Shown: positions 1 through 64,000 of the stretch, piece after piece
Layout: each line of letters starts with the position of its first letter
Numbering within the stretch: position 1 is the first letter of the stretch
DNA from: Ktedonobacteraceae bacterium
Lineage (GTDB): Bacteria; Chloroflexota; Ktedonobacteria; Ktedonobacterales; Ktedonobacteraceae
Length of the DNA stretch: 64,000 nt
Assembly: GCA_013695595.1 (NCBI GenBank)
Contig: JACDAE010000804.1
Coordinates: 2,764-66,763 of the forward strand
Direction of reading: 5' to 3'
Notes under the pieces: model-generated
What the model was told of the DNA's origin: nothing
What the model saw: the letters and a program-made list of their open reading frames with translations, nothing else
Database searches by the model: none
Made by a program: the position numbers and the translations under genes

Positions 1-322
1 TGAAGAGTTGCTCTCATTTCGTAACGGCGCAGCACCAGATGCGCCTATCTTTGTGTCTCGCGGAGGGGGCAGAGGTCGAAAAAAGAGCGGAGAGCATCTC
101 GATAAGACCCAAATCGAACGCATTGTTGAGCAAGCGGCAACGAGAGCGGGAATAAAAAAACACGTAACCCCACACTTTGAGCGACATTCTCACGCAACCC
201 ATGCGGTATTAAATAAAGCTCCAGCACCTGTGATCCAGGGGACGCTAGGTCATAAGAGCCTGGAAACGACCATGCTCTACTTTGATATTAATCCAGAGGA
301 AAGCTCGTCATTTTACCTGTAA
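1..322 (+). CDS. tyrosine recombinase (phage-integrase family), C-terminal fragment; 5' end outside window
   Basis: Frame open to window edge; ERHSHATHAV...GHKSLETTMLYF matches box II His/Arg plus catalytic Tyr pattern. Confidence 0.8.
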   Translation, partial: EELLSFRNGAAPDAPIFVSRGGGRGRKKSGEHLDKTQIERIVEQAATRAGIKKHVTPHFERHSHATHAVLNKAPAPVIQGTLGHKSLETTMLYFDINPEESSSFYL

Positions 323-364
323 ATATATTGAGTTATAGGCTTGAAAGCCTTGAGGAGATTGAAG

Positions 365-1909
365 ATGGATGATTTTTACTCTCTCCGTCAGCAGCGACGT
401 ACCCAGTCGCAGGGTAGCTCTGGGGAATTGTGGTATTATGCCGTGGATTACCTAGATGAAGCCAAAGCGAAAATTGCCTGGGAACGGATACATGGGGTGA
501 CTCTACAGCATCGCATTTCCGTGAGTCACCGGCGTCTGACCTATAATGACCTGCTGCATATCGTGGTGTTGCACGCCCCTACTCCCCCACCAGAGGCACA
601 CCAGCAGCGTCTCAGGCAGGCACTTGCCGACGGCATACCTATTCCTCTGTCTCCAACCGTGCTGGCTCAACTGATGCAGCGAAAGCGCGAGGCGACCTAT
701 GAAGCGCTCAGGGAAGGCACGCCAGAACTCATGCATCGCCATAAAGAAGGCATACGCAGAGAGGCAGACATGCCCCAGGAGGCGATTGACCTGCACCTGG
801 CCGCGCTCCGCGAACGCTATCTCTTCTTTCAAGAATATTATCGGCATGTCCTTCCCTATAACCTGCACTTTCGCCTGAAAGCGGCCAACGGTGTGGCCTA
901 TCTGCACGCCTATGAGCAGCAAATGGCGCGGGCAGAGATGTACCGCTTCACGGCAACGGCGCGAGCGATGCACCAGGCGGTGTACGAGGCAGAGGAGAGT
1001 TGGATCGCCTGGGAGCAGGATATCTGGATTGAGCAGGATGAGCCCCTGGAGATCATGCCAGGGCATCCGGTGCAGGTATTGTTCGTGAATAAGGTTGAGA
1101 AGCCTCACCAGGTTTATAATCCGTATGGACACCCCTGGTGGAACATCACCGCTATCAGCCCGCAAGGACTCCATCAAATGGTGATGCTCTACGACGACCA
1201 GGAACAAACATATGATCCTACGATTGATTATCTCTGCCCCACCAATGACTGCCAGGATCACCAGATTGAGTTGGATGGGGGAATCGCCCTCGCACGGAGT
1301 GCATGCCCAGCTTGCCTGGAACACGCGAAAGCGCTTGCCATGTGGCTCCACACAGCGCTTCGTATGCTCAGGCGGGATTTTGCAACCTCGGCGGCCCCCA
1401 AATCTTTCACCACTGGCGAGCACATTACGACCCAAAAGAAGCTAGTGCCACGTCAGCATGGCAAAGGAAAGCCCAAAGAGCGTACTGTTGAGCATCGCCG
1501 CCTCTATACGATTGTGGCCTATGAGGTCAGCATCGCTGAAAGCAGACCAGCCAGTGTACCGACTGGGGAAGAAGACAAGCGGCAAAGCTGGCTTTCGCTG
1601 CACGGCCAGGAGCATCGCATCTATGAACTGCGTGCGGTCCCGACACATGAACGCCACTACCGAGGTCCCTATTGGGATCGCCTCATCAGCAAATGCCTGG
1701 AGCAAGTGCAGAACGGGGAGTCAGGCAGGGTTGAGTTGGATGGCGTTGTCTATCAGGTAGATATCTCTCAAGGCGGCGAGGTCACAGTCAAACGCACAAT
1801 AGAAGTCCCCAACGGTCGCTATGTCCCGCTGCTGAGGCCAGAATATAAGAAACAGCCAACCGTGAAAAAGACGACTGCGAAGCGCTTCGGGCAGGCAATA
1901 GAGGAGTAA
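365..1909 (+). CDS. hypothetical protein with Cys-pair zinc-ribbon-like motif
   Basis: Long ORF 341..1909; ATG 365 follows GAGGAG; CPTNDC...CPAC; no family recognised. Confidence 0.6.
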   Translation: MDDFYSLRQQRRTQSQGSSGELWYYAVDYLDEAKAKIAWERIHGVTLQHRISVSHRRLTYNDLLHIVVLHAPTPPPEAHQQRLRQALADGIPIPLSPTVLAQLMQRKREATYEALREGTPELMHRHKEGIRREADMPQEAIDLHLAALRERYLFFQEYYRHVLPYNLHFRLKAANGVAYLHAYEQQMARAEMYRFTATARAMHQAVYEAEESWIAWEQDIWIEQDEPLEIMPGHPVQVLFVNKVEKPHQVYNPYGHPWWNITAISPQGLHQMVMLYDDQEQTYDPTIDYLCPTNDCQDHQIELDGGIALARSACPACLEHAKALAMWLHTALRMLRRDFATSAAPKSFTTGEHITTQKKLVPRQHGKGKPKERTVEHRRLYTIVAYEVSIAESRPASVPTGEEDKRQSWLSLHGQEHRIYELRAVPTHERHYRGPYWDRLISKCLEQVQNGESGRVELDGVVYQVDISQGGEVTVKRTIEVPNGRYVPLLRPEYKKQPTVKKTTAKRFGQAIEE

Positions 1910-1957
1910 AGGAAAGAGCAACGAGCACCAAACCGTTCCTATATATAGCGCGAACAG

Positions 1958-1987
1958 TTGACAATTATGTTATCTACGACATACAAT
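1958..1987 (+). promoter_or_regulatory. sigma70-type promoter TTGACA-18-TACAAT
   Basis: TTGACA 1958-1963, TACAAT 1982-1987, about 95 bp upstream of dinD-like ATG. Confidence 0.5.
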
Positions 1988-2013
1988 TCGCAAAAGTCCC
2001 GATGGTAACTAGG

Positions 2014-2041
2014 AACGGTTTACCGGAGCCGGTAAACCGTT
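2014..2041. promoter_or_regulatory. 28-bp perfect palindrome AACGGTTTACCGG-AG-CCGGTAAACCGTT in dinD-like leader
   Basis: 13-bp perfect arms read directly; lies between predicted promoter and ATG 2082. Confidence 0.55.
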
Positions 2042-2081
2042 GCCCTCATCTGGGATCTATGTGACTCTTGAGGAGGATGGA

Positions 2082-2915
2082 ATGGCAACCCCTGATTTTG
2101 ATCGTATTCGGCAAGAGAATACCCATGGTGAGCCATATTGGTCGGCCAGAGATTTGGCCCCACTGCTGGGGTATAAAAAGTGGCAGCGGTTTGAGGATGC
2201 AATCAAACGGGCCATGGAGTCATGCCGGACAAATGGCAATGCTGTCGAACAGCACTTTACCATCTCAGAAAAACCTACTGTCGGAGGACATGGAGCTATC
2301 CAGCCTGCAAAGGATTGGCTTTTAAGTAAGTATGGATGCTGGCTCATTGCAATGAATGGTGATGTGAGAAAACCGGAAGTTGCTGCCGCCCAGGCATATT
2401 TCCTCATCTCCACCGCTGAAAATGAGATGCATAAGCTGAGGATACACCAGGAACAGCGTCTCATGTTGCGCGAAAAGGTTTCAGAAGGAAATAAATCGCT
2501 GTTTGAGGCGGCGGCCCTCTCTGGTGTGCAATCGCCAAACTTCGGGATCTTCGAGGATGCTGGTATTCTTGGGCAATATACCTTGACAACCGCAGAACTT
2601 GAGGGGAAACGAGATATTCCATCTGGAGAACTCTATAATACAATGCCGCCTCATGAGTTGGCAGGTAATCTCCTGCGTATTACACAAACGGACTATAACT
2701 TGCGCACCAAGGCCATTCAAGATGAAGAGGGAGCGATTGCTGAACACTATTCCAATGGAAAGCAGGTGCGCGAGGCCATGATTGCGATGTCGGGCGAAAA
2801 GCCAGAAGATATTCCACCTGCCCCCTCGATCAAAAAGCTTGTCGAAGAGCGTCGGAGGAAAGCGAGAAAGCGCGTGCAGAATAAACCAACGGATAATCAG
2901 GAGACACTTTTCTGA
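2082..2915 (+). CDS. dinD: DNA-damage-inducible protein D (DinD)-like
   Basis: GEPYWSARDLAPLLGYKKWQRFEDAIKRAMESC matches recalled DinD N-terminus; GAGGAGG SD before ATG 2082. Confidence 0.75.
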   Translation: MATPDFDRIRQENTHGEPYWSARDLAPLLGYKKWQRFEDAIKRAMESCRTNGNAVEQHFTISEKPTVGGHGAIQPAKDWLLSKYGCWLIAMNGDVRKPEVAAAQAYFLISTAENEMHKLRIHQEQRLMLREKVSEGNKSLFEAAALSGVQSPNFGIFEDAGILGQYTLTTAELEGKRDIPSGELYNTMPPHELAGNLLRITQTDYNLRTKAIQDEEGAIAEHYSNGKQVREAMIAMSGEKPEDIPPAPSIKKLVEERRRKARKRVQNKPTDNQETLF

Positions 2916-2993
2916 GACGCGAACAGGGAACGGTTATAGCACGTCGAGAAGGCTGGTGTAGGAATTACCATAACCTCGCCCGTTTTGACGCAT

Positions 2994-3163
2994 AATTTGG
3001 TTCATGGCCACTCTTGGTGAATCTGCTTGCTTCCTTTCGGAAAAGAGGCTATTTATGGTACGAAATCTCCTTCCAAAAAGCTCTTTGGGAAAGAGAATCT
3101 CTTCTGAACGCTCTCCTTTCCCTAGAGCAAGCAGATTCACCAAAAGTGGTCATGAACCAACTT
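2994..3163. repeat. 170-bp element bounded by 38-bp inverted repeats (35/38 match)
   Basis: Arms 2994-3031 and 3126-3163; mirrored artefact ORFs on both strands both start MVNLLA and contain QADSP.V.MNQ. Confidence 0.7.
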
Positions 3164-3354
3164 ATCTGTCAACTGACAGCTTGTCTTTCCGGCGTGTGCC
3201 GCAGCACTCCACGCAGAAACGGCCTACCTGACCGACGCTCCTCCCCACCTCGGCCTACCGTTTCTCTGTTGCGAGCAATCCCATGTGCCTCACTCCCTCC
3301 TTCTCCGACCTCTGCTGTGTTGGCTGCCCCAGAGAAACATGAGACGACTTGATT

Positions 3355-3376
3355 AGAAAAACGCACGTTTTCGTAT
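3355..3376. promoter_or_regulatory. S-site 1 (palindromic operator-like site, AAACG-N2-CGTTT family)
   Basis: AGAAAAACGCACGTTTTCGTAT, intergenic, upstream of promoter P1. Confidence 0.6.
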
Positions 3377-3408
3377 GACGATTATATCGGGTACAGATGG
3401 TGGTTGTC

Positions 3409-3438
3409 TTGACTTTTCTAGTGATTTTCTGTTATTAT
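3409..3438 (+). promoter_or_regulatory. promoter P1 (TTGACT-18-TATTAT), member of conserved promoter cassette
   Basis: CTTGACTTTTCTAGTGATTTTCTGTTATTAT resembles P2/P3/P4. Confidence 0.55.
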
Positions 3439-3475
3439 GAACTATAATGCAATGAACAAAAAGGAGCAAGACTGC

Positions 3476-3823
3476 ATGGCGAAACAGCAGACCGATGAAC
3501 CAGTCACACTAGAGGAACAGATTGCCACGCTGCGTGAGAAAATAAAACAGAAGAAGAAATATCTGGAGGATGAGCCGCGTACCATTCAGATGAGCCACAT
3601 CGGGTGGTTCAAGCTCAGGAGAGTTGCGAAAAAGCGGCGTATTCCCATTTCTGCACTTCTAGAGATGATCTCCGATGAGCAGGGGAAGGTGTATTTGGAT
3701 GCAGACGATCTCCAGTCAGTGGAGACCGAAGCGCAGGAGATCCTGGAGCGGCGCAAAGTGCCACTTCAGGATCTAGAGGAGCAACTGGCAGCTTTAGAGC
3801 AGCAACTAGCACAAGCAGAATAA
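3476..3823 (+). CDS. hypothetical coiled-coil protein
   Basis: ORF 3437..3823; ATG 3476 preceded by AAGGAG; heptad-like charged sequence. Confidence 0.55.
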   Translation: MAKQQTDEPVTLEEQIATLREKIKQKKKYLEDEPRTIQMSHIGWFKLRRVAKKRRIPISALLEMISDEQGKVYLDADDLQSVETEAQEILERRKVPLQDLEEQLAALEQQLAQAE

Positions 3824-3828
3824 ATCTC

Positions 3829-3862
3829 TACCGAAAGCACTAATCTGGCTTTCGGTATTTTT
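3829..3862 (+). terminator. rho-independent terminator
   Basis: TACCGAAAGC...GCTTTCGGTA hairpin followed by TTTTT, directly after stop at 3823. Confidence 0.65.
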
Positions 3863-3901
3863 CTGCCTTGTTGAGCAATATTATTTAAAACAGAAAAATA
3901 C

Positions 3902-3930
3902 TTGACATTCTAGTGTAAATCTGTTAATAT
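3902..3930 (+). promoter_or_regulatory. promoter P2 (TTGACA-17-TAATAT)
   Basis: 26 nt CTTGACATTCTAGTGTAAATCTGTTA identical to 11324-11349. Confidence 0.6.
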
Positions 3931-3986
3931 ACTAGTATCACTTTGTTATGGTGATAGATAACAGGAAGAAAGGACCACCAAAAATT

Positions 3987-5183
3987 ATGACGACGACCCC
4001 TGATCCAGCTGCTATACGCAAGGCAGTACAAACGCTTGCAACTGTTGAGGACGAAATAAATGTCATGTTTTTAGAGCGTGAACAGGAAATACGCACAGCG
4101 CTCATTTGTCTGCTGGCCCGTCAGCACGCTGTGTTGATAGGTCCGCCAGGGACCGGCAAGAGTGCGCTCATCGAGGAGATTGCCCACCGTTGTGGCGATC
4201 TGAAATTCTTCTCGTACCTGATGACCAAGTTCACCCAGACCGATGAATTGTTTGGCCCGGTAAGTTTTGCAGGCATTAAAAACGAGACCTATCAGCGCGT
4301 GACGGCGAATACGTTGGTAGAGGCGGAAGTGGCAATCCTGGATGAGACCTGGAAACCCTCCTCTGCTATTCTCAATACGCTCTTGCGCCTGATTAACGAG
4401 CGTGAGTTTAAAAATGGTGTGACCACCATCAAAGTCCCCTTAGTCAGCCTGTTTGGAGCGTCCAACGAGTTGCCTGAAGGCCATGACCTCGACGCTATCA
4501 GAGACCGTTTCCTCTTCACCAGCTTTGTTAAATATCTGACTGACAGTAATTTCGAGAAGCTCATGATGCGCAAAGCAGGCATCGAACCGGACCCCTTTGG
4601 GTTTCCCAAGACGATGATTGCTCGCGCCGATCTGTCCTTGTTACAAGGATATGCCCGTGCCTTGCCCTTCAATCCCCAGGTCATCGTCTCGCACGCAACC
4701 ATTCGCCGGGAGCTGGAGAAAGCAGGGATCATCATCAGCGACCGCAGAAACGGGTTCTGCCTGGATGTGCTACGAGCCAATGCGGTGCTCGAAGAACGCG
4801 ACACCGTGACGACTGATGACCTGGCAGTGTTGATCGATGCGTTGTGGATGGAGCCGCAGCAGCGCCCGACTGTGGCCAGAATTATTAATAAGTATGGCAA
4901 CCCGGCTAATGCGCGGGCGGCTGAGATCAAAGACCAAGCGGACAAGAGATACCACGACACTAAGCAGCTCATCGACTCAGCGGCCTCCAATCCGCAGGAG
5001 CGCGGCAGAGTCGTCTCAGCAGCAGCAGTGGCAGCCGGGGAACTGGAAACGTTCCTGAACGAACTGAAAGAGATACAGGGCAGGCAAGCCCGTCCCAATC
5101 GCCGCATTGCCCAGACCATGACTGCCGTGGGCGCGATGCACATGGAGATGCTCAAGGCGGTTGGCGTCAAGTTCAACATGTAG
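3987..5183 (+). CDS. MoxR-class AAA+ ATPase, RavA-like
   Basis: Walker A GPPGTGKS, Walker B AILDETWK, FGASNELPE and ILNTLLRLINEREFKNG closely resemble recalled E. coli RavA. Confidence 0.8.
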   Translation: MTTTPDPAAIRKAVQTLATVEDEINVMFLEREQEIRTALICLLARQHAVLIGPPGTGKSALIEEIAHRCGDLKFFSYLMTKFTQTDELFGPVSFAGIKNETYQRVTANTLVEAEVAILDETWKPSSAILNTLLRLINEREFKNGVTTIKVPLVSLFGASNELPEGHDLDAIRDRFLFTSFVKYLTDSNFEKLMMRKAGIEPDPFGFPKTMIARADLSLLQGYARALPFNPQVIVSHATIRRELEKAGIIISDRRNGFCLDVLRANAVLEERDTVTTDDLAVLIDALWMEPQQRPTVARIINKYGNPANARAAEIKDQADKRYHDTKQLIDSAASNPQERGRVVSAAAVAAGELETFLNELKEIQGRQARPNRRIAQTMTAVGAMHMEMLKAVGVKFNM

Positions 5184-5203
5184 CAATCAGGGAAAGGGTG
5201 CTT

Positions 5204-5225
5204 GTAAAAACGGACGTTTCTCTAA
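5204..5225. promoter_or_regulatory. S-site 2
   Basis: GTAAAAACGGACGTTTCTCTAA between RavA-like stop and VWA start. Confidence 0.6.
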
Positions 5226-5251
5226 GCACCCTAACCGAGAGGATAAAGGCT

Positions 5252-6859
5252 ATGGCAATTTTTTCACAGGGGAAGCGGCAGGAGGCGGTTGTGGTACGGG
5301 ACCGCTATGATCGCGATGAGTTCGAGGCGGCAGCAAAAGCTTATCAGCCACTGGCCGACCTGTTGCAAAGCGCCCAGACACCAGATAGTAGTGTGTTTAT
5401 TGAAGACATGTTTCTCACCTTCTTCAAGCCCGTCACCACCATTGCTGAAGATGATGAGTTAAGCCTGTCGGCTCAGGCCCGGCGCACACTCCTGGTGGAG
5501 ATAGTCCAGACCCAGGAATACTATGAAGTCAAGGAGCAGGTGCCTCCCTATGACCGCCCGACCGCCGCAATCGCTACGGTTGATGTGTGCAAAGCAGTAA
5601 TTGCATCGTTGGACAAAGCGATTGTGCGATTGCTGTTTCAACTGCATGAGGCAGAGGCGGCGACGGCTGAGTACCTCCATCAAGCTGAGGCACTGGAATA
5701 TGTCGCAGGCAAAATGAGCAGCGAGGAGGCCCAGCGCCTCTATATCGAGGCTCAGCACTTGCGTGAGCAAGCAAGGCGTGAAGAATTGGCCGCTCTGGCT
5801 TTAGCAGAGCAATTTGAGCAGAGCAGTGAGCAGATTGAGGATACAGTGCGCCGGAATGCGAGAATCGCCCTTGAACAGGCAGAGGAAAAGATCGAGCAGA
5901 TCCAGAATGCGGTGCGTGTCTTTACCCTTGGCCTACCAGAGGATCAACTATACGGTGTCACCATGCAAAACAACGCGCAGGATAAGCTGGCGCTGGCTCG
6001 TCAGGTGATGAGCACCCGCAAACTTAAACTCATCGCGGAGTTGGCCGGACGTATGATTAATACGGCCCTCTATAAGCAGCGGTCCAAAGTCTATCACGAC
6101 CCCGACGAAATTGTTGGTGTAACGAACGGCAATGATCTGGGGAAGTTACTGTCCTCTGAGATGTTCAAATTGGGCGACGAATACCTGGAGATGATCTTTT
6201 ATCAGCAATACCTGGAGCGTGGGTTGCTTAACTGGGATATGATTGGACATGAAAAGCAGGCGCGAGGACCAATCGTGCTCGGCGTAGACTCAACTGGAAG
6301 CATGGCGGCATATATGGATGGGAGCTGGGATGAGGATGAGGATGAAAGCGAACCGCAGAGCGGGGAACCACGCTATAGCAAAGAGGTCTGGTCCAAGGCA
6401 TTAATGTTTGCGTTACTCACGATTGCCCGCAAGCAGAACCGTGACTTTGCCATTGTTCATTTTGGCGGGTTTCAAAAGCAGATTAGAACCTTCCGGTTTT
6501 TGAAAGGCAAAGCAACCGCACAGGAACTGGTAGAGGCATCATTGCATTTCTATAACAGCAATCACACAACCTTCACCTATGTCGTTGAGCAGACGCTCAA
6601 ACTCACTGAAGAAAGTGCCTTTCGCCATGCCGATTTTATCCTCGTGACGGATGGTATCGGCGACATTGCTGACCTCACGTTTGAGCGCTATCAGCGCGTG
6701 CGTAAAGACCGCGATATGCACAGTTATGGCATCTATCTTCCTGATGCTAATGATCGAAGAGGTGAACAGGTTCTAGCTCGCTTAGTCGATGCGCAGGTAT
6801 CAGTCTTAGATCTTGATAAAGATGATAAAGCCCTAGACCTCCTCTTCAGTAACATCTAG
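5252..6859 (+). CDS. VWA-domain protein (ViaA/CoxE-like partner of MoxR ATPase)
   Basis: C-terminal MIDAS-like LGVDSTGSM; long coiled-coil N-terminus; ATG 5252 chosen because GTG 5198 would overlap S-site 2. Confidence 0.7.
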   Translation: MAIFSQGKRQEAVVVRDRYDRDEFEAAAKAYQPLADLLQSAQTPDSSVFIEDMFLTFFKPVTTIAEDDELSLSAQARRTLLVEIVQTQEYYEVKEQVPPYDRPTAAIATVDVCKAVIASLDKAIVRLLFQLHEAEAATAEYLHQAEALEYVAGKMSSEEAQRLYIEAQHLREQARREELAALALAEQFEQSSEQIEDTVRRNARIALEQAEEKIEQIQNAVRVFTLGLPEDQLYGVTMQNNAQDKLALARQVMSTRKLKLIAELAGRMINTALYKQRSKVYHDPDEIVGVTNGNDLGKLLSSEMFKLGDEYLEMIFYQQYLERGLLNWDMIGHEKQARGPIVLGVDSTGSMAAYMDGSWDEDEDESEPQSGEPRYSKEVWSKALMFALLTIARKQNRDFAIVHFGGFQKQIRTFRFLKGKATAQELVEASLHFYNSNHTTFTYVVEQTLKLTEESAFRHADFILVTDGIGDIADLTFERYQRVRKDRDMHSYGIYLPDANDRRGEQVLARLVDAQVSVLDLDKDDKALDLLFSNI

Positions 6860-6906
6860 CAATGAAGGGGGCTACTTCAGCCCTCTTCACTTTTTGCCCT
6901 CTTCGT

Positions 6907-6928
6907 TCTAAAAACGTTCGTTTCTAGA
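6907..6928. promoter_or_regulatory. S-site 3
   Basis: TCTAAAAACGTTCGTTTCTAGA, intergenic. Confidence 0.6.
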
Positions 6929-6948
6929 GAAATCCCCTCCTTTTTTAC

Positions 6949-6977
6949 TTGACTTTCTAAGTATATTCTGCTAAATT
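6949..6977 (+). promoter_or_regulatory. promoter P4 (TTGACT-17-TAAATT)
   Basis: CTTGACTTTCTAAGTATATTCTGCTAAATT, same cassette as P1-P3; followed by shared leader GAAAGGACCACCAA. Confidence 0.5.
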
Positions 6978-7007
6978 ACTGTTATATTAAGCGAAAGGAC
7001 CACCAAT

Positions 7008-8129
7008 ATGTACCAGGTTATGCCTGACGAAAACAACCTAGAAGCCAATCTCAAAGAAGTCATGGAAGCCACCCCACAGTTCCCTCTTTTGGGATATACG
7101 GTCATTGCCACACTTGATAGCGCCGTTGAGATCAGCCACGTGGATCTGCTTGCCATTGCGACTCCTCTTGGCTTTGCCGTGATTACACCGCCGCAAGCAG
7201 AACCAGCAAAGATCATTCAGCGTGCCATGACGGCCTTTCTCAAAGATGTGAAAAGTGGTGAAAACGACGCGATCACACTGGATGATGAGGGAAAAGCTTT
7301 ATTAAGGAAGATCAAGACCCCGGATAAGGATCGCGTTATCTTTGCCCTGGTGCAAGAAAAAACGCTGTTAGAGCATCTGGGTCTCGATTACCTGACCGAT
7401 TTGCGCGTGTTTTTTCTTAAAGGCAAGCCGGGGAAACCGGGCGAGCCAGAAGAACCGCCGACGCTTGTTGCAACGATGGGCGATCCGAAGCTTGTTGGAA
7501 AAATTGACCCACTTACCTACAGTGCTAATACCCAGGAAGAGGAGATACGCACTGGAATCCAGCGCTGGTATGATTACTACAGTCAGATCTATAAGAGCGA
7601 TGAGCTGTCTCGCTGGATCAATGCCATTATTGAACATATAGATCTGCTGGCTGGGAAACGTATGCGAGATGCTGGAGGAGTGCATTTTGTTCGGTACGAT
7701 AAGCGTCCCGAATTGATCCGTCTCAAGCAGCTTATTGAGAAAGACCTGCCAACTACGACCGGGATGAACACCTCACGCCTGATCCATATTCCGATCATCT
7801 CGGAGCCACATTCCCAGGCGCAAGTGAGTATTACCACTCACGATGCCTTTCTCCAAAAGTTGGAGGCGTTTGAGAAAAATATGGCCCCCATTATTACAGC
7901 CAACACAGGCAGCAACGTTAGCATTAAACCTAAATGGATGGAAGAGCGTATCACCCAGTATACGCAGTTGCAGGATGAGTTGAAGCTCTATGATATGTTG
8001 CTCGGAGCCAGGCGCAAAGAGATCGAAGAACGCCTGGGACGGCTCTCAGAAACGGCAAAAGGGTTGATTAGTGCCTACTCCAGAGCAAAGGCGGAGAAGA
8101 AGACGCAAGCAACTCCCGAGGAAAAGTAA
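7008..8129 (+). CDS. hypothetical protein, third gene of RavA/VWA block
   Basis: 373-aa ORF with SD AAAGGA; no family recognised. Confidence 0.6.
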   Translation: MYQVMPDENNLEANLKEVMEATPQFPLLGYTVIATLDSAVEISHVDLLAIATPLGFAVITPPQAEPAKIIQRAMTAFLKDVKSGENDAITLDDEGKALLRKIKTPDKDRVIFALVQEKTLLEHLGLDYLTDLRVFFLKGKPGKPGEPEEPPTLVATMGDPKLVGKIDPLTYSANTQEEEIRTGIQRWYDYYSQIYKSDELSRWINAIIEHIDLLAGKRMRDAGGVHFVRYDKRPELIRLKQLIEKDLPTTTGMNTSRLIHIPIISEPHSQAQVSITTHDAFLQKLEAFEKNMAPIITANTGSNVSIKPKWMEERITQYTQLQDELKLYDMLLGARRKEIEERLGRLSETAKGLISAYSRAKAEKKTQATPEEK

Positions 8130-8156
8130 TCGAAGATGCGTGGAGAGGAGGGAACA

Positions 8157-9038
8157 ATGCTGAAACGTGACTATGAGGGCTACGAGCGGGCGCATGAGGT
8201 GGTACGGCTGGTCGATGGGGACTACGTCTGTAATCTGTGCCAATTGATTTGGAAGCGGCGTCCTCAGACCTTCTGTGCAGGTGTGCCAGTGTATCGCTAT
8301 GGATATTGGCCAAAGGGGTTATATACGTATACCCAATTGCGCCGAGATCTAAAAATGCAGCCGATCGACAGGGAGCAACCGGATGGCGCGTATTTTATCC
8401 GAAAATCGCCCTACCGACGCTGGCTCTATACCATTGAGCGTGCTATCCCGCGTCGCGTGTCAACGCCACTACAAGGCGAAGCCATCACCAAAATGCGAGC
8501 AGGGCTGGTTGCACACTACACCTGCCAGCGCTGCGGTTGGCATGATAAGAGCCAGGGCAAAAATAAGCTGGCTCTACGCATTCGTGACGGCTGGTGCGTG
8601 TCATGTTGGGATGTTTTTCAGCGCCTGGAACTGCAGGTAGCACAGTGCAAATGGGCGCGGAACTATATCGATGCTGGCTCGTTCGTCGTTTTAGATACCG
8701 AAACAACAGGTCTTGAGCGAGAAGATGAAGTCATCGAGTTGGCAATCGTCGAGGGTAGGTCGGGAACGGTCTTGTTCAATTCGCTCATCCAACCGGAAAA
8801 TCTGGCAGAGCGGGATAGCTTCGCCACCCATATTCACGGGATTACGCGAAAGGATTTGGAAACAGCACCCCGTTTTCCAGATGTGTGGCCAGTGATCCGG
8901 GCAATTCTGCGTCGGTATCGTCGTGTGATTGTGTATAATGCAGAGTTCGATTATTTCCAGCTCAAATATAGCGCAGCAGAGAGGGAGCTCATCCCAACGG
9001 GGGAGGTAAGTGATATGTTCGATACTCATCCTTTCTAA
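8157..9038 (+). CDS. DEDDh (DnaQ-like) 3'-5' exonuclease with N-terminal Cys-rich domain, possibly C-terminally truncated
   Basis: ExoI VLDTETTGL, ExoII HGITRKDL...YNAEFD present; no ExoIII H-x4-D before stop; ORF ends at repeat R1. Confidence 0.65.
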   Translation: MLKRDYEGYERAHEVVRLVDGDYVCNLCQLIWKRRPQTFCAGVPVYRYGYWPKGLYTYTQLRRDLKMQPIDREQPDGAYFIRKSPYRRWLYTIERAIPRRVSTPLQGEAITKMRAGLVAHYTCQRCGWHDKSQGKNKLALRIRDGWCVSCWDVFQRLELQVAQCKWARNYIDAGSFVVLDTETTGLEREDEVIELAIVEGRSGTVLFNSLIQPENLAERDSFATHIHGITRKDLETAPRFPDVWPVIRAILRRYRRVIVYNAEFDYFQLKYSAAERELIPTGEVSDMFDTHPF

Positions 9039-9059
9039 AAATCCTTCTTGTAGCCAAAA

Positions 9060-9095
9060 GCTATAAGTATACCTATAACTATAGCTAGAGTCTAT
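9060..9095. repeat. R-repeat 1 (AT-rich TATAGG/TATAGC palindromic family)
   Basis: GCTATAAGTATACCTATAACTATAGCTAGAGTCTAT. Confidence 0.7.
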
Positions 9096-9111
9096 TTACA
9101 AAGGCCATCAC

Positions 9112-9441
9112 ATGAACCAGGACGAAATTCGTGTCTATATCAACGCACAGAAACAGATCCTCCGAAGCCGCGCCGCCGAACGCCCGGAATTGTTTGATCT
9201 GCTCGATATCCAGTATGCCATCTGGCTTGCTATTGAGGAGGCCTTGAGCAACCCAGCGATCCCTGGGGATCTCAACCTGCTGGTTGCACGCCACGTTGCA
9301 GAAGAGTTGCTGGAGGAGTGCCATGAAGCAGGTCGCTCGGTATACCAGGACTTCCTCAAAGTAAGCCAGGTTGAGGCAGATCGTATTATGGAACACTTGT
9401 CTATAGAAAGGGGAGAAGGTAATGAAAAAGGGGTGATATAG
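9112..9441 (+). CDS. hypothetical protein
   Basis: 109-aa ORF bracketed by R1 and R2. Confidence 0.5.
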   Translation: MNQDEIRVYINAQKQILRSRAAERPELFDLLDIQYAIWLAIEEALSNPAIPGDLNLLVARHVAEELLEECHEAGRSVYQDFLKVSQVEADRIMEHLSIERGEGNEKGVI

Positions 9442-9469
9442 CTATAGGTATACCTATAGCTATATCACC
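9432..9469. repeat. R-repeat 2: 38-bp perfect palindrome
   Basis: GGTGATATAGCTATAGGTA|TACCTATAGCTATATCACC between convergent genes. Confidence 0.8.
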
Positions 9470-10400
9470 TTATCGAGGCACGGGCATCATATTTACGTTC
9501 ACACGATACACATGACGTAGAGCTGGGCGTTTCAGAAGGCAGGTGACGGTATCGTCCCAAAAATCGGTTAGTCGGGGTGGATGAAGACCAAGGAGGGTTC
9601 CTAAATCGAGCATTCCTGGTTTCAATCCAATTGAGGCCGAATTCTCTGTCTCAACAAGGATGCAGGGAACGGTATCAAGGCCGTTGGAGAGGAAATCGGC
9701 TGCTCGCGTATAGCCGTTCTGTAAATATATAACGGTCCTGATAATGAACGACTGTAAGGTCATTCGGTACTCTTAGCAAAGAGAATGACAAAAGTTGCAT
9801 TTTCAGGGGAGATGAGGCTGAGTTATACTGGAGTTGAGAGTCGATCCTTGGTGCCGTATCAGGAACGAAGTGCCAGGGCAAAACTCGAATGTTTGGATCA
9901 AGAGTGGAGATTGTAAAACCGGACTCGTCGCGGTCAATTGTTATTTCATCATCGGATACATCACGATGAGGGGGAAAGCAAAGCTCGTAGAGGCGTTCAT
10001 TATTCAGTGACTCTGGTTGCCAGGCTTCAAAATGGTCTACTCGAACAAGCGGTTGAAAGGCAAGAACCTCTTTCAGGTTTACCAATGCAATACGACAATT
10101 TCCTCCTGTTCTCGCCATCTCTTTTTCTATATAGGCATATTCTGGTCGCTCTTTGATGATTCTCACAAGCTGATTTTCATCTATCTCAGAAATTGGATTC
10201 ACTGATGTGAAAGCCGGGCGTGAGGTGACGTGCGTTTGAGCGGCACTCACGGCTTGTAAATGTTGCTCAGGTGTAGCAGAAATGAGGGATGATCGTGCCT
10301 GTATTGACCATTGTTCGTTGGTCCACCCAATAAGTACCTTGAAGGTTTCTTCTGGTACGCTTGCATTGGGCGAAGGCTCTGTTTTAGATACAGTAGTCAT
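9470..10400 (-). pseudogene. possibly frameshifted gene (ORFs 9675..10400 and 9470..9763)
   Basis: Two co-directional overlapping ORFs; frames meet at a TATATATTT run near 9720; downstream part has LQNGYTRAADFLSNGLDTVP (ParB/Srx-like DG.HR pattern, weak). Confidence 0.4.
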
Positions 10401-10506
10401 TGTGTACTCCGGGTGATGTGTTTTACTACTTCATCATGTTCTAGTATCTACTAAAGAGCATCATGCTGAGGGTGACTATAGCATGATTGAATAATAAAAG
10501 CAAGCG

Positions 10507-10561
10507 TTTTGGTACAAGATGTTGATTTCTCTAATTTTTTTGGCACAAGATGTTGATTTCT
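10507..10561. repeat. two 24-bp direct repeats TTTTGG(T/C)ACAAGATGTTGATTTCT, 30-bp period
   Basis: 10507-10530 and 10537-10561, 1 mismatch, intergenic. Confidence 0.75.
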
Positions 10562-10825
10562 TTATCTTTTTCTGTTGAAAGGTCATAACCTCCAGTGCAG
10601 TTCTTCTTCGTCAGCAAAAATCAGATGGAATGAGTGAATAGTATCTGGTAAATTAAGTGATGGGCTGACCAATTTTGCATCAAGCCATCTCCTTATCCCG
10701 CGCCAAATCTGGTCTCCTTTCAATGAGAGTTGTAAATACGAAGCCCTTGTACTCTGCAAATATACTATAAAGTGAAGGAAGGACACCTCGCCGAAAAAAG
10801 AGAGCAGTTACAAGTGAGGTGTGTT

Positions 10826-11125
10826 ATGTCTCTGGAATTGAATATACAACAACTTCTTCCGTACATTCAGACGATAGAGCAATTGCTCCTTGATGCCTGG
10901 AGAATAGGCAACACCACGCCCGAAAAACCGAAACAAGCCATTATCGAATTTGCGTACCAGATTTATACTCATGCTCAACCTCCACTACGTCGCGATCTTC
11001 CTGAAAAGGCTGAGATCATTCTTATGGAAAACTTTCTCCTCGATGAGTACCCATTTTCGTCGAATTTCCCATTTACCCGTGAGCAAATGCGCCAGGCGAT
11101 CCAAGCTGAAGGAGGAACATATTAG
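10826..11125 (+). CDS. hypothetical protein
   Basis: ORF 10772..11125; ATG 10826 preceded by GAGGTG. Confidence 0.5.
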   Translation: MSLELNIQQLLPYIQTIEQLLLDAWRIGNTTPEKPKQAIIEFAYQIYTHAQPPLRRDLPEKAEIILMENFLLDEYPFSSNFPFTREQMRQAIQAEGGTY

Positions 11126-11324
11126 AAGGTTCCATAGATATGTTGCCTGAGAAACGTTCCATTCTCTGCGATACAACCAGCTCTATGACTAAGGTGTATG
11201 CGAGGCCAATTTACAATGCGCTGAAGGAAGAAGCAGATGGAGAGCGGTATTGCTTGGATGATAAACGCTGATTTCCATCCTTCGATGCAAAATCGGTCAG
11301 CCCGTCACTGAATTACCAGTATCC

Positions 11325-11353
11325 TTGACATTCTAGTGTAAATCTGTTATTTT
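11325..11353 (+). promoter_or_regulatory. promoter P3 (TTGACA-17-TATTTT)
   Basis: 26 nt identical to P2. Confidence 0.55.
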
Positions 11354-11360
11354 TTTCTTT

Positions 11361-11400
11361 ACAGGTATAGGTATACCTTGACTCTACCTATACCTATAGT
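11361..11400. repeat. R-repeat 3
   Basis: ACAGGTATAGGTATACCTTGACTCTACCTATACCTATAGT. Confidence 0.7.
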
Positions 11401-11515
11401 CCGTTGCATAGTCCTCTGGCTACAAGAAATATTTCAGCCAGAGGATGGCAAACAGGCGTATATAGCTAGAGTCAAAATATACCTGGAGCTTCTCCCTGCT
11501 ATGCCGTAGTGTGCA

Positions 11516-11538
11516 TACAGAAACGAGCGTTTTTCTAT
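11516..11538. promoter_or_regulatory. S-site 4
   Basis: TACAGAAACGAGCGTTTTTCTAT. Confidence 0.6.
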
Positions 11539-11570
11539 CAGAGCAGAAAACAAGCAAGAGGTAATGAGGA

Positions 11571-11607
11571 ACTATAGCTATACCTAGGGTCTACCTATAG
11601 CTATAGT
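11571..11607. repeat. R-repeat 4
   Basis: ACTATAGCTATA-13 nt-TATAGCTATAGT, 12-bp perfect arms. Confidence 0.7.
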
Positions 11608-11621
11608 ATGAGGTCAGAGAG

Positions 11622-12311
11622 ATGAGCAAATACATTGTGTACCAGCAGGGAAGCATCTTCGAGGCGAACGCTCAGGTGATCGTGAACCCCGTGAATTGCC
11701 AGAGTGTAATGAGTAAGGGCCTGGCCGCTGAGTTCAAGCAGCGCTATCCAGCCATGTTTCCGATCTACCAGCGTGACTGCAAGGACAGGCGGCTCCGCGT
11801 TGGTCGGCCAACCCTCTATCAGGACAGCACGCCCTGGGTGCTGAATTTCCCCACAAAAGATGACTGGCGCAAGCCCTCCACATTGGAGATTATTGAGGCG
11901 GGCCTGCAATATCTGCTCGCGCATTACCAGCAGGTGCCAATGACCAGCATTGCCTTCCCCAAGCTTGGAACGGGCGAAGGAGGTCTCTCCTGGGATGAGG
12001 TCGGATCATTGATGGTGCAGTACCTCACCCAGATGGAAATTCCAACCACGATCTACATCGAGGCAGAGGATGTACGCTACCAGCTCGCTGGAGAGGTACC
12101 CTCACTCCAGGTCGGGGCCACGTTTAAAGAGATCGATCCCCTCTTTACGGTGCTGCAAGGGCTGCCCGCACAAATTTGTCTGGTGCGTGATGACCGTTAT
12201 AACCCGGTGGTGTACTACTACATCTGCGTGAACCGTGTTGTACAGGTGGTACTGGCACAGGAAGAATGGGCAGTCATGCTCTATAAAAACATTAAGGCGA
12301 GCTTCTCGTAG
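11622..12311 (+). CDS. macro-domain (ADP-ribose binding/hydrolase) protein
   Basis: VIVNPVNC..GLAAEFKQRYP ... NFPTKDDWRKPS ... IAFPKLGTGEGGLSW are macro-domain hallmarks. Confidence 0.75.
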   Translation: MSKYIVYQQGSIFEANAQVIVNPVNCQSVMSKGLAAEFKQRYPAMFPIYQRDCKDRRLRVGRPTLYQDSTPWVLNFPTKDDWRKPSTLEIIEAGLQYLLAHYQQVPMTSIAFPKLGTGEGGLSWDEVGSLMVQYLTQMEIPTTIYIEAEDVRYQLAGEVPSLQVGATFKEIDPLFTVLQGLPAQICLVRDDRYNPVVYYYICVNRVVQVVLAQEEWAVMLYKNIKASFS

Positions 12312-12315
12312 GGTG

Positions 12316-12350
12316 TTATAGGTATAGGTAGACTCTACCTATACCTATAG
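12316..12350. repeat. R-repeat 5
   Basis: TATAGGTATAGGTA-GACTC-TACCTATACCTATA. Confidence 0.75.
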
Positions 12351-12370
12351 ATTAAGGAAAGAGGACCCCA

Positions 12371-12676
12371 ATGCATACCCGACTGAACACACTTGAGGGG
12401 CCGCTGCCCTTTCTACTGCGCTACATGGATGATGAATTGTGGAACAAAGAGCTAGCACGTTGCCAGGGGGTCGCCGAGGCTATTGACCCTGCCGAAGTGG
12501 AATTGTGCCGTGATGCTGGGACGCTGGCAGGAGCTAAAAGCATCCGGCGTGCATTAGAGCGGCAGGGCCACGGGTCCGTCAGAGTTTACCGACGGGTAAA
12601 CCTGCGCGATATGACGCCCAGCGATGTCACCTGGAAAAAAGTGTGGGAATGGGATGAGGACCTGGTGGATGATTAG
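12371..12676 (+). CDS. hypothetical protein
   Basis: 101-aa ORF with SD, bracketed by R5 and R6. Confidence 0.55.
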   Translation: MHTRLNTLEGPLPFLLRYMDDELWNKELARCQGVAEAIDPAEVELCRDAGTLAGAKSIRRALERQGHGSVRVYRRVNLRDMTPSDVTWKKVWEWDEDLVDD

Positions 12677-12711
12677 CTATAGGTAGAGTCTACCTATAGC
12701 TATAGTTTTTT
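12675..12711 (+). terminator. R-repeat 6, terminator-like (13-bp arms + T-run)
   Basis: AGCTATAGGTAGA-G-TCTACCTATAGCT then ATAGTTTTTT. Confidence 0.55.
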
Positions 12712-12727
12712 ATACGAATGGGCATGT

Positions 12728-12750
12728 TACAAAAACATACGTTTTTATAT
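12728..12750. promoter_or_regulatory. S-site 5
   Basis: TACAAAAACATACGTTTTTATAT, 17 bp before ATG 12767. Confidence 0.55.
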
Positions 12751-12766
12751 GAGGAATGAGCACGTT

Positions 12767-13909
12767 ATGATTGTGGTTGATGAGATACGAACATATCCCC
12801 CTGAAGCAATTAAGCCAGCCGCACGCAAATATGGCAACCGATGGTGCCACCTGATGACCGATGGAAGCAAAGAAGAGTTGCATGCCTTTGCGGCGAAACT
12901 TGGACTCTCCAGGTCGTCATACCAGGAGCATACCACGCTCTGGCATTATGATCTGGTGCCTAGCAAAAGACAGCAGGCGCTTCGCTTGGGAGCGCAGGAG
13001 GTTCCCGCCGCCGAGTGGCTCAAGGGGGCATGGCTCCAGGAGCGTATTGCGCAGGGACAACAAAAAAGACGGCAGCAGATGATCACGGAACAGATACGAG
13101 CATTGATCGATCCCTACGACCGCTATCCTCTGGACTGTGACGGCTTTATCAAGCTCGCGCACACTGCACTGGTAAAAGCAGAGATTGTCCATCAGGTTCA
13201 TGCAGGCCAGGTGATCTATACACCGACTGGCACCGCTACGCCGCCACACTTCTGGATTACGTTGGAGACGGAGCAGCAGGGTCACATGATACTCGACTAT
13301 CGCGCTCGCTTGTGGCTTAGAGGGCAATCAGATGAGGTGCCACATGGTGTCTTTCAACCAAGTCGCTATCCCCAGGTCTGTTATCAGGGGGAGCCGTGTG
13401 ATCTGGCACCCATCAGCGAGCGCGAGATTGCCATTTTGACTGCGATCCCCTATGGAGTCCTCTACCCGGTTGGCTACACGACCCCCGGCGTCGATGACTA
13501 CTTTGATGCTCTGATGATACAGGAGCAAGCTGTTGTTGTCGAGGGACGCTTTACGCCCTATGCACGAGGGCGGACGCGGTGGTGTCGGCAAGGACAGGAA
13601 GGACTGGCCGCAACCTGGAAAGAGCGCTACTATTACTTCTCTGAGCGAACAGTCAATGGGAGCGGGAGCAATGACAACTGGCTGGGCAACGAGAATTATA
13701 AGAACGGCGGTCCTATCAAGATCGTTCACCTCGAATTGGGTCTGGCGCAGCTTTACCAGATTCTTGTGATGGGGAAAAGCGTTGCATTGATCTGCATGTG
13801 TGCTACTAGGCACGAAGGTGATTATGCGCCGTGGAAATGCCATCTCAGGTACATTGTTGACGCACTTCACTACGTGGCACCTGGTCTACCCATCCAGTTC
13901 CAACCGTGA
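12767..13909 (+). CDS. DUF4031-domain fusion protein
   Basis: MIVVDEIRTYP...RWCHLMTDGSKEELHAFAAKLGL...HYDLVPSKRQQALRLGA matches recalled DUF4031; C-terminal LICMCATRHEG...CHLRYIVDAL weakly DUF488-like. Confidence 0.65.
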   Translation: MIVVDEIRTYPPEAIKPAARKYGNRWCHLMTDGSKEELHAFAAKLGLSRSSYQEHTTLWHYDLVPSKRQQALRLGAQEVPAAEWLKGAWLQERIAQGQQKRRQQMITEQIRALIDPYDRYPLDCDGFIKLAHTALVKAEIVHQVHAGQVIYTPTGTATPPHFWITLETEQQGHMILDYRARLWLRGQSDEVPHGVFQPSRYPQVCYQGEPCDLAPISEREIAILTAIPYGVLYPVGYTTPGVDDYFDALMIQEQAVVVEGRFTPYARGRTRWCRQGQEGLAATWKERYYYFSERTVNGSGSNDNWLGNENYKNGGPIKIVHLELGLAQLYQILVMGKSVALICMCATRHEGDYAPWKCHLRYIVDALHYVAPGLPIQFQP

Positions 13910-13985
13910 ACGGCTCACAAAAGTCCTTCAAAACCTGAGGCAACAGCCACCGTTTCTGATATAATAATTCGTAGAGAGCTTTGGT

Positions 13986-14024
13986 GTAGGTAGGCGCTAC
14001 TTATACCTATACCTATAGGTAATA
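13986..14024. repeat. R-repeat 7
   Basis: ...CTTATACCTATACCTATAGGTAAT upstream of parA. Confidence 0.65.
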
Positions 14025-14042
14025 GAAAAGGAGCGTACAGCT

Positions 14043-14864
14043 ATGTTATTTCCTTCATTAGAAGATGCCCAGTCTCAGGAAAATATCCTTGCCATTGGGA
14101 TGCAGAAGGGTGGGGTGGGTAAAACGCTTACAGCAGTCAACTGCGCGGCGGCGGCGGCGCGGAAAAAACTACACGTTCTGCTCGTTGATATGGACCCCCA
14201 GGCCAGTCTGACGTTGTACTTCAAACATATCCTGAAATCGCCCGTCAAGCAGACTATGTATAACTTATTAGTCGAAGGGGCAGCCGTTGAGCCAATTCGC
14301 TTGAATAAGTACATCAGTCTCTTACCAGCAAATATTGATCTAGCAGCGGTGAACCAACTTTTTGCAATCTTGCTTGCAACAAAAACCTTGCCCAATCGAG
14401 TCCTTGCCCGTTATCTTGCTCCTTACGCTCAACAGGCTGATCTGGTTATCATCGATTGTCCTCCTTCTCTTGACCCATTAACTATCAATGGCCTGGGTGC
14501 AGCCAGGCGGGTTATAGTGCCGGTCTCCTGTGAAGAGATGGCGGAAGATGCAGTCCCGAAAATTATCCAGACCATCAAAGGGCTCCGGCGTGATGAGGCC
14601 ATGGGAGCCAATCCTCAGTTAGAAGTGCGTTGTATTCTACCGACACAGTATAACTCACGTGGCAGCTCCTCTCCTCGTATTTTGCAGCATATCAAGGACC
14701 ATTACGGCAAAGAATATTATATCTATCCAGAGCCAGTTCTTCGCCGAGAAGCCTATCAGCACGCAGTCAGCGAAAGTGTAGATGTTGGCGCAAAGGATGG
14801 CGAACTGGGAGCTTATTGGGATACATTTGTAGAAAGCATGATCCTACAAAGAAAGGTTGCTTAA
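14043..14864 (+). CDS. parA: ParA/Soj-family partition ATPase
   Basis: Deviant Walker A MQKGGVGKT, LLVDMDPQASLT, IIDCPPSL. Confidence 0.85.
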   Translation: MLFPSLEDAQSQENILAIGMQKGGVGKTLTAVNCAAAAARKKLHVLLVDMDPQASLTLYFKHILKSPVKQTMYNLLVEGAAVEPIRLNKYISLLPANIDLAAVNQLFAILLATKTLPNRVLARYLAPYAQQADLVIIDCPPSLDPLTINGLGAARRVIVPVSCEEMAEDAVPKIIQTIKGLRRDEAMGANPQLEVRCILPTQYNSRGSSSPRILQHIKDHYGKEYYIYPEPVLRREAYQHAVSESVDVGAKDGELGAYWDTFVESMILQRKVA

Positions 14865-15323
14865 ATGACAGAAGAGACAACAATCACTGAAAAGCCAGGC
14901 AAGACGGGTCGTGGTGGATCTAAGCCCAAACGAGATGATAGTATTTGGAAAGAAGAGGATGGGGATGAAGAGCCGAATTCGCGCTACGCAGCGGCGCTGA
15001 GAGCAGTGCGAGAGCAAACTGGCAGTGGCGAGGTGACAAATGCAACGGCCTCACCTACGGCAGAGAGAGAAGATCTGACCAGAGCACCAGCAGAACGTGA
15101 AGTTGGAGGCACGCCTTTCAAGGATGCGTATCTCACCAAAAGTGTCCACTTCATTCCTGAAGTATGGACGGCGTTCAAAGATCTCCGGCCAGCAACCAGC
15201 AAATCGTTGACGAAATTGCAAAATGAGGCAATGGCGTGGCTCCTCGTCAAATATGGGGCCATGACACCTGAATTGCAAAAGCTGTTTGATGAATTTCGCA
15301 TTGAGGTTCCACCGTCTAAATGA
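14865..15323 (+). CDS. putative centromere-binding partner (ribbon-helix-helix-like C-terminus)
   Basis: ATG abuts parA stop; disordered charged N-terminus, C-terminal KSVHFIPEVWTAFKDL...LQNEAMAWLL RHH-like. Confidence 0.5.
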   Translation: MTEETTITEKPGKTGRGGSKPKRDDSIWKEEDGDEEPNSRYAAALRAVREQTGSGEVTNATASPTAEREDLTRAPAEREVGGTPFKDAYLTKSVHFIPEVWTAFKDLRPATSKSLTKLQNEAMAWLLVKYGAMTPELQKLFDEFRIEVPPSK

Positions 15324-15368
15324 GGTATAGCTATACCTACAGGCATACGTATAAGTAGAGGTGCTACC
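15322..15368. repeat. R-repeat 8 (degenerate)
   Basis: GAGGTATAGCTATACCTACAGGCATACGTATAAGTAGAGG. Confidence 0.55.
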
Positions 15369-15373
15369 AGCCT

Positions 15374-15730
15374 ATGGCCAGATATTTCGACGCGTACCAG
15401 TTTGCTGCCATGGTCAAGTCTAAGCGAGGGGAGCGTGGGTTACGAGAGGTTGCCTCAGAGATCGGGTCGGTTAGCATCTCGACGCTTTCACGTATTGAGA
15501 ATGAACACATTCCCGATCTTGAAACCTTCTTTTTGCTGTGTGATTGGCTTTGTCTTCCCCCACGCCTCTTTCTGAAGGATACTCAGGAGAAGGAAGAGGC
15601 TGGCAGCACCATAGAACGGATTGCCGCGCTCCTGCGTGCTGATGGCATGTTGGAGGCGTGGCGGGCTGAGGCGCTGATAGCGATGCTGGAAGCCGCCTAT
15701 CTTGCCGTTACCCCCTACAAGAAGAAATAG
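15374..15730 (+). CDS. XRE-family helix-turn-helix regulator
   Basis: LREVASEIGSVSISTLSRIENEH HTH_3 pattern; stop codon lies inside S-site 6. Confidence 0.7.
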   Translation: MARYFDAYQFAAMVKSKRGERGLREVASEIGSVSISTLSRIENEHIPDLETFFLLCDWLCLPPRLFLKDTQEKEEAGSTIERIAALLRADGMLEAWRAEALIAMLEAAYLAVTPYKKK

Positions 15731-15750
15731 AAAAACGCACGTTTTTGTAT
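15728..15750. promoter_or_regulatory. S-site 6
   Basis: TAGAAAAACGCACGTTTTTGTAT. Confidence 0.6.
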
Positions 15751-15933
15751 CGTGGTTGACGGTACTGATTATCTCTCTCGTTAACGGTCGTCACCGTTAC
15801 TACCGTCAAAAGATCGCGAGTTGAGAGTTGCTAGAAGAAAGATGACGATATTGAAGAGAAGTACCGTCACTGGTATACTAGAGGGAACGGGAGTGGCGCG
15901 AGAAAGCTCCTGAGTAGAAAAGAGGAGATCCCT

Positions 15934-17172
15934 ATGGATAACATCCCCGCCGAGCAACGCAAGGCCCAGCAGGAGGCTGGAAAAAAAGACCTGATCAAGT
16001 ATGTAGAGGAACTGGCAGGCCCAGAAGAGTACCCAGAGGGTGACGCCTGGATCTCGCTGACTGATGCTGCCCGTGTCACCCGAACCAGCGAGGCGATGGC
16101 CCGGCGCTGGGTGACATCTGGGCGACTCAGGGTCAAGGAAGAACCGGTGGGTGTGCCTCCCCGCACGCGCCTGGTACGGCTTTCAGATGTCGCCAAAATT
16201 CGTCCGATTGTTGATCCCACCGCCGCTATTACTGGTGAGGTGCGCAAACTCGATCTGGCCAGTATTCCGCGTCAGCAACTTCAGATCATGGAGGATCATC
16301 AGCGTCTCTTGCTGACGATTGGTGCACTTCAAAGTGGAGTAGATGAATTCTCAACAGAGATCCGTGATCGTTTACGCCGGGAGCTTGACGAGTTGGAAAA
16401 GCGACTCAATAGCAGACAGGATCGCGTGAGTGCTGCTCTTGAGCAACAGTTTACAGAGATAGAGAAAAGCCTGAAAGTAGTGTTGACTGACTTAGCTGAC
16501 CAACTCACCCGGCAGGATCAGGAGCAGCAGCACCGTCTGCAAGAAGCTAGCACCCGTCTCCAGGAGGCCAGCGAACACCTCGAACTGGCACAAAAAGAGC
16601 AGCAAAAGCATATCGACAACCTTTATCGGGAGAAAGATGCGCTGCTCAGAATGCATATCAATGATACTAAAGCGATCCGTCTGGATCTGACAACGGAAGG
16701 GCAGGCCCGTGAGCAGCTTCAGCGTGATCTCGCAGGAGCCGAAAAACGGCAGCAGGAGGCTCTGGAAGGACAGGTACATGCGCTCCAGCAGCTTCTTGAA
16801 CAGCAAGGAGGGCAATTACAGGTCCAGCTAGAAACCTTAGAGCGTGATCAGGCAAGAGATGTTGCCGCACTTACTACCCAGCTTGATGCTCTTGAAGAGA
16901 GACGAGAACGGATGGATGCTGCAATTAGTAACGTCAAGGCGATTGCAGAGAGTGGCCAGCATCGGATCATTGCACAGGAGCGACGTATGGATACGCTTCA
17001 GTACGACCTTGAGCAGGAGCGAGAGACCCGACGCGTGCTTACCCAGCAGCTAGAGTCCGAGCAAAAAGAGCGGGGAGTACTGGCCCAAAGACTCCAGATC
17101 CTGGTCAAAGATGTGAACTCGCTGCACGTTGGCCAGCAAGAAAAGCCCGGCGTCAAGCAGAAAAAGGTATAA
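15934..17172 (+). CDS. HTH (MerR/excisionase-like) plus long coiled-coil protein
   Basis: ISLTDAARVTRTSEAMARRWVTSGRL then about 300 aa of Q/E/L-rich coiled coil. Confidence 0.6.
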   Translation: MDNIPAEQRKAQQEAGKKDLIKYVEELAGPEEYPEGDAWISLTDAARVTRTSEAMARRWVTSGRLRVKEEPVGVPPRTRLVRLSDVAKIRPIVDPTAAITGEVRKLDLASIPRQQLQIMEDHQRLLLTIGALQSGVDEFSTEIRDRLRRELDELEKRLNSRQDRVSAALEQQFTEIEKSLKVVLTDLADQLTRQDQEQQHRLQEASTRLQEASEHLELAQKEQQKHIDNLYREKDALLRMHINDTKAIRLDLTTEGQAREQLQRDLAGAEKRQQEALEGQVHALQQLLEQQGGQLQVQLETLERDQARDVAALTTQLDALEERRERMDAAISNVKAIAESGQHRIIAQERRMDTLQYDLEQERETRRVLTQQLESEQKERGVLAQRLQILVKDVNSLHVGQQEKPGVKQKKV

Positions 17173-17190
17173 GTATAGCTATACCTTTTT
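17161..17190 (+). terminator. R-repeat 9, hairpin AAAAAGGTATA...TATACCTTTTT
   Basis: 11-bp arms overlapping stop codon 17170-17172. Confidence 0.5.
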
Positions 17191-17196
17191 CTGCTT

Positions 17197-17219
17197 TATA
17201 GGAACGTACGTTTTTCTAT
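17197..17219. promoter_or_regulatory. S-site 7
   Basis: TATAGGAACGTACGTTTTTCTAT at convergent junction. Confidence 0.55.
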
Positions 17220-17271
17220 TAAAGAGGACTATGGCGCAGCGCAAGACACCTGTTTGCGTTGCTGTAGTGGC

Positions 17272-17502
17272 TCATGATGGCGTACTTCCATCCATTACGG
17301 CGACGATTATTGGTAAAGCAGCGTCTTTCCCAATGATCTCGATGAGTCGTGCAGAGGCATTTTGTGTACGCTCCATACGAGCACTGATAATTTCGTGACG
17401 CGCAGTGCCGCTTGCATAGCCATATAAGCCCTGCATGGCTGCATTGTATTCTGCCTCGATACATGCGATAAGTGTAGCGACTTCACTTTGCTGTGCTGAC
17501 AT
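17272..17502 (-). CDS. hypothetical protein
   Basis: 76-aa ORF, co-directional with neighbours. Confidence 0.4.
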   Translation of the reverse strand: MSAQQSEVATLIACIEAEYNAAMQGLYGYASGTARHEIISARMERTQNASARLIEIIGKDAALPIIVAVMDGSTPS

Positions 17503-17803
17503 GATAATCTCCTGGGTGCAATCCCCCTAATCGACGGATATGGACGTTTTCATCGACAATTGTTGTGGTAATGTGCAGCCAGTAAGAGAACTGGCGACAA
17601 GAGTCGATGCCTGCTTGACGCTGCTCGACGGTTGGGTGTTCTATGCCATGACTGGCAAGGTGCGCGTCCAGGTACCGCAAAAACGTGACCATATCCATCC
17701 AAATGAGCAAAATACCGCCTTCCGGCAGCTCTTGCTCCCCTTGCCAGCGACAACAGATTGAGCTGTACTCCAGGAGCGAGACAAACGCCTTCTGGCCTCC
17801 CAT
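17483..17803 (-). CDS. hypothetical protein
   Basis: 106-aa ORF, overlaps start of next ORF by 20 nt. Confidence 0.4.
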   Translation of the reverse strand: MGGQKAFVSLLEYSSICCRWQGEQELPEGGILLIWMDMVTFLRYLDAHLASHGIEHPTVEQRQAGIDSCRQFSYWLHITTTIVDENVHIRRLGGLHPGDYHVSTAK

Positions 17804-17836
17804 ACAAGCACCCCCTTTCCCCTACTATCCTAAAGA

Positions 17837-17995
17837 TTATCTCAGGCCATGTGACTCAAGAACCGCATAATAAATAGTTGATGTGAGTCGCATTATCTGA
17901 GAGATCAATGCTACCAAGAGAAGTATAGCGGGAAAGAGGGGCAGAAGTACATCTTGTTTTTCATCGTTTTTCATCGTTTTGTGGGTATAATTCAT
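17837..17995 (-). CDS. candidate small ORF (52 aa) with signal-peptide-like hydrophobic core
   Basis: Hand-translated MNYTHKTMKNDEKQDVLLPLFPAILLLVALISQIMRLTSTIYYAVLESHGLR; 55 bp downstream of XRE-TPR gene; weak SD. Confidence 0.3.
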   Translation of the reverse strand: MNYTHKTMKNDEKQDVLLPLFPAILLLVALISQIMRLTSTIYYAVLESHGLR

Positions 17996-18050
17996 CGCTT
18001 CGCTAGAAGGTTTACCAGCCTATTATAAAGGATATTTTTTCGTCCGTACC

Positions 18051-19175
18051 TTACCAGGGCTGAAACACCTCTTCTAATGCAATGACAGCGGCCTCCTTCG
18101 GCCACACTGTTTGGAGCTGGTTATAGCTCAACGCCAATTTATTAAAGTATAGGCGTGAACCGAGGTCTTTTGCCAAAAGCGCGGCTTCGGTCAGAATAGT
18201 ACTGCTTGGTTCTAACTCTCGCTGTTGTATTTGTACATCAGCTTGATAATACAGCATATCCAGACGCGTGATCGGTTCTTCCAGAGGGTCATTGGTTTCT
18301 GTTTGCATCGTAATGAGCGCGTTGTTTGCCTCTTTAGGTTGATGCAAAAACAGGCGTGATTGCGCATCGCCAAAGACGTAGAGTGCATAACGAGATGCAC
18401 GCAGGTAGGAATAGGCAGGGTCATTCTCTGGGCACATAGGGTAGTGTTCATACGCAAGCCCCATTGCTCGCATCGCTTCCTGAAGATCCTTGCGCATCGC
18501 ATAGACTTCAGCCAGACCCGCATACGAACGCCCCTTGAGAAGCGGAGTGACACGATGGTCATTGAAGAGAGAGATGGCTTGCTGAAAGGCATGTAGCGCC
18601 GCGACACTCAGCTTACGATGGAAGGCAAGATTTGCAATGCTGATCAAGGCCGCAACTTGCAAATTTACGTCATCGACGAGCTGTGCATAGAAGAAGGCTT
18701 GCTGCCCGGCCTGTTGTGCCGTGCCAAAGTCCTCACGATCGGTCGCAAGCTCACAGGCAAGGCGTTGGGCGTGCGACGCCAGCCGTACTGCTGAGCGTTG
18801 TAGTGGCGAGGAGGAGTCTTTGGCAAGAAGGGCTGTTTGCCCAACGTAGAGCGGGAGAATGGCCTCAACTTGTTGTGAGCTACCACCGTAATACAAATTC
18901 AGGCATGCATCGATGCCACGAGCATAAATGGCAAGCATGTCATCAGAGGCAATGTCAAGTAGCATTGAATGCTCGGTAACAGTTTTTTCCTCATAAATTT
19001 CTTCCTCTGATATCCCATAGGTATCACAGAGCCGTTGTACATTATAGCCATGTGGGCTTTGTGTGCCTTGCTCCCAGCGACTCAGGGTATTGACGGATAC
19101 CCCAATGCGCTCTGATGCTTGTTCTAGCGTCCAATGGTTTGCGTTTCGTAGTTGTGCTAATCGCGACCGTACCAC
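18051..19175 (-). CDS. XRE-HTH regulator with C-terminal TPR-like domain
   Basis: WTLEQASERIGVSVNTLSRWEQG HTH; helical repeat C-terminus; GTG start after GGGGGAG. Confidence 0.75.
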   Translation of the reverse strand: MVRSRLAQLRNANHWTLEQASERIGVSVNTLSRWEQGTQSPHGYNVQRLCDTYGISEEEIYEEKTVTEHSMLLDIASDDMLAIYARGIDACLNLYYGGSSQQVEAILPLYVGQTALLAKDSSSPLQRSAVRLASHAQRLACELATDREDFGTAQQAGQQAFFYAQLVDDVNLQVAALISIANLAFHRKLSVAALHAFQQAISLFNDHRVTPLLKGRSYAGLAEVYAMRKDLQEAMRAMGLAYEHYPMCPENDPAYSYLRASRYALYVFGDAQSRLFLHQPKEANNALITMQTETNDPLEEPITRLDMLYYQADVQIQQRELEPSSTILTEAALLAKDLGSRLYFNKLALSYNQLQTVWPKEAAVIALEEVFQPW

Positions 19176-19244
19176 ATCTCCCCCTCATTTTCAACTGCTG
19201 TTCTCTGTCATGAGAACAGCAGCTTGCGTTATTGGTGTCTAAGC

Positions 19245-19463
19245 TCATTGCAGCTCAATTGATACAAACCGTGTTCGGTTCCATACTACAATCTCATAGC
19301 CCTGGTGACCCTGTGTTATATGTTGCATTGTAAATATCCACATGCGTATAGGGAGATGGCTGGGTAATTCTATCTTGCCTTCTGAGAGTTTTTCATTGAG
19401 ACGCCAATCGGTGCCTCGACTTGCTCTCGCTACTTGTGCTGCTTGAGTATCTGTGCTATCCAT
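19245..19463 (-). CDS. hypothetical protein
   Basis: 72-aa ORF with AAGGAG SD. Confidence 0.5.
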   Translation of the reverse strand: MDSTDTQAAQVARASRGTDWRLNEKLSEGKIELPSHLPIRMWIFTMQHITQGHQGYEIVVWNRTRFVSIELQ

Positions 19464-19515
19464 ATAGGCACATACTCCTTTCTCTTGGTTTCAACCGACG
19501 TTGCACCATACAACT

Positions 19516-19848
19516 TTATAGAGCTTCTTTGTATTCTTGAGTACTCTCAACTTTTTGGCGTCGTCCAGCGCCTCGCTTTGGAGCGAGAGGAAGCCGGAAG
19601 ATAGGAGGATAGGAATACTTACTGTAGCGAGGGTTCGTGGTATCGATATCCTCTGCTGCAATATGTCCCACTTTGACATGCTGGCGTATGGCCGTCGCGT
19701 TGTACGCATACTCAACCTGATATTCATGCTTTGCACGCCAGGTGAGTATTTTTGCAGCCTCACGACCATCCACCTTCCCATTTTCAGGCGCAATGTGAAG
19801 CTCTTGCAGTATCTGCGCCATTTCTTCCTCTGTATAACTTGTTGCCAT
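19516..19848 (-). CDS. hypothetical protein (possible DNA-binding switch protein)
   Basis: 110-aa ORF with GGGAG SD, divergent from 20032 gene across repeated 11-mers. Confidence 0.5.
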   Translation of the reverse strand: MATSYTEEEMAQILQELHIAPENGKVDGREAAKILTWRAKHEYQVEYAYNATAIRQHVKVGHIAAEDIDTTNPRYSKYSYPPIFRLPLAPKRGAGRRQKVESTQEYKEAL

Positions 19849-19883
19849 AATCTCCCTCGTATTTTCTCCTACACCCTGAGATT

Positions 19884-19958
19884 ATACACGACATGAATCA
19901 AGTCTGCAAGAAATTGGTGCTAAAAACCTTGACATGTCGTGTATATGTCGTGTATATT
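19884..19958. promoter_or_regulatory. divergent control region: 11-mer ATGTCGTGTAT x3 plus TTGACA-18-TATATT promoter
   Basis: Inverted copy 19884-19894, tandem copies 19934-19955 between -35 (19929) and -10 (19953). Confidence 0.6.
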
Positions 19959-20031
19959 ATAGATATCAATGAGATACAAATAAACAGCGTCTAGTGAGAT
20001 CTCTCGCCAGACAATACAGAAGAAGGAGAAA

Positions 20032-20400
20032 ATGATTATGTACACGACATCTCACCACTCTGCTACCGCAGGTCGCCGCCATCAAAATCCTCGATGTACT
20101 TGCCCTCATTGTGCATTCTTTGATCAGAGTGTTACGCTTCCCATTTGCCCTCTGGCAAAGGGAGGTGTGATCATGACGGCGATTGATACCGAGACAAGCG
20201 GAACCTATACCTATTATTATGCTCAGGGAGTCTTACACCCACTGCCAGAAGAGCCTTCTCCCAGGCATACACCTGCGAAAAAAAGCGGGATGAAGCGTTC
20301 TTTTCGCACATTGCTGCACGATCTGGTTATGGAAACGATTGAGCAGAGTGTCAAAAGCCATCCGTTTTTCTGGTTGTGTGTTTCCAGTCTGCTTCGCTAA
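20032..20400 (+). CDS. hypothetical protein
   Basis: 122-aa ORF, strong SD GAAGGAG. Confidence 0.5.
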   Translation: MIMYTTSHHSATAGRRHQNPRCTCPHCAFFDQSVTLPICPLAKGGVIMTAIDTETSGTYTYYYAQGVLHPLPEEPSPRHTPAKKSGMKRSFRTLLHDLVMETIEQSVKSHPFFWLCVSSLLR

Positions 20401-20458
20401 CGTTCGCTTGGGCAGCCCTGGTGGTTCGACCCATTTCATACAAAGAGAAAGAAGGTGC

Positions 20459-20926
20459 ATGATGCGTAAGAGGCGTCGTTCTTACCACAGCTCATATCCA
20501 ACCTATCGCTCTCGCGTAGCTCGCCGAGAACATAATGGCTGCTTTTCTTCCGCCAAACGATTCCTGATGAATTTACTTACTGGCATGTTCTTCTTACTCT
20601 TTGCGATCCTGTTTGTGTGTTTTCTTCTTGCTCTATTGATGCACCTGCACCAGGTAGAAGAAATGGGTGTTCATGTCCTTTCGCTCATAACCATCTATGG
20701 CCCTTCTGCTCTCCTTCTGACTGTAATTATCACTGGGGTCTTTCTTGTTCTGGGGATCATTTACGGTATGGTCAAGGTTCTTGCCGCGATTTCGGAAACA
20801 CTTTCCTACGCATCTCTCGCTCATACCAAAGTGAAGCTGGAGAGAGCAAAGATTCACCGGCACAGGCAAGTGCGACCTCTTCCGAAACTCAGAAGCCCTG
20901 TGGGGAGGCATACTGTTGAGTGGTAG
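20459..20926 (+). CDS. Arg-rich membrane protein, paralog of N-terminal domain of FtsK/TraB-like protein
   Basis: MMRKRRRSY..., 3 hydrophobic segments, ...AISETLSYASLAHTKVKLERAKI aligns with 26516 ORF ...AISQWVSAASLARSKAKIERERV. Confidence 0.6.
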   Translation: MMRKRRRSYHSSYPTYRSRVARREHNGCFSSAKRFLMNLLTGMFFLLFAILFVCFLLALLMHLHQVEEMGVHVLSLITIYGPSALLLTVIITGVFLVLGIIYGMVKVLAAISETLSYASLAHTKVKLERAKIHRHRQVRPLPKLRSPVGRHTVEW

Positions 20927-20995
20927 ACGTTTTCGGTTGCTTTGTTTGGTACGCCGTCGGCATTACACGATTAGCACTACAGGGAAAGCGATCCA

Positions 20996-21044
20996 AAAAT
21001 ATTCCTGGGAATATAGCACATAGTTATATTCCCAGGAATATTTT
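20996..21044. repeat. perfect 20-bp inverted repeat AAAATATTCCTGGGAATATA / TATATTCCCAGGAATATTTT (9-nt loop)
   Basis: Read directly; each arm contains AATATTCC-NN-GGAATAT palindrome also seen at 29127. Confidence 0.8.
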
Positions 21045-21301
21045 GTGGTACATGATGTGAACCCTGCTCAGCATTTCCCTGCAACATCGTCAGAAATTGA
21101 GGTGTGTACCTCACATTGCGACGGCGAACACAATCTGCGATGTGTTGCTCTCAAATGTATGCGACTTCGCCTTGGTAATCCTTGATAAATTCCCCCTGAA
21201 AATTCGCTCTCAACAGGTATAGTTTTCTCAGGCTTCTGGTTATTTGTGTTAAGGCTCTCTGCTTAGCAAGCCTGATCGCCCTGGAGAAAGGACTGTTTTC
21301 T

Positions 21302-21451
21302 ATGATCCATGTATTGAATACACGTCGGATGTTTCTTCTGTTCATTTTACTTACTCTTCTCGTAGGTGTCCTCATCCTTGTCAGCTTGCTGCAGCCGGAG
21401 TTTCACGTGCTTGTTCAAGCAGCTACCCCACATATTATGTATGGGAATTAA
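21302..21451 (+). CDS. candidate small ORF (49 aa) with signal/TM-like segment
   Basis: Hand-translated MIHVLNTRRMFLLFILLTLLVGVLILVSLLQPEFHVLVQAATPHIMYGN; SD GGAGAAAGGA 8 nt upstream. Confidence 0.4.
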   Translation: MIHVLNTRRMFLLFILLTLLVGVLILVSLLQPEFHVLVQAATPHIMYGN

Positions 21452-21512
21452 ATCATAAAAGAGGATAGGGAGGTTAAACAGAGTAGGGGCCATATATCGT
21501 TCTCAAATGCCC

Positions 21513-24500
21513 CTACACGCCCCCTGCCTGTTTATCCATATCGGCTTTTTCATCCTTCACTATTTGAGCAGCCTCTTCCAGATACATCCTCCCACGCTGA
21601 ACACTTTCCTGATGCTCAGACAAATATTTGGCATAGCTTCGTAGTGTACTTGCGTATTCCAGGCGCATTCCAGCCTTGTTAAAAAGATGGAGCGCTTGTT
21701 CAAAATACTCTGATGGCCCCGAATGTATCGTTCCCAGCACACGGTATGCCAATCCAATGAGCCAGGTCAATTCAAAACGGAGAGCTTCTTCTAGTGCCTG
21801 CGTTGCAAGCAGCTTCGCTATGTCATTTTCCCCAAGCAAGAATACTACTTGTCCTAAGAAGATGTGTGCTTCGGTGCGTGTTTCAGCTTCGATCTCATCT
21901 AATTTGATTGCGGATTGTAACGCTCTCTTCGCTCGCATCAGAAAATGGAGAGAGAGCTGTTCTCGGCGATCCACGGAGAGTTCTTCAGCCGCTTCAAGCG
22001 CCAGGGCCTGCCTATAATGGAGCTTCCCTAAAGCTACTAATCCGAGACCAAGGCATGGCTGAATATGCATTCCTCTGCTGATAGATAAACAGCAATGTAT
22101 ATGGCTTCCTGCATCCTCGTAGTTTCCTTGTTGTTGCAATGTCTCGGCCAGGTGCCCGTGCAAGATACTCAGATACACTTGATCTTTGGCTTCCTGAGCA
22201 TAGGTAATTCCTTTGCGTAACCATTGCTCGGCTTCCGGCAACTTGCCCAGGCGAAGAGCAAGAATACCTAGATTTCCACATACGGCCCCAATCAGCGGCG
22301 TTTCTCCAATCTGTTCTCCAATCGTTAACGCTCGATGCAGAGCAACCTGCGCAGACTCGTGATCAGCTTTTCTGAGATATGCATCTCCAAGATTACAACT
22401 GATAACGGCGATATCCCTTTTGCTTTCGGACTGTTCAAATATTGCTAATGCTGTGTTCCAGTGCTCGATAGTTGCCACATACTGACCAGATCCATTGGTA
22501 ATGAGCCCTAATAAGAGATGGATACGACCGAGATTAATTGGATCTCCTGCGAGCGTCTGTCCTATAAGGGTTCGAGGTGAAGATATATCTATCTCTGTCC
22601 ATTTTCCTTGATGCTCTGATTCGAAGAGATGAAGTGCTTCGAGCGCTCTGGGAAGTGCCTCAGCGTAGTTCCCAGAGCGCCAGTAGACGTAACTTTGCCT
22701 ATACCGAAGATAGGCCAATGCAGGTCCATCAATGATGCCCGCACTGGAGAGTACCTGTTCACTCTGTTGGTAACATTCCAGGGCACGTACTAGTTTGCCA
22801 CCACTATACCAGGTAAAACCGATTTCGCACCAAAGTAACGCAGATCGCTGGAGTTCTTGTGGAGAGGCAGAAGTAGACCAGGTAGAACTGGTCTGTAATG
22901 CTTCCTCGTACCATCGGCGTGCATCTTCATATTTCCCCTGATACCGGGTACATTCTCCCAGCAACTCCAAAAGCGTGATCAGATGTTTCTGTTCCTCCAG
23001 AGACAATGGACACTGCCTCAGGTGGTCAAGCGCAATTCCATAGGCGCGTGCTGCATCAGGATAGGAGGAAAGGGTATATGCACGATTTCCGGCGATCTCT
23101 GCATAAGAGGCGATACGACGCGGTTCTCCACCTCCTCGCATCAAATGATACATAATACTATCCGCACCCTCTTCGCGGTTTTGGTACTTTTGGCAAAATA
23201 CGTCTGCTATGCGGCGATGAAAGCTTGCCTTGCGTGCCGCAGAGAGCTGTTCGTAAAGATGGCTGGCCAACAGCGGATGCCAGAAATGGTAGGTGATAGG
23301 TTGCTGAATCCCTTCTTCGGTCAGGAGACCCATCTGGAGGGCCTCTTCGAGAAGAGAGATTACCTGGTCTTCCGATTGATCCCCGGCGAGCGAACGCAAA
23401 ACATCCAACTCGAAGGTTCTGCCAAGGACAGCCGCTTTTCCCAGGAGAGCAAAACAGGCTGAACTTATTCCTTGCAAGCGATGGTCAAGCAAGGCAGAAA
23501 CGGTACGGGGTAAAGGGGGAAGAACCATTTCCCCTATCCGTTTCCAGTATTTTATGGTGTGGGCCAACTCTTCGGCGAAGAAGGGATTGCCAGCTGCACC
23601 TATGGACACTGCTTGTATCATCTCTGGTGTCCGTAAGACAGAGGAGACGAGCAGGTGGATCTGCTCGTTACTGAGCGGCGTGAGAAGCAGGATCTCGATC
23701 GAATGTTCGCGTTGCAGATCTGTGAGCAGCTTGCGGAGAGGATGGTGGACGTTCAACTCGGTATCTCGGCAGGTGCCAATGATCAGGATAGGGAAGTCCT
23801 GGATGCGGCGGGCCAGGTAGGCGAGTAAGTCGAGGCTGCTCGCGTCAGCCCACTGCAGATCGTCGAGCACGATGAGCAGTGGGGTTGCCCGGCTCAAGGC
23901 GACCAGTAACTCTAGTACTGCCTCCCATATGAGAAACGGTTCCTGTGGTAAAGAGATAGACTCATCAGCCATTTCAGGAAACAATGACTCAGGAAGGAGT
24001 GGGCGCAAATGCCGATAGAACTGAGGCAGGGTTTTATGTTCTTGTTGCTGCCACATCTGCTGGGTGACGACCTTGCGTAACACCTCAATCCAGGGACGGT
24101 AGGGGATAATACGTTCCTCAGGATAGGCACTGCCCCAGACTACCGTCCACTTCCTCCCTGCGACAAAACGTGCTCCCTCTTCCGCTAGGCGCGTCTTGCC
24201 CATACCCGCTTCCCCCTCTAGTAGGAAACAATGTTGGATTTCTGCAGGAAGGAGTGGCGGATGCTTGCTTTTTGCTGTACGTCGCTGCTTCTCCTCAATG
24301 CCCTGCAAACATGCCTGTAATCGCTTTAATTCTTGTTCGCGCCCAATGAGATGACTCTGGGGACTACGGCCAACCTGCTGTAGTAAAGGAGGGAGATTTA
24401 CGCCAATATACTTTTCTACGGTGTGATTGCCTTCTTTCCGACGGACAAACCAGTAGGGTCCATGCCCCTCCCCTTCTTCACGACATTTTTTGCAACGGGC

Positions 24501-24548
24501 CTTGCCACATTTAATGGTTTTTTGAAAATAGGTCGCTTGGTCATTCAT
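21513..24548 (-). CDS. STAND-type AAA ATPase with N-terminal zinc ribbon and C-terminal TPR array
   Basis: CGKARCKKC...GPYWF; Walker A GEAGMGKTRLAEE; Walker B LIVLDDLQWAD; about 550 aa of TPR-like repeats. Confidence 0.8.
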   Translation of the reverse strand: MNDQATYFQKTIKCGKARCKKCREEGEGHGPYWFVRRKEGNHTVEKYIGVNLPPLLQQVGRSPQSHLIGREQELKRLQACLQGIEEKQRRTAKSKHPPLLPAEIQHCFLLEGEAGMGKTRLAEEGARFVAGRKWTVVWGSAYPEERIIPYRPWIEVLRKVVTQQMWQQQEHKTLPQFYRHLRPLLPESLFPEMADESISLPQEPFLIWEAVLELLVALSRATPLLIVLDDLQWADASSLDLLAYLARRIQDFPILIIGTCRDTELNVHHPLRKLLTDLQREHSIEILLLTPLSNEQIHLLVSSVLRTPEMIQAVSIGAAGNPFFAEELAHTIKYWKRIGEMVLPPLPRTVSALLDHRLQGISSACFALLGKAAVLGRTFELDVLRSLAGDQSEDQVISLLEEALQMGLLTEEGIQQPITYHFWHPLLASHLYEQLSAARKASFHRRIADVFCQKYQNREEGADSIMYHLMRGGGEPRRIASYAEIAGNRAYTLSSYPDAARAYGIALDHLRQCPLSLEEQKHLITLLELLGECTRYQGKYEDARRWYEEALQTSSTWSTSASPQELQRSALLWCEIGFTWYSGGKLVRALECYQQSEQVLSSAGIIDGPALAYLRYRQSYVYWRSGNYAEALPRALEALHLFESEHQGKWTEIDISSPRTLIGQTLAGDPINLGRIHLLLGLITNGSGQYVATIEHWNTALAIFEQSESKRDIAVISCNLGDAYLRKADHESAQVALHRALTIGEQIGETPLIGAVCGNLGILALRLGKLPEAEQWLRKGITYAQEAKDQVYLSILHGHLAETLQQQGNYEDAGSHIHCCLSISRGMHIQPCLGLGLVALGKLHYRQALALEAAEELSVDRREQLSLHFLMRAKRALQSAIKLDEIEAETRTEAHIFLGQVVFLLGENDIAKLLATQALEEALRFELTWLIGLAYRVLGTIHSGPSEYFEQALHLFNKAGMRLEYASTLRSYAKYLSEHQESVQRGRMYLEEAAQIVKDEKADMDKQAGGV

Positions 24549-24739
24549 TGGTAGATCCCCTCTTTGTCATCGCACGCTCTCTAGATCTGTAGCCACTAGT
24601 ATAGTGGTCAAACGAAAGATCCGCAAGATTCACACAAGCCTCTCATTCCGTTGCGTCAGGAAGGCTGTTAGGAGAAGGCGTAAAGCCTCGCACCGTACAC
24701 TTTTTTTATAGCAGAGGGAAATAAATAAAGGAGGACGTT

Positions 24740-25744
24740 ATGACTCAAGCAACCATCGACCATCCCCTACAAAGGGACATACAGGCAAATCCAGAAACCA
24801 TCAACCTTGCGGAGCCAGGGAGCTTCTACCGCTATGAGATTAATCAATTTGATTTAATCGATTCGAAACAGGTTATTAACTTAGCACAAGAGATTGACCA
24901 TGCAAGAAAAACTCCGCAACGTACCCATAAGCGATTAGAGATGATGATTCAGGAAACACAAGAGGCAAAAGAGGCGAAGCAAAAATTGATCGAGAGCAAT
25001 CTTCGACTTGTCCTCTACGTTGCCAGGAAATATAAAGGCTTGAGTATCGACCTGATGGATCTTATCCAGGAAGGGAACCTGGGTCTCATGCACGCAGTTG
25101 AGAAATTCGACTATCGCAAAGGCTACCAATTTAGTACCTATGCGATGTGGTGGATTCGCCAGTATATTACACGTGCATTATCAGAGCAAATGGGAATAAT
25201 TTACGTTCCTTATTATAAAGTGGCTGCAAAGAAGCGCATGCAAAAACACCTTCAACAACAAAAAGATGCGCATGAGCCAACCATCGAAGATCTTGCACGT
25301 CAAATGGATATGAGTGTAGAACAGATCGCTGAATTACTCTCTACGGGCCAGGAAACGTTGAGCCTGGATCGGAAACGTACGATTGGCGACGATGAGGTAG
25401 CCATGGCTGATCTCATCGAAGATCTCGCGCAGACACCAGAACAGGTTACCTTGACCCACACGTTACAAGAGCAGTTACAGGAACTTCTCAAAACACTCCC
25501 ATTTCAAGAACGGCGAGTCCTTGAGCTGCGTTATGGTTTGCAAGGGAGCTATCCATGTGATGGGTTGGCCAGTCTCTTTGCAGAAGGCGATGAATTGGAT
25601 GATGGGCGTGAACATAGTTATCTAGAGATTGGCAAAGAACTCGGCCTGAGTCACGAAGCGATACGGCAGATAGAATTTCGCGCCTTGAGAAAGCTAGAGG
25701 CTCTTTGCCATGATTGCCGATTGCAAGATTTTTTATTCGAATAG
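24740..25744 (+). CDS. sigma-70 family RNA polymerase sigma factor (RpoD/SigA-like regions 1.2-4) with insertion in region 4
   Basis: LIESNLRLVLYVARKY...LIQEGNLGLMHAVEKFDYRKGYQFSTYAMWWIRQYITRAL; ...EAIRQIEFRALRKL; about 20-aa insert SYPCDGLASLFAEGDELDDGREH. Confidence 0.85.
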   Translation: MTQATIDHPLQRDIQANPETINLAEPGSFYRYEINQFDLIDSKQVINLAQEIDHARKTPQRTHKRLEMMIQETQEAKEAKQKLIESNLRLVLYVARKYKGLSIDLMDLIQEGNLGLMHAVEKFDYRKGYQFSTYAMWWIRQYITRALSEQMGIIYVPYYKVAAKKRMQKHLQQQKDAHEPTIEDLARQMDMSVEQIAELLSTGQETLSLDRKRTIGDDEVAMADLIEDLAQTPEQVTLTHTLQEQLQELLKTLPFQERRVLELRYGLQGSYPCDGLASLFAEGDELDDGREHSYLEIGKELGLSHEAIRQIEFRALRKLEALCHDCRLQDFLFE

Positions 25745-26038
25745 TGATGCTCGTCTACTAGGTAATACTGTCTCTTTTTTCTCAGAACTCGGTGCCTAAG
25801 AAGCGGCCATACTCAGGCGATGCTACCTCGTCAAGCAGTTAAGGGTCGAGTACCTCCTTGTGATCAGCAACCTCTCGGCTAGTCCCAATTGGTCAAGCAG
25901 GCACGCTGATTGGCCATAATCTTATGTAAGACCGGTATAAGAAAAAATAAAGACAAGCAAGGACAACGGTAAAGACATACTCAGTGAACACACGAAAATA
26001 CTCAAGGATAAAAGAATTTCCTTTTATGGAGAAACAGA

Positions 26039-26386
26039 ATGAAGCGTTTATTTGTAGGGCAAAACCAGGAGCTGCCAAGGGTGCTCAGGCTCCTATCAAC
26101 CCTTTTGCACCCTCGTGACAATTCACAAGCACTCTACTGCGGTATATGTACCTGTCGACTCACGCTAAAAACGACAACAGAGAACTATCGGGAGATTGTC
26201 AAACACTATCATTGTCCTCAATGCGCTAAAACCTACGAGGCACAATTTGCGCAGATAAGTATCCTCGTTGCGTCTGCTGGTGAACAGGACGTTGAACTTG
26301 CTCATGAATGTACCTTGTGTCACTCCCTCTATCAGGATGGTTTAGAGCACTGTTGTCATATTGATCAAATAACAAGGACATCCTGA
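26039..26386 (+). CDS. hypothetical Cys-rich protein
   Basis: CGIC...CPQC...CTLC motifs. Confidence 0.45.
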   Translation: MKRLFVGQNQELPRVLRLLSTLLHPRDNSQALYCGICTCRLTLKTTTENYREIVKHYHCPQCAKTYEAQFAQISILVASAGEQDVELAHECTLCHSLYQDGLEHCCHIDQITRTS

Positions 26387-26515
26387 TACCCTTGCTTTTG
26401 CTAACGATGCGCGAAGCTCAAGTGGATAGATGCAAGCCTTTGGTTAAGGCCGCTCAGAGTGTCCAATAGGTTTCTTCCTGCTTTTTTCTTTCATATTGTA
26501 GTATAAGGATGTGTT

Positions 26516-28330
26516 ATGCCAAGAAGACGAAGGTATTCTGCACGTAGGGGACGGGGCTACGATGATTACGTCGACTATGGTTCTTATCGTTCTCGTCGAC
26601 GACAGCGACGACGTGGTGGGTGCCTGGCGCCTATACAACGCTTTTTCAGGAATGTAGCGATCCTACTACTTCTTGTGATTGGGATCCTTGCCTTTTTCGG
26701 TTTGACTTTACTCATTGTATTCAACTTTCGCATCTTTCTTCAGATCCTCCACTACGCAGGCTATGTGATTGCTGTCCTGGCCGTGTTGGGGATTTTATAT
26801 CTGATCGTGCGCATTATCGTTGCAATCTCGCAGTGGGTCTCTGCCGCTAGTCTTGCCAGGTCAAAAGCGAAAATAGAGCGTGAACGGGTGCGCCTTGAAA
26901 AAGAACGGGTGCAGCAGGCACGGGTACATGTGCAGATGGAACGTGAACGTGTAAGACAGGCACATGTGCAGGTCCAACGGGGGAACGTCCAGATACGTTC
27001 CCAGGAAGCCAAAATTGATCGAGACAACTACGCTTTTTATCAGAAGTACCAGCAGCCTGAATCTCATCCAAGTCCATATCAAACCAGAAATTTGCGAGAG
27101 AGAGAATATCAGGAGCCGTTGGTCCGCGTTTTACCAGCTCTTTCATCAGCACCAGTCGATCCGGAACCGCCAGAGCCTGAGGTGTCTGAGTTAGAGCAGA
27201 TGGGCATGCCAGCAAAAGGACAGATATTCCACTATAAACGCTATAAAAAATACCTCAAGTCAGGGCAACTCTTTATTGGGGTGCGCAAAAACGGATCGCC
27301 CCGGATTGGCGATTGGCAAGATTATAAAATCACGCTCATTTTAGGATCTTCTTCGAGCGGCAAAAGCACGACTGTCCTGGAAAAATGTGTCGGTCATGTG
27401 CAAAATGCTGGATTACTGGTTGTTTGCGATCCTGGAGGCTTTAAACCAGATTCGATTACGCAACGTATGGGGGCACTTGCCGATGCACTCATGCCAGGAA
27501 CAAGCGTGGCGCTTGAGCACGAAGATATTATGCAGAATCTCGAACGATTTCGCGTGGAGTTGGAGCGTCGGCGACGCGGGGCCGATATGACCACTCCAAT
27601 TTTGCTCATCATCGATGAGTTGAATGGTCTTTTAATGGATAAAGACATTAAAAAAGACCTGACAGAATTGCTAGAAAAATTTGCGCAACAGGCCAGAGGA
27701 TATAATATGTACATGATCCTGTGTGCCCAGCGTGCTTCTGGCCTCGCCACCATTCGGAACTCAGTCATCAGTTTCATTTGTCATAAATGTCCGGAGATGG
27801 AGGCTTCCAAGATCCTTCCAGCCCGTTATGCCAAACTTGCCCCCGAGCTGGGTGTTGGGCAGTCGTTTGTCAGCGATGCGAATGGATACATCGAACCGCT
27901 CCAACAGATTTATATTACTGCTGAAGATATCGCTGCGAGTGTTGGTGGTACGCAACATCCTCCTGCAACTCTTCATAGTCATCCAACAGAACCCCTTGTG
28001 CGTAACTATGGCGCACCACAATATAGGCAGGCAACGCCGTCGCAAAAACTGGTGCTGCGACGAACGCAACTCATTCAGCACAATCCCTCCCCCCTCTCCG
28101 TGGAACCTCGCCCATCCGTTTCACGATCAGCCACATGGGGAGAGTCCGCAGAGAGTGTACCTGTCCCTCGTCAACCTTCAAAGCCAATACAAAACGTTGG
28201 ATCGCTCGATACTGAGGAACTAGCCCCGCGATCAACTGCTGCTTCAAAGCAATCCAAGCAACTCTCATCCGAGCCACTTAATCCATTTGATGCACTGGCA
28301 GCGCTGCGCGATCAACAGAAGAGAAAGTAA
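26516..28330 (+). CDS. FtsK/SpoIIIE-family DNA translocase (TraB-like)
   Basis: Arg-rich N-terminus, TM segments, Walker A GSSSSGKST, Walker B LLIIDELN. Confidence 0.8.
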   Translation: MPRRRRYSARRGRGYDDYVDYGSYRSRRRQRRRGGCLAPIQRFFRNVAILLLLVIGILAFFGLTLLIVFNFRIFLQILHYAGYVIAVLAVLGILYLIVRIIVAISQWVSAASLARSKAKIERERVRLEKERVQQARVHVQMERERVRQAHVQVQRGNVQIRSQEAKIDRDNYAFYQKYQQPESHPSPYQTRNLREREYQEPLVRVLPALSSAPVDPEPPEPEVSELEQMGMPAKGQIFHYKRYKKYLKSGQLFIGVRKNGSPRIGDWQDYKITLILGSSSSGKSTTVLEKCVGHVQNAGLLVVCDPGGFKPDSITQRMGALADALMPGTSVALEHEDIMQNLERFRVELERRRRGADMTTPILLIIDELNGLLMDKDIKKDLTELLEKFAQQARGYNMYMILCAQRASGLATIRNSVISFICHKCPEMEASKILPARYAKLAPELGVGQSFVSDANGYIEPLQQIYITAEDIAASVGGTQHPPATLHSHPTEPLVRNYGAPQYRQATPSQKLVLRRTQLIQHNPSPLSVEPRPSVSRSATWGESAESVPVPRQPSKPIQNVGSLDTEELAPRSTAASKQSKQLSSEPLNPFDALAALRDQQKRK

Positions 28331-28352
28331 TGTTCAAAAAATATTCCAAGGA
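28293..28352 (+). repeat. 60-bp direct repeat, copy A (3' end of ftsK-like gene)
   Basis: 58/60 identical to 29084-29143. Confidence 0.85.
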
Positions 28353-28477
28353 GATGCTTAAAAATTGGTCATCGGAAAATTAACAAGAAACGAAAAGTTG
28401 TCTCACAGAAGTGTTTCCTGTGAGCTGTATGTGCTTAAATCACAGTGTTTCGCACTCTGGCTGTTGGTGAGTATGGC

Positions 28478-28723
28478 ATGAAACAGCAAGTGATGATTAT
28501 TGCCGAGCGCCTGCGTACTTTTCGCGAAGCTGCACGCATGACGCCAACCGAGGTTGCACGTAAGGCGCAACTGAAGACAGAGTACATTCTCCGCGTTGAG
28601 CAAGGACGCGATCCCAATCTTACCGTGCCTGCATTTCTTAAATGGTGTCAGGCACTTGAAGTGGATCCCGCACAAATCATGGCGTGTGTGCATTTAGAAG
28701 ATGCGCAGAGGAAGCGTCGATGA
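28478..28723 (+). CDS. XRE-family HTH protein inside the duplicated-flank insert
   Basis: IIAERLRTFREAARMTPTEVARKAQLKTEYILRVEQG. Confidence 0.7.
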   Translation: MKQQVMIIAERLRTFREAARMTPTEVARKAQLKTEYILRVEQGRDPNLTVPAFLKWCQALEVDPAQIMACVHLEDAQRKRR

Positions 28724-29083
28724 TAATGAAACGCTGGACCGGTTCTTTGTCCGTCAGGAGACCGAATGTGGGGATATGGCAAGGATGTGGCTCTGCTCGT
28801 AAATATACGAGCACCCGTAGCGAGACCTGTGCCCGCGAGATCGCTGCAGACTAGTGTACGGAATTGGGGTTTGCGCATTATGACTTCCGGCAGATGGTGA
28901 AAAACGTGCTTGGCCGATTTCGGGTGGTCACGGTTTATGCAGAGACAGGGGAGCCTTGTGGAGAGTAGATTATTGGCTGTTTAGCAAAAGAGAGGAAATC
29001 ATAAAGGCCCGTCGGTGCGAAAACGTTGAAAAGAGTCGGGTAAGAGGCCGAGTCCTGATTGCTCAGGAGCACACCAATAGGCC

Positions 29084-29143
29084 CACTGGCAGCGTTGCGT
29101 GATCAACAGAAGAGAAAGTAATGTTCAAAAAATATTCCAAGGA
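29084..29143 (+). repeat. 60-bp direct repeat, copy B
   Basis: Copy of 28293-28352 including the ftsK-like stop codon region. Confidence 0.85.
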
Positions 29144-29150
29144 ATATTTT
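29127..29150. promoter_or_regulatory. perfect palindrome AAAATATTCC-AA-GGAATATTTT upstream of ParB-like gene
   Basis: 10-bp perfect arms; same motif as 20996/21025. Confidence 0.6.
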
Positions 29151-29175
29151 CCCTATTAGGAAAGGAGAAGAAACT

Positions 29176-29949
29176 ATGGCATACGAAGAAAAACATCTCT
29201 TGCTCAGTCTCCATGATCTCATCTCATTAAAAGATGCCCATATCCCAGCTGGTGCTTTCGCGATGCGACCCCTGGATCAAACGCATATCGAGCAACTAGT
29301 TGAGAGCGATTCAGAGTCCTGGCCAGAAATAGAGACAACGCTGTCTACGCAAGGCTATATAGTCATAGACGGCTACCATCGCTGGGAAGCTGCCAAGATC
29401 AAGCAACTTGAGCATATTAAGGCGATCCGCCGAACCTATGCCTCAGAGCAGGAGATTATTGAAGCGGCGTTTCAAGCAAACCTGAAGCACGGATTGAAAG
29501 CCAGTATCCAAGCAAGAGGAGATTACGCGTACTGGCTCCATCTCTCTTTTCCAGCTATCGATCAGGTAGAGATCGCACGGCGGGTTGGGATGACTCAGGG
29601 TGGCGTCAGCAAAGCAATCAAAAAGCGAGAAGAACTAGCAAAACACGTGGAGCAACACGAAGGAAAGGTTGATGAACAAGAGCGGCAGCGCGTCATGCAG
29701 CAGTCTTGCAAACATTTCGCAAGAGGAGCAATCCGCTTCCTGGATGAAGTAAAAGCTTTGAGTGATGAGGAATTATTGCAAATATTCCAAGAAATCGTTA
29801 AAAAGGAGGAGAAAATAAAGCTTATTCGTGTTGCAAGACTACTGAGCGGCAATCCTCCGATGCAAATGACTGGCCCACTTCGCCTTCGTCAGTTTGCAAG
29901 CAGCAATTCCAATCAGGATCCTCTTCAGCATTGGACTTCGGAGCAGTGA
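29176..29949 (+). CDS. ParB/Srx N-terminal-domain protein with HTH
   Basis: YIVIDGYHRWEAAKI motif; VEIARRVGMTQGGVSKAI HTH-like. Confidence 0.65.
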   Translation: MAYEEKHLLLSLHDLISLKDAHIPAGAFAMRPLDQTHIEQLVESDSESWPEIETTLSTQGYIVIDGYHRWEAAKIKQLEHIKAIRRTYASEQEIIEAAFQANLKHGLKASIQARGDYAYWLHLSFPAIDQVEIARRVGMTQGGVSKAIKKREELAKHVEQHEGKVDEQERQRVMQQSCKHFARGAIRFLDEVKALSDEELLQIFQEIVKKEEKIKLIRVARLLSGNPPMQMTGPLRLRQFASSNSNQDPLQHWTSEQ

Positions 29950-30312
29950 AGAAAAATATGGAGAAGTTGGCCTCAGACCTGCATGTGCATATAGACCCAG
30001 GGCCGAGATACGGCCAAAAATAGGACAGAGGGATAAAATACAGTAGAGGGAATTAAGAGTATTTCAAACACGAAGAACATGGATGCTGCCACTCACTAAC
30101 CTTAGCGAACTAAAAGCTCGTCAAAATAGGACTCTCTTGTTTGCAAGCACTCTCAAGATCGAGGCTTTGCAAGGTTGGCTAGGGTTCCAGCATTCAAGAG
30201 AGTGCCAGCAAAGAAACGGAAAATATTGTTACTACCCTTTTTAACTGTTATCCTTCTGTCCTATTTTTGGCCGTATCTCGGTCCTGGGTCAATGATGGCT
30301 CATAACAAGGTG

Positions 30313-31560
30313 TTAAATAGCGGCGATGACGCGCTGAGTGACCCATGTAGCCATCGGGGGCGGGACCATGTGCCCACATTGCCGTATCAGCTCCTCTTTC
30401 GTGTCCGCCGCAATAATGTAGTTGGCAGGCAACCCACTTCCCCCGCGAACTTCGCTCTCGTTGAGCATCCGAAAGCTGCACTCCTGGATGTCTAGGGAGC
30501 CAGAGCGCGGGGGAAAGACGATCCCGCAACGGGCAACTGTGGAGAACGTACAAAACGGTTCAAAAATGCTGTATGGTTTGCCATTGCTATAATACGTAAC
30601 CCAGAATGGCAGCGGTCCCTCCAGGGAAGGAATGCCCTGAGCGCTGGCCGGGGGAACCTGCTGATGCTTTACAAAGCGGTCGATACCGAGCTCGATGCGC
30701 TGCAGCGTCGTGTCCTCCAGTACAGGGAGTCCGTAATCTTGACGATCTCGTATCCTGATGCCGCGATCCGCATAGTCGATGACCGCTGCGGCTGCCCTAT
30801 AAGGAGGAAAGACGCGCCTGGAACAGTACGGGCAATTATAAGTATATTGCCCTTTACCGGTGTAGTCGTACTTGCCCCACTTCTTTGTAGGGTTCTTAAA
30901 GCACTGCACTGCTCGTACCTCGCGTTCGCAATACGCGCAGATCACCAGTGGCCGAAACTCCAGGTCTGGCCGTTTTGCTCCTTTACGCCAGAAGATTCCG
31001 ATCCATCTATCGCGCCGCTGGCATACGTCGAAGAACATCGCGCACAGATAGAGTTCCTGACACTCATAGCCCAGCGCCTGCATCTTCTTTTTCCAATCCT
31101 TGTAGTCTCCCCATTTGCTGGCAACTTCCGTGACATTCTCAAAGATCATGCTATGGTAGGGTGTTCCCTTTTCGACTTTTGCCGCCGCCGCACGATAGAC
31201 CTGCCACATCGACATGCGTGATTGTTCGACGTGTGGCTTATCATCATGGTCCGTCCACATCGCCAACTGGCCCTGACCGTTCAACTTCTCTCCTGCGGCA
31301 GGGGTCTGGAACCGACATTCAGGACTCCCTGTGCCGAGCAGAGAGTCACATTCTTGTACAAAATCCACGTCCTCCATACGCATACACAGATGCTTCGCAC
31401 GCGGGAAGTTCTGGCGATGGGTCTCAATAGAGCGGGGATCGTGATTGACGGCCAGGTTCAATACTGCTCCCCCGTGTTCAACGCCAGAGCCAAACGCGCC
31501 AGCACCACAGAAGAAGTCAGTTGCCGTCAAATCCTGATCCCAATAGAAATGCGTAGCCAT
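30313..31560 (-). CDS. DNA (cytosine-5)-methyltransferase
   Basis: Motif I DFFCGAGAFG, IV GSPECRF (PC variant), VI FENV, VIII QRRDR, X GHMVPPP. Confidence 0.8.
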   Translation of the reverse strand: MATHFYWDQDLTATDFFCGAGAFGSGVEHGGAVLNLAVNHDPRSIETHRQNFPRAKHLCMRMEDVDFVQECDSLLGTGSPECRFQTPAAGEKLNGQGQLAMWTDHDDKPHVEQSRMSMWQVYRAAAAKVEKGTPYHSMIFENVTEVASKWGDYKDWKKKMQALGYECQELYLCAMFFDVCQRRDRWIGIFWRKGAKRPDLEFRPLVICAYCEREVRAVQCFKNPTKKWGKYDYTGKGQYTYNCPYCSRRVFPPYRAAAAVIDYADRGIRIRDRQDYGLPVLEDTTLQRIELGIDRFVKHQQVPPASAQGIPSLEGPLPFWVTYYSNGKPYSIFEPFCTFSTVARCGIVFPPRSGSLDIQECSFRMLNESEVRGGSGLPANYIIAADTKEELIRQCGHMVPPPMATWVTQRVIAAI

Positions 31561-31573
31561 TTTATGTTCCTCA

Positions 31574-31597
31574 TATACCTATACCTATAGGTATATC
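31574..31597. repeat. R-repeat 10
   Basis: ATATACCTATACCTATAGGTATAT. Confidence 0.65.
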
Positions 31598-31644
31598 TTT
31601 TGACGATAGCAACGGGTAGTATCGTTATAAAGTTGTCGTTTACA

Positions 31645-31668
31645 ATACAAAAACGCGCGTTTTTGTAT
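31645..31668. promoter_or_regulatory. S-site 8: perfect 24-bp palindrome
   Basis: ATACAAAAACGC|GCGTTTTTGTAT upstream of methyltransferase. Confidence 0.7.
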
Positions 31669-31688
31669 GAGAGATTAGGACATCTTTC

Positions 31689-32135
31689 CTAGTCTTCTTC
31701 GTCATCATATGGCTGTGAGCGCGAAGTCAGCTTATCTGGCTCTCCCCGCAATCTACGCTCCAATGCACCAACCGCGTCAGCGACCCTTCCCGAGCATCCA
31801 TACACAACGTACTTACGCCACACCTCTTCTCCAGGTCCGATCACCTCTACATTACTCGCCGCCCAATACGAGACACGCGGCCAACTCAGGGCTTCAGCAA
31901 GATGGATCATACGCTGGCGTAGTCGTTCTTCCACCTGGCTGATGACCTCCACAGGGTGACGCTGCAAGCCCGTCTTCCCGTCGATACAGCCGTGGATTAA
32001 CGGATTGAGTCGCCGATGCAGTGCGAGCATCACCAGCCCTATCGTTCCATCTGATGCTTCCTCCAGAAAGGTCTGCCACACTGCGTCGCCCTCACCAATC
32101 TCGACCGCCATTTTATGTGACACTTTTTGATGCAT
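31689..32135 (-). CDS. hypothetical protein
   Basis: 148-aa ORF. Confidence 0.45.
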   Translation of the reverse strand: MHQKVSHKMAVEIGEGDAVWQTFLEEASDGTIGLVMLALHRRLNPLIHGCIDGKTGLQRHPVEVISQVEERLRQRMIHLAEALSWPRVSYWAASNVEVIGPGEEVWRKYVVYGCSGRVADAVGALERRLRGEPDKLTSRSQPYDDEED

Positions 32136-32294
32136 TTTCTGAGCGCCCGATTATGCTCAATGTTTCTCTGTAGGAATGAGAAGAAGGCCTCGCCATTTTA
32201 TGTGGCATAAGGCAAAAAGCCTGGTTCCTGATGGAAAGCCAACTCACAGAGAAGTGCGCCATTTGCTACTGGCAGAAATCCGCCAGTAATCAAG

Positions 32295-32759
32295 TCAAAG
32301 GACAGCAATGCACGCATTACAGATTTCTACACAGGTATTGCAAATAAAAAGACTGTTCAACATAGCGATCAATCGTGCGACCTGCTCCTGCTCTTTCCCA
32401 CAACACGAACAGTGATAGGTCGTTCGCGTGGAGAACCGCGAGGCGTGCGTTGACCCCGGTGGTGCAGCACCTGGCGCAACACCGTCTTCACGCAGAATTT
32501 CATTACAAATGTTTATGCACCCATCACAGAGCAGCCTCCCTTGGCCAAGATCCAAGAACACCTGGACCTTTTCCGGCGACCAGCCGCAACAGGAGCAGCG
32601 TGGTTCTTGTTTCTGCTCTGGCTCTGATTGAAGCGGAGGAGCTATCGGTCCTTGCCGCTCTCCCGGAGATCCGTGCGGCTGCTTTTCTAAAACCATCTCC
32701 TCGTCAGGTCGACGTTTGCGGCGCTCCTGGAGGAAATCGACGGGCTCGACGTTACTCAT
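32295..32759 (-). CDS. protein with two ClpX-type C4 zinc-finger domains, no AAA module
   Basis: CSCCGWSPEKV...LLCDGCINICNEIL and CSCCGKEQEQV...FICNTCVEICNACI; ATGA overlap with upstream gene. Confidence 0.65.
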   Translation of the reverse strand: MSNVEPVDFLQERRKRRPDEEMVLEKQPHGSPGERQGPIAPPLQSEPEQKQEPRCSCCGWSPEKVQVFLDLGQGRLLCDGCINICNEILREDGVAPGAAPPGSTHASRFSTRTTYHCSCCGKEQEQVARLIAMLNSLFICNTCVEICNACIAVL

Positions 32760-33067
32760 TCTGATCCCTGCTGCATTGCTTTCCAATCTTCTCGTAGTAG
32801 ATCGACCCTTGTACGTGTATAACTCACAAAAACATGTACATATGCCGATAATGTTTCTGCTGTTGCTTCACGAGCGTACAAGGCTACATCAGTGACTACG
32901 ACACTGATAAACTCTCCCTTCGAGATATCACCATCCTGCAGTATGATCGTGTCGCCTCTCTGCGGAACGCCAGGCAACGCTACGATCACGCTATCTTCTG
33001 GACGGGTCTGCCCATCCTCATCAATGACTTCAACAGGAATAAACTCGCCAAATGGTCGCTGGATCAT
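32756..33067 (-). CDS. hypothetical protein
   Basis: 103-aa ORF with GAGGAA SD. Confidence 0.5.
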   Translation of the reverse strand: MIQRPFGEFIPVEVIDEDGQTRPEDSVIVALPGVPQRGDTIILQDGDISKGEFISVVVTDVALYAREATAETLSAYVHVFVSYTRTRVDLLREDWKAMQQGSE

Positions 33068-33168
33068 CTGTCTTTCCTCATTTGTTTCAACCCTCAGCCT
33101 CTTGTTATAGAAGCTGCAACTGTTAGTGAAAACAATCGTTTTCCACTAAATATCCATAATGTGTACTC

Positions 33169-33525
33169 TTACGTGACATGAATAACATGATGCGGCAATG
33201 CTTGGGCCTTCATGAGCACCAGACGAAGATATTTACTCGCATTTTCTTCACCTGTTTCTGGCTCACCTAATACTTCAAGGGCATGCTGGAGGAGTGGTAT
33301 CGCCTGCTGTCCTGTTTTGAAATCTAACAGGCAGATCCCTTGCTCGCCAAAGACATCAACCCGCCGAAACACCTGGTGATACCTATAGGTAATACTCATT
33401 TCCTCATCTGCTGGTTGTGTATACGTAATCGCATCAGTAGTGAATATAATAGTTCCTGATTGGTGAAACTTGATATCATAACCCATAGGTCTCTTCTTTC
33501 CCACAACCAAATCATTCCTGACCAT
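33169..33525 (-). CDS. hypothetical protein
   Basis: 118-aa ORF downstream of S-site 9. Confidence 0.45.
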   Translation of the reverse strand: MVRNDLVVGKKRPMGYDIKFHQSGTIIFTTDAITYTQPADEEMSITYRYHQVFRRVDVFGEQGICLLDFKTGQQAIPLLQHALEVLGEPETGEENASKYLRLVLMKAQALPHHVIHVT

Positions 33526-33550
33526 ATAACTACTTTTAAAAGCATACAGT

Positions 33551-33572
33551 GTAGAAACGTGCGTTTCTGTAC
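33551..33572. promoter_or_regulatory. S-site 9
   Basis: GTAGAAACGTGCGTTTCTGTAC. Confidence 0.6.
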
Positions 33573-33595
33573 TGCCACTCTTTCGTATAATTGGT

Positions 33596-33745
33596 TGTCT
33601 CTTACCCTATATACCCCCAATGGGGGGCCATAGGGGAGAAAGAACCTATGGCTATACTCCCAGCAAGCACCCGTAAGGGATAAAAGAACAACATATCTCC
33701 CCACTGGGGAGAGCAAAGGGGGAGGTTTCTCCCTCAACTGCTCTC
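33596..33745 (+). other. G/C-hairpin element A (candidate leader RNA or protein-binding repeat)
   Basis: CCCCCAATGGGGGG (33614) and TCTCCCCACTGGGGAGA (33696); GGGGAGAGCAAAGGGGGAG shared with locus B. Confidence 0.45.
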
Positions 33746-33901
33746 AGCTTAGCCCAACTCTTCTTCATCCTCTTCTGGGCCTCGACGATACAGATTATAC
33801 ATGAGCTATTCACCTCCTTTGATCCATAATATGCTTGTTCCACAACTAAATCAGCGGCTGATCACCTCTTCTATACACATATTACTTCATATCTAGCACA
33901 C

Positions 33902-33925
33902 GTAACAGCCACCAGCGGCCATTTG
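33902..33925. promoter_or_regulatory. M-site 1 (AATGGCCGCTAGCGGCCATT family, degenerate left arm)
   Basis: GTAACAGCCACCAGCGGCCATTTG. Confidence 0.45.
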
Positions 33926-34020
33926 AACATTATTATCTGGCCTTTAGCTTGTTCCAGTAGAAAGAAGAAGGTAGCCAATGCTTAAATTCTCTTTATTCCT
34001 ATAAGCCAGCACAATTTTGC

Positions 34021-34042
34021 AAATGGCCGCTAGTGGGCATTT
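34021..34042. promoter_or_regulatory. M-site 2
   Basis: AAATGGCCGCTAGTGGGCATTT. Confidence 0.55.
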
Positions 34043-34158
34043 GATGAGGAAGGATGTCTGTTATACTCATATCAACAGACTAGTCGATGCAAAAAGCAGA
34101 TGCATGAGTGTAATAGTTCCTATACCCGAAAAATTATATAATAAGGAGGCAAGTAAAA

Positions 34159-34458
34159 ATGACAACAATGACTGGAGTCAAATCCCAAATGATAGAGGTG
34201 CGTACACCAAAGCTGTTTCCAACGCATACTGTTCGCGAGGTATTGGTAGTTGAGAAATGGCATGTGCAAGAGGGCGAAATTCTTCAGCCAGACCAGCTTA
34301 TGGTCTCGCTAGAGACTCCTCCAGGGTTCTTCGATATTCCTGCGCCACCTGAAGTGGCCATGCCACATCGCGTTGTACGTCTTTATATACCCGATGGTGG
34401 AGAAATCAGGCTCAATGATCTGCTCATCACCCTAGAACCCGTTGATGAAAGCGACTAG
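34159..34458 (+). CDS. biotin/lipoyl-attachment-like domain protein lacking the modifiable Lys
   Basis: VEKWHVQEGEILQPDQLMVSLETPPGFFDIPAP resembles lipoyl hairpin but ETPPG replaces E-x-x-K. Confidence 0.4.
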   Translation: MTTMTGVKSQMIEVRTPKLFPTHTVREVLVVEKWHVQEGEILQPDQLMVSLETPPGFFDIPAPPEVAMPHRVVRLYIPDGGEIRLNDLLITLEPVDESD

Positions 34459-34590
34459 CCTCACATATCTTTCAACCAAGGTAAAAAAATCCTTATGGAG
34501 TTTTTCTAACCGTTGTTATAGCCTTAACAAGCACAAACTTATGCTTACTTACGAACTGATCGAGACACGGCATAAGAAGTCAAAGTAAGC

Positions 34591-34628
34591 AAAAAGCATC
34601 CTAGTCTTATTGTCTAGGATGCTTTTTT
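34591..34628. terminator. bidirectional rho-independent terminator
   Basis: AAAAAGCATCCTAG-loop-CTAGGATGCTTTTTT between convergent genes. Confidence 0.75.
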
Positions 34629-34675
34629 ATCACCTAGGAGCCAGTTTCTACAAAGGAGGCCAACTGCATCTACAC

Positions 34676-35914
34676 TCAGCCTCCCTCTTGTTCTTTCAGG
34701 TTTTGCATTTCCTCAGAAGGAGATAATTCCATCGCTTGTCTTTCTTCCTTTGGTTGGAGATATGCTTCTGGAACACTATGAACGGGTTCTAAACGCCGCT
34801 GCAAGAGATGAATAGGAGCAAGAGTGCTATTCTTCAAGGTGGTATCGAGCTGACGCATAGCTTCCAAGGAAGGAGCAAGCGTCTGAGCATAGGCAGTCAT
34901 TGTCTTATTAAAGATCTTAATGACGTCATCCAGCTGGGAGCGTAAGGCATTCCATTGCTGATGGCCTTCAGCAAGATGGCGATAGATCTGTTGTTCATGC
35001 TTCAAAAGCTGTTCTACATTCTGAGCGCGACTTTCCACACTCCATCCATAGGCAATCACTTTGAGCAAGGTAAGCAAACTAATTGGGGATGCAAGCATAA
35101 CCTTCAGATTCATGCCGTATTCCATAAGAGCTGGATCGTGCTCAAGGGCAGCGCGAAACATGGCTTCCGAAGGGAGGAAAAGGACGACAAATTCGGGAGC
35201 ATTGCCCAGCTGCCAATACTCCTTCTGAGCCAGCTCTTTTATGTGTCGACGAACTGCACTTGTATAGATTTCCATATGCTTTGATATTCCGGTTTCTTCG
35301 ATCCTCTTTTGTGCAGTCAAATAGGTTTCCAAGGGGGCTTTCGCATCAATCGCAACACATCGATCTGGAGGAATGTAAATTATCACGTCTGGTCGCTGTT
35401 GGCGATCTAAAGAAGGGAAAGACTTCTGTGCTTCAAAGTCACATTCCTTCTCCATGCCTGCAAGTTTGAGGCAATTGAGCAATTGCAGCTCTCCCCACGT
35501 TCCCTGTTGTTTTGTCGTTCTAAGGGCTTTGCTGAGCGTGTTTACTTCCTGCTGGGTATGAAGCAATTCCGCTGTCACCTGGCCCTGAAGTGCTTTTGTC
35601 TGTTGCTCAAATGTATTACTAAAAAGTTTTTGCTGTTCGTGTAAGAGCCCCTGTTGTTGCTGAATCTGACCTTGCTGCTGTTGGATTTGGCCAAGAGCCT
35701 TTGTTAATTGCATGCGAAAGCTTCGTTGCCGCATTGCTGAGAGAACCAAAAGAATGAGCAACAATACACCTCCCACAGCAACAGCGCTTAACACAATAGG
35801 TCCCTCGTTCCTCATTGTCCATTCAAGCATTTCCAACTTCCTTCTACTCTTGGGTAGAACAACATCAAGTAGTGAAGATATGGTGAAATGAGTGTAAACT
35901 CCATCGTTTTTCAT
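34676..35914 (-). CDS. rmuC: DNA recombination protein RmuC
   Basis: N-terminal TM, Q-rich coiled coil, RPDVIIYIPPDRCVAIDAKAPLETY nuclease motif. Confidence 0.8.
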   Translation of the reverse strand: MKNDGVYTHFTISSLLDVVLPKSRRKLEMLEWTMRNEGPIVLSAVAVGGVLLLILLVLSAMRQRSFRMQLTKALGQIQQQQGQIQQQQGLLHEQQKLFSNTFEQQTKALQGQVTAELLHTQQEVNTLSKALRTTKQQGTWGELQLLNCLKLAGMEKECDFEAQKSFPSLDRQQRPDVIIYIPPDRCVAIDAKAPLETYLTAQKRIEETGISKHMEIYTSAVRRHIKELAQKEYWQLGNAPEFVVLFLPSEAMFRAALEHDPALMEYGMNLKVMLASPISLLTLLKVIAYGWSVESRAQNVEQLLKHEQQIYRHLAEGHQQWNALRSQLDDVIKIFNKTMTAYAQTLAPSLEAMRQLDTTLKNSTLAPIHLLQRRLEPVHSVPEAYLQPKEERQAMELSPSEEMQNLKEQEGG

Positions 35915-36043
35915 CTTCCTTCACCGGATAGTGTGGTTCTACCTACTTTTGAGCTGTCTCGGAAAAATAAGGGATCTGTACCTTGTATATAAGTACAATT
36001 CTTAATCTCTCACCGAATTATACAGTTTCAATAGCTAGGAACG

Positions 36044-36078
36044 GCAATACCCTCTACTTTTGTAGTAGAGGGTATTGC
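36044..36078 (-). terminator. hairpin terminator GCAATACCCTCTAC-7-GTAGAGGGTATTGC
   Basis: 14-bp perfect stem downstream of micro-ORF on minus strand. Confidence 0.6.
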
Positions 36079-36100
36079 TTGTTAAGTAATTGCTTATAAA

Positions 36101-36175
36101 CTAACGGCCACCATCGTCGTCGTCTTCTGGGTCATGTGGCGTGTCGGTGCACTCAAGTAGGTTCCAAAGCTTCAT
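36101..36175 (-). CDS. candidate micro-ORF, 24 aa, acidic C-terminal tail
   Basis: Hand-translated MKLWNLLECTDTPHDPEDDDDGGR; SD GGAAGGAG 9 nt upstream; between STAND stop and terminator. Confidence 0.4.
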   Translation of the reverse strand: MKLWNLLECTDTPHDPEDDDDGGR

Positions 36176-36267
36176 GTGATGTCTTCTCCTTCCAATACAA
36201 GAATAAGACCTTACCCAGATACAATTTTACACTATTTAGTACATTTTTTCAAGCCTTATGATATATT

Positions 36268-39200
36268 TCATTCAACAAATTGTGAGATGTATTTTCCCAA
36301 ATTGGAATCAGTTGCGAGCCGCCGATGAGGGATAGCTGGTTTCGTAATTCCTAATTCTGTTAAATCATCTAAATGATGCAGTCCGACTGACCCAACCATC
36401 ATCTGTTCAAAAGCTACTTTTTCCTCATCTAAAGCTTTGATAACAGAGAGATAGCCTCGGAGATAGACACTATCTTTGGCAGAGTATATTCCGGGCTGAT
36501 TAAGATGAGTAACACCTCGCCATGTGCGAAGACAACGATTTTGTGCGTTTCTTCGTGCACTTTCTTGGATCTCGGCAGCAGTCAGCGTCTTTTCTACAAG
36601 CAAGCTTCGTATTGTATTTACCTTTTCTAAGAACAAAAGTAGCTTCCTAAAAGTGAATGGATCACTGATTAGTCCTGATGCCAAGCCTGTAGCAAGAGTA
36701 CCGATCCAAGATTTATTTGGCTTACAACGGGATCCCTGCTGATCCACCTCTTGGGTATAATAGATTGCTAACCCTTCCTCAATTTCTAAAAATCCCTGGA
36801 GGCCAGCAGAAAGTATTGCTAAGGGAGATTTTTCTCCAGCGTTGGAGCGAAACGCATGTGTTTCAATCTCATGAGCCAGCAATTCTCTAATTTTTGCAAG
36901 ACTCACCCATTGTCCCTCTCCTGGCAATATAAGTTGTTGCAGATTTAGGCTAACACGAGCGTGGTCAGCAGTTAGATCGTGTTTGACCGTCCAGGGAAAT
37001 TGATATGTCCGAAAAACATCTGTAAAAAAGCGACCCACCGTCTCTGGTGAAAAAAGCGTCAGTGTCTCATCAACAGAAGTGTATTGGATCTCTGTTCTTT
37101 GCTCAGTTGGTACATCGGAGAGTTCTAAGCTCATTGGTTTAATTAGCCAGTGGCTCGTCTCCTGTATGATATGTTTGCTTAATTGCTCGGTCTCGTTATG
37201 TTGTAGTCCACGCCTTAATGTATCTGCAAGTTGACGAATTGCCAGTTCCATTTCCGCCATGCTTGGGCTAGAATTTATGCGCTGGTTATGGAACCAGAAA
37301 GCATCATCATCTTGACGTCCTGTAGCAGCAATCATATTTAACTCATCTAACCGCTCGTCAATTGTACCTAAGTAGAGCCGACGGACAAGCACATTAGGTT
37401 CGTGCTGCTCTATTTCTACTCTTAATAGTGAAAAATCTGTCAGCTTCGATTGTACCTCTGATTGTGGGATAAGCGGATAATGAAAAGAAGGCTCTCGTTG
37501 TTCCTCATAAGACTTCCCCAGCTCTCTTTTTCGAGATTGAGCAATAATTGCTGCTATACGCTTTGAGATATCTTCATCCTCTGGCTGTTGCACAATACTA
37601 TTCCACTCTAACAGTTCTTCTTCAGAAAATGGTCCCGCTGGAGTAAGCCATTTGATATCGCTATATGATGCAAGTTGATGATATCTTGGATACCAACGCC
37701 AGTCCAACTGGCGGCGAGGGTTGGCTTTATGCCAGCTCTCGATAGTTCGCAAACCTTCCGTTGCTGTTGCGGCTGATACCTCTCGTGAAGTTCCTCCAAC
37801 CAAGGGAATACCCTCAAGAAAAAGTGCTTTTGCTTCATCAAGTTTCCCTAACAATAGAAATAGTTTGCCTCTGTTGATAAGCAGCATCCCTTTTTCTTTA
37901 AGAGTGGAGTTTTGACCAGCATCTAACAATTGCTGTATTATCTGCAACGCACGGTCATTATACATTAGCGCTTCGTGAAAGTTTCCAACCTGGCCAAGCA
38001 GTTGACCATAATCATCATAAGAAACGGCGAGAGAACTTGGAATGACAAATCCTGCCTCTTTTAGCTTTAAGCATTCCTTCATTGAGTGACTGGCTGCTTC
38101 CAGGTCTCCTGTAGTTCGCTGATAATACGATAAGTCGTTAAGCTGTCTTGCTCTCTTAAAGCGCATATGGCTATGTTCTATAGGAGAGGCAAAACGCTCT
38201 TGTTGTTGTAGTAATTCAACACATTGTTGATGTACAGTAATAGCTTCTTGTCTGAGACGAAATGCATCCTTTCGCAATATTCCTGCTGATGCCTCATCTA
38301 TTTCTTTTTTAGCCAAAGCATCCTGGTGATCTCCCCACCGTCCTAACACATACGCCTGCCGATCAAGCAGATCTGTAAAAGTAGTTGGTTGAGTGCTTTG
38401 AAGATCCTTATACTCTTTGCATATCTCGTCAATTAATGACCAGGCTTCAGCATGCTGTTTAGCAGTTATCAGGTAGCGTAGTTTATGATGAACAAGATGG
38501 AATGTAGTACTTGGCTTAAGTCTGATGCTTTCTGTACTCATTACCTCATAGAGATACAGATATGCCTTTTTACGCTCAGCACTGCCCAGATCCTTGTCAA
38601 TTTCGCGAGCCAGCAAGTGGTGTTGTAAAAGCAGTCCTCCTACTTCTTCTTCTATAGAGCGGTGCCAGTTGGAGGAGCGCATGATTTCATCGGCGAGACG
38701 TGCAAGACGAGGGGCATGCCCAAACGCAAAGCTGAGCCACCCATACTCAATGAGGAGTTCAGCAGCCTCAAGGAAATGCCGCTGCTTGAGATGAGTAGCT
38801 GCCAGTTCGCTGATCAACATAGCCTGTTCCTGCTCGCTGCTGAACGTTCCCTGCTCCAGCCAGACTGTATAGGTGTGGATAAGCTGTTGTTCGGTCTCAG
38901 CTAGGCGCTTGTCTGCCTGAAGCTGGTGGATGGTCGCTTCACGCGCCAACGGCTGCAAAATCGCTCGTTCGTCCTGCTCCATGGTAGTACGATCAATCAG
39001 TGATGCCTGAAGCAACTCGGCGAACGCGTACTCTGCTTGTTGATTGATTTCCAGAAGGAGTGGGAATGGTAGTGCCATTGGGGTGGCCGCTAACGCTTCC
39101 AGAATCTGCAACGCATCATGTGAGAGTCGTCTGCCTATGACCTGCTGAAAAAGCTGGCGGGCCTCGACATCTGCGGTTCCAAAGATGTGCGTATCCGTCA

Positions 39201-40416
39201 GCAGCTGCTCGATGAGTTGTTGATGTTCGCTCTTTTTTTCTTGCGATGTTTTGTTGCGCTGCCATCCGAAAGAGAAACGGGGGCGCTGAAGGTTGGCCGC
39301 ACGTAGCTCGATCACAAGCGCATTCCCACCACAACGATCCGTAGCCTCTTGCAAGAGCTTTTCAGGAACATCGGTAAAACCTAACCGTTGCCAGATGCGG
39401 ATCCCAGCTTGTGGATCAAGTCGCGGCAATATTGCATCGTCCCCATCAACGACAAAGCTTCGCTCTCGTCCAGTCCATAGCGGCCATTGGCGTGTTGCCA
39501 GATAGATGAGCGCCTGGTGGTCTAATCGGAGGTACTCAGCGAAAAATTGTTGCCATTCGCGAGGAAGCTGGCCACGTTCATCCATGATGACCTGTGCGTC
39601 ATCAATAAGGAGGATAATACGCTGGTCCGTTTCTGCCAAGTGCTTCATTACCTGTTCAATGCGTTTGGCTAGTGGTGGTGTTTTACTTGCTTCCGGCTCC
39701 GAGACTTGTAATTCTGCGAGGATAGCTGCTAGAAACATATCTAGGTGATCAGTCGGTGTAATATCAGTAGCAGTCGAAAAGTTATAAAGAACAGGCCAAC
39801 ATTCTTCCCGATCCAGAAGGTTTTGCAATAAGAGCTTGATACCAGACGTCTTGCCAACGCCCATCATCCCCTGGATCACGACAAGCTTCTTTAGAGACGC
39901 TCCATCAAGATACGAAAGTGCCTTTGCCAGCCAAAGTTCTCGGCCAACAATATGGCTTGTGTCAAGAGAAACCTTTTTTCGAGCATTTGTCCCTACACTC
40001 GCTACTTCATCGTCCCCTATCTGACGACCTGATTTTGCATCCCGATCGATCTGTGCAAGTTGGATCTCCAACAATCGCCACTCACTCTCTGGTCGCAGTT
40101 TGGGTCTTTTGCGCTGAAGGCTCTCAATCTTTAGCCGAGCGAGACGAATAAAGGCATTCCTTTCCTGCGCTGAAATTTTGAAATCATTTCCTATGAGGGC
40201 AGAGTAAAGCGGTAAGAGTTCTTCAAATTGAAGGGCGCGTTTGCCTTTCTCAAGTTTCCGATACATATCTGGTGTTAAAGGAGCAATCCGGTGCTCTTCA
40301 AAGAAGTAAGAGAATGTCCCTACCAGCTCACTTTGTGGAATCTGCTCTCGCTCGCGCAAGTACCTTAAAAAAGCTCCAAGTGTATTGATATGCACTATCG
40401 GCGTTACTTTTTGCAT
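36268..40416 (-). CDS. HTH - NB-ARC STAND NTPase - TPR - DUF1704/MATCAP-like metallopeptidase fusion (1382 aa)
   Basis: HIVGRE...VVIQGMMGVGKTS, ILLIDDAQ, RCGGNALVIE (NB-ARC); C-terminal HEIETH (HExxxH), EIEEGLAIYY (QEGLA-like), SAKDSVYLRGY. Confidence 0.8.
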   Translation of the reverse strand: MQKVTPIVHINTLGAFLRYLREREQIPQSELVGTFSYFFEEHRIAPLTPDMYRKLEKGKRALQFEELLPLYSALIGNDFKISAQERNAFIRLARLKIESLQRKRPKLRPESEWRLLEIQLAQIDRDAKSGRQIGDDEVASVGTNARKKVSLDTSHIVGRELWLAKALSYLDGASLKKLVVIQGMMGVGKTSGIKLLLQNLLDREECWPVLYNFSTATDITPTDHLDMFLAAILAELQVSEPEASKTPPLAKRIEQVMKHLAETDQRIILLIDDAQVIMDERGQLPREWQQFFAEYLRLDHQALIYLATRQWPLWTGRERSFVVDGDDAILPRLDPQAGIRIWQRLGFTDVPEKLLQEATDRCGGNALVIELRAANLQRPRFSFGWQRNKTSQEKKSEHQQLIEQLLTDTHIFGTADVEARQLFQQVIGRRLSHDALQILEALAATPMALPFPLLLEINQQAEYAFAELLQASLIDRTTMEQDERAILQPLAREATIHQLQADKRLAETEQQLIHTYTVWLEQGTFSSEQEQAMLISELAATHLKQRHFLEAAELLIEYGWLSFAFGHAPRLARLADEIMRSSNWHRSIEEEVGGLLLQHHLLAREIDKDLGSAERKKAYLYLYEVMSTESIRLKPSTTFHLVHHKLRYLITAKQHAEAWSLIDEICKEYKDLQSTQPTTFTDLLDRQAYVLGRWGDHQDALAKKEIDEASAGILRKDAFRLRQEAITVHQQCVELLQQQERFASPIEHSHMRFKRARQLNDLSYYQRTTGDLEAASHSMKECLKLKEAGFVIPSSLAVSYDDYGQLLGQVGNFHEALMYNDRALQIIQQLLDAGQNSTLKEKGMLLINRGKLFLLLGKLDEAKALFLEGIPLVGGTSREVSAATATEGLRTIESWHKANPRRQLDWRWYPRYHQLASYSDIKWLTPAGPFSEEELLEWNSIVQQPEDEDISKRIAAIIAQSRKRELGKSYEEQREPSFHYPLIPQSEVQSKLTDFSLLRVEIEQHEPNVLVRRLYLGTIDERLDELNMIAATGRQDDDAFWFHNQRINSSPSMAEMELAIRQLADTLRRGLQHNETEQLSKHIIQETSHWLIKPMSLELSDVPTEQRTEIQYTSVDETLTLFSPETVGRFFTDVFRTYQFPWTVKHDLTADHARVSLNLQQLILPGEGQWVSLAKIRELLAHEIETHAFRSNAGEKSPLAILSAGLQGFLEIEEGLAIYYTQEVDQQGSRCKPNKSWIGTLATGLASGLISDPFTFRKLLLFLEKVNTIRSLLVEKTLTAAEIQESARRNAQNRCLRTWRGVTHLNQPGIYSAKDSVYLRGYLSVIKALDEEKVAFEQMMVGSVGLHHLDDLTELGITKPAIPHRRLATDSNLGKYISQFVE

Positions 40417-40600
40417 TCCCTAATTTTCCTCCTGGGCTATGCATGCCAGAGCAAGGTATCTATCTGCCTGAACAAACTTTCTATGCCAGTATAGCATACT
40501 TCGACCAGACGGCCACCCTCTGGGCATGCAAGCGTGTAGTTTTCCAGCAAGATCTGTTCATCTTCCTGTTCGCAAGGAGTGTACCAGAAATTTCTTATGG

Positions 40601-40624
40601 CTAATGGCTGCTAGCGGCCATTAG
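40601..40624. promoter_or_regulatory. M-site 3: near-perfect 24-bp palindrome
   Basis: CTAATGGCTGC-TA-GCGGCCATTAG. Confidence 0.6.
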
Positions 40625-40775
40625 CGCTTTCCAAAGAGCCATTCCTTCTCTCTAAATAACCTTGCTCTCCTGTCTCGATGCGCTTGTGAAGGTCTTTCTT
40701 CGGCATCTCACTTTGGGAGACCACCTTTGCAACAGAGAGTTTATAAGAGCTTACCAGTAGCCAATAGAAATTGAC

Positions 40776-40795
40776 AAATGGCCGTGAGCGGCCAT
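40776..40795. promoter_or_regulatory. M-site 4 between a TTGACA -35 box and a -10-like box
   Basis: TTGACA(40771)AATGGCCGTGAGCGGCCATCATA. Confidence 0.55.
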
Positions 40796-41013
40796 CATAC
40801 ACACCCCCAAGCCTGCTAAACTAAATTTCAGATGGTGGGCAATGAGATTTCGAGAACGACCTTACCCGTCACGCTGGTTGAACCGCCATCTACTTCTTAA
40901 ATATTGAAACATATACGTATATAACAAAACCAAGTGGAGAGGGTATTTACGAACTGTTGTTGCAAGAATCCCACAAGGGGTTACGAATCAAAACCAACCA
41001 AGAGGTGTAACAG

Positions 41014-41202
41014 ATGACAAATATGGAAACTTCTGTAGAAGGCAACATTTTGACTATCAAGGTAGATCTGACGAAAGAATATGGACTTACCAGTAGCCAA
41101 AAGTCTATCAAAGTTGCCAGCTCAGACGGGAACATTTCTGTTCCAGGACGCGAAGATATCAAATTGGGTTTGAACATCTACAAGCCCACCAACACAAAGT
41201 AA
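41014..41202 (+). CDS. hypothetical small protein
   Basis: 62-aa ORF after about 200-nt leader. Confidence 0.45.
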   Translation: MTNMETSVEGNILTIKVDLTKEYGLTSSQKSIKVASSDGNISVPGREDIKLGLNIYKPTNTK

Positions 41203-41207
41203 CAAGT

Positions 41208-41254
41208 GGGCTCGTTGGGGGACGTCAACTAACAGGCAGTCGCCCCGGCGAGCC
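41208..41254 (+). terminator. GC-rich hairpin after small gene (no U-tract)
   Basis: GGGCTCGTTGGGGGAC...GTCGCCCCGGCGAGCC. Confidence 0.35.
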
Positions 41255-41498
41255 AAACCGAGTCTTATGCGTCCAACGTAGTGTGCCCAAGGGGAGCCAA
41301 CCCGACCAAGAGCGTCTCCCCCCTAAGCTCCATCAAATACCGAGACCGACTGGCCTCAGGTGGTATCTGGCTTGACAGCAGTAAACCACAAATGCCATTG
41401 CCGGTCAAATATAACAAACTTTCTAGTAATTTGAGAGGCATCATGAGCTAGACGTAGCGCCCACCGCCTAGGAGCATGAAGAGAAAGGATGACCGACC

Positions 41499-42248
41499 AT
41501 GGCAGCATCAGCAGGAACCATGAAATCAACCATTCGCCGAGACCAGCATCCACTTGGGGGAGGAACCACACAGACTCCAATTGTACAACGTAGCAGCTTA
41601 TCAGCTCGTCAACGGAATGCGCTCCATCAGACACCCAAGGATGCCACACAAAAATACATGACGAGCGTAGCAGATATTGAGGAGGAACTGACCACTTCTC
41701 ACACAGACAATCTTGTTGACGAGCCTATCACACGATCCGGGAGCCGACAAACACACCTCGTCTCTATAGACTATTCCAACCAGCAGGCATCCTCCCGTCA
41801 GATACCCTGGAAATGGATCGCTCTCGGGATCAGTGTTCCCATCCTTGCCTATACTCTTCTCTTTCTTATCGTCCTGGCATGCCTGAATATCGGCAACACC
41901 ATGAGCTATGGACCAATACATACGGCCTACGTGCACACAACCATTGACAGTCAGCCGAGCATGATCCAAAGCACGATCGTCAATGGCACCGTGTATATCA
42001 CGCTCTTCCAGATACAGCCAGATGGCAGCACACACACAAAGATGTACATCGGTCCAACCCTGGATCCCAGCGCATGGAACAACGATCTGGGAAGCATTGT
42101 GACCGCCGCCGAGGTGAAGAAGGATCAAACGATCATCATCCATCTCACTGGAAATATTAATTACTTCCACCTGCTCTTTGCCCGGCCAACCTACACCTTT
42201 TCTCTGGTAGCGGACAAGCAGGGAACCTATAAAGTTATTCAGCCCTGA
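41499..42248 (+). CDS. single-pass membrane protein
   Basis: WKWIALGISVPILAYTLLFLIVLACL TM segment. Confidence 0.55.
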   Translation: MAASAGTMKSTIRRDQHPLGGGTTQTPIVQRSSLSARQRNALHQTPKDATQKYMTSVADIEEELTTSHTDNLVDEPITRSGSRQTHLVSIDYSNQQASSRQIPWKWIALGISVPILAYTLLFLIVLACLNIGNTMSYGPIHTAYVHTTIDSQPSMIQSTIVNGTVYITLFQIQPDGSTHTKMYIGPTLDPSAWNNDLGSIVTAAEVKKDQTIIIHLTGNINYFHLLFARPTYTFSLVADKQGTYKVIQP

Positions 42249-42255
42249 CACACTT

Positions 42256-42278
42256 TACAAAAACAGACGTTTCTCTAC
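42256..42278. promoter_or_regulatory. S-site 10
   Basis: TACAAAAACAGACGTTTCTCTAC, 16 bp before ATG 42294. Confidence 0.55.
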
Positions 42279-42293
42279 GGGAAAGAGCAGGTC

Positions 42294-42626
42294 ATGATTG
42301 ACCAACACCCAGGACTCGTCTTCATAGACGGCATCGCTATAGGCATACTTCTCATGGTTTGGATCATTCATCTGTACCAGATCATGAAGAGGCACACCAC
42401 CAGACGAAGTCAGGCCATCGAGGAGCGTGTAGCGCTCAAAGCGCTGGAAGCAAGTCCTGTTGAGATAGATGACGATCGTATGCTGTGCCCTATTTGCTGG
42501 GAGAGCAAGCATCCCGGTCAGGCCTGGAGCTTACGCATAGGCTCACACTGTAGGGAGCATCTGCTCACAGGTACTCCCTCGGATAAGAACCGGGAGGGAT
42601 ATCAGGAATATGCGCTTCAGTACTAA
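42294..42626 (+). CDS. small membrane protein with CPICW Cys motif
   Basis: N-terminal TM; preferred over antisense ORF 42255..42512 because of operon direction and S-site. Confidence 0.45.
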   Translation: MIDQHPGLVFIDGIAIGILLMVWIIHLYQIMKRHTTRRSQAIEERVALKALEASPVEIDDDRMLCPICWESKHPGQAWSLRIGSHCREHLLTGTPSDKNREGYQEYALQY

Positions 42627-42682
42627 CAGATCAACACGAAGTACAAGAAAGGAGTCAGAAACCACCAATGCAAATTTTCTTT

Positions 42683-42816
42683 TCTCTACCCTACGTCCCC
42701 CCACTGGGTAGAGCAACGAAATAGATAAGACGATGAGCGACCAGAGTAGGCAAAAACGCAAAGGGCGAACAGTCTACGGGGAGAGCAGGGGGAGACAACG
42801 GGTGGACTTTTCCCCC
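42683..42816 (+). other. G/C-hairpin element B
   Basis: CTCTACCCTACGTCCCCCCACTGGGTAGAGCAA...GGGGAGAGCAGGGGGAG, related to element A. Confidence 0.45.
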
Positions 42817-42835
42817 ATATCACAAAAATACAAGG

Positions 42836-44110
42836 ATGAAAGAAAGGACTTATTACTTTATGAGCATGACCGTACCAGCAACACCATCAAACATCATTGA
42901 TTTAACCGGACAAAGAATTGATCTCACCAATTGGGCAGGTTGGGCTTCCTGGTGGGAGGGATCACTCGACATGGGATCGGGAATTACGACAGGATGCTTA
43001 CAGCCTGTCCGAGTCATTAACAAGGAACGGGTAGAGCGCGGGCAAATCTTCCGTCTCTCCATGCCATCCGTCGTCGACACTGGAGAAAAATCACTCACAC
43101 GTATCGCCAACGCACGTGTCGCGCCAAAGAACAAACCCGCGTCTGCTTTGGGAGCCGGAGAGTTCGTTCATCGGATGCCAAACGAACGGTTTGAACATCT
43201 TGTAGGAGACCTCGCAAACCTTGAAGGGGAACATCCAACGGATATGAAGGGCGTCCCGGCACGCTACTGGGGCGAACACATCAAGGTCATCGCACAAACA
43301 GTCTTTGGAGCCATCATCCCCGACCTCAAGGCCGAAATCAGAATGAACTTCTGCATGCCCTTTAGCTTATACACCCCCGAAAATAAGGAGATAGCTACGG
43401 CAAACCTGGATAACCTGTACTATTGTTATGTGAACGAAGTCTACCACGAACTGGACATTCGAGTAGGAAGCGTCATTCCCGAAGGGTACGCCGCGATCCG
43501 ACGCTACGGAGACAGAAATGGGAATAACGTCGCCATAGACATAGGCGACCGAACAACCGAGATCATTTTCGCAAAAGGGTATCAACTCAGTTCTCGCGAC
43601 AGCGACGGAAAGCTTTATGGAGTGCGCCAAGTCATCGAAGCCATCCAGGAAGAGTTCGCTACGACCCATGGAAAGAGTCTTGAAATTGAGGACGTACGCG
43701 TTCTCCTGAAAGCCTACACCTCTCGCGTTCGCTTACCACGACTCAAAGTTCCCAGAGGGGGCGTAGACGGATACCTGGACAGCGATGCTCAATACGAGAT
43801 CATATCTCGCAAAATCTTCCCGGTTGCACGTGCATTAGCGACATTTACTCGCGCAACACTCAACAAAGAAGGTTCAGAGATCGGGTCCAACCTGGACACC
43901 GCCACGATCTACGGTGGAGGTGGATATCTCTTCTACAGCCCACTCAGGGACGGTATTACGGGAGATCCCGAACTGGAAAATGGGGTGCTTGATCTGTACC
44001 TGCCACCAGAAGCCGAATACTTGAATGCCAGCTACATGCTGGAAGCCGTTGCGACACAGACAAAAATCGCCATGGATAGAAACATCAATCTATGGGAGAG
44101 GAAGAGGTAG
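42836..44110 (+). CDS. actin-like ATPase (ParM/Alp family)
   Basis: Phosphate-1 LDMGSGITT, phosphate-2 IDIGDRTTEII, adenosine IYGGGGYLF. Confidence 0.7.
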   Translation: MKERTYYFMSMTVPATPSNIIDLTGQRIDLTNWAGWASWWEGSLDMGSGITTGCLQPVRVINKERVERGQIFRLSMPSVVDTGEKSLTRIANARVAPKNKPASALGAGEFVHRMPNERFEHLVGDLANLEGEHPTDMKGVPARYWGEHIKVIAQTVFGAIIPDLKAEIRMNFCMPFSLYTPENKEIATANLDNLYYCYVNEVYHELDIRVGSVIPEGYAAIRRYGDRNGNNVAIDIGDRTTEIIFAKGYQLSSRDSDGKLYGVRQVIEAIQEEFATTHGKSLEIEDVRVLLKAYTSRVRLPRLKVPRGGVDGYLDSDAQYEIISRKIFPVARALATFTRATLNKEGSEIGSNLDTATIYGGGGYLFYSPLRDGITGDPELENGVLDLYLPPEAEYLNASYMLEAVATQTKIAMDRNINLWERKR

Positions 44111-44112
44111 GT

Positions 44113-44442
44113 ATGCCAACCCTCAAACCGGGCCAGAAGCAATATCAATTGGTATTAGTGGAAGGATCACTCACTCAGACAACGCTTCTGGATTGGGCAA
44201 GGGATCGAGGACTCAGCCCAGGCAAGGCGGCGCGGGTAGTTCTTACCGATTGGTCCGACGCCATGAATGGCAAACCAAATCCTTTTGCCATCGCCATCGC
44301 AGCCGCAGGTATGGGAAATCTGCCACTTGCACAGACAGCAGAACCCATACAAGCAACTCCTCAAGAGCAGATGCTCAGTCCAGAGGAAAAGGCACAGAAG
44401 GCAGCGATGGAGGAAGCCGACGCACAATTTTTGTTCATGTAA
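44113..44442 (+). CDS. ribbon-helix-helix-like adaptor (ParR-like candidate)
   Basis: KQYQLVLVEGSLTQTTLLDWARDRGLSPGKAARVVL; starts 3 nt after actin-like stop. Confidence 0.45.
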   Translation: MPTLKPGQKQYQLVLVEGSLTQTTLLDWARDRGLSPGKAARVVLTDWSDAMNGKPNPFAIAIAAAGMGNLPLAQTAEPIQATPQEQMLSPEEKAQKAAMEEADAQFLFM

Positions 44443-44496
44443 TAGCCCCTGGAAATGGCCCCCACCATTTCCAGGTACAACACACATCATATTTTC

Positions 44497-44518
44497 ACGG
44501 AAACGGCTGTTTCCACAA
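44497..44518. promoter_or_regulatory. S-site 16 (variant)
   Basis: CACGGAAACGGCTGTTTCCACA. Confidence 0.45.
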
Positions 44519-44542
44519 AACGTAGAGTAAACACGAGAGAAA

Positions 44543-45856
44543 GTGAGAACAACCATGATCAGCAGCGCCCAAGCCCTATCAACTCGTCGCAGCAGAACGC
44601 TACCATATACAACTCCGCGCCTCAGTCCCAGATTGATCATTGTCGCAGGCAGTATCTGCTTTCTCCTGTTAATTGTTGCCGTTGTTACCCATCTGGGAAC
44701 ATACAGCGTCACACCGGCACGTTTTGTTGCACGAGCGGACGTGCAATCAATAGGAATTGCTAAACTTCAGACAACAGTAGCTACCAGTCAGCTAAGACCC
44801 ACTACGATTAACGCGTCAAAAGCCTTAAAACGCATTGACCAGACCAGCGTTGACCAATATGCGAATCAGCAGGAGTACAACTCCTGGTGGCCGAGCGCCT
44901 GCAGCACAGCCAGTATGACGGCGGTATTCAACTCCTACGGCCACAACTACAGGATCACGGACATCCTAAAAGTTGAGTCCGGCATCGGAGCCATCACCCC
45001 CAATCAGGGACTACTCGACCCAGAGGGCATTGACCAGACAGCAAGCAAATTTGGCTTCAACACGCAGAACCTCAATAATCCAACACTCGATCAAATGGTT
45101 ACCATCGCCAATAGTGGGAAACCTGTCATCATCTCCTTCCCACCACCTGTCTTGGGAGGGCACTGGGAGGGTGGACACCTCCTGATTGCCTTGGGGGGCA
45201 CCACCATCAATGGTGTGAAGTATGTCCACCTGGCCGACTCCTCACGCTTGAACATGCAATACATGGCAGTCGGCGATAGCACAACACCGAGAACCTTTCT
45301 CTACTACTGGCAAGGCTTTGCAAAAATCCTCACACCTAGTGTTCCTGCAAAACCACCAGCACGTAGCACCTCCTCAAGTAACGCATCCTATAGCGTCATC
45401 GGGAAACCGACAGTGAGTGCAGACTTCATCAACCGTGTGTTTGCAAGCTATAACTCACCAGCAGCGAGGAAAGGGCAGGCACTCTACGACCTGGGCGTAC
45501 AGTATGGAATTGACCCGGCCTTTGCTCTGGCATTCTTTCTGCATGAAAGCTCCTTTGGAACCGCAGGAGAGGCGACAAAAACCCTGTCATTGGGAAACCT
45601 TCGCTGCTATGACGGTGCTACCTGTGTGGATCAGGATCGTGGTGGATACGCCGCCTACTCGAGTTGGGAGGAAGGCTTCCAGGCGTGGTACGAACTAATC
45701 CGCAACTACTATATAGCACAGAGGGGACTGACAACGGTCGATATGATCATTCCCGTATATGCTCCGACTGCTGATCATAACGATGAAGCTGCCTATATTG
45801 CATCACTCAAGCATGCACTCGACACTTGGCACTCAGGTCAGGTCGCCGTGCAGTAA
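44543..45856 (+). CDS. membrane-anchored peptidoglycan hydrolase (C39-like peptidase + glucosaminidase-like domain)
   Basis: TM; WWPSACSTASMTAVFNSYG; GIDPAFALAFFLHESSFGT. Confidence 0.65.
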   Translation: MRTTMISSAQALSTRRSRTLPYTTPRLSPRLIIVAGSICFLLLIVAVVTHLGTYSVTPARFVARADVQSIGIAKLQTTVATSQLRPTTINASKALKRIDQTSVDQYANQQEYNSWWPSACSTASMTAVFNSYGHNYRITDILKVESGIGAITPNQGLLDPEGIDQTASKFGFNTQNLNNPTLDQMVTIANSGKPVIISFPPPVLGGHWEGGHLLIALGGTTINGVKYVHLADSSRLNMQYMAVGDSTTPRTFLYYWQGFAKILTPSVPAKPPARSTSSSNASYSVIGKPTVSADFINRVFASYNSPAARKGQALYDLGVQYGIDPAFALAFFLHESSFGTAGEATKTLSLGNLRCYDGATCVDQDRGGYAAYSSWEEGFQAWYELIRNYYIAQRGLTTVDMIIPVYAPTADHNDEAAYIASLKHALDTWHSGQVAVQ

Positions 45857-45893
45857 TACGAAAACAAAGCAAGCATGGAAAAAGGAGGGCAGT

Positions 45894-46523
45894 ATGGACA
45901 CTCAGACACCAGAGAGAACAATTCAGGTACAGCAAGAAAAAACAGGCAATCCTACCTTTGAAGAGAGTTGGCAACAGTATTACTCCCATATTCTTGCTTA
46001 TACCATCCGATGGGTAAAGAACCCTCAAATCGCCGAAGACCTGACACAAACCATCTTTTTCTGTGCGTGGCGGGCATGGTCAAGACTCAAATCCGGCAGC
46101 GAGATACACAACTGGTTGATCACTATCGCATCCAACACCATACGCAACTACTTTATACACACACAGCGTAAACCCTGGCATTCGTTGGAAGAAACGCTCG
46201 AAGAGACGGACACGCCCCTAGAAATACAGGCAGACACCGACATCGAGGAGGGCTATCTTCAGCAGGAGGCTATCCAGGAGATCCAAAAAAAGGTCCGAGA
46301 CGCTCTTGACCGTATTCCTGAGCAATTTCGCCAAGCGCTTCTTTTATTTGCTGAAGGATATAGTCATCGCGAAATCGCCGAAGAGACGGGGACCCCAACA
46401 GGCACCGCACTCTCACGAGTGTACCGGGGCAGAACCGCCCTTGCGAAAGAACTCCACAAAATGGAACAACCGCTCATAGAAGTCACCTGTTCAGAAAGGA
46501 GGGACGGATGTTCGACTCTATAA
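45894..46523 (+). CDS. ECF (sigma-24) sigma factor
   Basis: Region 2 AEDLTQTIFFCAWRAWSRL, region 4 REIAEETGTPTGTALSRVYRGRTAL; SD AAGGAGG. Confidence 0.8.
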   Translation: MDTQTPERTIQVQQEKTGNPTFEESWQQYYSHILAYTIRWVKNPQIAEDLTQTIFFCAWRAWSRLKSGSEIHNWLITIASNTIRNYFIHTQRKPWHSLEETLEETDTPLEIQADTDIEEGYLQQEAIQEIQKKVRDALDRIPEQFRQALLLFAEGYSHREIAEETGTPTGTALSRVYRGRTALAKELHKMEQPLIEVTCSERRDGCSTL

Positions 46524-46720
46524 GGAGACTCTTTTCCAACTCGACAGAAAGCCCGATCATTCCCCCAGGACAGATTATGGAGCATCGCGGCTCCTATACC
46601 GTCTATGCACGCACCTTCAGAGAACCGGGATCAGGGGAAAACGCATCGCTGATGACCTCAGAGATCATCCACGTGCGCCGGGGACACAAGCCCCCCGGAA
46701 GGGGATGGAGAAAATGCTAA
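46508..46720 (+). CDS. hypothetical small protein overlapping ECF sigma stop
   Basis: 70-aa ORF; position typical of anti-sigma but no motif. Confidence 0.3.
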   Translation: MFDSIRRLFSNSTESPIIPPGQIMEHRGSYTVYARTFREPGSGENASLMTSEIIHVRRGHKPPGRGWRKC

Positions 46721-46780
46721 GTGTGGAACCGACCACACCAAACACGTTGAACAGCCACCCATGGAGTGCATGACACGATC

Positions 46781-46802
46781 AAAGGAAACGGGCGTTTCCC
46801 AA
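46781..46802. promoter_or_regulatory. S-site 11 (variant)
   Basis: AAAGGAAACGGGCGTTTCCCAA. Confidence 0.5.
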
Positions 46803-46846
46803 AACGGGAACTACACCTATCAATTATTATTCAGAAAGGAACACCA

Positions 46847-48286
46847 ATGTTAGACACACTTGAAACCACCTTCTTTCCAGACATCGACAGACCAGATAGG
46901 TCAGTGCAACGAAACTGGTTCCTCAATAACCACGCTATTGCCCTAGCAGCGATCAAACGCCTCTGGGAAGAAAAAGGCTATTCTGAGACACCTATCATTT
47001 TTCAAACGAAAGGTGCGACGAAGACGTACCACCCGGCACTCCTGGACAAAACAGTCCAACGCGTTCGTAGGCTCAAAAACTCATCAGGAAAGTTACTTGC
47101 ATGGGAACTCCTACCAGCACCCCCCTATGCGGGAGAAATCGGGAATGTTACCGTGCACGACGGCTTTTACGAGTCCAACCTGCATAGTCGCGCAGGCAGT
47201 CACGACAAAAACACGGTTGCTGGCCCCGTTCTCGAAGGGTGGTTCTCATTCACGTTTGAGGATTGGTCTGCCCTCTCCGTTCGCCTTTCCGACGACGACG
47301 AAAGCGAGGCACTGGCACTCACCATACTCCCGGCAGGCCGAGAAGACGACTGGCTTGCATTCGAGGAGCATCTGAGAACAACCACCTACCGTATCCTGAG
47401 CCGCACACGAAGAAGCCGCATTGATATCATCGGCACACCGAGCGAGGGACGATGGAGTATCAAAGAAGAAATCACCAAAACGACGCTTGAGCAGGTCATT
47501 CTGCCACCTGAACTGATTGAACGTGTTATGAGCCAAAGGATCATCTTTAAACCAGAGATCCTACAGCGCTACGAGGCGCTACGCGTCCCACGACTCCGCA
47601 AAATTCTCTTGATTGGACCTCCGGGCACCGGAAAAACGACCCTCGTGAAGGCGATTGCAGCAGAACACCAGAGACTAGGCGGCTACGTTGCCTATGTTTT
47701 CGCAGACGAAAACCCCGACCGATCCTGGAACTACCTGAGACACGCATTAGACTCAACTGTTATGAGCAAGCTTCCCTCCCTCGTGGTCGTCGAAGACCTG
47801 GAGAACTTTGTCGCCAAAGATGAGCATATGCAAGCCGTCCTCAATGTGCTCGATGGGGTCTCAACACCCGACAATCCAGCAGGCACACTTTTACTGGCAA
47901 CCACCAATGCACCAGATCGCATCGACCGACGCATTACACAACGCCCTGGCCGCATCGATGTCCTGATCGAGATCGGGGCAATTAAGGACGAACCCGTTGC
48001 TATACGGTTCCTTCAACGGTTCCTTGCAACCTCTTACAATGCCGAGGTACATAACCAGATTGCACGCAAACTCATCGGGCAGGTAGGAAGTCACGTCAGA
48101 GAAATCTGCCTTCTTGCTTCAATCAGAGCCGTTGAACAGGAACAAGACCAGATCACCTACGACGAACTGCTCTGGGCACACAATGCTCTTCTGGAAGGCC
48201 GCAAAGCCGCAGCCGACATGGACACCTGTGAGCCACCGAAGGCAACCGGCAACGCCTCTCTTGGTTTCGGAAAAGACAAAAAATAA
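46847..48286 (+). CDS. classic-clade AAA ATPase with unrecognised about 260-aa N-terminal domain
   Basis: LLIGPPGTGKTTL, VVVEDLENF, LLATTNAPDRIDRRITQRPGRID; leader GAAAGGAACACCAATG. Confidence 0.8.
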   Translation: MLDTLETTFFPDIDRPDRSVQRNWFLNNHAIALAAIKRLWEEKGYSETPIIFQTKGATKTYHPALLDKTVQRVRRLKNSSGKLLAWELLPAPPYAGEIGNVTVHDGFYESNLHSRAGSHDKNTVAGPVLEGWFSFTFEDWSALSVRLSDDDESEALALTILPAGREDDWLAFEEHLRTTTYRILSRTRRSRIDIIGTPSEGRWSIKEEITKTTLEQVILPPELIERVMSQRIIFKPEILQRYEALRVPRLRKILLIGPPGTGKTTLVKAIAAEHQRLGGYVAYVFADENPDRSWNYLRHALDSTVMSKLPSLVVVEDLENFVAKDEHMQAVLNVLDGVSTPDNPAGTLLLATTNAPDRIDRRITQRPGRIDVLIEIGAIKDEPVAIRFLQRFLATSYNAEVHNQIARKLIGQVGSHVREICLLASIRAVEQEQDQITYDELLWAHNALLEGRKAAADMDTCEPPKATGNASLGFGKDKK

Positions 48287-48457
48287 ACAGAAAAGTACAG
48301 GCACACGCTACCAATAATCTTAAAACAGCCCTGACTGAGCGGAACCCGCCGCCGAAATGACTGTAGGCCCGACACCTACCCAGGGCATCACCAACCGGGC
48401 TAAGCGCACTCGGAAGGGCAGTAACAAAAAGCGCTCTTTAGAGAGAAGGAGAAACAC

Positions 48458-48664
48458 ATGCGGTTACACGTCACACAGGCATCAGATCAGCAGCTTGCAG
48501 ACAACGAAGTAGAACAATTGATCGGAGGTCCAGCCAGCCAGGTCGTGGTCAACGGAAACAAAACCGTCGTTTTTGGGCCAGAGGGGGAAAATCCCGATGA
48601 CACTCTTGCAAGAGAAGCGTTTGAGGCGGGACGCATCGTAGGACATGGTACACAGTACCGATAA
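48458..48664 (+). CDS. hypothetical protein
   Basis: 68-aa ORF with SD. Confidence 0.45.
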   Translation: MRLHVTQASDQQLADNEVEQLIGGPASQVVVNGNKTVVFGPEGENPDDTLAREAFEAGRIVGHGTQYR

Positions 48665-48686
48665 ATAATAGTTAGCACCAATACAG

Positions 48687-49355
48687 ATGAAAGGAATGAT
48701 CATGGCAACAGTAATATCAAACGTTCAGGAAGAGAAAAAGGGAGCAGGAGCTACACCACAGGTACGCGATACGTTGGTTATCTGGTATCACCAGATGGAC
48801 CAGAACTTGTTGTTGACCCTGGACCCACATCTTCAGGTACTTGCCTTGCGCCTGAATAATCGTTTTCAGCTCAATTACTTCTGCTCTCCAAAGGACATCC
48901 CACAACCGCCTATGGAGAAGGATAGCTCATACATGCGAGAGCAGAAAGAAGAGGCAGTCAAGCACTACCAGGGCAAATATGCGGGGATCATGCAGAGTTT
49001 TTCACGGGCAGCACTGTTCCTGCCATGCGTGTCTCCAGCCTTTATGCTTCAGTTTTGGAAAGACTATGAGCGCGATCCACAGCTACAGGCATACCTTACG
49101 CAACCCACCTTTCCCATTCTACCCATTCCAACGCGCCCAATGGCAGGAGTGACTACTCCCTATCTTGAGAAGCCCTTATCCACATATGCCGAGGGGCACG
49201 AGCGCGAAACGGCATGTGCGACGGTTGCCACCAGCATTGAAGCAGCTTTGTTGAAATTCTACCCGGTTGAGAGATCAATCCAGGCTCCATTTCTGATGCT
49301 GGAAGCACCACGTACCATAAAGCGTTCACGCTTCTTTTCATTCAAAAATTTGTAG
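48687..49355 (+). CDS. hypothetical protein
   Basis: 222-aa ORF. Confidence 0.5.
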   Translation: MKGMIMATVISNVQEEKKGAGATPQVRDTLVIWYHQMDQNLLLTLDPHLQVLALRLNNRFQLNYFCSPKDIPQPPMEKDSSYMREQKEEAVKHYQGKYAGIMQSFSRAALFLPCVSPAFMLQFWKDYERDPQLQAYLTQPTFPILPIPTRPMAGVTTPYLEKPLSTYAEGHERETACATVATSIEAALLKFYPVERSIQAPFLMLEAPRTIKRSRFFSFKNL

Positions 49356-49496
49356 ATGTAGTCACCAAGAGACAAAAAAAAGGCGGCCACCTGTGTGTTT
49401 GCGAGACCCCAGGAGTATTGACCGCCTGAGCGGAGCGCCGCTACTAGAGATAGTATACGGTGCATTTCACAAGAGAGCAAGCGGAGGCACCTAGCT

Positions 49497-49682
49497 ATGA
49501 ACATACCACCACCTAATGACAACCAGCAATCCACTATGGATGGCCCATGCGAAGCAGAATTCACGGATGCAGAGGTCTCAACCCTGCATACGAATGGCCT
49601 GATTAGCCGCGCCGAAGCCGATGTCTATAACATCATCGCCGACTTCAACGACGGGCAAGGAGGCATCTCATGCTACACGTAA
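49497..49682 (+). CDS. hypothetical small protein
   Basis: 61-aa ORF. Confidence 0.3.
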   Translation: MNIPPPNDNQQSTMDGPCEAEFTDAEVSTLHTNGLISRAEADVYNIIADFNDGQGGISCYT

Positions 49683-49779
49683 GCGAGCGTATCCACTGCA
49701 TCCTGTGGAGCAGCCCATTTCTAAAGGAGGTTGCAGGATGATACCAACGGGAAGAGGAGTGAGACTCACCATCTTTTGT

Positions 49780-49925
49780 ACCATTCTGGGTGGGAGAAAT
49801 AGGGAGAATATCTCCCCATCCTCCCCCCAGTGGGGGAACCTGATTTCTCACTGGCGTTTCTCCCTGAGTGTTCACAGAACCGCAACACTTCTCCTCCCCC
49901 CTCTGTCCCCCCAATGGGGGAATAA
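49780..49925 (+). other. G/C-hairpin element C
   Basis: TCCCCCCAGTGGGGGA (49822) and TCCCCCCAATGGGGGA (49906); ATATCTCCCCA and GTTTCTCCCT shared with element A. Confidence 0.45.
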
Positions 49926-49942
49926 GTGAAAGGCATGACGCA

Positions 49943-50323
49943 ATGAGCCTTGATACGCAGCTTCCTGAAGGCCATACCGGGCGATTCACTTCACCCGACC
50001 TGAAATTACGCGACTCGAAGACCATGTGGGGACCGCTACAAATCTCTATTCATTGTCATCGACAAAGCGCGGAGCTTGGCTATCAGGCCGGGGAAGAAGC
50101 GTATCAAGAGGTGGTTCGCAGATTTGGGCAGGGCACGATCAGTGCTGATACCCTGGAGCGATTTATGACCTGTTATCTCACCACGCCTAGATATCGTCCG
50201 CGCATCATCACCGAAAAGATTGTCGCAGAATGGAAGGCGCTGTTTGTCCTGGGGTGGAGCAATCAGCTGCTCCAGGATCTGACGCACAGAGATACAGACG
50301 ACCTTACTAACACGCACTTGTAG
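49943..50323 (+). CDS. hypothetical protein
   Basis: ORF 49868..50323, ATG 49943 lies after element C. Confidence 0.45.
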   Translation: MSLDTQLPEGHTGRFTSPDLKLRDSKTMWGPLQISIHCHRQSAELGYQAGEEAYQEVVRRFGQGTISADTLERFMTCYLTTPRYRPRIITEKIVAEWKALFVLGWSNQLLQDLTHRDTDDLTNTHL

Positions 50324-50441
50324 AAAAAAAGCGGCGGTCAGGACCACCAAATTTAAAAGACCTGAACCGCCCATACGGAAGACCGCTTTGTAGTAAGTAT
50401 AACACAAGGCCCTTCCGTCCAACGCATGAAAGGAAGACGCT

Positions 50442-50738
50442 ATGGATTCTTATGATCAACCTCCTACCCATCCTATGTTCGCCAGTGCCGCCATCGCAAA
50501 GCGCTACCAGGACGGTCACATCACCAGACTGGATGCTGAACTGGCTGATATCTTGCAAACCCAGCAAGAGCCGCTGAACTGCGTTGCCATCATTTGTGCT
50601 GGAGAGGTCATCCCAATTTTTGACCTGACTATCCCACAGCAGCCAACCACTATACAGGAACGCCTGGCAATCTGTCAGCACGCCGCACGAGCGCTGATCG
50701 ACATACTCGCCGCCATACTCGAACAGTGGAAACCCTGA
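50442..50738 (+). CDS. hypothetical protein
   Basis: 98-aa ORF, SD GAAAGGAAG. Confidence 0.5.
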   Translation: MDSYDQPPTHPMFASAAIAKRYQDGHITRLDAELADILQTQQEPLNCVAIICAGEVIPIFDLTIPQQPTTIQERLAICQHAARALIDILAAILEQWKP

Positions 50739-50747
50739 GCACTGCCC

Positions 50748-50770
50748 ATACAAAAACGGGCGTTTCTAGA
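50748..50770. promoter_or_regulatory. S-site 12
   Basis: ATACAAAAACGGGCGTTTCTAGA. Confidence 0.6.
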
Positions 50771-50792
50771 CATGATAGGAGCAAGATCGTCA

Positions 50793-51383
50793 ATGGCCAT
50801 ACCAGCACTCTTATTTTTGACCGAGAAGGAATGGGACGAACTCAAACGCGCCTGCAAAGAGCGGGCCGGATGGAGATGTGAATATATCTATCCAAGCGGA
50901 AAGCGCTGCACTTCCCATGAGGGGCAAACCATCTGGAGAGGTGAGTACATCGTGGTCAATGGCAAACCACAAAAGAAGATCACGATCAGGCACGTCCATG
51001 GCTGTCACACTGGCAACGATCCCGAAAACCACAACCCGATCCTGGAGTGTCGTTGCCCACGGCACCATACGGAAGTGGATCGCAAGAATGAGAAGGCGGA
51101 GAAGCCAAGCTGGTACCGACGCGGCTACCAGATCACCACGACCGACAAACTTCTGGAGGAGGTGAATGCACGCGGAGTCAGGATTGAAGAGCAGGAGGAT
51201 GGGTACCACTGGCGCATTAGCGGAAGAGAGGACGATGGGAAGTGTACCACCGCTGTTGGTGCGGTCGGCGCAGTTATTCTAGATCTCAGCTATCTCCTGG
51301 AAATCAGGGAGCGCGAGTTGCAGGCCATCTCCCTGGAACTCGCGCAACTCCGGCAGCAATCCCAGACTTTTGATGAACTATAG
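50793..51383 (+). CDS. HNH-like endonuclease
   Basis: WRCEY...RHVHGCHTGNDPENHNPILECRCPRHH; ATG 50793 follows AGGAG (alternative ATG 50772 abuts S-site). Confidence 0.5.
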   Translation: MAIPALLFLTEKEWDELKRACKERAGWRCEYIYPSGKRCTSHEGQTIWRGEYIVVNGKPQKKITIRHVHGCHTGNDPENHNPILECRCPRHHTEVDRKNEKAEKPSWYRRGYQITTTDKLLEEVNARGVRIEEQEDGYHWRISGREDDGKCTTAVGAVGAVILDLSYLLEIRERELQAISLELAQLRQQSQTFDEL

Positions 51384-51391
51384 CAATTCAC

Positions 51392-52027
51392 ATGGATCTC
51401 TTATCTATCAGGAAGGAAAACTTTATGCAAGCAGTTATAACACAAATGTCAAATCAGCTCTGCCTTTGTGGGCATATTCTCCGTAGCGAGACCGAGCGCC
51501 TGCGAGGTCGCTGCATTGAATGTGGGCTACAAGATGACATGAATGAGCACACAGTGAGCACTCTGCTCACCTATGCGAAAGAGCAGGATCATTGCCTACA
51601 ACCTATCGTGCATATGGCACGCAAAGCAATCGCCGCCGAGCGGAAAGCAATGAGTTCCTTTTATAAAGAGCGCAGCATGTGCGAGGCGGATTTCCTCGAC
51701 GCCTATGAGTTGTGTGAGGCACTCACCTGCATCGCAAACGCCCTTTCGCAATGGGCCTACGTTGCAGCGCGACTCTGGTATGCACTGGAACTGGCTGGAG
51801 AGGATCACCAGCCTTACCTGCGTACACTCCATCTCTGGAGCACACAACAGTTCTCGCGCCTGCTCTCCATTCACCTCGCCATGCAGGCCAGCATCCAGGT
51901 ATTTTGCCGGGAGCGCAGCATCTTGCTTACCTTCAGCGTTGTAGACCAGGCGCTCGACCTTTCCGCACAAACCCACGCCCGTACAAAAACGGACGTTTCT
52001 AAAAGAATAGAAGCACTGGCCTACTAA
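51392..52027 (+). CDS. hypothetical protein with zinc-ribbon-like CLCGH...CIECG
   Basis: 211-aa ORF; last codons overlap S-site 13. Confidence 0.45.
   Translation: MDLLSIRKENFMQAVITQMSNQLCLCGHILRSETERLRGRCIECGLQDDMNEHTVSTLLTYAKEQDHCLQPIVHMARKAIAAERKAMSSFYKERSMCEADFLDAYELCEALTCIANALSQWAYVAARLWYALELAGEDHQPYLRTLHLWSTQQFSRLLSIHLAMQASIQVFCRERSILLTFSVVDQALDLSAQTHARTKTDVSKRIEALAY
51981..52003. promoter_or_regulatory. S-site 13
   Basis: GTACAAAAACGGACGTTTCTAAA. Confidence 0.55.
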
Positions 52028-52134
52028 CACGCGGACAGTGCTAGAACAAACGACACTTCTTATAAGGAGGTGCCTGGAGTTGACATCGGTCAAATAACGA
52101 TCACCACTATCCTTTATAGCACGGCAATACAATA

Positions 52135-52172
52135 TCAAGATAAACCTATACGTATAGGTATAGGTTTATCTT
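52135..52172. repeat. R-repeat 11
   Basis: CAAGATAAACCTATA-8-TATAGGTTTATCTTG, 15-bp perfect arms. Confidence 0.7.
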
Positions 52173-52214
52173 GAGCGTCAAAGCTAGCGATCGAGAAAGT
52201 AGAAAGGCACAGCA

Positions 52215-52538
52215 ATGCAGACCAACGAAACAAGCACCCAGGAGCAAGCCGCCATCGCCGAACTCACTACAAAGTGGGGCTATCGCGACATTTCCGCGCT
52301 CATCGTAGCATGGAAGAAACACATGGCAGAGCAGTATCGCGAAGACGCCGATACCACCACGTACCTTTGCGTCCTCCAGACTCCAGAGGGCGGACCAGTC
52401 TACTGCCGAACGGCAAAACGGCTTTTCAGGGAGCTTGAAACGGCCCAAGCTCGCAATGAGCCACATGAGCAGTCTCCCGCCCCGGACCCTGCACAAAATA
52501 TGTGGATGGTCGTTGGCAACTTCGACATTGAGGATTAA
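52215..52538 (+). CDS. hypothetical protein
   Basis: 107-aa ORF. Confidence 0.45.
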   Translation: MQTNETSTQEQAAIAELTTKWGYRDISALIVAWKKHMAEQYREDADTTTYLCVLQTPEGGPVYCRTAKRLFRELETAQARNEPHEQSPAPDPAQNMWMVVGNFDIED

Positions 52539-52564
52539 GGTAGCACGGACCAAAGAGGCAACGT

Positions 52565-53797
52565 ATGAAATCTCTCAGCTTGTGGCAGGATCAGGAAAGC
52601 CGGAAAACCTTAGAGGAAGCCATCGAAGAAACGATCAGCGCCTTTCACAAAACCAATGCCTGGCAGTATGCCATCTGGGATATCGGATACAGCGGAGGCA
52701 AGGATAGTACGGCCCTCGTGACCTTGCTGGCTCATCTTCTAGCCTCGGGGCGACTTCCACGACCAAAGCGGATCGTGGTGCAATACGCTGATACGGGCAT
52801 GGAAGTGCCCCCACTTCAACAATCAGCACTGCACATTCTCCACCAGCTCAAACAGCAGGGCTTTGAAACGCAGGTGGTCCGTCCTGCCCTGGATGATCGG
52901 TTCTTTGTCTATATGTTCGGGCGGGGCGTCCCGCCTCCCAACAATGGTCGCATGCGTTGGTGTACCAGGATTTTGAAAGCAAAACCAATGTCAGTGGCAC
53001 TTGAGGCAGCCAGCGGTGGACTCAAGAGTCTTGTGATCACCGGAGTCCGTGACGGCGAAAGCATTGCACGCGACGAGCGAATCGTGGCTGCATGCTCGAA
53101 GGACAGCGGGGAATGCGGTCAGGGCTACCTGCACGTCAAGTACGAAAACAGTAGCGTAGCCGACGCGCTTGCGCCTATCCGTGGCTGGCGTGTCTGCCAT
53201 GTCTATGACTGGCTGAGCCTTTATGCTCCAGGCTACGGGTTTGATACCTCGACGATTGCTGAAGTGTACGGCTACAACAGTCAAAATGGACAGGATGAGC
53301 CTCTGAACGCCCGCACTGGCTGTATGGAATGCCGTCTCGTCCACGAGGATCACATGATGGAGCGCGTACTGGCACTGCCCAAATACCAGTACCTTGCACC
53401 GATCCGTTGCTTACGCATGCTCTACGAGGAGTTAACACAGGATCACATGCGTCTACAAAAAGACGGAACGCAGCGCCTCAAGGATGGTGGGATGCCTGCC
53501 AACCTCTATCGAAAAGGCCCACTGACGATGGAAGCACGGCGCTATGGCCTAGCTCAGGTGAAAGCGATCCAGGCCGAAGTCAATACGCTGGCCAGGGCAC
53601 AAGACATATCGTCGGTCAGCCTCATCAGCCCAGAGGAGGAAAACAGAATTGAGGAACTGATTGCGGCCAATACTTGGCCGCAGGGATGGACGGGGACGGA
53701 ACCGCTCGCTTCCACCTTCCAGGAGCCGGAAATACAACCAGAGGCAATCCAGCTCGACTGGGAGACCACGTTGGCAGGACAGGATATATGGGAATAA
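52565..53797 (+). CDS. DndC-like PP-loop ATP pyrophosphatase (PAPS-reductase superfamily)
   Basis: PP-loop GYSGGKDSTAL, RMRWCTRILKAKP, Cys cluster ACSKDSGECGQG...TGCMECRLV, resembles recalled DndC/SspD. Confidence 0.7.
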   Translation: MKSLSLWQDQESRKTLEEAIEETISAFHKTNAWQYAIWDIGYSGGKDSTALVTLLAHLLASGRLPRPKRIVVQYADTGMEVPPLQQSALHILHQLKQQGFETQVVRPALDDRFFVYMFGRGVPPPNNGRMRWCTRILKAKPMSVALEAASGGLKSLVITGVRDGESIARDERIVAACSKDSGECGQGYLHVKYENSSVADALAPIRGWRVCHVYDWLSLYAPGYGFDTSTIAEVYGYNSQNGQDEPLNARTGCMECRLVHEDHMMERVLALPKYQYLAPIRCLRMLYEELTQDHMRLQKDGTQRLKDGGMPANLYRKGPLTMEARRYGLAQVKAIQAEVNTLARAQDISSVSLISPEEENRIEELIAANTWPQGWTGTEPLASTFQEPEIQPEAIQLDWETTLAGQDIWE

Positions 53798-53855
53798 GAC
53801 CTTCTCACTTGGGTCCTTTTACGTGGTACTTGCTCAAATATTGAAAGGATTTTGC

Positions 53856-54107
53856 ATGATGAAGCAAAGCGACAGGAAACACTTTGAGCAGGTAGACGAG
53901 GTTTTAGCCTATGCTCGCTCGACAATCAGGCAATCGCTCAAGTCGTCGAAATGGGTGCAAAGAGGCGGATCGGCTGTCTACCTCTCCACTGGTATTTACC
54001 TGGATGAGACTGGATGGTTTGTTGCGAAGAAATTGCATTTTCGCCATAGCGACCAAACGATCCTCTACGGCACCGTTTGTCATGATGGAACATTTCTTGA
54101 GGAATAA
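53856..54107 (+). CDS. hypothetical small protein
   Basis: ATG 53856 within ORF 53661..54107. Confidence 0.4.
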   Translation: MMKQSDRKHFEQVDEVLAYARSTIRQSLKSSKWVQRGGSAVYLSTGIYLDETGWFVAKKLHFRHSDQTILYGTVCHDGTFLEE

Positions 54108-54157
54108 TGACAATTTTCAACCCTTATGTATAGTTCTCCTGATAGAAAAAGGAAGTA

Positions 54158-55642
54158 ATGATCATGTTTACTATCGATACCAAAACCGGTTTACTATGTT
54201 TCTGCATTCATGGCCATTTTTATCAACCTCCGCGCTACGATCCGTTTACGGGCCTGATCGCCAGTGAGCTGGGGGCCACACCCTTTGCTAATTATAACGA
54301 AAAAATTACTTGGGAATGCTATCAGCCGAATGCGGAAGCGGACAATTTCGCCAGTATTAGTTTTAATCTGGGACCAACACTTGCAAGCTGGCTTGAGCGT
54401 GCACATCCTGACGTGTACCAGCACATTCTTGCCTCTGAGCAGCAGCACATGCAGCGCTACGGGGTAAGTAATGCTTTGGCACAAGGATATAATCACACCA
54501 TTTTGCCCCTCGCTTCCACACGCGATAAAAGGACCCAGATCCTCTGGGGGCTACAAGACTATGAGCATCGCTACGGCCACAAGGCACATGGCATGTGGTT
54601 AGCAGAAACAGCCACCGATCTTGAGAGCCTTGATCTCATGGCCCAGGCAGGGATTACCTACACGATCCTGGCCCCCTGGCAGGCTGCCTGCGAGATTGAT
54701 CGCAGTGAGCCCTATTATGTCCATCTGCACAACGGTCGCCGCATGATAGTGTTCTTTTATAATGGCCCGACATCGGGCGGCGTTTCATTTGAGGATCACC
54801 TTACCAATGATGCCAATATGTTTGCCGCATCTGAACTACAAAAGCATCGTCAGCAGGACAAAAGTGAGCACGGCGAGCCACAGATGCTGCTGATTGCTAC
54901 GGATGGTGAGCTGTACGGCCATCACAAGCCCTATCGAGACCGTTTTCTGTCCCATCTGTTGCGTTATGGCGCTCCAAGCTATGGCTTTGAAGTCTGTACG
55001 CTAGAGCGCTACCTCCTGGCACATCCGCCTACCAGAGAAATTCAACTCCATGAACCAAGCTCCTGGAGCTGCATCCATGGGGTAGAGCGATGGCGCGTGG
55101 GGTGCTCCTGCGATGGTACACAGCGCGATGAGCAAAGGCAATGGAAGGCTCCCCTGCGTATGGCACTCAACCATCTTGCCAGTGCTTGTGATCGGCTTTT
55201 TGAGCAGTATGCTAGTGAGACGCTGCATGATCCCTGGAGCGCACGCGATGACTATCTGGCACTCCATCAGGGCTGGGAAACACCCGAACACTTCTGGAAA
55301 CGGCACAGCAAACACGGGCAGGCTCCTCGCGACATTGCCTCAATCTTACAAACAAGCCAGCTTCTTGAAGCGCAGTATTATATGCAGCAAAGCTTCACGA
55401 GCTGCGGTTTTTTCTTTGAAGATGTCGCGCGGATAGAACCACGCAATGATATTGCCTTTGCTCGTAAGGCAATCAGCTTGCTGTGGCAGGCAACCGATAT
55501 CGATCTCCAGCATGAATTTGTATGCGAGCTAGCACACGTCCAGAGCTGGCAAGCACACCTCTCCGGCGCAGACCTCTACCGAGAACTACCAGCCGTTCCG
55601 AGCACCTGGCTCCCATTATTGGAAATGAAGGACCACAAATGA
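54158..55642 (+). CDS. glycoside hydrolase family 57 / DUF3536-like protein
   Basis: HGHFYQPPR, GMWLAETA, LIATDGELYGHH (GH57 regions I, III, IV), C-terminal SCGFFFEDV. Confidence 0.7.
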   Translation: MIMFTIDTKTGLLCFCIHGHFYQPPRYDPFTGLIASELGATPFANYNEKITWECYQPNAEADNFASISFNLGPTLASWLERAHPDVYQHILASEQQHMQRYGVSNALAQGYNHTILPLASTRDKRTQILWGLQDYEHRYGHKAHGMWLAETATDLESLDLMAQAGITYTILAPWQAACEIDRSEPYYVHLHNGRRMIVFFYNGPTSGGVSFEDHLTNDANMFAASELQKHRQQDKSEHGEPQMLLIATDGELYGHHKPYRDRFLSHLLRYGAPSYGFEVCTLERYLLAHPPTREIQLHEPSSWSCIHGVERWRVGCSCDGTQRDEQRQWKAPLRMALNHLASACDRLFEQYASETLHDPWSARDDYLALHQGWETPEHFWKRHSKHGQAPRDIASILQTSQLLEAQYYMQQSFTSCGFFFEDVARIEPRNDIAFARKAISLLWQATDIDLQHEFVCELAHVQSWQAHLSGADLYRELPAVPSTWLPLLEMKDHK

Positions 55643-55661
55643 GCACAGAGATGGAAATTGA

Positions 55662-55683
55662 TAGAGAAACGGACGTTTCTGGA
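55662..55683. promoter_or_regulatory. S-site 14
   Basis: TAGAGAAACGGACGTTTCTGGA, 18 bp before ATG 55702. Confidence 0.6.
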
Positions 55684-55701
55684 AACGTGGGAGGTTATCA
55701 G

Positions 55702-56538
55702 ATGACCCATCTTACTCCCGCCAATAACACCTGGGTCGCCCGTCATGAGCAGGCCCGTTACCTCGTTTCGCTCTCGGGAGGTCTAGGCAGTGCCATTGCC
55801 GCAGAGTGGGCGATAGAGCAGTATGGAAGAGCACAAGTTGGCTTGTGGTTTGCTGATGTACAGGATGAGGATGAAGATACCTATCGGTTTTTACATGATC
55901 TGATGGCCCGCTGGGGGGGCATCCTGTACTGGTACACCGATGGGCGGCGGCCAGCAGATGTGTGGGATGAACGCAAAATCATTCCCAACAGCCTGATTGC
56001 TCCATGTACCTATATTCTCAAAATCGAGCCCTACCGCAGGTTTATTCAGGCGATGCCCATGCTGCCAATCGTGCTGATTGGTTTCAAACAGCATGAAGCC
56101 AGGAGACAACACAACTGCATCGCCTCCTATAAAGAAGCCATACCCGAGGCCGTCGTTGACTATCCGCTCCTGTGGCGACCAGAGGAAACGAGAGCGCTTA
56201 CGACCATCTGCCAGCACGAGTTGGGCATTGAACCACCGCGCGTCTATGCCCTAGGCTATGACTACAACAACTGTCTGGGGGCTGGCGGCTGTTGTCGTAG
56301 TGGCATTACCACCTGGGTCCGAACCGCCTATTACTTTCCTGAGCGCTTTGCCGCACGGGAGTCCTGGGAACAACAGGCCCGCGCTCACGGAGGACCACGA
56401 GCAAACCGTAGCTTTTGCGCACGCACGCGCAATGGCAAGAAGGAAGCGCTCACCTTAGAACAAATTCGCCTGAACTACCTTCCCAATGCACCCAAACTCT
56501 TAAAGCTGAATACACAAAAAGGAGTGGAACTCACATGA
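55702..56538 (+). CDS. PAPS-reductase-family PP-loop protein (second copy, divergent)
   Basis: VSLSGGLGSA PP-loop variant, APCTYILKIEP (C-T-x-x-L-K), Cys cluster NNCLGAGGCCRSG. Confidence 0.6.
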   Translation: MTHLTPANNTWVARHEQARYLVSLSGGLGSAIAAEWAIEQYGRAQVGLWFADVQDEDEDTYRFLHDLMARWGGILYWYTDGRRPADVWDERKIIPNSLIAPCTYILKIEPYRRFIQAMPMLPIVLIGFKQHEARRQHNCIASYKEAIPEAVVDYPLLWRPEETRALTTICQHELGIEPPRVYALGYDYNNCLGAGGCCRSGITTWVRTAYYFPERFAARESWEQQARAHGGPRANRSFCARTRNGKKEALTLEQIRLNYLPNAPKLLKLNTQKGVELT

Positions 56539-57644
56539 TTACCAATGATACGCCACATCCTGCAACGTGGCAAACCAGCAAGGGGCGACCCGTGGACTGG
56601 TATGTGAATGAGCAGGTACAGCAAGGGCACTGGCAGGAGCAGGTGATTACACCTGAACTGACCGGACTGAGCCGCTCGATCACCGTCTTTCGCACACCCA
56701 AATCCTCGGACCTAATTGCCTATGACTGGCACGGCGACAAAAAAACGTTCTGTCCCCCCATGTGGTGGGACTTGGCGATTGGCTCAGGAGCCTGCAATTT
56801 AGGCTGTCGCGGCTGCTTCTTAGTGCTTACCCACCGCATCCGGCGCGATCCCTGGCGGCATCTCTTATATTCCAATGTCGATGACTTCACGCGTGCTGCT
56901 GAGAAATGGCTGGCCGACCCAGCTCGTCGCCGACAACATACCCTTGGTATCGGCATTGATCGTAGCGATAGTCTGCTCTATGAAGGCGTAACTGGACATG
57001 TGAGAAACCTCGCGCCCTTATTCGCCTCGCCTCGCTATAACCGCGTCGGGAACAAACTCATTTTGCTGACCAAGAGCGCCAATACGCGCTATCTTGAGGA
57101 GATTGCGCCTTCGCACCGCGCACAGGTTGTCGTCTCATTCTCTTTGAACCCACAGAGCATCGCTGATTGCTGGGAAGGACTCTGGCCAGACGGTGAACGC
57201 ATTCCTCCGACTATCGCGCAACGCCTGGATGCCGCTCGACATGCCCAGGACCTGGGATTTGAGATCAGGATACGGGTAGACCCGATCCTGACTCCCCCGG
57301 GCTGGCAGGACGCCTACCAGGAGTTTTTCGCAGAGACCGCCGCACGCGGCATTCACTTTGCTTACTATACGCTGGGAACCTACCGGGAAAAAAATGTCCA
57401 ACTCCAGGCATGGATTGAGCACTGGGGCATGCAGCCGATGACCTGGCAACCTGATGCAGGCGATATGACTCAGGACGGGACACATCGGCACCTGTCCGAA
57501 GGAAAGCGCGTAGAAATTTACCGAGAAATCCGCGACAGCATTCGTGTTGCCTCTCCAGGCACAAAAATCTCTCTTTGCAAAGAGACGCATGCGGTACGAA
57601 AGCTCGTAGAATTGTGCAACGCTGACTGTAACTGCTTGCTCTAA
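56535..57644 (+). CDS. radical SAM enzyme, spore-photoproduct-lyase/DNA-photolyase-like (COG1533-type)
   Basis: CNLGCRGC = CX3CX2C; LLTKSANT...VSFSLNPQ...RIRVDPIL layout; ATGA overlap with upstream gene. Confidence 0.65.
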   Translation: MITNDTPHPATWQTSKGRPVDWYVNEQVQQGHWQEQVITPELTGLSRSITVFRTPKSSDLIAYDWHGDKKTFCPPMWWDLAIGSGACNLGCRGCFLVLTHRIRRDPWRHLLYSNVDDFTRAAEKWLADPARRRQHTLGIGIDRSDSLLYEGVTGHVRNLAPLFASPRYNRVGNKLILLTKSANTRYLEEIAPSHRAQVVVSFSLNPQSIADCWEGLWPDGERIPPTIAQRLDAARHAQDLGFEIRIRVDPILTPPGWQDAYQEFFAETAARGIHFAYYTLGTYREKNVQLQAWIEHWGMQPMTWQPDAGDMTQDGTHRHLSEGKRVEIYREIRDSIRVASPGTKISLCKETHAVRKLVELCNADCNCLL

Positions 57645-57700
57645 GCAGCGACAGACCTTGCAGCCCCATCTAGGGGGGCTGCAACCCAAGGGAGATAATA

Positions 57701-58213
57701 ATGGCAACTCTTCGCTTTATACAGGCACCAGAGCAGGCAGAAAAAGAAGAAGACAGGCAGCGCACTCAGGAGCAGAAAATATTTCTGGCGCTGCATGAAA
57801 CTAAAACCTATGCAGAAATTGCAGCCGATTTTAACCTGAGCACGAAGGCGCTCTCCAAACTGGTCACACAAAAAATTTATCCCATGGCCGGCATAAAAAC
57901 ACGTAGAGATCTTTTCCAGGAGTCTCTTCTACGCATTCCACGCTGGCACCTGGAAGCTCTCTGTAAAGAATATTGCTTCACGAAAAAAGAGCGCCTGACG
58001 TTCTTCCTCATGATCCGCAAGCCACAATTCAAGAGAGGAGAGATCGCCAGCGAATTACATAGCAGCGATGCAACGATACGTAATCACATGCATAGCATCT
58101 ATAAAAAAATGGCGATCGCCGAGACTGGTACGAAACACTGGACCATGGTTATCTTTCAGGTCTACAAGACATGGCAAACAGCACAGGAGAGGAGCACCCA
58201 TGAACGCCCCTGA
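57701..58213 (+). CDS. LuxR/GerE-type HTH regulator
   Basis: FTKKERLTFFLMIRKPQFKRGEIASELHSSDATIRNHMHSIYKKMAI. Confidence 0.6.
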   Translation: MATLRFIQAPEQAEKEEDRQRTQEQKIFLALHETKTYAEIAADFNLSTKALSKLVTQKIYPMAGIKTRRDLFQESLLRIPRWHLEALCKEYCFTKKERLTFFLMIRKPQFKRGEIASELHSSDATIRNHMHSIYKKMAIAETGTKHWTMVIFQVYKTWQTAQERSTHERP

Positions 58214-58571
58214 GCGAAATAGCACAGACTGGTCGGGCTGTGCCTCTCTCATGCTGATTGCAATGAGCCACCTGCTAGAGCAAGGAAGGCTCTCAGGACT
58301 CTTACGTGATCAACCAGGAAAGACAGGCCCAGTGGAACCATCCATCAGGCCCTCAAACTTGAACGAATGTTACAAAGGACTTGCTTTTCTAAGAACATTC
58401 TGTTATTTTGATAAGTGTATTCAGGAGTCTCACGAGGAAGCAGGCAGATACCTGCCTCCTCTGTCCAACAGCGAGCAGGAAGCCACGCGCTATCACCGTA
58501 TGAAAAAAGAGGCGGTCGCTGATCACTTCTATAGGAACAGTCGCAGATGCACCCGAAAGGAGAACATATGA
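58200..58571 (+). CDS. hypothetical protein
   Basis: ATG 58200 overlaps LuxR-like stop region. Confidence 0.4.
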   Translation: MNAPERNSTDWSGCASLMLIAMSHLLEQGRLSGLLRDQPGKTGPVEPSIRPSNLNECYKGLAFLRTFCYFDKCIQESHEEAGRYLPPLSNSEQEATRYHRMKKEAVADHFYRNSRRCTRKENI

Positions 58572-60478
58572 AGCTCTACAAACCTGTTCGCCACAAGGCA
58601 GCATCTGGACGCGGCTACGAAGGTGGAGACGCTCCACACGCGACACCGCTCGCTTCGCCTTACGAACCGGGGTATCTGTCAATCAAACAGTTCCCCGACA
58701 AGCGATTCTGGATCATAGGCATCTTTGCAACGCTTCGTGGAGCCAGTGAAGAGGTCATCGAGGAATTACGGACCGATGGTTGGGAACCATGGAGCGAACA
58801 GACAAAAGCGGTGTTCAGTTTTCTGGAGACGCATTTTGCGCAAACGCTGATTGTCGAGGAGTATGATTACGGATTTCGCTACTGGGCACGGACTCCTGCC
58901 CTGCTGTTCGCGCAACGCTATCCGGTGCTGCTAACGCATCAGACGGACGAAAAAGAGTACGCGCATCTGGTACCACCAGATATGGTCGTTGGAAGCGCTG
59001 CCCTGATCTTTGAAGGAGACTCCTACTTTCTCTATACGATAGAACAATTAGGTGAGCAAGGGCAAGATCTTTCTGTGCAAATTAAGGCAGGCATGCTGCT
59101 TTTTCCTGATGATGCTGATCCATCCGAACACGATCGCCGCCGCCAGGAAGCGGCGCGTAGAGAGGCGTGGGAACCAACGCAGCAAGCAGCCCAGCATTTG
59201 GCGAAACTGTACTGGGAACTACATCAGCAACGTACCAAGTCCTCTCCTCGTACGCACGGGTTACCTGCGCTCACCTCAGCACACCGCACCAGACTACCAC
59301 TCACCAATTCATTTCGCGGACTCGCACAAAGCTTTGGACCAGCGGTGCAACATTCCATCTGGAATCAACAATTGGAAGGCACGCTTGAATTGCTGACCCC
59401 CAATGGAACACTTTTACGAGTTGTTGGCACCAACACTGCCGAAAATGTTGCGCTCCATCGCTACGTTACCCAGATGCTCGGACCAGAGGGCCTCAAGCAC
59501 CTGATTATTCTCCTGGACGCCTACTATCTCCAAACAAAAGGAACAGATCGCAAAGCGGACGCGCGGGTCAGCCTCCGGCAACTGCTGATTCGCCTCGGCG
59601 CTGGCAGCAAGGCAGATGATCGCGAAGAACAACGCAAATTCATGCACTCGATTCTCTACCTAGCCAGCACGTATATTACCTCTGATGAGCGGCAACCACC
59701 TGAAACAAGACCACAACCCCTGGCCAGGCAGCGGCGACGCCGAAAAACGGATCGCAAAGACTATTCACCGCTTCTCATCATTGAACGTCTGAAGCCTAGC
59801 CCCGATGGCAGCATTCAGATCCCCGACGAAGTCGAGTACCATCTTGGCGCTGAATTTTTTGAAGCGCTCTTTGGCCCCCAACAACAGTTTTTCTCGCTTC
59901 CAACGGCGCTGCTGCTGCGCTATCATGCCGTGCGCGAGCAACAAGAACTCCTGCTCGCATTTTATTTGAGCAACGCACTTATTACCTCTGGAGGACGCTT
60001 CTCTGCCTCGTTTCTCACCCTGGTCTTGCAAAGTGCACTACAATCGCAGGATGAGGTTGCTCGTGGGCACGATCGTCTGCGTGATGCCCGACGTGTTCTC
60101 TTCGCACTAGAACATCTAGAGCAACAGGATTTAATCCGGCGGGAGAGTCATATAGCAATCGATACGGCCTTGACGATGGAACTGGCGACAAAAAAAGAGA
60201 TTCAGGAGATGCTGGCTCCGGCCACCTTGCAGCGCATTCAACTGGAAGTCACCTATCAACAGCAACTTCCACCAGAGAAAATACGGGCCAGCCGACGGAT
60301 CGCTCTGCAGCAGTTGCTCGATGAGCACACTCATCCACCCGTCACCTTCCTCGCGGGTCCGGTATTAGTCGATCAAATCCAGCACCATCAGCAACGCCTT
60401 CACGAACAAAAGAACACGCCCGCTCAACTCCCGCCCTCCACACCACCGAGGAAAAGGAGAAAAAAGGATGTGCTCTAA
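58568..60478 (+). CDS. hypothetical protein, possible replication initiator
   Basis: 636 aa, SD AAGGAGA; position next to iterons and primase; no motif recognised firmly. Confidence 0.5.
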   Translation: MKLYKPVRHKAASGRGYEGGDAPHATPLASPYEPGYLSIKQFPDKRFWIIGIFATLRGASEEVIEELRTDGWEPWSEQTKAVFSFLETHFAQTLIVEEYDYGFRYWARTPALLFAQRYPVLLTHQTDEKEYAHLVPPDMVVGSAALIFEGDSYFLYTIEQLGEQGQDLSVQIKAGMLLFPDDADPSEHDRRRQEAARREAWEPTQQAAQHLAKLYWELHQQRTKSSPRTHGLPALTSAHRTRLPLTNSFRGLAQSFGPAVQHSIWNQQLEGTLELLTPNGTLLRVVGTNTAENVALHRYVTQMLGPEGLKHLIILLDAYYLQTKGTDRKADARVSLRQLLIRLGAGSKADDREEQRKFMHSILYLASTYITSDERQPPETRPQPLARQRRRRKTDRKDYSPLLIIERLKPSPDGSIQIPDEVEYHLGAEFFEALFGPQQQFFSLPTALLLRYHAVREQQELLLAFYLSNALITSGGRFSASFLTLVLQSALQSQDEVARGHDRLRDARRVLFALEHLEQQDLIRRESHIAIDTALTMELATKKEIQEMLAPATLQRIQLEVTYQQQLPPEKIRASRRIALQQLLDEHTHPPVTFLAGPVLVDQIQHHQQRLHEQKNTPAQLPPSTPPRKRRKKDVL

Positions 60479-60489
60479 GGTGTCACTAA

Positions 60490-60531
60490 CCCCACTCGCG
60501 GCGGAAAACACCCCCACTCGCGGCGGAAAAC
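60490..60531 (+). repeat. tandem 20-bp direct repeat CCCCACTCGCGGCGGAAAAC x2 (22-bp period)
   Basis: 60490-60509 and 60512-60531, identical. Confidence 0.8.
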
Positions 60532-60778
60532 GAAAACGCTGAAGCGGCCTGTAGAGCGACTTCGCATTTTTGACATGCGCGAAGGTGTGCATTTGTGCGT
60601 GTTATTTTGCGTACATGGGACTAGCAGAAACACTCTTTTTACGGTACTCTGCATAGGAAAGAACATCATTGGAGGGAGAATACCGGCCACGATAGTACAG
60701 AGCACGCGCAAGAACAACTGGAGAAGAGACGTAGGTGCGTATGTCCTCTCATTCGTACCCTTCGATCTTTTGTCATCG

Positions 60779-60802
60779 TTACAAAAACGGGTGTTTTTGT
60801 AT
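60779..60802. promoter_or_regulatory. S-site 15
   Basis: TTACAAAAACGGGTGTTTTTGTAT, 45 bp before primase ATG. Confidence 0.6.
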
Positions 60803-60846
60803 GATGGAGGACCGTCGCGCCTGTCCAACTCGAAGGAGGTGGCATA

Positions 60847-63800
60847 ATGCAGCAGCCGAAGCCACAAACAGCCTTCGAACGCTTTCTTGCGCTTTCACTG
60901 GTGGAGCAATCGGCTCAAAAGTACTCACGCGGCTACAAGATGTGCTGTCCGGTCCACGGTGACAAGCGGGCTAGCCTAATCTTCTGGGAAGATGAGCAGG
61001 ACGGGCACGTTGGCATTCGTTGCTTTGCAGGCTGCCAGCGGGCTGACATTTGTGCAGCGCTCGGCGTGCGTGAGAGCGATCTTTACAATGGCGCACGCGC
61101 ACCTCAACCAGGTCCGACACGCAAAATTGATCTTTTCGATCTGGTCCTGCACAAATTTATTCACCCTACAGTTCTCTTTAACCTGCAGGTCGAAGATAAC
61201 GTGACCTGGAAGACCCCAAACGGCCAGCAGATCCGGGGCGTGATCCGCCTTCCTTACTTTTTAGAAGATGGCACCCTTTACCGTCGTAGTCGCATCAGAA
61301 CGGCGATCAGTGCAGGGGATGGCTCCTATTGGGATGGAGCAGAAGCGCCGCTCATCCCCTACGGTCTCCACAAGTTGGAAGAGGCCCGTACACAAAAATT
61401 GCTTTGGCTCGTCGAGGGTGAAAGTGACTGCTGGACGCACTGGTCACATGGCATCCCAACCCTGGGTATCCCTGGGGTGGGCAACACCAAAGTCCTTGAG
61501 GCCGCACACCTGCGCGAGATCGAGACCCTCTATATCGTGCAGGAGCCGCCCACAGCAGGCAAAAAGCAGGATGCGGGCAAGCAATTTGTTGATGGTCTCT
61601 GCCAACGTCTGCGTGAGCTGGCCTATCCAGGCGAAGTCTACGTCGTCTCCCTGCAACACAGCCTTGGGTTCAAAGACCCGAACGATCTACACAAGCACCT
61701 CTTTGTTGAAGGCCGCATCAAAGAGTATCCGACAGAATTAGATAAGGCCGTCTACGAGGCGCTCCCGCTCGACATCACTGCTGGCCTCCCCCACAAAGAG
61801 CAACTCTCGGAGGTGCAGCCGCTAGTCGAGGAGGCGATTGGTAAGCAAGAGAGCAATACCCTCTATGCCCTTGCCCCCCGCGTAGCACGCCTGGAGACAC
61901 GCCAGCAGGCCGTCATTCTCACTGCCATGCGCCAGCATATGAAAAAGGAGTCGGGCTTCTCACCGCGCATCTTCAACAAGTTAATGAAAGAGGAGATGGA
62001 GCGGCAAGGCCAGGTACAACATATCTCTGTAACTAACAAACCAGATATCAAGATCTCAGGCAACATTGAAGAAGATGCCAACGCGACGTTGATGGCTCTC
62101 TATAGCGCCAATATCCCACCCGTGCTTTTTGTCCGCCGTGGCAAACTGGCACGTTGCCGGGTTGATGAGGAAGGCAAACCACTGATCGAGGACCTCGATG
62201 AGGCGCTGCTGCTCTTTGAAATGGCACGCGCTGCCAACTTTTTAAGCTACAACCAGGCACGTCAGGCATATAGTCCAACCTATCCGCCCGTGGCGCTTGC
62301 CCGGCACATCCTGTCGGCAAAATCCTGGAGATTTCCAGCGCTTCGGGGTATTACTGAGGTGCCGGTGGTCCGCGATGATGGCACCATTTTAGATCAGCCT
62401 GGCTATGATCCGCAGGCCAAGCTGATCTATCTCCCTCATCCTGACCTGGTTATCCCGGCGATCCCAACGAACCCGACACCGCAGGAGGTTGAAGAGGCCC
62501 GAAACTTTGCCTGGAAGTACTTTGAAGAGTTCGCATACGAAACCCGCTCAGATGGCGCGAATGCCTTTGGATTGCTCCTGACCACCGTCACACGCTCATT
62601 GTATGGGGCCGTGCCTATGGCCGCGATTGACGCGACCAAGCAAGGGTCTGGTAAAGGGTTGCTGTCTAAAGGCATCGCCTATGTTGCGCAGGGCCGCTCT
62701 GCCGCAGCGATGGTTCCTCCTTCCGACGAAAACGAGTGGCGCAAGACGCTCACCTCGCAACTGGTCGAAGGGAACCTGCTCATCTCGCTCGACAATGTGG
62801 ATGGACTGCTCTACTCCTCTACGCTGGCATCGTTTCTGACCGCTGATGTCTGGACTGCACGTCTGTTGGGCACCATGAACAGCCCAGAGATGCCCCAGCG
62901 CAGCATGATCATGTGCAATGGCAACAACCTCCAACTCGGCGGCGACATCCCACGCCGGAGTTACCGCATTCGCATGGATGCTGGTGTGTCCAAACCCTGG
63001 ATGCGCAATAAGTTCACGTACTCCCCACTGATCAAATTTATTCGTCAAGATCGTGGCAAAATCATTGCGTCCCTGCTGACTATGGCGCGTGCGTGGATCG
63101 TTGCGGGCAGACCAGCTCCCGCAACACCCCTGCCTGCACTGGCCGATTTTACTGGCTGGTGTGAAGTCATTGGTGGTATTCTCGCCTTTGCGGACGTGGA
63201 CGGCTTTCTTGAGAACTTAAACCAGCTCTATGAAGAGACTGACACGGATGGACCGCAGTGGGCCGCGTTTCTGGAGTACTGGCACGCGACAGCCCTGGGA
63301 ACAAAAAAGTATACGGCAGCCCAGATTGTTGAGAAAATTAAGCAGGATGCGGATTTTGCCTCCTCGCTCCCTGAGCCGCTTGCAGGCTTGCCCCTCCAGG
63401 AACCGAAGGAAGTGAAAGCTTTTTCGATCAAACTGGGCCGGGCGTTGCAAAAGCGTAAAGGCACTCCCTATGGAGCAAGCAATTACCGGCTCAATAAAAG
63501 CGAAGACACTCATAGCAAACAGAAGCTATGGAGCGTGAGTGACGCCCCGCAGGCTCAGGCTGCACCGGCCCGTCTCGTCTGGGGTAAGAAGCTCCCTGAG
63601 CCTGAACCGCCCCCTCTCGAAGAACAGGTCACAACGCCCAGCGAAGAAGGAATGCTGCCTGACATTGCAGACGAGGCTCCCGCCAGCCTGCATGCTGAAG
63701 ACGCCCTCATGCACGAAGTTTCAGATGTATGCGAGGCTCCTACCTGCCAGCGCTCTATTGAAGAAGTTGAGGACTTCAGCTTTGATTTGTATGGGAACGG

Positions 63801-64000
63801 TTGGTGTGAACACCACCGGAACCGTGGACAGGTGCTAGAGGAGGGCGCGTATCTCTCTCCTGCATTCCCTCCGTTATGCTGTGCATATAGACAGCTAGAA
63901 GAGGGACAAGCCAGTTGGGAAGCATTTGTGAAAACAGTTCCCGATGAGGGTATTCTCGCAATTCTCCAGGCTATTGAGGCATATAAAGCACGAGAGCCAG
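60847..64000 (+). CDS. primase-helicase (CHC2-like zinc finger + Toprim + P-loop NTPase), 3' end outside window
   Basis: Not in ORF track (no stop); hand-translated CCPVHGDKRASL...CFAGC, Toprim LWLVEGESDCW, P-loop DATKQGSGKGLL, LISLDNV; frame 1 open where checked (61201-61500, 62581-63120, 63541-64000); no frame-1 + ORF is listed downstream of 60847. Confidence 0.75.
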   Translation, partial: MQQPKPQTAFERFLALSLVEQSAQKYSRGYKMCCPVHGDKRASLIFWEDEQDGHVGIRCFAGCQRADICAALGVRESDLYNGARAPQPGPTRKIDLFDLVLHKFIHPTVLFNLQVEDNVTWKTPNGQQIRGVIRLPYFLEDGTLYRRSRIRTAISAGDGSYWDGAEAPLIPYGLHKLEEARTQKLLWLVEGESDCWTHWSHGIPTLGIPGVGNTKVLEAAHLREIETLYIVQEPPTAGKKQDAGKQFVDGLCQRLRELAYPGEVYVVSLQHSLGFKDPNDLHKHLFVEGRIKEYPTELDKAVYEALPLDITAGLPHKEQLSEVQPLVEEAIGKQESNTLYALAPRVARLETRQQAVILTAMRQHMKKESGFSPRIFNKLMKEEMERQGQVQHISVTNKPDIKISGNIEEDANATLMALYSANIPPVLFVRRGKLARCRVDEEGKPLIEDLDEALLLFEMARAANFLSYNQARQAYSPTYPPVALARHILSAKSWRFPALRGITEVPVVRDDGTILDQPGYDPQAKLIYLPHPDLVIPAIPTNPTPQEVEEARNFAWKYFEEFAYETRSDGANAFGLLLTTVTRSLYGAVPMAAIDATKQGSGKGLLSKGIAYVAQGRSAAAMVPPSDENEWRKTLTSQLVEGNLLISLDNVDGLLYSSTLASFLTADVWTARLLGTMNSPEMPQRSMIMCNGNNLQLGGDIPRRSYRIRMDAGVSKPWMRNKFTYSPLIKFIRQDRGKIIASLLTMARAWIVAGRPAPATPLPALADFTGWCEVIGGILAFADVDGFLENLNQLYEETDTDGPQWAAFLEYWHATALGTKKYTAAQIVEKIKQDADFASSLPEPLAGLPLQEPKEVKAFSIKLGRALQKRKGTPYGASNYRLNKSEDTHSKQKLWSVSDAPQAQAAPARLVWGKKLPEPEPPPLEEQVTTPSEEGMLPDIADEAPASLHAEDALMHEVSDVCEAPTCQRSIEEVEDFSFDLYGNGWCEHHRNRGQVLEEGAYLSPAFPPLCCAYRQLEEGQASWEAFVKTVPDEGILAILQAIEAYKAREP

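Follow-up and report, generated by a model that had tools for sequence, protein, structure and literature searches.

Results

Gene content of the window and positions of the palindromes

The window, which is the whole stretch of 64,000 nucleotides analysed in the present study, is part of a plasmid-like element of about 84 kb from a Ktedonobacteraceae (Chloroflexota) MAG. No phage structural genes were found on this element, and it carries two partition systems, namely ParA with an RHH-like partner and an actin-like ATPase. A 22-bp palindrome, designated motif 1 (consensus TA[C/G]A[A/G]AAACG-NN-CGTTT[T/C]T[G/C]TA), is repeated along its length. The element has about 19 copies, including three just beyond the window end, which were found within the next 6.4 kb in another assembly of the same element (L175).

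The RHH-MoxR-VWA-DUF6744 module begins with the gene of an RHH-like protein of 128 aa (RHH-128; 3437-3823, plus strand; 115 aa by the NCBI start). Its promoter lies behind the site TAGAAAAACGCACGTTTTCGTA at 3354-3375, which is 1 bp past an ORF stop and 33 bp upstream of the -35 element of a sigma70-like promoter (TTGACT-N18-TATTAT, 3409-3438, plus strand); the site is conserved and the promoter identical in the closest relative, L123. In the MoxR/VWA gap, the site at 5203-5224 has 8 extra complementary bp per side and ends 27 bp before the VWA start (5252). The site at 6907-6928 is flanked by a canonical GC-rich terminator hairpin with a T-run after the VWA stop (6863-6889, plus strand) and, 20 bp downstream, by a sigma70-like promoter that is conserved in relatives (TTGACT-N17-TAAATT, 6949-6977, plus strand). 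The site at 11516-11537 was found in a long non-coding region upstream of a Macro-domain gene, about 165 bp downstream of a promoter-like site (11325-11353), and palindromes of a second family, motif 2, are on its flanks. Motif 2 is also placed just after stop codons, and in the window, as in L123, it immediately precedes parA. The DUF4031-parA-RHH-XRE gene run is headed by the site at 12728-12749, 17 bp before the DUF4031 start (12767). As had been read from the sequence, the TAG of the XRE gene (15374-15730) falls within a site (15728-15749), which is about 100 bp upstream of the promoter of a wHTH-coiled-coil gene. The site at 17197-17218 occupies a gap between convergent genes, 24 bp past the stop of a 412-aa gene, and a homology block shared with L123 ends here.

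Two sites lie between minus-strand genes. The first (31646-31667) is the centre of a claimed perfect 24-bp palindrome (31645-31668), which was borne out; it is 85 bp upstream of a C5-methyltransferase gene and is conserved in L123, at 20260. The second (33550-33571) is 24 bp upstream of a 118-aa ORF (33169-33525). In a long array of plus-strand genes, the site at 42256-42277 is 7 bp past a stop and 16 bp before the start of a 110-aa gene. Two weak variants, whose membership of the family is uncertain, follow at 44496-44517 (18.8 bits, CACGGAAACGGCTGTTTCCACA; 25 bp before a cell-wall hydrolase gene) and 46781-46802 (15.1 bits, AAAGGAAACGGGCGTTTCCCAA; upstream of an AAA ATPase gene). The remaining sites are at 50749-50770 (about 21 bp before the start of a 196-203-aa gene), 51982-52003 (within the final 45 bp of a called 211-aa ORF, 51392-52027), 55662-55683 (19 bp past the stop of a GH57 gene and 18 bp before an ATG at 55702) and 60780-60801. 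The last one falls within a called 133-aa ORF, at its 3' end, and a 1056-aa gene which runs past the window end starts about 67 bp further on (60869).

Number and distribution of the sites

The sequence-only reading had claimed sixteen copies, and a PWM trained on these sixteen sites recovered all of them (16/16), within 1-2 bp. Fourteen strong sites scored at least 24 bits in the window, against about none in shuffled controls. The two weak variants (44495 and 46780) differ in the outer arms (GGAAACGG..GTTTCC), and one additional marginal match was obtained at 10492; shuffles give essentially none. The core AAACGNNCGTTT has 11 exact occurrences in the window where 0.02 are expected, and 20 (1.26 expected) when up to one mismatch is allowed. 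The 14-mer AAACGGACGTTTCT is the same at 5208, 51987 and 55667, as claimed. Of the 22 positions of motif 1, 16 are conserved, and the central dinucleotides are heterogeneous.

The strong sites are heavily biased to non-coding DNA, which makes up 16% of the window and holds 12/14 of them (binomial P = 2.5e-8). Thus the intergenic location proposed earlier was right, but the count of all but one was not, since two sites (51982 and 60780) reach into the final codons of ORFs in the public annotation. Likewise, a position shortly before start codons was confirmed at 5208, 12733, 42261, 44501, 50754 and 55667 (15-30 bp), though overall the upstream stop is nearer to the sites (median distance about 20 bp) than the next start is (about 78 bp).

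The contexts of the sites are mixed, comprising gaps between terminators and promoters, the -35 element of a parA promoter, positions within operons and gaps between convergent genes. The gaps with sites (27 tandem, 8 convergent and 8 divergent) mirror the background (104, 32 and 34), and therefore motif 1 has no specific attraction to promoters. An outward sigma70-like promoter was found within 40 bp of 13/63 sites and of 3.6% of random positions, an enrichment that is overstated because the control positions were random and not intergenic. By our estimates, the site centres are at heterogeneous distances from promoters (roughly -45, -67, -80 and beyond -130). In the relatives L142, L164 and L165, a weak site abuts the -35 element of the parA promoters (TTTACA-N17-TATGAT). 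In the co-directional array at 41.5-61.4 kb, promoter-like and terminator-like sites are no commoner than in shuffles and several motif-1 sites end just 15-21 bp before a start codon, so the sites of this array are probably inside transcription units.

Conservation in related elements

The search for motif 1 in relatives, which are fragmentary sequences, showed the same palindrome kept in the same gaps. L123 (ParA 84% identical) has 8 strong sites in matching syntenic gaps. More distant relatives keep sites between the same genes, where MoxR is 53-57%, VWA 40-44% and DUF6744 47-51% identical, and gene order across the sites is conserved. In alignments of two gaps in four elements, motif 1 is an invariant island between diverged flanks. 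This conservation of position and sequence argues that motif 1 is under selection.

Discussion

In the present study, the motif-1 sites were found to be real, intergenic and symmetric, with half-sites that vary independently, and to be conserved across a family of related elements. On balance, we favour the interpretation that motif 1 is the site of a predicted two-fold symmetric (dimeric or tetrameric), sequence-specific DNA-binding protein, and that the sites together form an element-wide operator network. The putative bound protein would be a global regulator, most likely a repressor. Where a site abuts a -35 element or lies just upstream of one, the protein would control initiation, and at sites within operons, just past stops or between convergent genes it could act as a roadblock or insulator, which would keep neighbouring modules separate in transcription.

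A site in duplex DNA is indicated, rather than a hairpin, by the independent variation of the half-sites and by the lack of polarity. Neither the 14 window sites nor a non-redundant set of 59 family sites shows covariation of the arms (in the latter, position ±9 has 20 Watson-Crick pairs where 23.5 are expected), and the oriented base counts are mirror-symmetric relative to transcription. The alternative is that the palindromes work as RNA-level hairpins or DNA cruciforms (3'-end, processing or stability signals, or unconventional bidirectional terminators), in which the conserved 22-mer is the apex of a stem placed after genes. The median of about 20 bp from the upstream stop to the site agrees with this, as does the similar position of motif 2 after stop codons. 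Extended arms, with at least 6 extra perfectly complementary bp, occur at 8/62 family sites (about 13%) and at 3/3 sites beyond the window end, two of which sit 2 and about 12 bp past stops. In the MoxR/VWA gap, the arms differ in sequence among the window, L123 and L166, with a double change (G-C to A-T) separating L123 from the window; they are compensated in L123 and L166 and partly in L156. Such extended versions fold strongly (-15 to -34 kcal/mol, z = -4 to -8.7), and they are more than a pure duplex-DNA operator needs. Most sites, however, lack such arms, and their RNA folds are weak (-4.4 to -8.5 kcal/mol, z = -1 to -3.3), no U-tract follows them, and structure alone would not demand that 16/22 positions be conserved in sequence. 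Certain sites are also found in gaps of the divergent type or directly beside a -35 element. In the VWA/DUF6744 gap the order is stop, GC hairpin with T-run, motif, promoter, and the classical terminator precedes the motif in 4/4 elements, hence motif 1 is not the terminator there. The hairpin option raised in the sequence-only reading is thus disfavoured for the 22-bp core and keeps its ground at the sites with extended, compensated arms; as an explanation of motif 1 we consider it unlikely.

We give a similarly low probability to centromere-like or DNA-organising sites. Like dispersed parS, sopC or OB sites, these would load or anchor a protein for partition or condensation, and transcription would be affected secondarily, if at all. 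A plasmid-like element with two partition systems would suit such sites, and the neutrality to gap type fits an architectural role. The par gene run has sites on both sides in the window, L123, L142, L164 and L165, an origin-like non-coding region holds a cluster of three, and the relative L172 has two parS-like palindromes flanking parAB in the same layout. On the other hand, no ParB_N/HTH_ParB protein was found among the window ORFs scanned, and the ParA partner of the window is better matched to motif 2, which precedes parA. Between the two motif-1 groups, the ParA partners show no sequence relationship, therefore neither can be the shared binder.

Crossovers for a Hin/Gin/Mpi-type serine recombinase, or hot spots of module exchange, would account for the mosaic structure of these elements, but we regard this reading of the sites as very improbable. 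The half-site (T)ACAAAAACG with a 2-bp centre resembles what we take to be the hix half-sites (TTATCAAAAACC-AA-...), and also the B. fragilis Mpi consensus, presumably ARACGTWCGT, for which a text search gave no match. Homology blocks between the window and L123 begin or end at sites (3352; 17224; 12767, just past the site at 12728), and the motif-positive locus L151 encodes a Hin homologue. But this invertase gene is 9.7 kb from the single site of the locus, and its adjoining repeats differ from motif 1. Neither the window and the extra 6.4 kb nor 29/30 positive loci (208 kb in total) gave a match to serine-recombinase query sequences. Furthermore, three independent assemblies are collinear over the sites covered, gene order is kept across sites between relatives, and the heterogeneous central dinucleotides would be incompatible with most pairwise exchanges. 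Dispersed palindromes of a selfish or neutral kind (REP/MITE-like), spread in intergenic DNA and functionless for the element, would likewise be multi-copy and extragenic, partly within longer palindromes, and the core does recur in long palindromic repeats of unrelated phyla (Oscillospiraceae/Acutalibacteraceae, Saccharibacteria and other Chloroflexota), but we think this origin most doubtful, because sites in the same syntenic gaps between proteins just 40-57% identical are old and maintained and not recently spread, neither a target-site signature nor a clear empty site was seen, no RAYT-type gene came to notice, and a few cross-phylum coincidences are expected for a palindrome that needs a match of only about 17 bits (both our estimates).

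As an operator network, motif 1 is best read as following a logic like that of KorB/OB or stoperators while being a member of neither family. The IncP-1 plasmid RK2 has 12 OB sites, which adjoin promoters, lie tens of bp upstream of them or are far from any promoter. The KorB-OB (and KorA-OA) network of RK2 controls replication, partition and transfer operons, and it has in common with motif 1 a short palindromic operator repeated many times round the plasmid (PMC11790492). In contrast, KorB is a ParB-family CTPase clamp, and the scanned window ORFs yielded no ParB_N protein; ParA is paired here with an RHH-like protein, which seems to use motif 2; the 13-bp OB core is unrelated in sequence to the 22-bp motif 1; and the host is one of the Chloroflexota. 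In cluster A mycobacteriophages (L5, Bxb1, TipsytheTRex), stoperators are asymmetric 13-mers, bound by monomers, strictly oriented with transcription and present in more than 20 copies, with a proposed block on initiation and elongation (PMC9283540). Common to both systems is one site repeated over a mobile element, at promoters and, within operons, in the short gaps between genes (PMC9283540). The earlier comparison with stoperators therefore holds for real, non-random, intergenic sites of a protein-binding type that span the element, but not for their form, which is a symmetric 22-bp palindrome without polarity on an element lacking phage structural genes, nor for their placement, at background proportions in tandem, convergent and divergent gaps. 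The hix/gix sites of Hin-family invertases have two inverted half-sites with an A-tract beside a 2-bp centre, and their half-site, which we take to be CAAAAAC(C/G), is nearly common to motif 1; here no recombinase was detected, there are no inverted pairs round an invertible segment and no rearrangements were seen.

Among the proteins encoded on the element, RHH-128 is the best co-occurring candidate binder. Its homologues are present in 4/4 sufficiently sampled motif-positive elements and in 0/6 motif-negative relatives, few elements since the relatives are fragmentary. The sequence pattern and the predicted order of strand, helix and helix, followed by a long C-terminal helix in the model, suggest an RHH fold, which was not confirmed by a Foldseek search. 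The residues predicted to face DNA differ among relatives (T-Q-S or N-L-S), while the motif barely changes. HTH 15934, previously listed as a candidate, can effectively be discarded: it has a conserved operator of its own, different from motif 1, and the protein also occurs in relatives without the motif. XRE 15374 is disfavoured, as the examined 20.8 kb of L123 lacks a homologue yet keeps eight sites. The fragmentary relatives yielded no homologues of the other two candidates, XRE 28478 and LuxR 57701. A host-encoded factor may be the source of the binder instead. The RHH repressors Arc and Mnt of P22, which have a C-terminal oligomerisation helix, use two-fold operators of roughly 21 bp and control one or two promoters, whereas here about 19 sites are spread over the element. 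If RHH-128 is the binder, a tetramer of two RHH dimers would be expected by this geometry, on a two-fold site of 21-22 bp with half-sites of about 11 bp. Overall, the retention of this palindrome in matching gaps of related elements makes it most likely that a putative regulator, which would control the whole element, docks there.

Sequence and distribution of motif 1

In the present study, the 22-bp palindrome designated motif 1 was evaluated in the 64-kb window and in related loci. Its exact core, AAACGNNCGTTT, was found 11 times in the window against 0.02 expected, and the count rose to 20 against 1.26 expected when one mismatch was tolerated. A symmetric PWM trained on the 16 sites listed by the sequence-only reading regained all 16 in place, with scores of 24-34 bits in 14 sites; sites 44495 and 46780 are weak variants whose outer arms deviate. 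The shuffled control proposed in that reading was applied, and base-shuffled copies of the window yielded essentially no PWM matches. The consensus is TA[C/G]A[A/G]AAACG-NN-CGTTT[T/C]T[G/C]TA, conservation ends at the edges of the palindrome with none outside it, and no Rfam family matches it. Furthermore, the perfect 24-bp palindrome at 31645, the 14-mer shared identically by three sites and the stop codon of the XRE gene within site 15728 had all been described correctly.

The expected bias in position was also found, with 12 of the 14 strong sites lying in non-coding DNA, which makes up 16% of the window (P = 2.5e-8). The earlier statement that all but one site is non-coding holds for these 12 and has to be relaxed for two sites that run into the final codons of called ORFs. 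For several sites, the distance from the end of the site to a start codon is 15-27 bp. When the half-sites were scored separately, the upstream half gave 15.8 bits and the downstream half 14.9 bits (P = 0.05), with no positional asymmetry. The base counts of sites oriented with transcription were mirror images, and motif 1 is therefore without polarity.

The same element was assembled a second time, as JGI Ga0643784_0000037 (L175, 83.6 kb), which is 99.8% identical across window positions 48547-64000 and runs 6.4 kb past the window end, where it holds three additional sites. In all, about 19 motif-1 sites are present on this element of about 84 kb. The gene content is plasmid-like: ParA with a 152-aa partner showing a weak RHH match, an actin-like partition ATPase, an FtsK-like ATPase, a cell-wall hydrolase, a MoxR-VWA-DUF6744 module, a sigma-70 family protein, STAND NTPases, a C5 DNA methyltransferase and several HTH proteins. 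None of the element's genes was found to encode a phage structural protein. PLSDB contained no close relative by nucleotide search or by protein search with the FtsK-like protein, and a JGI metagenome search with ParA as query gave nothing useful.

Some further features of the element were recorded. The window's sigma-70 family protein (24740-25744) has regions 2, 3 and 4, and that of the motif-positive locus L137 (4269-5138) has regions 2 and 4, with no detectable homology between the two at E < 1e-4. Positions 60869-64000 encode the N-terminal part of a 1056-aa protein, to which no function was assigned and which runs off the window; the motif-positive loci L137 and L154 encode homologues with 62% identity. 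In L175, a 540-bp non-coding gap between convergent genes (16129-16665, about 1.7-2.2 kb beyond the window end) contains three copies of motif 1 and two or three of motif 3, and GGTAGTCGCG units form a large inverted repeat there around an AT-rich core of about 100 bp. The gap looks like a replication origin or transfer (clt) locus.

Conservation in related elements

The motif was looked for in related elements, as had been proposed. In the closest relative, L123, the corresponding syntenic gaps contain eight strong sites. Its ParA is 84% identical to that of the window and its other proteins 64-100%. A JGI metagenome scan with a tight pattern returned 42 loci, among which one group, with a GC content of 52-58%, has two to five sites per locus, most of them GTACAAAAACGCGCGTTTTTGTAC. 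The MoxR, VWA, DUF6744, 128-aa and 412-aa proteins of this group are merely 33-57% identical to those of the window, and the sites again fall between the genes of the 128-aa, MoxR, VWA and DUF6744 proteins. When two gaps were aligned across four elements, motif 1 was invariant and the surrounding DNA had diverged. The motif is absent from L124, L126 and L127, three ParA relatives with 70-72% identity, and it is rare in IMG/VR, where a motif scan gave four hits, all singletons.

Homology blocks between the window and L123 start or stop at motif-1 sites. The Bro-N region (window 1596-2957, L123 1-1358) shows 95.6% DNA identity and 99.7-100% protein identity, and the following block begins exactly at the motif-1 site at 3352. 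Since the blocks neighbouring Bro-N have merely 65-76% DNA identity, the comparison of sequences indicates that the Bro-N module was recently exchanged.

Duplex and hairpin forms of the site

A palindrome of this kind may be read by a protein on duplex DNA or may act as a hairpin, be it in termination or in processing. Where the arms vary, left/right complementarity was not above chance in the 14 window sites or in 59 non-redundant family sites; in the latter set, position ±9 gave 20 Watson-Crick pairs versus 23.5 expected. As the arms do not covary, the half-sites are read independently, each as TA[not A]A[A/g]AAACG. Bare sites fold weakly as RNA (-4.4 to -8.5 kcal/mol), their stems are A/U-rich with no T-run downstream, and the GC-rich stem-loop with U-tract that defines an intrinsic terminator is not seen in motif 1.

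The hairpin reading is supported for a subset only. At least 6 extra perfectly complementary bp extend the arms in 8 of 62 family sites (about 13%), and with these arms the folding energy is -15 to -34 kcal/mol. In the MoxR|VWA gap, the window, L123 and L166 share extended arms and L156 has them in part; the extensions differ in sequence between elements, and one difference of the window from L123 is a compensatory G-C to A-T change. Beyond the window end, all three sites are extended, and two of them are located 2 and about 12 bp past a stop codon. Because the extended arms are compensated and fold strongly, it is then the hairpin or cruciform potential itself that is maintained at some positions, with motif 1 at the apex. 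For REP/BIME-like palindromes, whose stem-loops are kept by compensated changes, the comparison is mixed, since the motif-1 core shows no compensation and the extended arms of about 13% of sites do. The RNA hairpin function that the sequence-only reading had allowed for may apply to the extended subset, and the lack of covariation and the weak folds speak against it for the 22-bp core.

Gene context of the sites

The family sites were sorted by the type of gap, which was tandem in 27 cases, convergent in 8 and divergent in 8; the numbers for all gaps are 104, 32 and 34. The gap types mirror the background, so promoter-containing gaps are not preferred. In tandem gaps the median distance is about 20 bp from the upstream stop to the site and about 78 bp from the site to the next start. 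Neither canonical terminators nor sigma70-like promoters are enriched in the element. A conserved sigma70-like promoter, TTGAC(T/A)-TTCTAGTG..TCTG-TTATTA/TAAATT, is found at 3409-3438, 6949-6977 and 11325-11353, the first two also in L123. In the VWA|DUF6744 gap, the stop codon is followed by a GC-rich hairpin with a T-run (6863-6889), motif 1 (6907-6928) and the promoter at 6949-6977, and this order is retained in four elements. With a separate terminator ahead of site 6907, motif 1 is therefore not the terminator of that gap.

Promoters are found beside several other sites. One lies 33 bp downstream of site 3354 and is identical in L123, and L166 and L156 have a TTGACA-N17 promoter 0-13 bp past their sites. 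A weak site adjoins the -35 of the parA promoter in L142, L164 and L165, and in these three loci parA and its partner gene have motif-1 sites on both sides; L164 and L165 have a strong site 4 bp past the partner gene. An outward promoter-like match was present within 40 bp of 13 of 63 sites versus 3.6% of random positions, an enrichment that is overstated because the random positions include coding DNA. In the co-directional array at 41.5-61.4 kb, promoter-like and terminator-like sites were no commoner than in shuffles, and several motif-1 sites end 15-21 bp ahead of a start codon. For both reasons, the sites of this array are probably inside long transcription units.

Candidate binding proteins and two further motifs

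Two of the four binders proposed from the sequence were discarded. XRE 15374 has no homologue in the 20.8 kb of L123 examined, though eight sites are retained there. HTH 15934 is a 412-aa protein with an excisionase/MerR-type winged HTH and a diverged coiled coil, and its N-terminal stretch of about 95 residues is almost invariant between elements 45% identical overall. This invariant domain looked like a match for an invariant motif, hence the protein was tried as binder. Near-identical domains are, however, encoded in L171, L172 and L174 without motif 1 within 18-20 kb, and the promoter of each of the seven genes carries another conserved inverted repeat, TTGACGGTACTGA..TCAGTACCGTCAA. As the protein occurs without motif 1 and the repeat stands at every promoter, it was assigned as putative partner to this repeat (motif 3) and not to motif 1. 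Motif 3, also given as the GACGGTACTGA inverted repeat, lies at 15755-15800 and 15840-15880, just upstream of a TATACT -10, and upstream of the homologous gene in L123, L156, L171, L172, L173 and L174. The 412-aa protein is probably autoregulated and KfrA-like. XRE 28445 (28445-28723) and LuxR-like 57701 (57701-58213) stay candidates, and homologues of neither turned up in the relatives, whose sequences are fragmentary. Bro-N (2040-2915) and an XRE-TPR protein (18051-19175) are further candidates encoded on the element.

The RHH proteins that partner ParA were rejected as a common binder, because those of one motif-1 group have no sequence relationship to those of the other; those of the L165 type are unrelated to every window protein. 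Furthermore, the region upstream of parA is occupied by motif 2 in the window and L123. Motif 2 consists of TATAGG/CCTATA palindromes and arrays with TATAGCTATA units at 9432-9469, 11366-11400, 11573-11610, 12317-12349, 12674-12702, 14004-14030, 15323-15338, 17165-17196, 31573-31596 and 52130-52173. Its copies usually come right after stop codons, one is directly upstream of parA, and the motif is kept in L123, the parA upstream region included. As in the omega and ParG systems, the 152-aa RHH-like ParA partner probably binds motif 2. In L124, whose ParA is 72% identical, 8-bp CCAGAAAN / NTTTCTGG units in direct and inverted orientation (9784-9870, 11297, 13626, 14162, 19267, 20301 and 20568) form arrays upstream of parA and stand in many other gaps. 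These are the counterpart of motif 2 in a different lineage.

An unbiased six-frame screen identified six window proteins conserved in other motif-positive loci, namely the 128-aa protein, MoxR, VWA, DUF6744, the wHTH protein and the 1056-aa protein. The first of these, RHH-128 (3437-3823), has the RHH-like pattern EPRTIQMSH, two short helices and a long C-terminal helix. It is present in four of four sufficiently sampled motif-positive elements and in none of six negative ones. Its inferred DNA-facing residues differ between relatives, and Foldseek on the predicted model did not confirm an RHH fold. We regard RHH-128 as a candidate binder, which is a lead and not a finding; a host-encoded binder is possible.

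Discussion

On balance, we favour with modest confidence the reading that motif 1 is a real, deeply conserved network of symmetric, predicted protein-binding sites, most likely serving element-wide transcriptional control or insulation. The sequence-only reading had likened it to the stoperators of cluster A mycobacteriophages, and the likeness holds for the many copies scattered through short intergenic gaps, operon interiors included. It does not extend to membership of that family, since the stoperator is an asymmetric 13-bp site bound by a repressor monomer and oriented with transcription (PMC9283540), whereas motif 1 is a 22-24-bp palindrome without polarity. In the KorB/OB system of RK2, one palindromic operator is repeated round the plasmid and acts near and far from promoters (PMC11790492), and motif 1 is likewise repeated at promoter-proximal and distal positions. 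KorB, however, is a ParB-family protein (ParB_N plus HTH), and neither ParB_N nor HTH_ParB was detected when about 60 ORFs of the window and L175 were scanned with Pfam. For these reasons motif 1, closest in its logic to KorB/OB and to the cluster A operator/stoperator, is a member of neither.

A broader proposal, which we consider improbable, is that motif 1 forms the core of an orientation-independent, sequence-specific gene-boundary element. A putative protein, possibly an RHH tetramer, would read the 22-mer, sometimes on an extruded hairpin or cruciform, and transcription would be insulated or terminated in both directions between almost every module of the plasmid family. The sites would double as seams for module exchange. 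To our knowledge, a factor-dependent terminator or insulator system defined by DNA sequence has not been established as a mechanism in bacteria.

The sites might also be centromere-like, as par operons are bracketed by them and three are clustered in the origin-like region of L175. The same ORF scans gave no ParB-type protein, however, and the ParA partner is tentatively assigned to motif 2. Type Ib (ParG/omega-type) centromeres are arrays of short repeats directly upstream of parA, a description that fits motif 2 in the window and L123 or the units of L124, whereas motif 1 consists of isolated single palindromes. A separate observation concerns L172, which has the window's 1382-aa STAND protein (77% identity). 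It contains a parS-like palindrome, TTGGCTCACGTGAGCCA, in two copies (10977 and 13316) around a classical parA-parB (ParB_N) operon.

Crossover sites of a serine recombinase of the Hin/Gin/Mpi type were considered because the half-site resembles that of hix; a literature search on the Mpi consensus gave nothing useful. With Hin and gamma-delta resolvase queries (tblastn and phmmer), the window and 29 of 30 positive loci gave no recombinase, and the sole Hin homologue, in L151, is 9.7 kb from the single motif-1 site of that locus. Moreover, three assemblies are collinear and the genes of the window and L123 come in the same order, with no segment seen in both orientations. The L151 protein (1955-2536) is a Hin-family serine invertase, 48% identical to the Hin query, with an inverted repeat, CGAAAGAAA..TTTCTTTCG, nearby.

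Selfish palindromes would account for the core in long palindromic repeats of Oscillospiraceae, Saccharibacteria and other lineages among the matches listed, but those loci have no proteins in common with the window, and a universal cross-phylum hairpin was rejected on the same ground. The shared core is probably a coincidence, because palindromic repeat families need to match merely about 17 bits. These repeats were recorded in their own right. In Oscillospiraceae SIG572 (L005, L030, L053, L055, L063, L090, L106 and L116) and related Acutalibacteraceae loci, GGRGCTG-TAAAAAAACGNNCGTTTTTTTA-CAGCYCC hairpins end a repeated element of more than 100 bp (flank ..TTTTCAGGGGATAGGAAAAAAAGATGCAGAACG) between housekeeping genes, with no Rfam match; the repeat may be a MITE or terminator-associated. 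In Saccharibacteria CAYJUX01 (L006, L012, L013, L057, L060, L100 and L114), and also in L088, L103 and L095, TATAAAAACG-NN-CGTTTTTATA centres longer palindromes whose outer arms vary with complementarity kept. One Saccharibacteria MAG has at least 8 copies, and the core spans Saccharibacteria MAGs of very unlike GC. Lastly, a promoter, whether for the element's own sigma factor or another, was rejected because there is no conservation outside the palindrome, the arms are too closely spaced to form a -35/-10 pair and several sites adjoin separate sigma70-like promoters.

Ktedonobacteria are mycelial, actinomycete-like Chloroflexota, and a full-text literature search returned nothing on the regulation of their mobile elements. 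The present study defines a family of Ktedonobacteria plasmid-like elements with a deeply conserved 22-bp putative operator between most gene modules. In addition, two further motif-protein pairings are proposed, the TATAGG-unit arrays at parA and the inverted repeat at the wHTH-coiled-coil promoter. With few candidates and one sharply defined site, the search for the binder is well posed. If the palindrome is the target of a global regulator, the cis element and its promoter set would be ready for use in genetic tools for this lineage, and the control of many sites by one protein, as in IncP plasmids and cluster A mycobacteriophages, would reach a new phylum by way of a different, symmetric site.

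Follow-up and report, generated by a model that had tools for sequence, protein, structure and literature searches.

Four enzyme genes on the same strand of a mobile-element-like contig raise the question of whether they encode one dedicated pathway for the modification of DNA or nucleotides, as a preliminary description of the locus had proposed. The contig belongs to the metagenome-assembled genome of a Ktedonobacteraceae soil bacterium, and the window, that is the whole stretch of DNA analysed here, spans 64,000 nucleotides. The genes at positions 52565-57644 encode a DndC-like PP-loop enzyme, a GH57/DUF3536 protein, a second PAPS-reductase-like protein of PP-loop fold (hereafter PAPS2) and a radical-SAM enzyme with the fold of spore photoproduct lyase (SPL). 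On balance, we lean towards reading this cluster as accessory genes that form a mosaic within a co-directional array on a mobile element, rather than as a single dedicated pathway, with the PAPS2 and radical-SAM genes as its core.

The gene array and its setting

All four enzyme genes and their motifs were confirmed on the + strand within 5 kb, and matches in Pfam, NCBIfam, PHROGs and PADLOC showed the domain assignments proposed earlier for the four products to be correct. The stand-alone DndC-like gene (52565..53797, 410 aa) is followed by a small ORF (53856..54107, 83 aa), which is called as a gene in identical public contigs and had no match in a Pfam scan, and then by the genes for the GH57/DUF3536 protein (54158..55642, 494 aa), PAPS2 (55639..56538, 299 aa) and the radical-SAM enzyme (56535..57644, 369 aa). 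The start of PAPS2 had been placed at 55702 and is here corrected to 55639, where an identical (100%) database protein of 299 aa begins. This start overlaps the GH57 stop codon in an ATGA at 55639-55642, and the ATGA at 56535-56538 that had already been noted, in which the radical-SAM start overlaps the PAPS2 stop by 4 nt, is present as described. Given start/stop overlaps at both junctions, we regard the GH57, PAPS2 and radical-SAM genes as all translationally coupled. Directly 3′ of the radical-SAM gene lies a + strand gene for an HTH protein resembling LuxR or sigma region 4 (57701..58213; GerE 2.6e-06, Sigma70_r4_2 1e-05), which we count as a neighbour and not as an established member of the unit.

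Genes for Bro-N, ParA, an FtsK-like protein, a cell-wall hydrolase, sigma factors and an actin-like protein support the proposed mobile-element character of the contig. A methyltransferase had also been mentioned as lying nearby; a C5 DNA methyltransferase is indeed encoded in the window, but at 30313-31560 on the opposite strand, 21 kb from the cluster.

The four-gene combination was found in no other sampled locus (71 loci with PAPS2, 89 with the radical-SAM gene and 17 with the DndC-like gene). Neither the radical-SAM nor the GH57 nor the DndC-like gene lay within 10 kb of a PAPS2 homologue in any of 69 genome loci, and the other three genes were likewise missing from all 80 metagenome loci in which the radical-SAM gene occurs and from all 17 phage loci with the DndC-like gene. 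A sister element (L007) retains two of the genes, GH57 (83% identity) and radical-SAM (86%), separated by a gene for a sigma factor; PAPS2 has been lost, and the DndC-like gene is reduced to its last 65 codons with an in-frame stop. The proposal of a four-gene modification module is contradicted by this missing co-occurrence, which the preliminary description had itself named as evidence against it, by the loss of both PAPS-like genes in L007 and by the origin of the GH57 gene (see below). The four genes are neither a conserved module nor one conserved pathway.

A stand-alone DndC-like enzyme of temperate phages

The 52565 product carries the motifs SGGKDS and RWCTRILK and the cysteine pair GCMEC, and its score against Pfam PAPS_reduct (PF01507; 24.3 bits) is just over the cut-off of 22.5. 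It matches the phrog_12882 profile over its full length (8.3e-116; residues 11-386 aligned to 10-389 of the 404 profile positions) and shares 44-49% identity with proteins from 16 phage records and 14 IMG/VR contigs. Judged by these comparisons, it is a member of the stand-alone temperate-phage 'PAPS reductase' family phrog_12882. Full-length homologues from Pseudomonas phage Dobby (AZF87885.1), Rhizobium phage RR1-A (AGN34437.1) and Microcystis phage Mae-JY29 (XAI96242.1) resemble it in their length of about 400 aa, in the absence of Dnd partners and in their carriage by temperate or mobile elements. The phage genes usually adjoin a DNA methyltransferase gene, before or after it (detected within 5.5 kb in 10 of the 17 DndC-like phage loci and within 100 bp in five), whereas the window gene has no adjacent methyltransferase. 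Among the records examined, Chloroflexota is a new host phylum for this family.

The product had been likened to DndC and SspD, with its position relative to these and CysH left to be settled. The likeness holds for the motifs (SGGKDS PP-loop, RWCT..K and GCxxC) and for the best named matches in NCBIfam and PADLOC, which are DndC (5e-32 in PADLOC), BrxP (1.7e-14) and SspD (2e-07). However, a score of 111.5 bits against the TIGR03183 DndC model falls far under the equivalog cut-off of 290.4, and the protein belongs to a stand-alone phage family. In an alignment with Salmonella DndC, SGGKDS (S43-S48), C133, C253 and C256 are invariant, whereas the C-terminal ~130 aa of DndC are absent from the window protein, which has an extra C177-x5-C183 pair. 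In agreement with the earlier statement that Dnd and Ssp partners are missing, Salmonella queries for DndB, DndD and DndE found no match in the window (tblastn and phmmer), Dnd partners were also missing from Pfam and PADLOC scans of the neighbouring proteins, and PADLOC detected no Ssp or Brx partner (SspB or SspC; BrxC, BrxZ or BrxL) among the ten neighbouring proteins scanned; the likeness to SspD and BrxP is confined to weak, domain-level matches.

A GH57/DUF3536 gene of chromosomal type

The GH57 protein matches PF03065 (56 bits, 5e-15) and PF12055 (111.6 bits, 6e-32), both over their cut-offs. Its catalytic E150 and D249-G-E motif are invariant, with E150 aligned to the nucleophile region of the T. 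litoralis enzyme, so that both Pfam domains and the catalytic Glu and Asp identify it as a GH57/DUF3536 protein. It has at least 7994 homologues. Its identity is 62-67% to the chromosomal copies in Thermosporothrix, Ktedonospora and others, and these copies lie in conserved synteny. Going by these identities, the gene is a captured, diverged paralogue of a chromosomal Ktedonobacteria gene, and it may have been copied onto the element from a host-type chromosome. GH57 is missing from every other pairing of PAPS-like and radical-SAM genes that we found.

PAPS2 and the SPL-fold radical-SAM enzyme

PAPS2 carries a degenerate PP-loop (SGGLGS) together with CTYILK. Two residues of the canonical motif, Lys and Asp, are missing from this loop, and the activity of PAPS2 as an ATP pyrophosphatase is therefore uncertain. 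The protein matches the core of the phrog_424 profile (1.4e-27; positions 157-382 of 460) and PADLOC SspD (9e-11), and lies under the Pfam PAPS_reduct cut-off (21.4 against 22.5 bits). An AF2 model (pLDDT 90.8) was most similar to a phage 'PAPS reductase' in BFVD (TM 0.82, normalised to the target), followed in the PDB by LarE and CysH; core profile match and fold thus agree on a PHROG 424-type protein. Its homologues occupy early regions of mobile elements in 69 genome loci, where the usual neighbours are variable. Neither PP-loop protein behaves as a CysH, since their PAPS_reduct scores fall on either side of the cut-off, their neighbours are those of mobile elements and the C-terminal ECGLH motif of CysH is absent from both sequences.

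The radical-SAM product contains CNLGCRGC (CX3CX2C), with invariant cysteines, and matches the SPL family PF20903 with 29 bits. Its family (592 homologues at 62-86% identity) takes in Anaerolineae besides Ktedonobacteria and is distinguished from SplB by an additional C-terminal cysteine motif, SLCKETH...CNADCNC, which the window enzyme also carries. The best PDB match of the model, whose mean pLDDT is only 71.5, was SPL (4fhf, TM 0.54-0.59). The earlier typing of this enzyme as SPL or DNA photolyase is sound with regard to the fold (TM 0.5-0.59 and Foldseek E 2.5e-09 against SplB, PDB 4FHC/4FHF) and the CX3CX2C cluster site, but does not extend to orthology with either enzyme: identity to SplB is 16-18%, the TIGR04070 score is 35 bits against a cut-off of 400, and the hydrogen-donor cysteine of SPL (Cys140) aligns with an invariant aspartate, Asp142. 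We accordingly rejected an SPL orthologue.

Among the 68 loci with sufficient flanking sequence, 52 have a gene for TcmP (TIGR04474, 'three-Cys-motif partner protein') immediately downstream of the radical-SAM gene, usually in convergent orientation. TcmP occurs nowhere in the window, and the window gene is an orphan copy of this normally TcmP-paired family. Copies of this kind, without TcmP, occur at scattered positions in the radical-SAM tree, with MazG, DUF488-N3a, Dam methyltransferase, ASCH and DnaB genes as neighbours. TcmP matches PDC-M30A/M41A of the PADLOC candidate defence systems PDC-M30 and PDC-M41, in which its partner is a radical-SAM protein of the DUF5131 family (PDC-M30B/M41B); DUF5131 also partners TcmP in 11 of 80 viral loci and, like the SPL-like family, adjoins PAPS-like genes. 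The window shares with these systems a radical-SAM family that is a TcmP neighbour, but its own copy stands without TcmP and, rather than DUF5131, encodes an SPL-fold enzyme (~370 aa) in which the CX3CX2C motif is canonical. Profile-profile comparison detected no homology between the SPL-like family and DUF5131; we treat the two as equivalent because both partner TcmP and because they are sister subgroups, megacluster 5-2 and 5-3, in RadicalSAM.org (PMC9477430). While the cluster could not previously be matched to a described system, its parts do correspond to the phage 'PAPS reductases' phrog_12882 and phrog_424 and to the candidate TcmP/DUF5131 systems.

Recurrent pairing of PAPS-like and radical-SAM genes

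PAPS-like genes of three subfamilies directly adjoin megacluster-5 radical-SAM genes (DUF5131 or SPL-like) in six distinct elements, with codon overlap in four. In L131/L132, the radical-SAM gene precedes the gene for a different PAPS_reduct protein (phrog_424 1.3e-20; 16-nt overlap), which is followed by a Dam methyltransferase gene. PAPS2 directly precedes DUF5131 in L033 (11-nt overlap) and L038 (the same element as L242), and DUF5131 directly precedes a DndC-like gene in L021 (4-nt overlap) and L022. The latter two gene types lie 0.6-2.8 kb apart in L017, L019 and L027, with a methyltransferase gene between them in L019 and L027. Radical-SAM genes of these classes were present in 10 of 88 PAPS-like loci and in none of 80 viral loci anchored on a Dam methyltransferase (Fisher p = 0.0016), an enrichment that is a rough estimate as the control set (886 kb) consists mostly of similar gut-virus contigs and phylogenetic independence does not hold for all counted loci, with 49-76% identity among the DndC-like proteins encoded next to DUF5131. 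Seen from the radical-SAM side, a PAPS-like gene is found in only 1-2 of 80 DUF5131 viral loci and in only two of 13 distinct TcmP-less contexts, and L007 has kept its radical-SAM gene even with no PAPS-like gene left. The PP-loop and radical-SAM genes are probably a real, recurrent pair in phages and prophages. The earlier idea that the PP-loop and SPL-type enzymes belong together is thus probably right, although in each of the families the majority of members lack the other as a neighbour.

Alternative explanations

The PAPS-like and radical-SAM genes could also be independent 'morons' that came together by chance, both being common in the variable region of mobile elements. The majority of loci in each family without the other, their very variable neighbourhoods and the sigma factor that fills the slot between the GH57 and radical-SAM genes in L007 would fit such an origin. 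We consider it unlikely, since the six immediate adjacencies span three PAPS-like and two radical-SAM subfamilies, both gene orders and four codon overlaps, against zero adjacencies in the 886-kb control set. Conversely, all four enzymes might constitute one DNA or nucleotide hypermodification pathway of this element lineage, in which GH57 would handle a sugar moiety; the chain of stop/start overlaps from GH57 to the radical-SAM gene, the shared strand and 5-kb span, the retention of GH57 and radical-SAM genes together in L007 and the 2.6-kb gap between the DndC-like and radical-SAM genes, which resembles the DUF5131-(methyltransferase)-DndC-like arrangements elsewhere, are in line with this. 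Nevertheless, codon overlaps are frequent in compact mobile-element operons, the combination is absent from the 69 + 80 + 17 sampled loci, both PAPS-like genes were lost in L007, and GH57 is a close chromosomal paralogue with intact glycosidase residues that is absent from the other pairings, all of which makes a four-enzyme pathway very unlikely.

Two further explanations concern the PP-loop proteins. The DndC-like enzyme, possibly with PAPS2, might perform true DNA phosphorothioation (PT) with DndD/E, SspB/C or BrxC-type partners encoded elsewhere in the host, marking the element DNA as 'self' for PT-dependent restriction. We regard this as quite unlikely: the DndC score and the missing C-terminal region argue against it, as does the absence of DndB/D/E from the window, and known PT synthesis requires a partner NTPase beside the PAPS-domain protein, with isolates carrying a lone PAPS reductase gene making no PT (PMC12914056). 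The PADLOC matches to DndC, BrxP and SspD, the last shared by PAPS2, point the other way, as do the PP-loop, RWCT and GCxxC cysteines common to the enzyme and Salmonella DndC, and one phage PAPS reductase has reportedly aided evasion of Dnd, according to a statement in PMC13551039 that cites Piel 2022. A purely metabolic function without any effect on nucleic acids, with the PAPS reductases raising the host's sulfate assimilation and GH57 changing glycogen or alpha-glucan metabolism, appears highly improbable. Some authors have proposed such a role for prophage PAPS reductases (bioRxiv 10.64898/2026.02.18.706556), Pfam PAPS_reduct and the PHROGs category 'auxiliary metabolic gene' apply to both PP-loop proteins, and the GH57 catalytic residues are intact; yet both proteins lack ECGLH, PAPS2 is below the Pfam cut-off, DndC, SspD and BrxP are the named families closest to them, and ~90 loci have methyltransferase, integrase, primase and radical-SAM neighbours, not cys genes.

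Proposed role of the PAPS2 and radical-SAM pair

Within the mosaic that we favour, the DndC-like gene would represent a family of many temperate phages that usually seems to sit just after a DNA methyltransferase gene, GH57 a host-type acquisition, and the coupled PAPS2 and radical-SAM genes the putative functional core, as one instance of the mobile-element pairing described above. From the observed family memberships, gene couplings and neighbourhood statistics, we infer a substrate, a chemistry and a counter-defence role as follows. Like its thiolating relatives, the PP-loop enzyme would use ATP to activate a site in DNA or in a nucleotide. A radical step would fall to the radical-SAM enzyme, since SPL, its nearest relative of solved structure, is a DNA-acting enzyme, and the two together may write or remove a mark on the element DNA. 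The role of the pair is probably DNA modification or counter-defence. On chromosomes, the same radical-SAM classes appear to pair with TcmP instead, in candidate defence systems (PDC-M30/M41), and the TcmP-less copy on the element would therefore most likely serve self-protection or counter-defence, much like orphan methyltransferases. Phage PAPS reductases have been reported to cluster in anti-defence hotspots (PMC13551039).

Phage 7-deazaguanine DNA modification offers a comparison by analogy only, as there too a mobile element pairs a PP-loop ATPase, QueC, with a radical-SAM enzyme, QueE. Among the proteins scanned, no Pfam or NCBIfam match to QueC, QueE, QueD, FolE or DpdA was found, which places the locus outside the QueC/QueE systems with DpdA/TGT; weak structural matches to PAPS2 were obtained for phage QueC.

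Gene block and host element

The best-supported reading of the block is that of mosaic cargo, with a functional core formed by a second PAPS-reductase-like PP-loop-fold protein (PAPS2) and a radical-SAM enzyme resembling spore photoproduct lyase (SPL). This pair is, again as the best-supported reading, a variant of a recurrent mobile-element pairing between PAPS-like proteins and megacluster-5 radical-SAM enzymes, that is, DUF5131 or the SPL-like family. The plus strand encodes, in order, a DndC-like PP-loop protein of 410 aa (52565-53797; phrog_12882, 8.3e-116), a small ORF of 83 aa (53856-54107), a GH57 + DUF3536 protein of 494 aa (54158-55642; DUF3536, 6e-32), PAPS2 of 299 aa (55639-56538; phrog_424, 1.4e-27), the radical-SAM protein of 369 aa (56535-57644; PF20903 SPL, 5e-07) and an HTH protein (57701-58213). 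Judged by profile scores, the family matches of the four enzyme genes lie far beyond chance level. The gene cluster noticed in the preliminary description was confirmed, and all motifs quoted there for the four products are present in the sequences. The start of PAPS2 is 55639 rather than 55702 as first assigned, since a 299-aa database protein with a Ktedonobacteraceae MAG annotation matches it at 100% identity when that position is taken as the start. The PAPS2 ATG overlaps the GH57 stop codon, so that two ATGA overlaps link GH57, PAPS2 and the radical-SAM gene in a chain.

The proposal that the four enzymes form one nucleic-acid modification module was rejected by neighbourhood sampling and by a sister element, L007, leaving a link between a PP-loop protein and an SPL-type radical-SAM enzyme that was strengthened and generalised. 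The four genes of the window do not make up a single pathway, a reading that went too far. L007 shares the radical-SAM protein (86% identity to the window), GH57 (83%) and an AAA ATPase (61%), and a sigma-factor gene occupies the slot held by PAPS2 in the window. Of the DndC-like gene, L007 retains no more than the final 65 codons (L007 5000-5194, 52% identical, with an in-frame stop), a deletion remnant which shows recent gene loss. Among the 89 radical-SAM loci outside the window's own contigs, none except L007 carries PAPS2, GH57 or DndC-like genes (tblastn), and none of the 69 PAPS2 genome loci has a radical-SAM, GH57 or DndC-like gene within 10 kb (tblastn).

The window belongs to a Ktedonobacteraceae MAG contig, of which public data hold 75.7-kb and 83.6-kb versions. 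By gene content it looks like a mobile element, encoding Bro-N, bpMoxR, ParA, FtsK-like and actin-like proteins, a cell-wall hydrolase, an AAA ATPase, three sigma-type factors, two STAND NTPases and a C5 methyltransferase. No tRNA was detected in the window, and neither a capsid nor a terminase gene was found in it, so that the element could be a plasmid, an ICE or a prophage. A promoter and terminator scan of 51900-58400 gave no enrichment over shuffled sequence.

Recurrent pairing of PAPS-like and radical-SAM genes

Using HMMs built in this analysis, we identified six distinct cases in which a PAPS-like gene immediately adjoins a megacluster-5 radical-SAM gene. PAPS2 precedes the SPL-like gene in the window (4-nt overlap), and precedes DUF5131 in L033, a Ktedonobacteraceae locus (11-nt overlap), and in an Anaerolineales prophage sampled as L038 and L242 and also present in IMG/VR (88-nt gap). 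DUF5131 is followed by a DndC-like gene in L021 (4-nt overlap) and L022 (gap of about 50 nt). In L131/L132 an SPL-like gene is followed, with a 16-nt overlap, by a gene for an unrelated 428-aa PAPS_reduct protein (phrog_424, SGGKDS), and then by a Dam methyltransferase gene. Looser arrangements place DUF5131 0.6-2.8 kb upstream of the DndC-like gene in L017, L019 and L027, with a methyltransferase between the two in L019 and L027, or a megacluster-5 radical-SAM gene 2.6-5.6 kb from PAPS2 in L034, L092 and L058.

A megacluster-5 radical-SAM gene is present in 5 of 17 DndC-like loci and 5 of 71 PAPS2 loci, compared with 0 of 80 Dam-methyltransferase-anchored IMG/VR loci (886 kb). Fisher p values against this compositionally narrow control are 1e-4 (DndC-like), 0.02 (PAPS2) and 0.0016 (combined), the loci being not fully independent, as the DndC-like proteins concerned share 49-76% identity. 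Frequencies in the reverse direction are low, with a PAPS-like gene in 1-2 of 80 DUF5131 loci and TcmP, the three-Cys-motif partner protein, in 11 of 80.

The 69 PAPS2 genome loci span Chloroflexota, Actinomycetota, Bacillota and other phyla. Neighbouring genes encode integrases, Dam-type, C5 and other DNA methyltransferases, helicases and primase-like proteins; these neighbourhoods are typical mobile-element early regions. The family retains S-x-G-x-x-S, a C-x3-LK motif and an NNC...C pair, and lacks the canonical PP-loop Lys and Asp. A confident AF2 model (pLDDT 90.8) matched a phage 'PAPS reductase' best (TM 0.82, normalised to target), followed at superfamily level by LarE, CysH and MnmA. 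Single-protein scans of IMG/VR with PAPS2 and GH57 gave no match. Two Bacillaceae genome loci (L068, L087) carry two tandem PAPS2-family paralogues, about 25-31% identical to the window protein.

Radical-SAM enzyme family and its TcmP partner

The 592 homologues of the radical-SAM protein are mostly 62-70% identical to it, and the named ones derive from Ktedonobacteraceae and Anaerolineae. CX3CX2C and a C-terminal SLCKETH...LCNADCNCL motif are invariant in the family. A true spore photoproduct lyase was rejected, since the likeness to SPL is at fold level alone (Foldseek TM 0.5-0.59, 16-18% identity, PDB profile E about 0.02) and the SPL hydrogen donor Cys140 aligns with an invariant Asp. A QueC/QueE-type deazaguanine pathway was likewise discarded, given that no family matches were obtained for the proteins scanned. 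Neither the radical-SAM protein by itself nor the family alignment matched anything in IMG/VR, and the protein matched nothing in GenBank phages.

The conserved partner of this family is a protein of ~380 aa encoded immediately downstream in 52 of the 68 loci with enough flank, usually convergent with the radical-SAM gene, with 3′ ends that touch or overlap (median gap 0). It was identified as TcmP (TIGR04474, 8e-45; PADLOC PDC-M30A/M41A). In PADLOC the B component of the candidate defence systems PDC-M30/M41 is DUF5131, which RadicalSAM.org classifies as megacluster 5-2, next to SPL as 5-3 (PMC9477430). DUF5131 and the SPL-like family are alternative TcmP partners in candidate defence systems, and the Chloroflexota pair looks like a PDC-M30/M41 variant with an SPL-fold enzyme in place of DUF5131. 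A profile-profile comparison (hhalign) of the two families was not significant. The literature on TcmP and DUF5131 yielded annotation mentions and the RadicalSAM.org classification only, and nothing was found on DUF488 in combination with radical SAM. The related loci in which the radical-SAM + TcmP pair was counted (L004, L008-L010, L100-L179) come from Chloroflexota metagenomes and MAGs, some with HEPN/Abi-like or TIR-like neighbours.

No TcmP was found in the window. Radical-SAM copies lacking TcmP are scattered over the family tree and occur in mobile-element-like operons alongside MazG, DUF488-N3a, Dam methyltransferase, ASCH, DnaB, DUF5131 or HATPase_c_3 proteins. In L137 and L145 such a copy is followed by HATPase_c_3 proteins with weak PADLOC matches (TmtA, type II REase), and L145 also holds a B12-binding radical-SAM protein; these arrangements may represent further conflict systems with the SPL-like enzyme at their centre.

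DndC-like and GH57 genes

The nearest named relatives of the DndC-like protein (52565-53797) are DndC and BrxP, with 111.5 bits to the DndC model TIGR03183 (cut-off 290.4 bits) and 5e-32 to PADLOC DndC, while the PHROG 12882 match spans its full length. Its identity is 44-49% to stand-alone 'PAPS reductases' from temperate phages of Pseudomonas, Rhizobium and Microcystis, 43-49% to proteins from 14 IMG/VR contigs and 35% to a Thermus phage 'PAPS reductase'. In an alignment with a bona fide Salmonella DndC (dndBCDE operon), both proteins have the PP-loop, the RWCT..K motif and the GCxxC pair; the C-terminal ~130 residues of DndC are missing from the window protein, which carries a C177-x5-C183 pair specific to its subfamily. 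Salmonella queries for DndB, DndD and DndE gave no match in the window. With scores under the cut-off, no Dnd partner in the window and no Ssp or Brx partner among the ten proteins scanned, a genuine Dnd, Ssp or BREX type 4 system was rejected. Phosphorothioate (PT) synthesis requires a PAPS-domain protein together with an NTPase partner, and no PT was made by isolates whose PAPS-reductase gene stood alone (PMC12914056). Phage PAPS reductases concentrate in anti-defence hotspots (PMC13551039), and one is reported, in a passage of that article citing Piel et al. 2022, to favour Dnd evasion. In phages the DndC-like gene usually neighbours a DNA methyltransferase, which was detected within 5.5 kb in 10 of 17 loci and within 100 bp in 5 of 17, whereas the window copy has no adjacent methyltransferase. 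The best-supported reading makes this gene another member of the PAPS-like/radical-SAM theme, one with separate mobility.

GH57/DUF3536 forms a very large family (at least 7994 homologues at E ≤ 0.001 among 8000 scored candidates). The window protein (54158-55642) is 62-67% identical to products of Ktedonobacteria chromosomal genes, for example in Thermosporothrix hazakensis and Ktedonospora formicarum. E150, the catalytic Glu, is invariant and aligns with the nucleophile region of the T. litoralis 4-alpha-glucanotransferase; the D249-G-E motif is also invariant. Given its chromosomal relatives and invariant catalytic residues, the gene looks like that of an active glycosidase copied onto the element. 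GH57 is absent from all other PAPS-like or radical-SAM loci sampled, L007 excepted; in the best-supported reading it is a captured host-type gene and probably a bystander. In both chromosomal loci read (L180, L181) the order is an RlmA-like methyltransferase, an amine oxidase, an HNH endonuclease (~180 aa) and GH57, which could reflect simple inherited synteny or a functional link.

Proposed role of the pair

The observations themselves concern gene association. Since the two radical-SAM families partner TcmP in candidate defence systems and the mobile-element neighbourhoods are rich in nucleic-acid-modifying genes, we infer that the PAPS2/radical-SAM pair acts on a DNA mark. The pair would write or remove this mark, which may serve self-protection or counter-defence. 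Lone phage PAPS reductases and TcmP/DUF5131 candidate systems are already known kinds, on which the window pair is a variation. More speculatively, and in our view doubtfully, PAPS-like and megacluster-5 radical-SAM enzymes might jointly make a new DNA modification as a mobile-element counter-measure, with chromosomal radical-SAM + TcmP systems (PDC-M30/M41 and the Chloroflexota SPL-like variant) as the matching defence. If true, this would define a defence/counter-defence axis based on radical-SAM chemistry on DNA.

Among the unexplained accessory genes of phages and prophages, lone 'PAPS reductases' are some of the commonest, and they have variously been interpreted as sulfur-metabolism or anti-defence genes. 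Should they work with DUF5131 or SPL-like enzymes, they would form a concrete two-protein system, give reason to seek a new DNA mark and provide a first functional handle on the TcmP/DUF5131 candidate systems PDC-M30 and PDC-M41. The pairing offers a testable joint hypothesis for two large unexplained mobile-element gene families.

Other features of the element

Just upstream of the DndC-like gene, a 40-nt near-perfect palindrome with a 17-bp stem (52135-52174; TCAAGATAAACCTATACCTATACGTATAGGTTTATCTTGA) sits in the 187-nt gap between a 211-aa gene (end 52027) and a 107-aa ORF (52215), and could act as operator, terminator or other protein-binding site. Downstream, the 643-aa protein at 58547-60478 matched nothing in Pfam, PHROG, NCBIfam, PADLOC, phage databases or PDB. 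The 1056-aa gene after it is cut by the window end and corresponds to L016 12546-15716; its product has matches in a variety of phages, including those of Caulobacter, Streptomyces and Actinoplanes, to proteins labelled hypothetical or 'putative ATPase', and is 37% identical to a Methanosarcinales virus protein.

At 3948-8129, the element encodes in this order a bpMoxR AAA ATPase (PF20030, 2e-50), a 553-aa protein without a family match and a DUF6744 protein, which may constitute a ternary conflict system of the MoxR-vWA type. On the minus strand lie genes for two large STAND-type NTPases with TPR repeats (21513-24548 and 36268-40416). The latter, of 1382 aa, also has a MATCAP-like carboxypeptidase domain (7e-14) and adjoins an RmuC gene (34676-35914); the STAND NTPases and RmuC probably belong to the defence or conflict gene cargo of the element.
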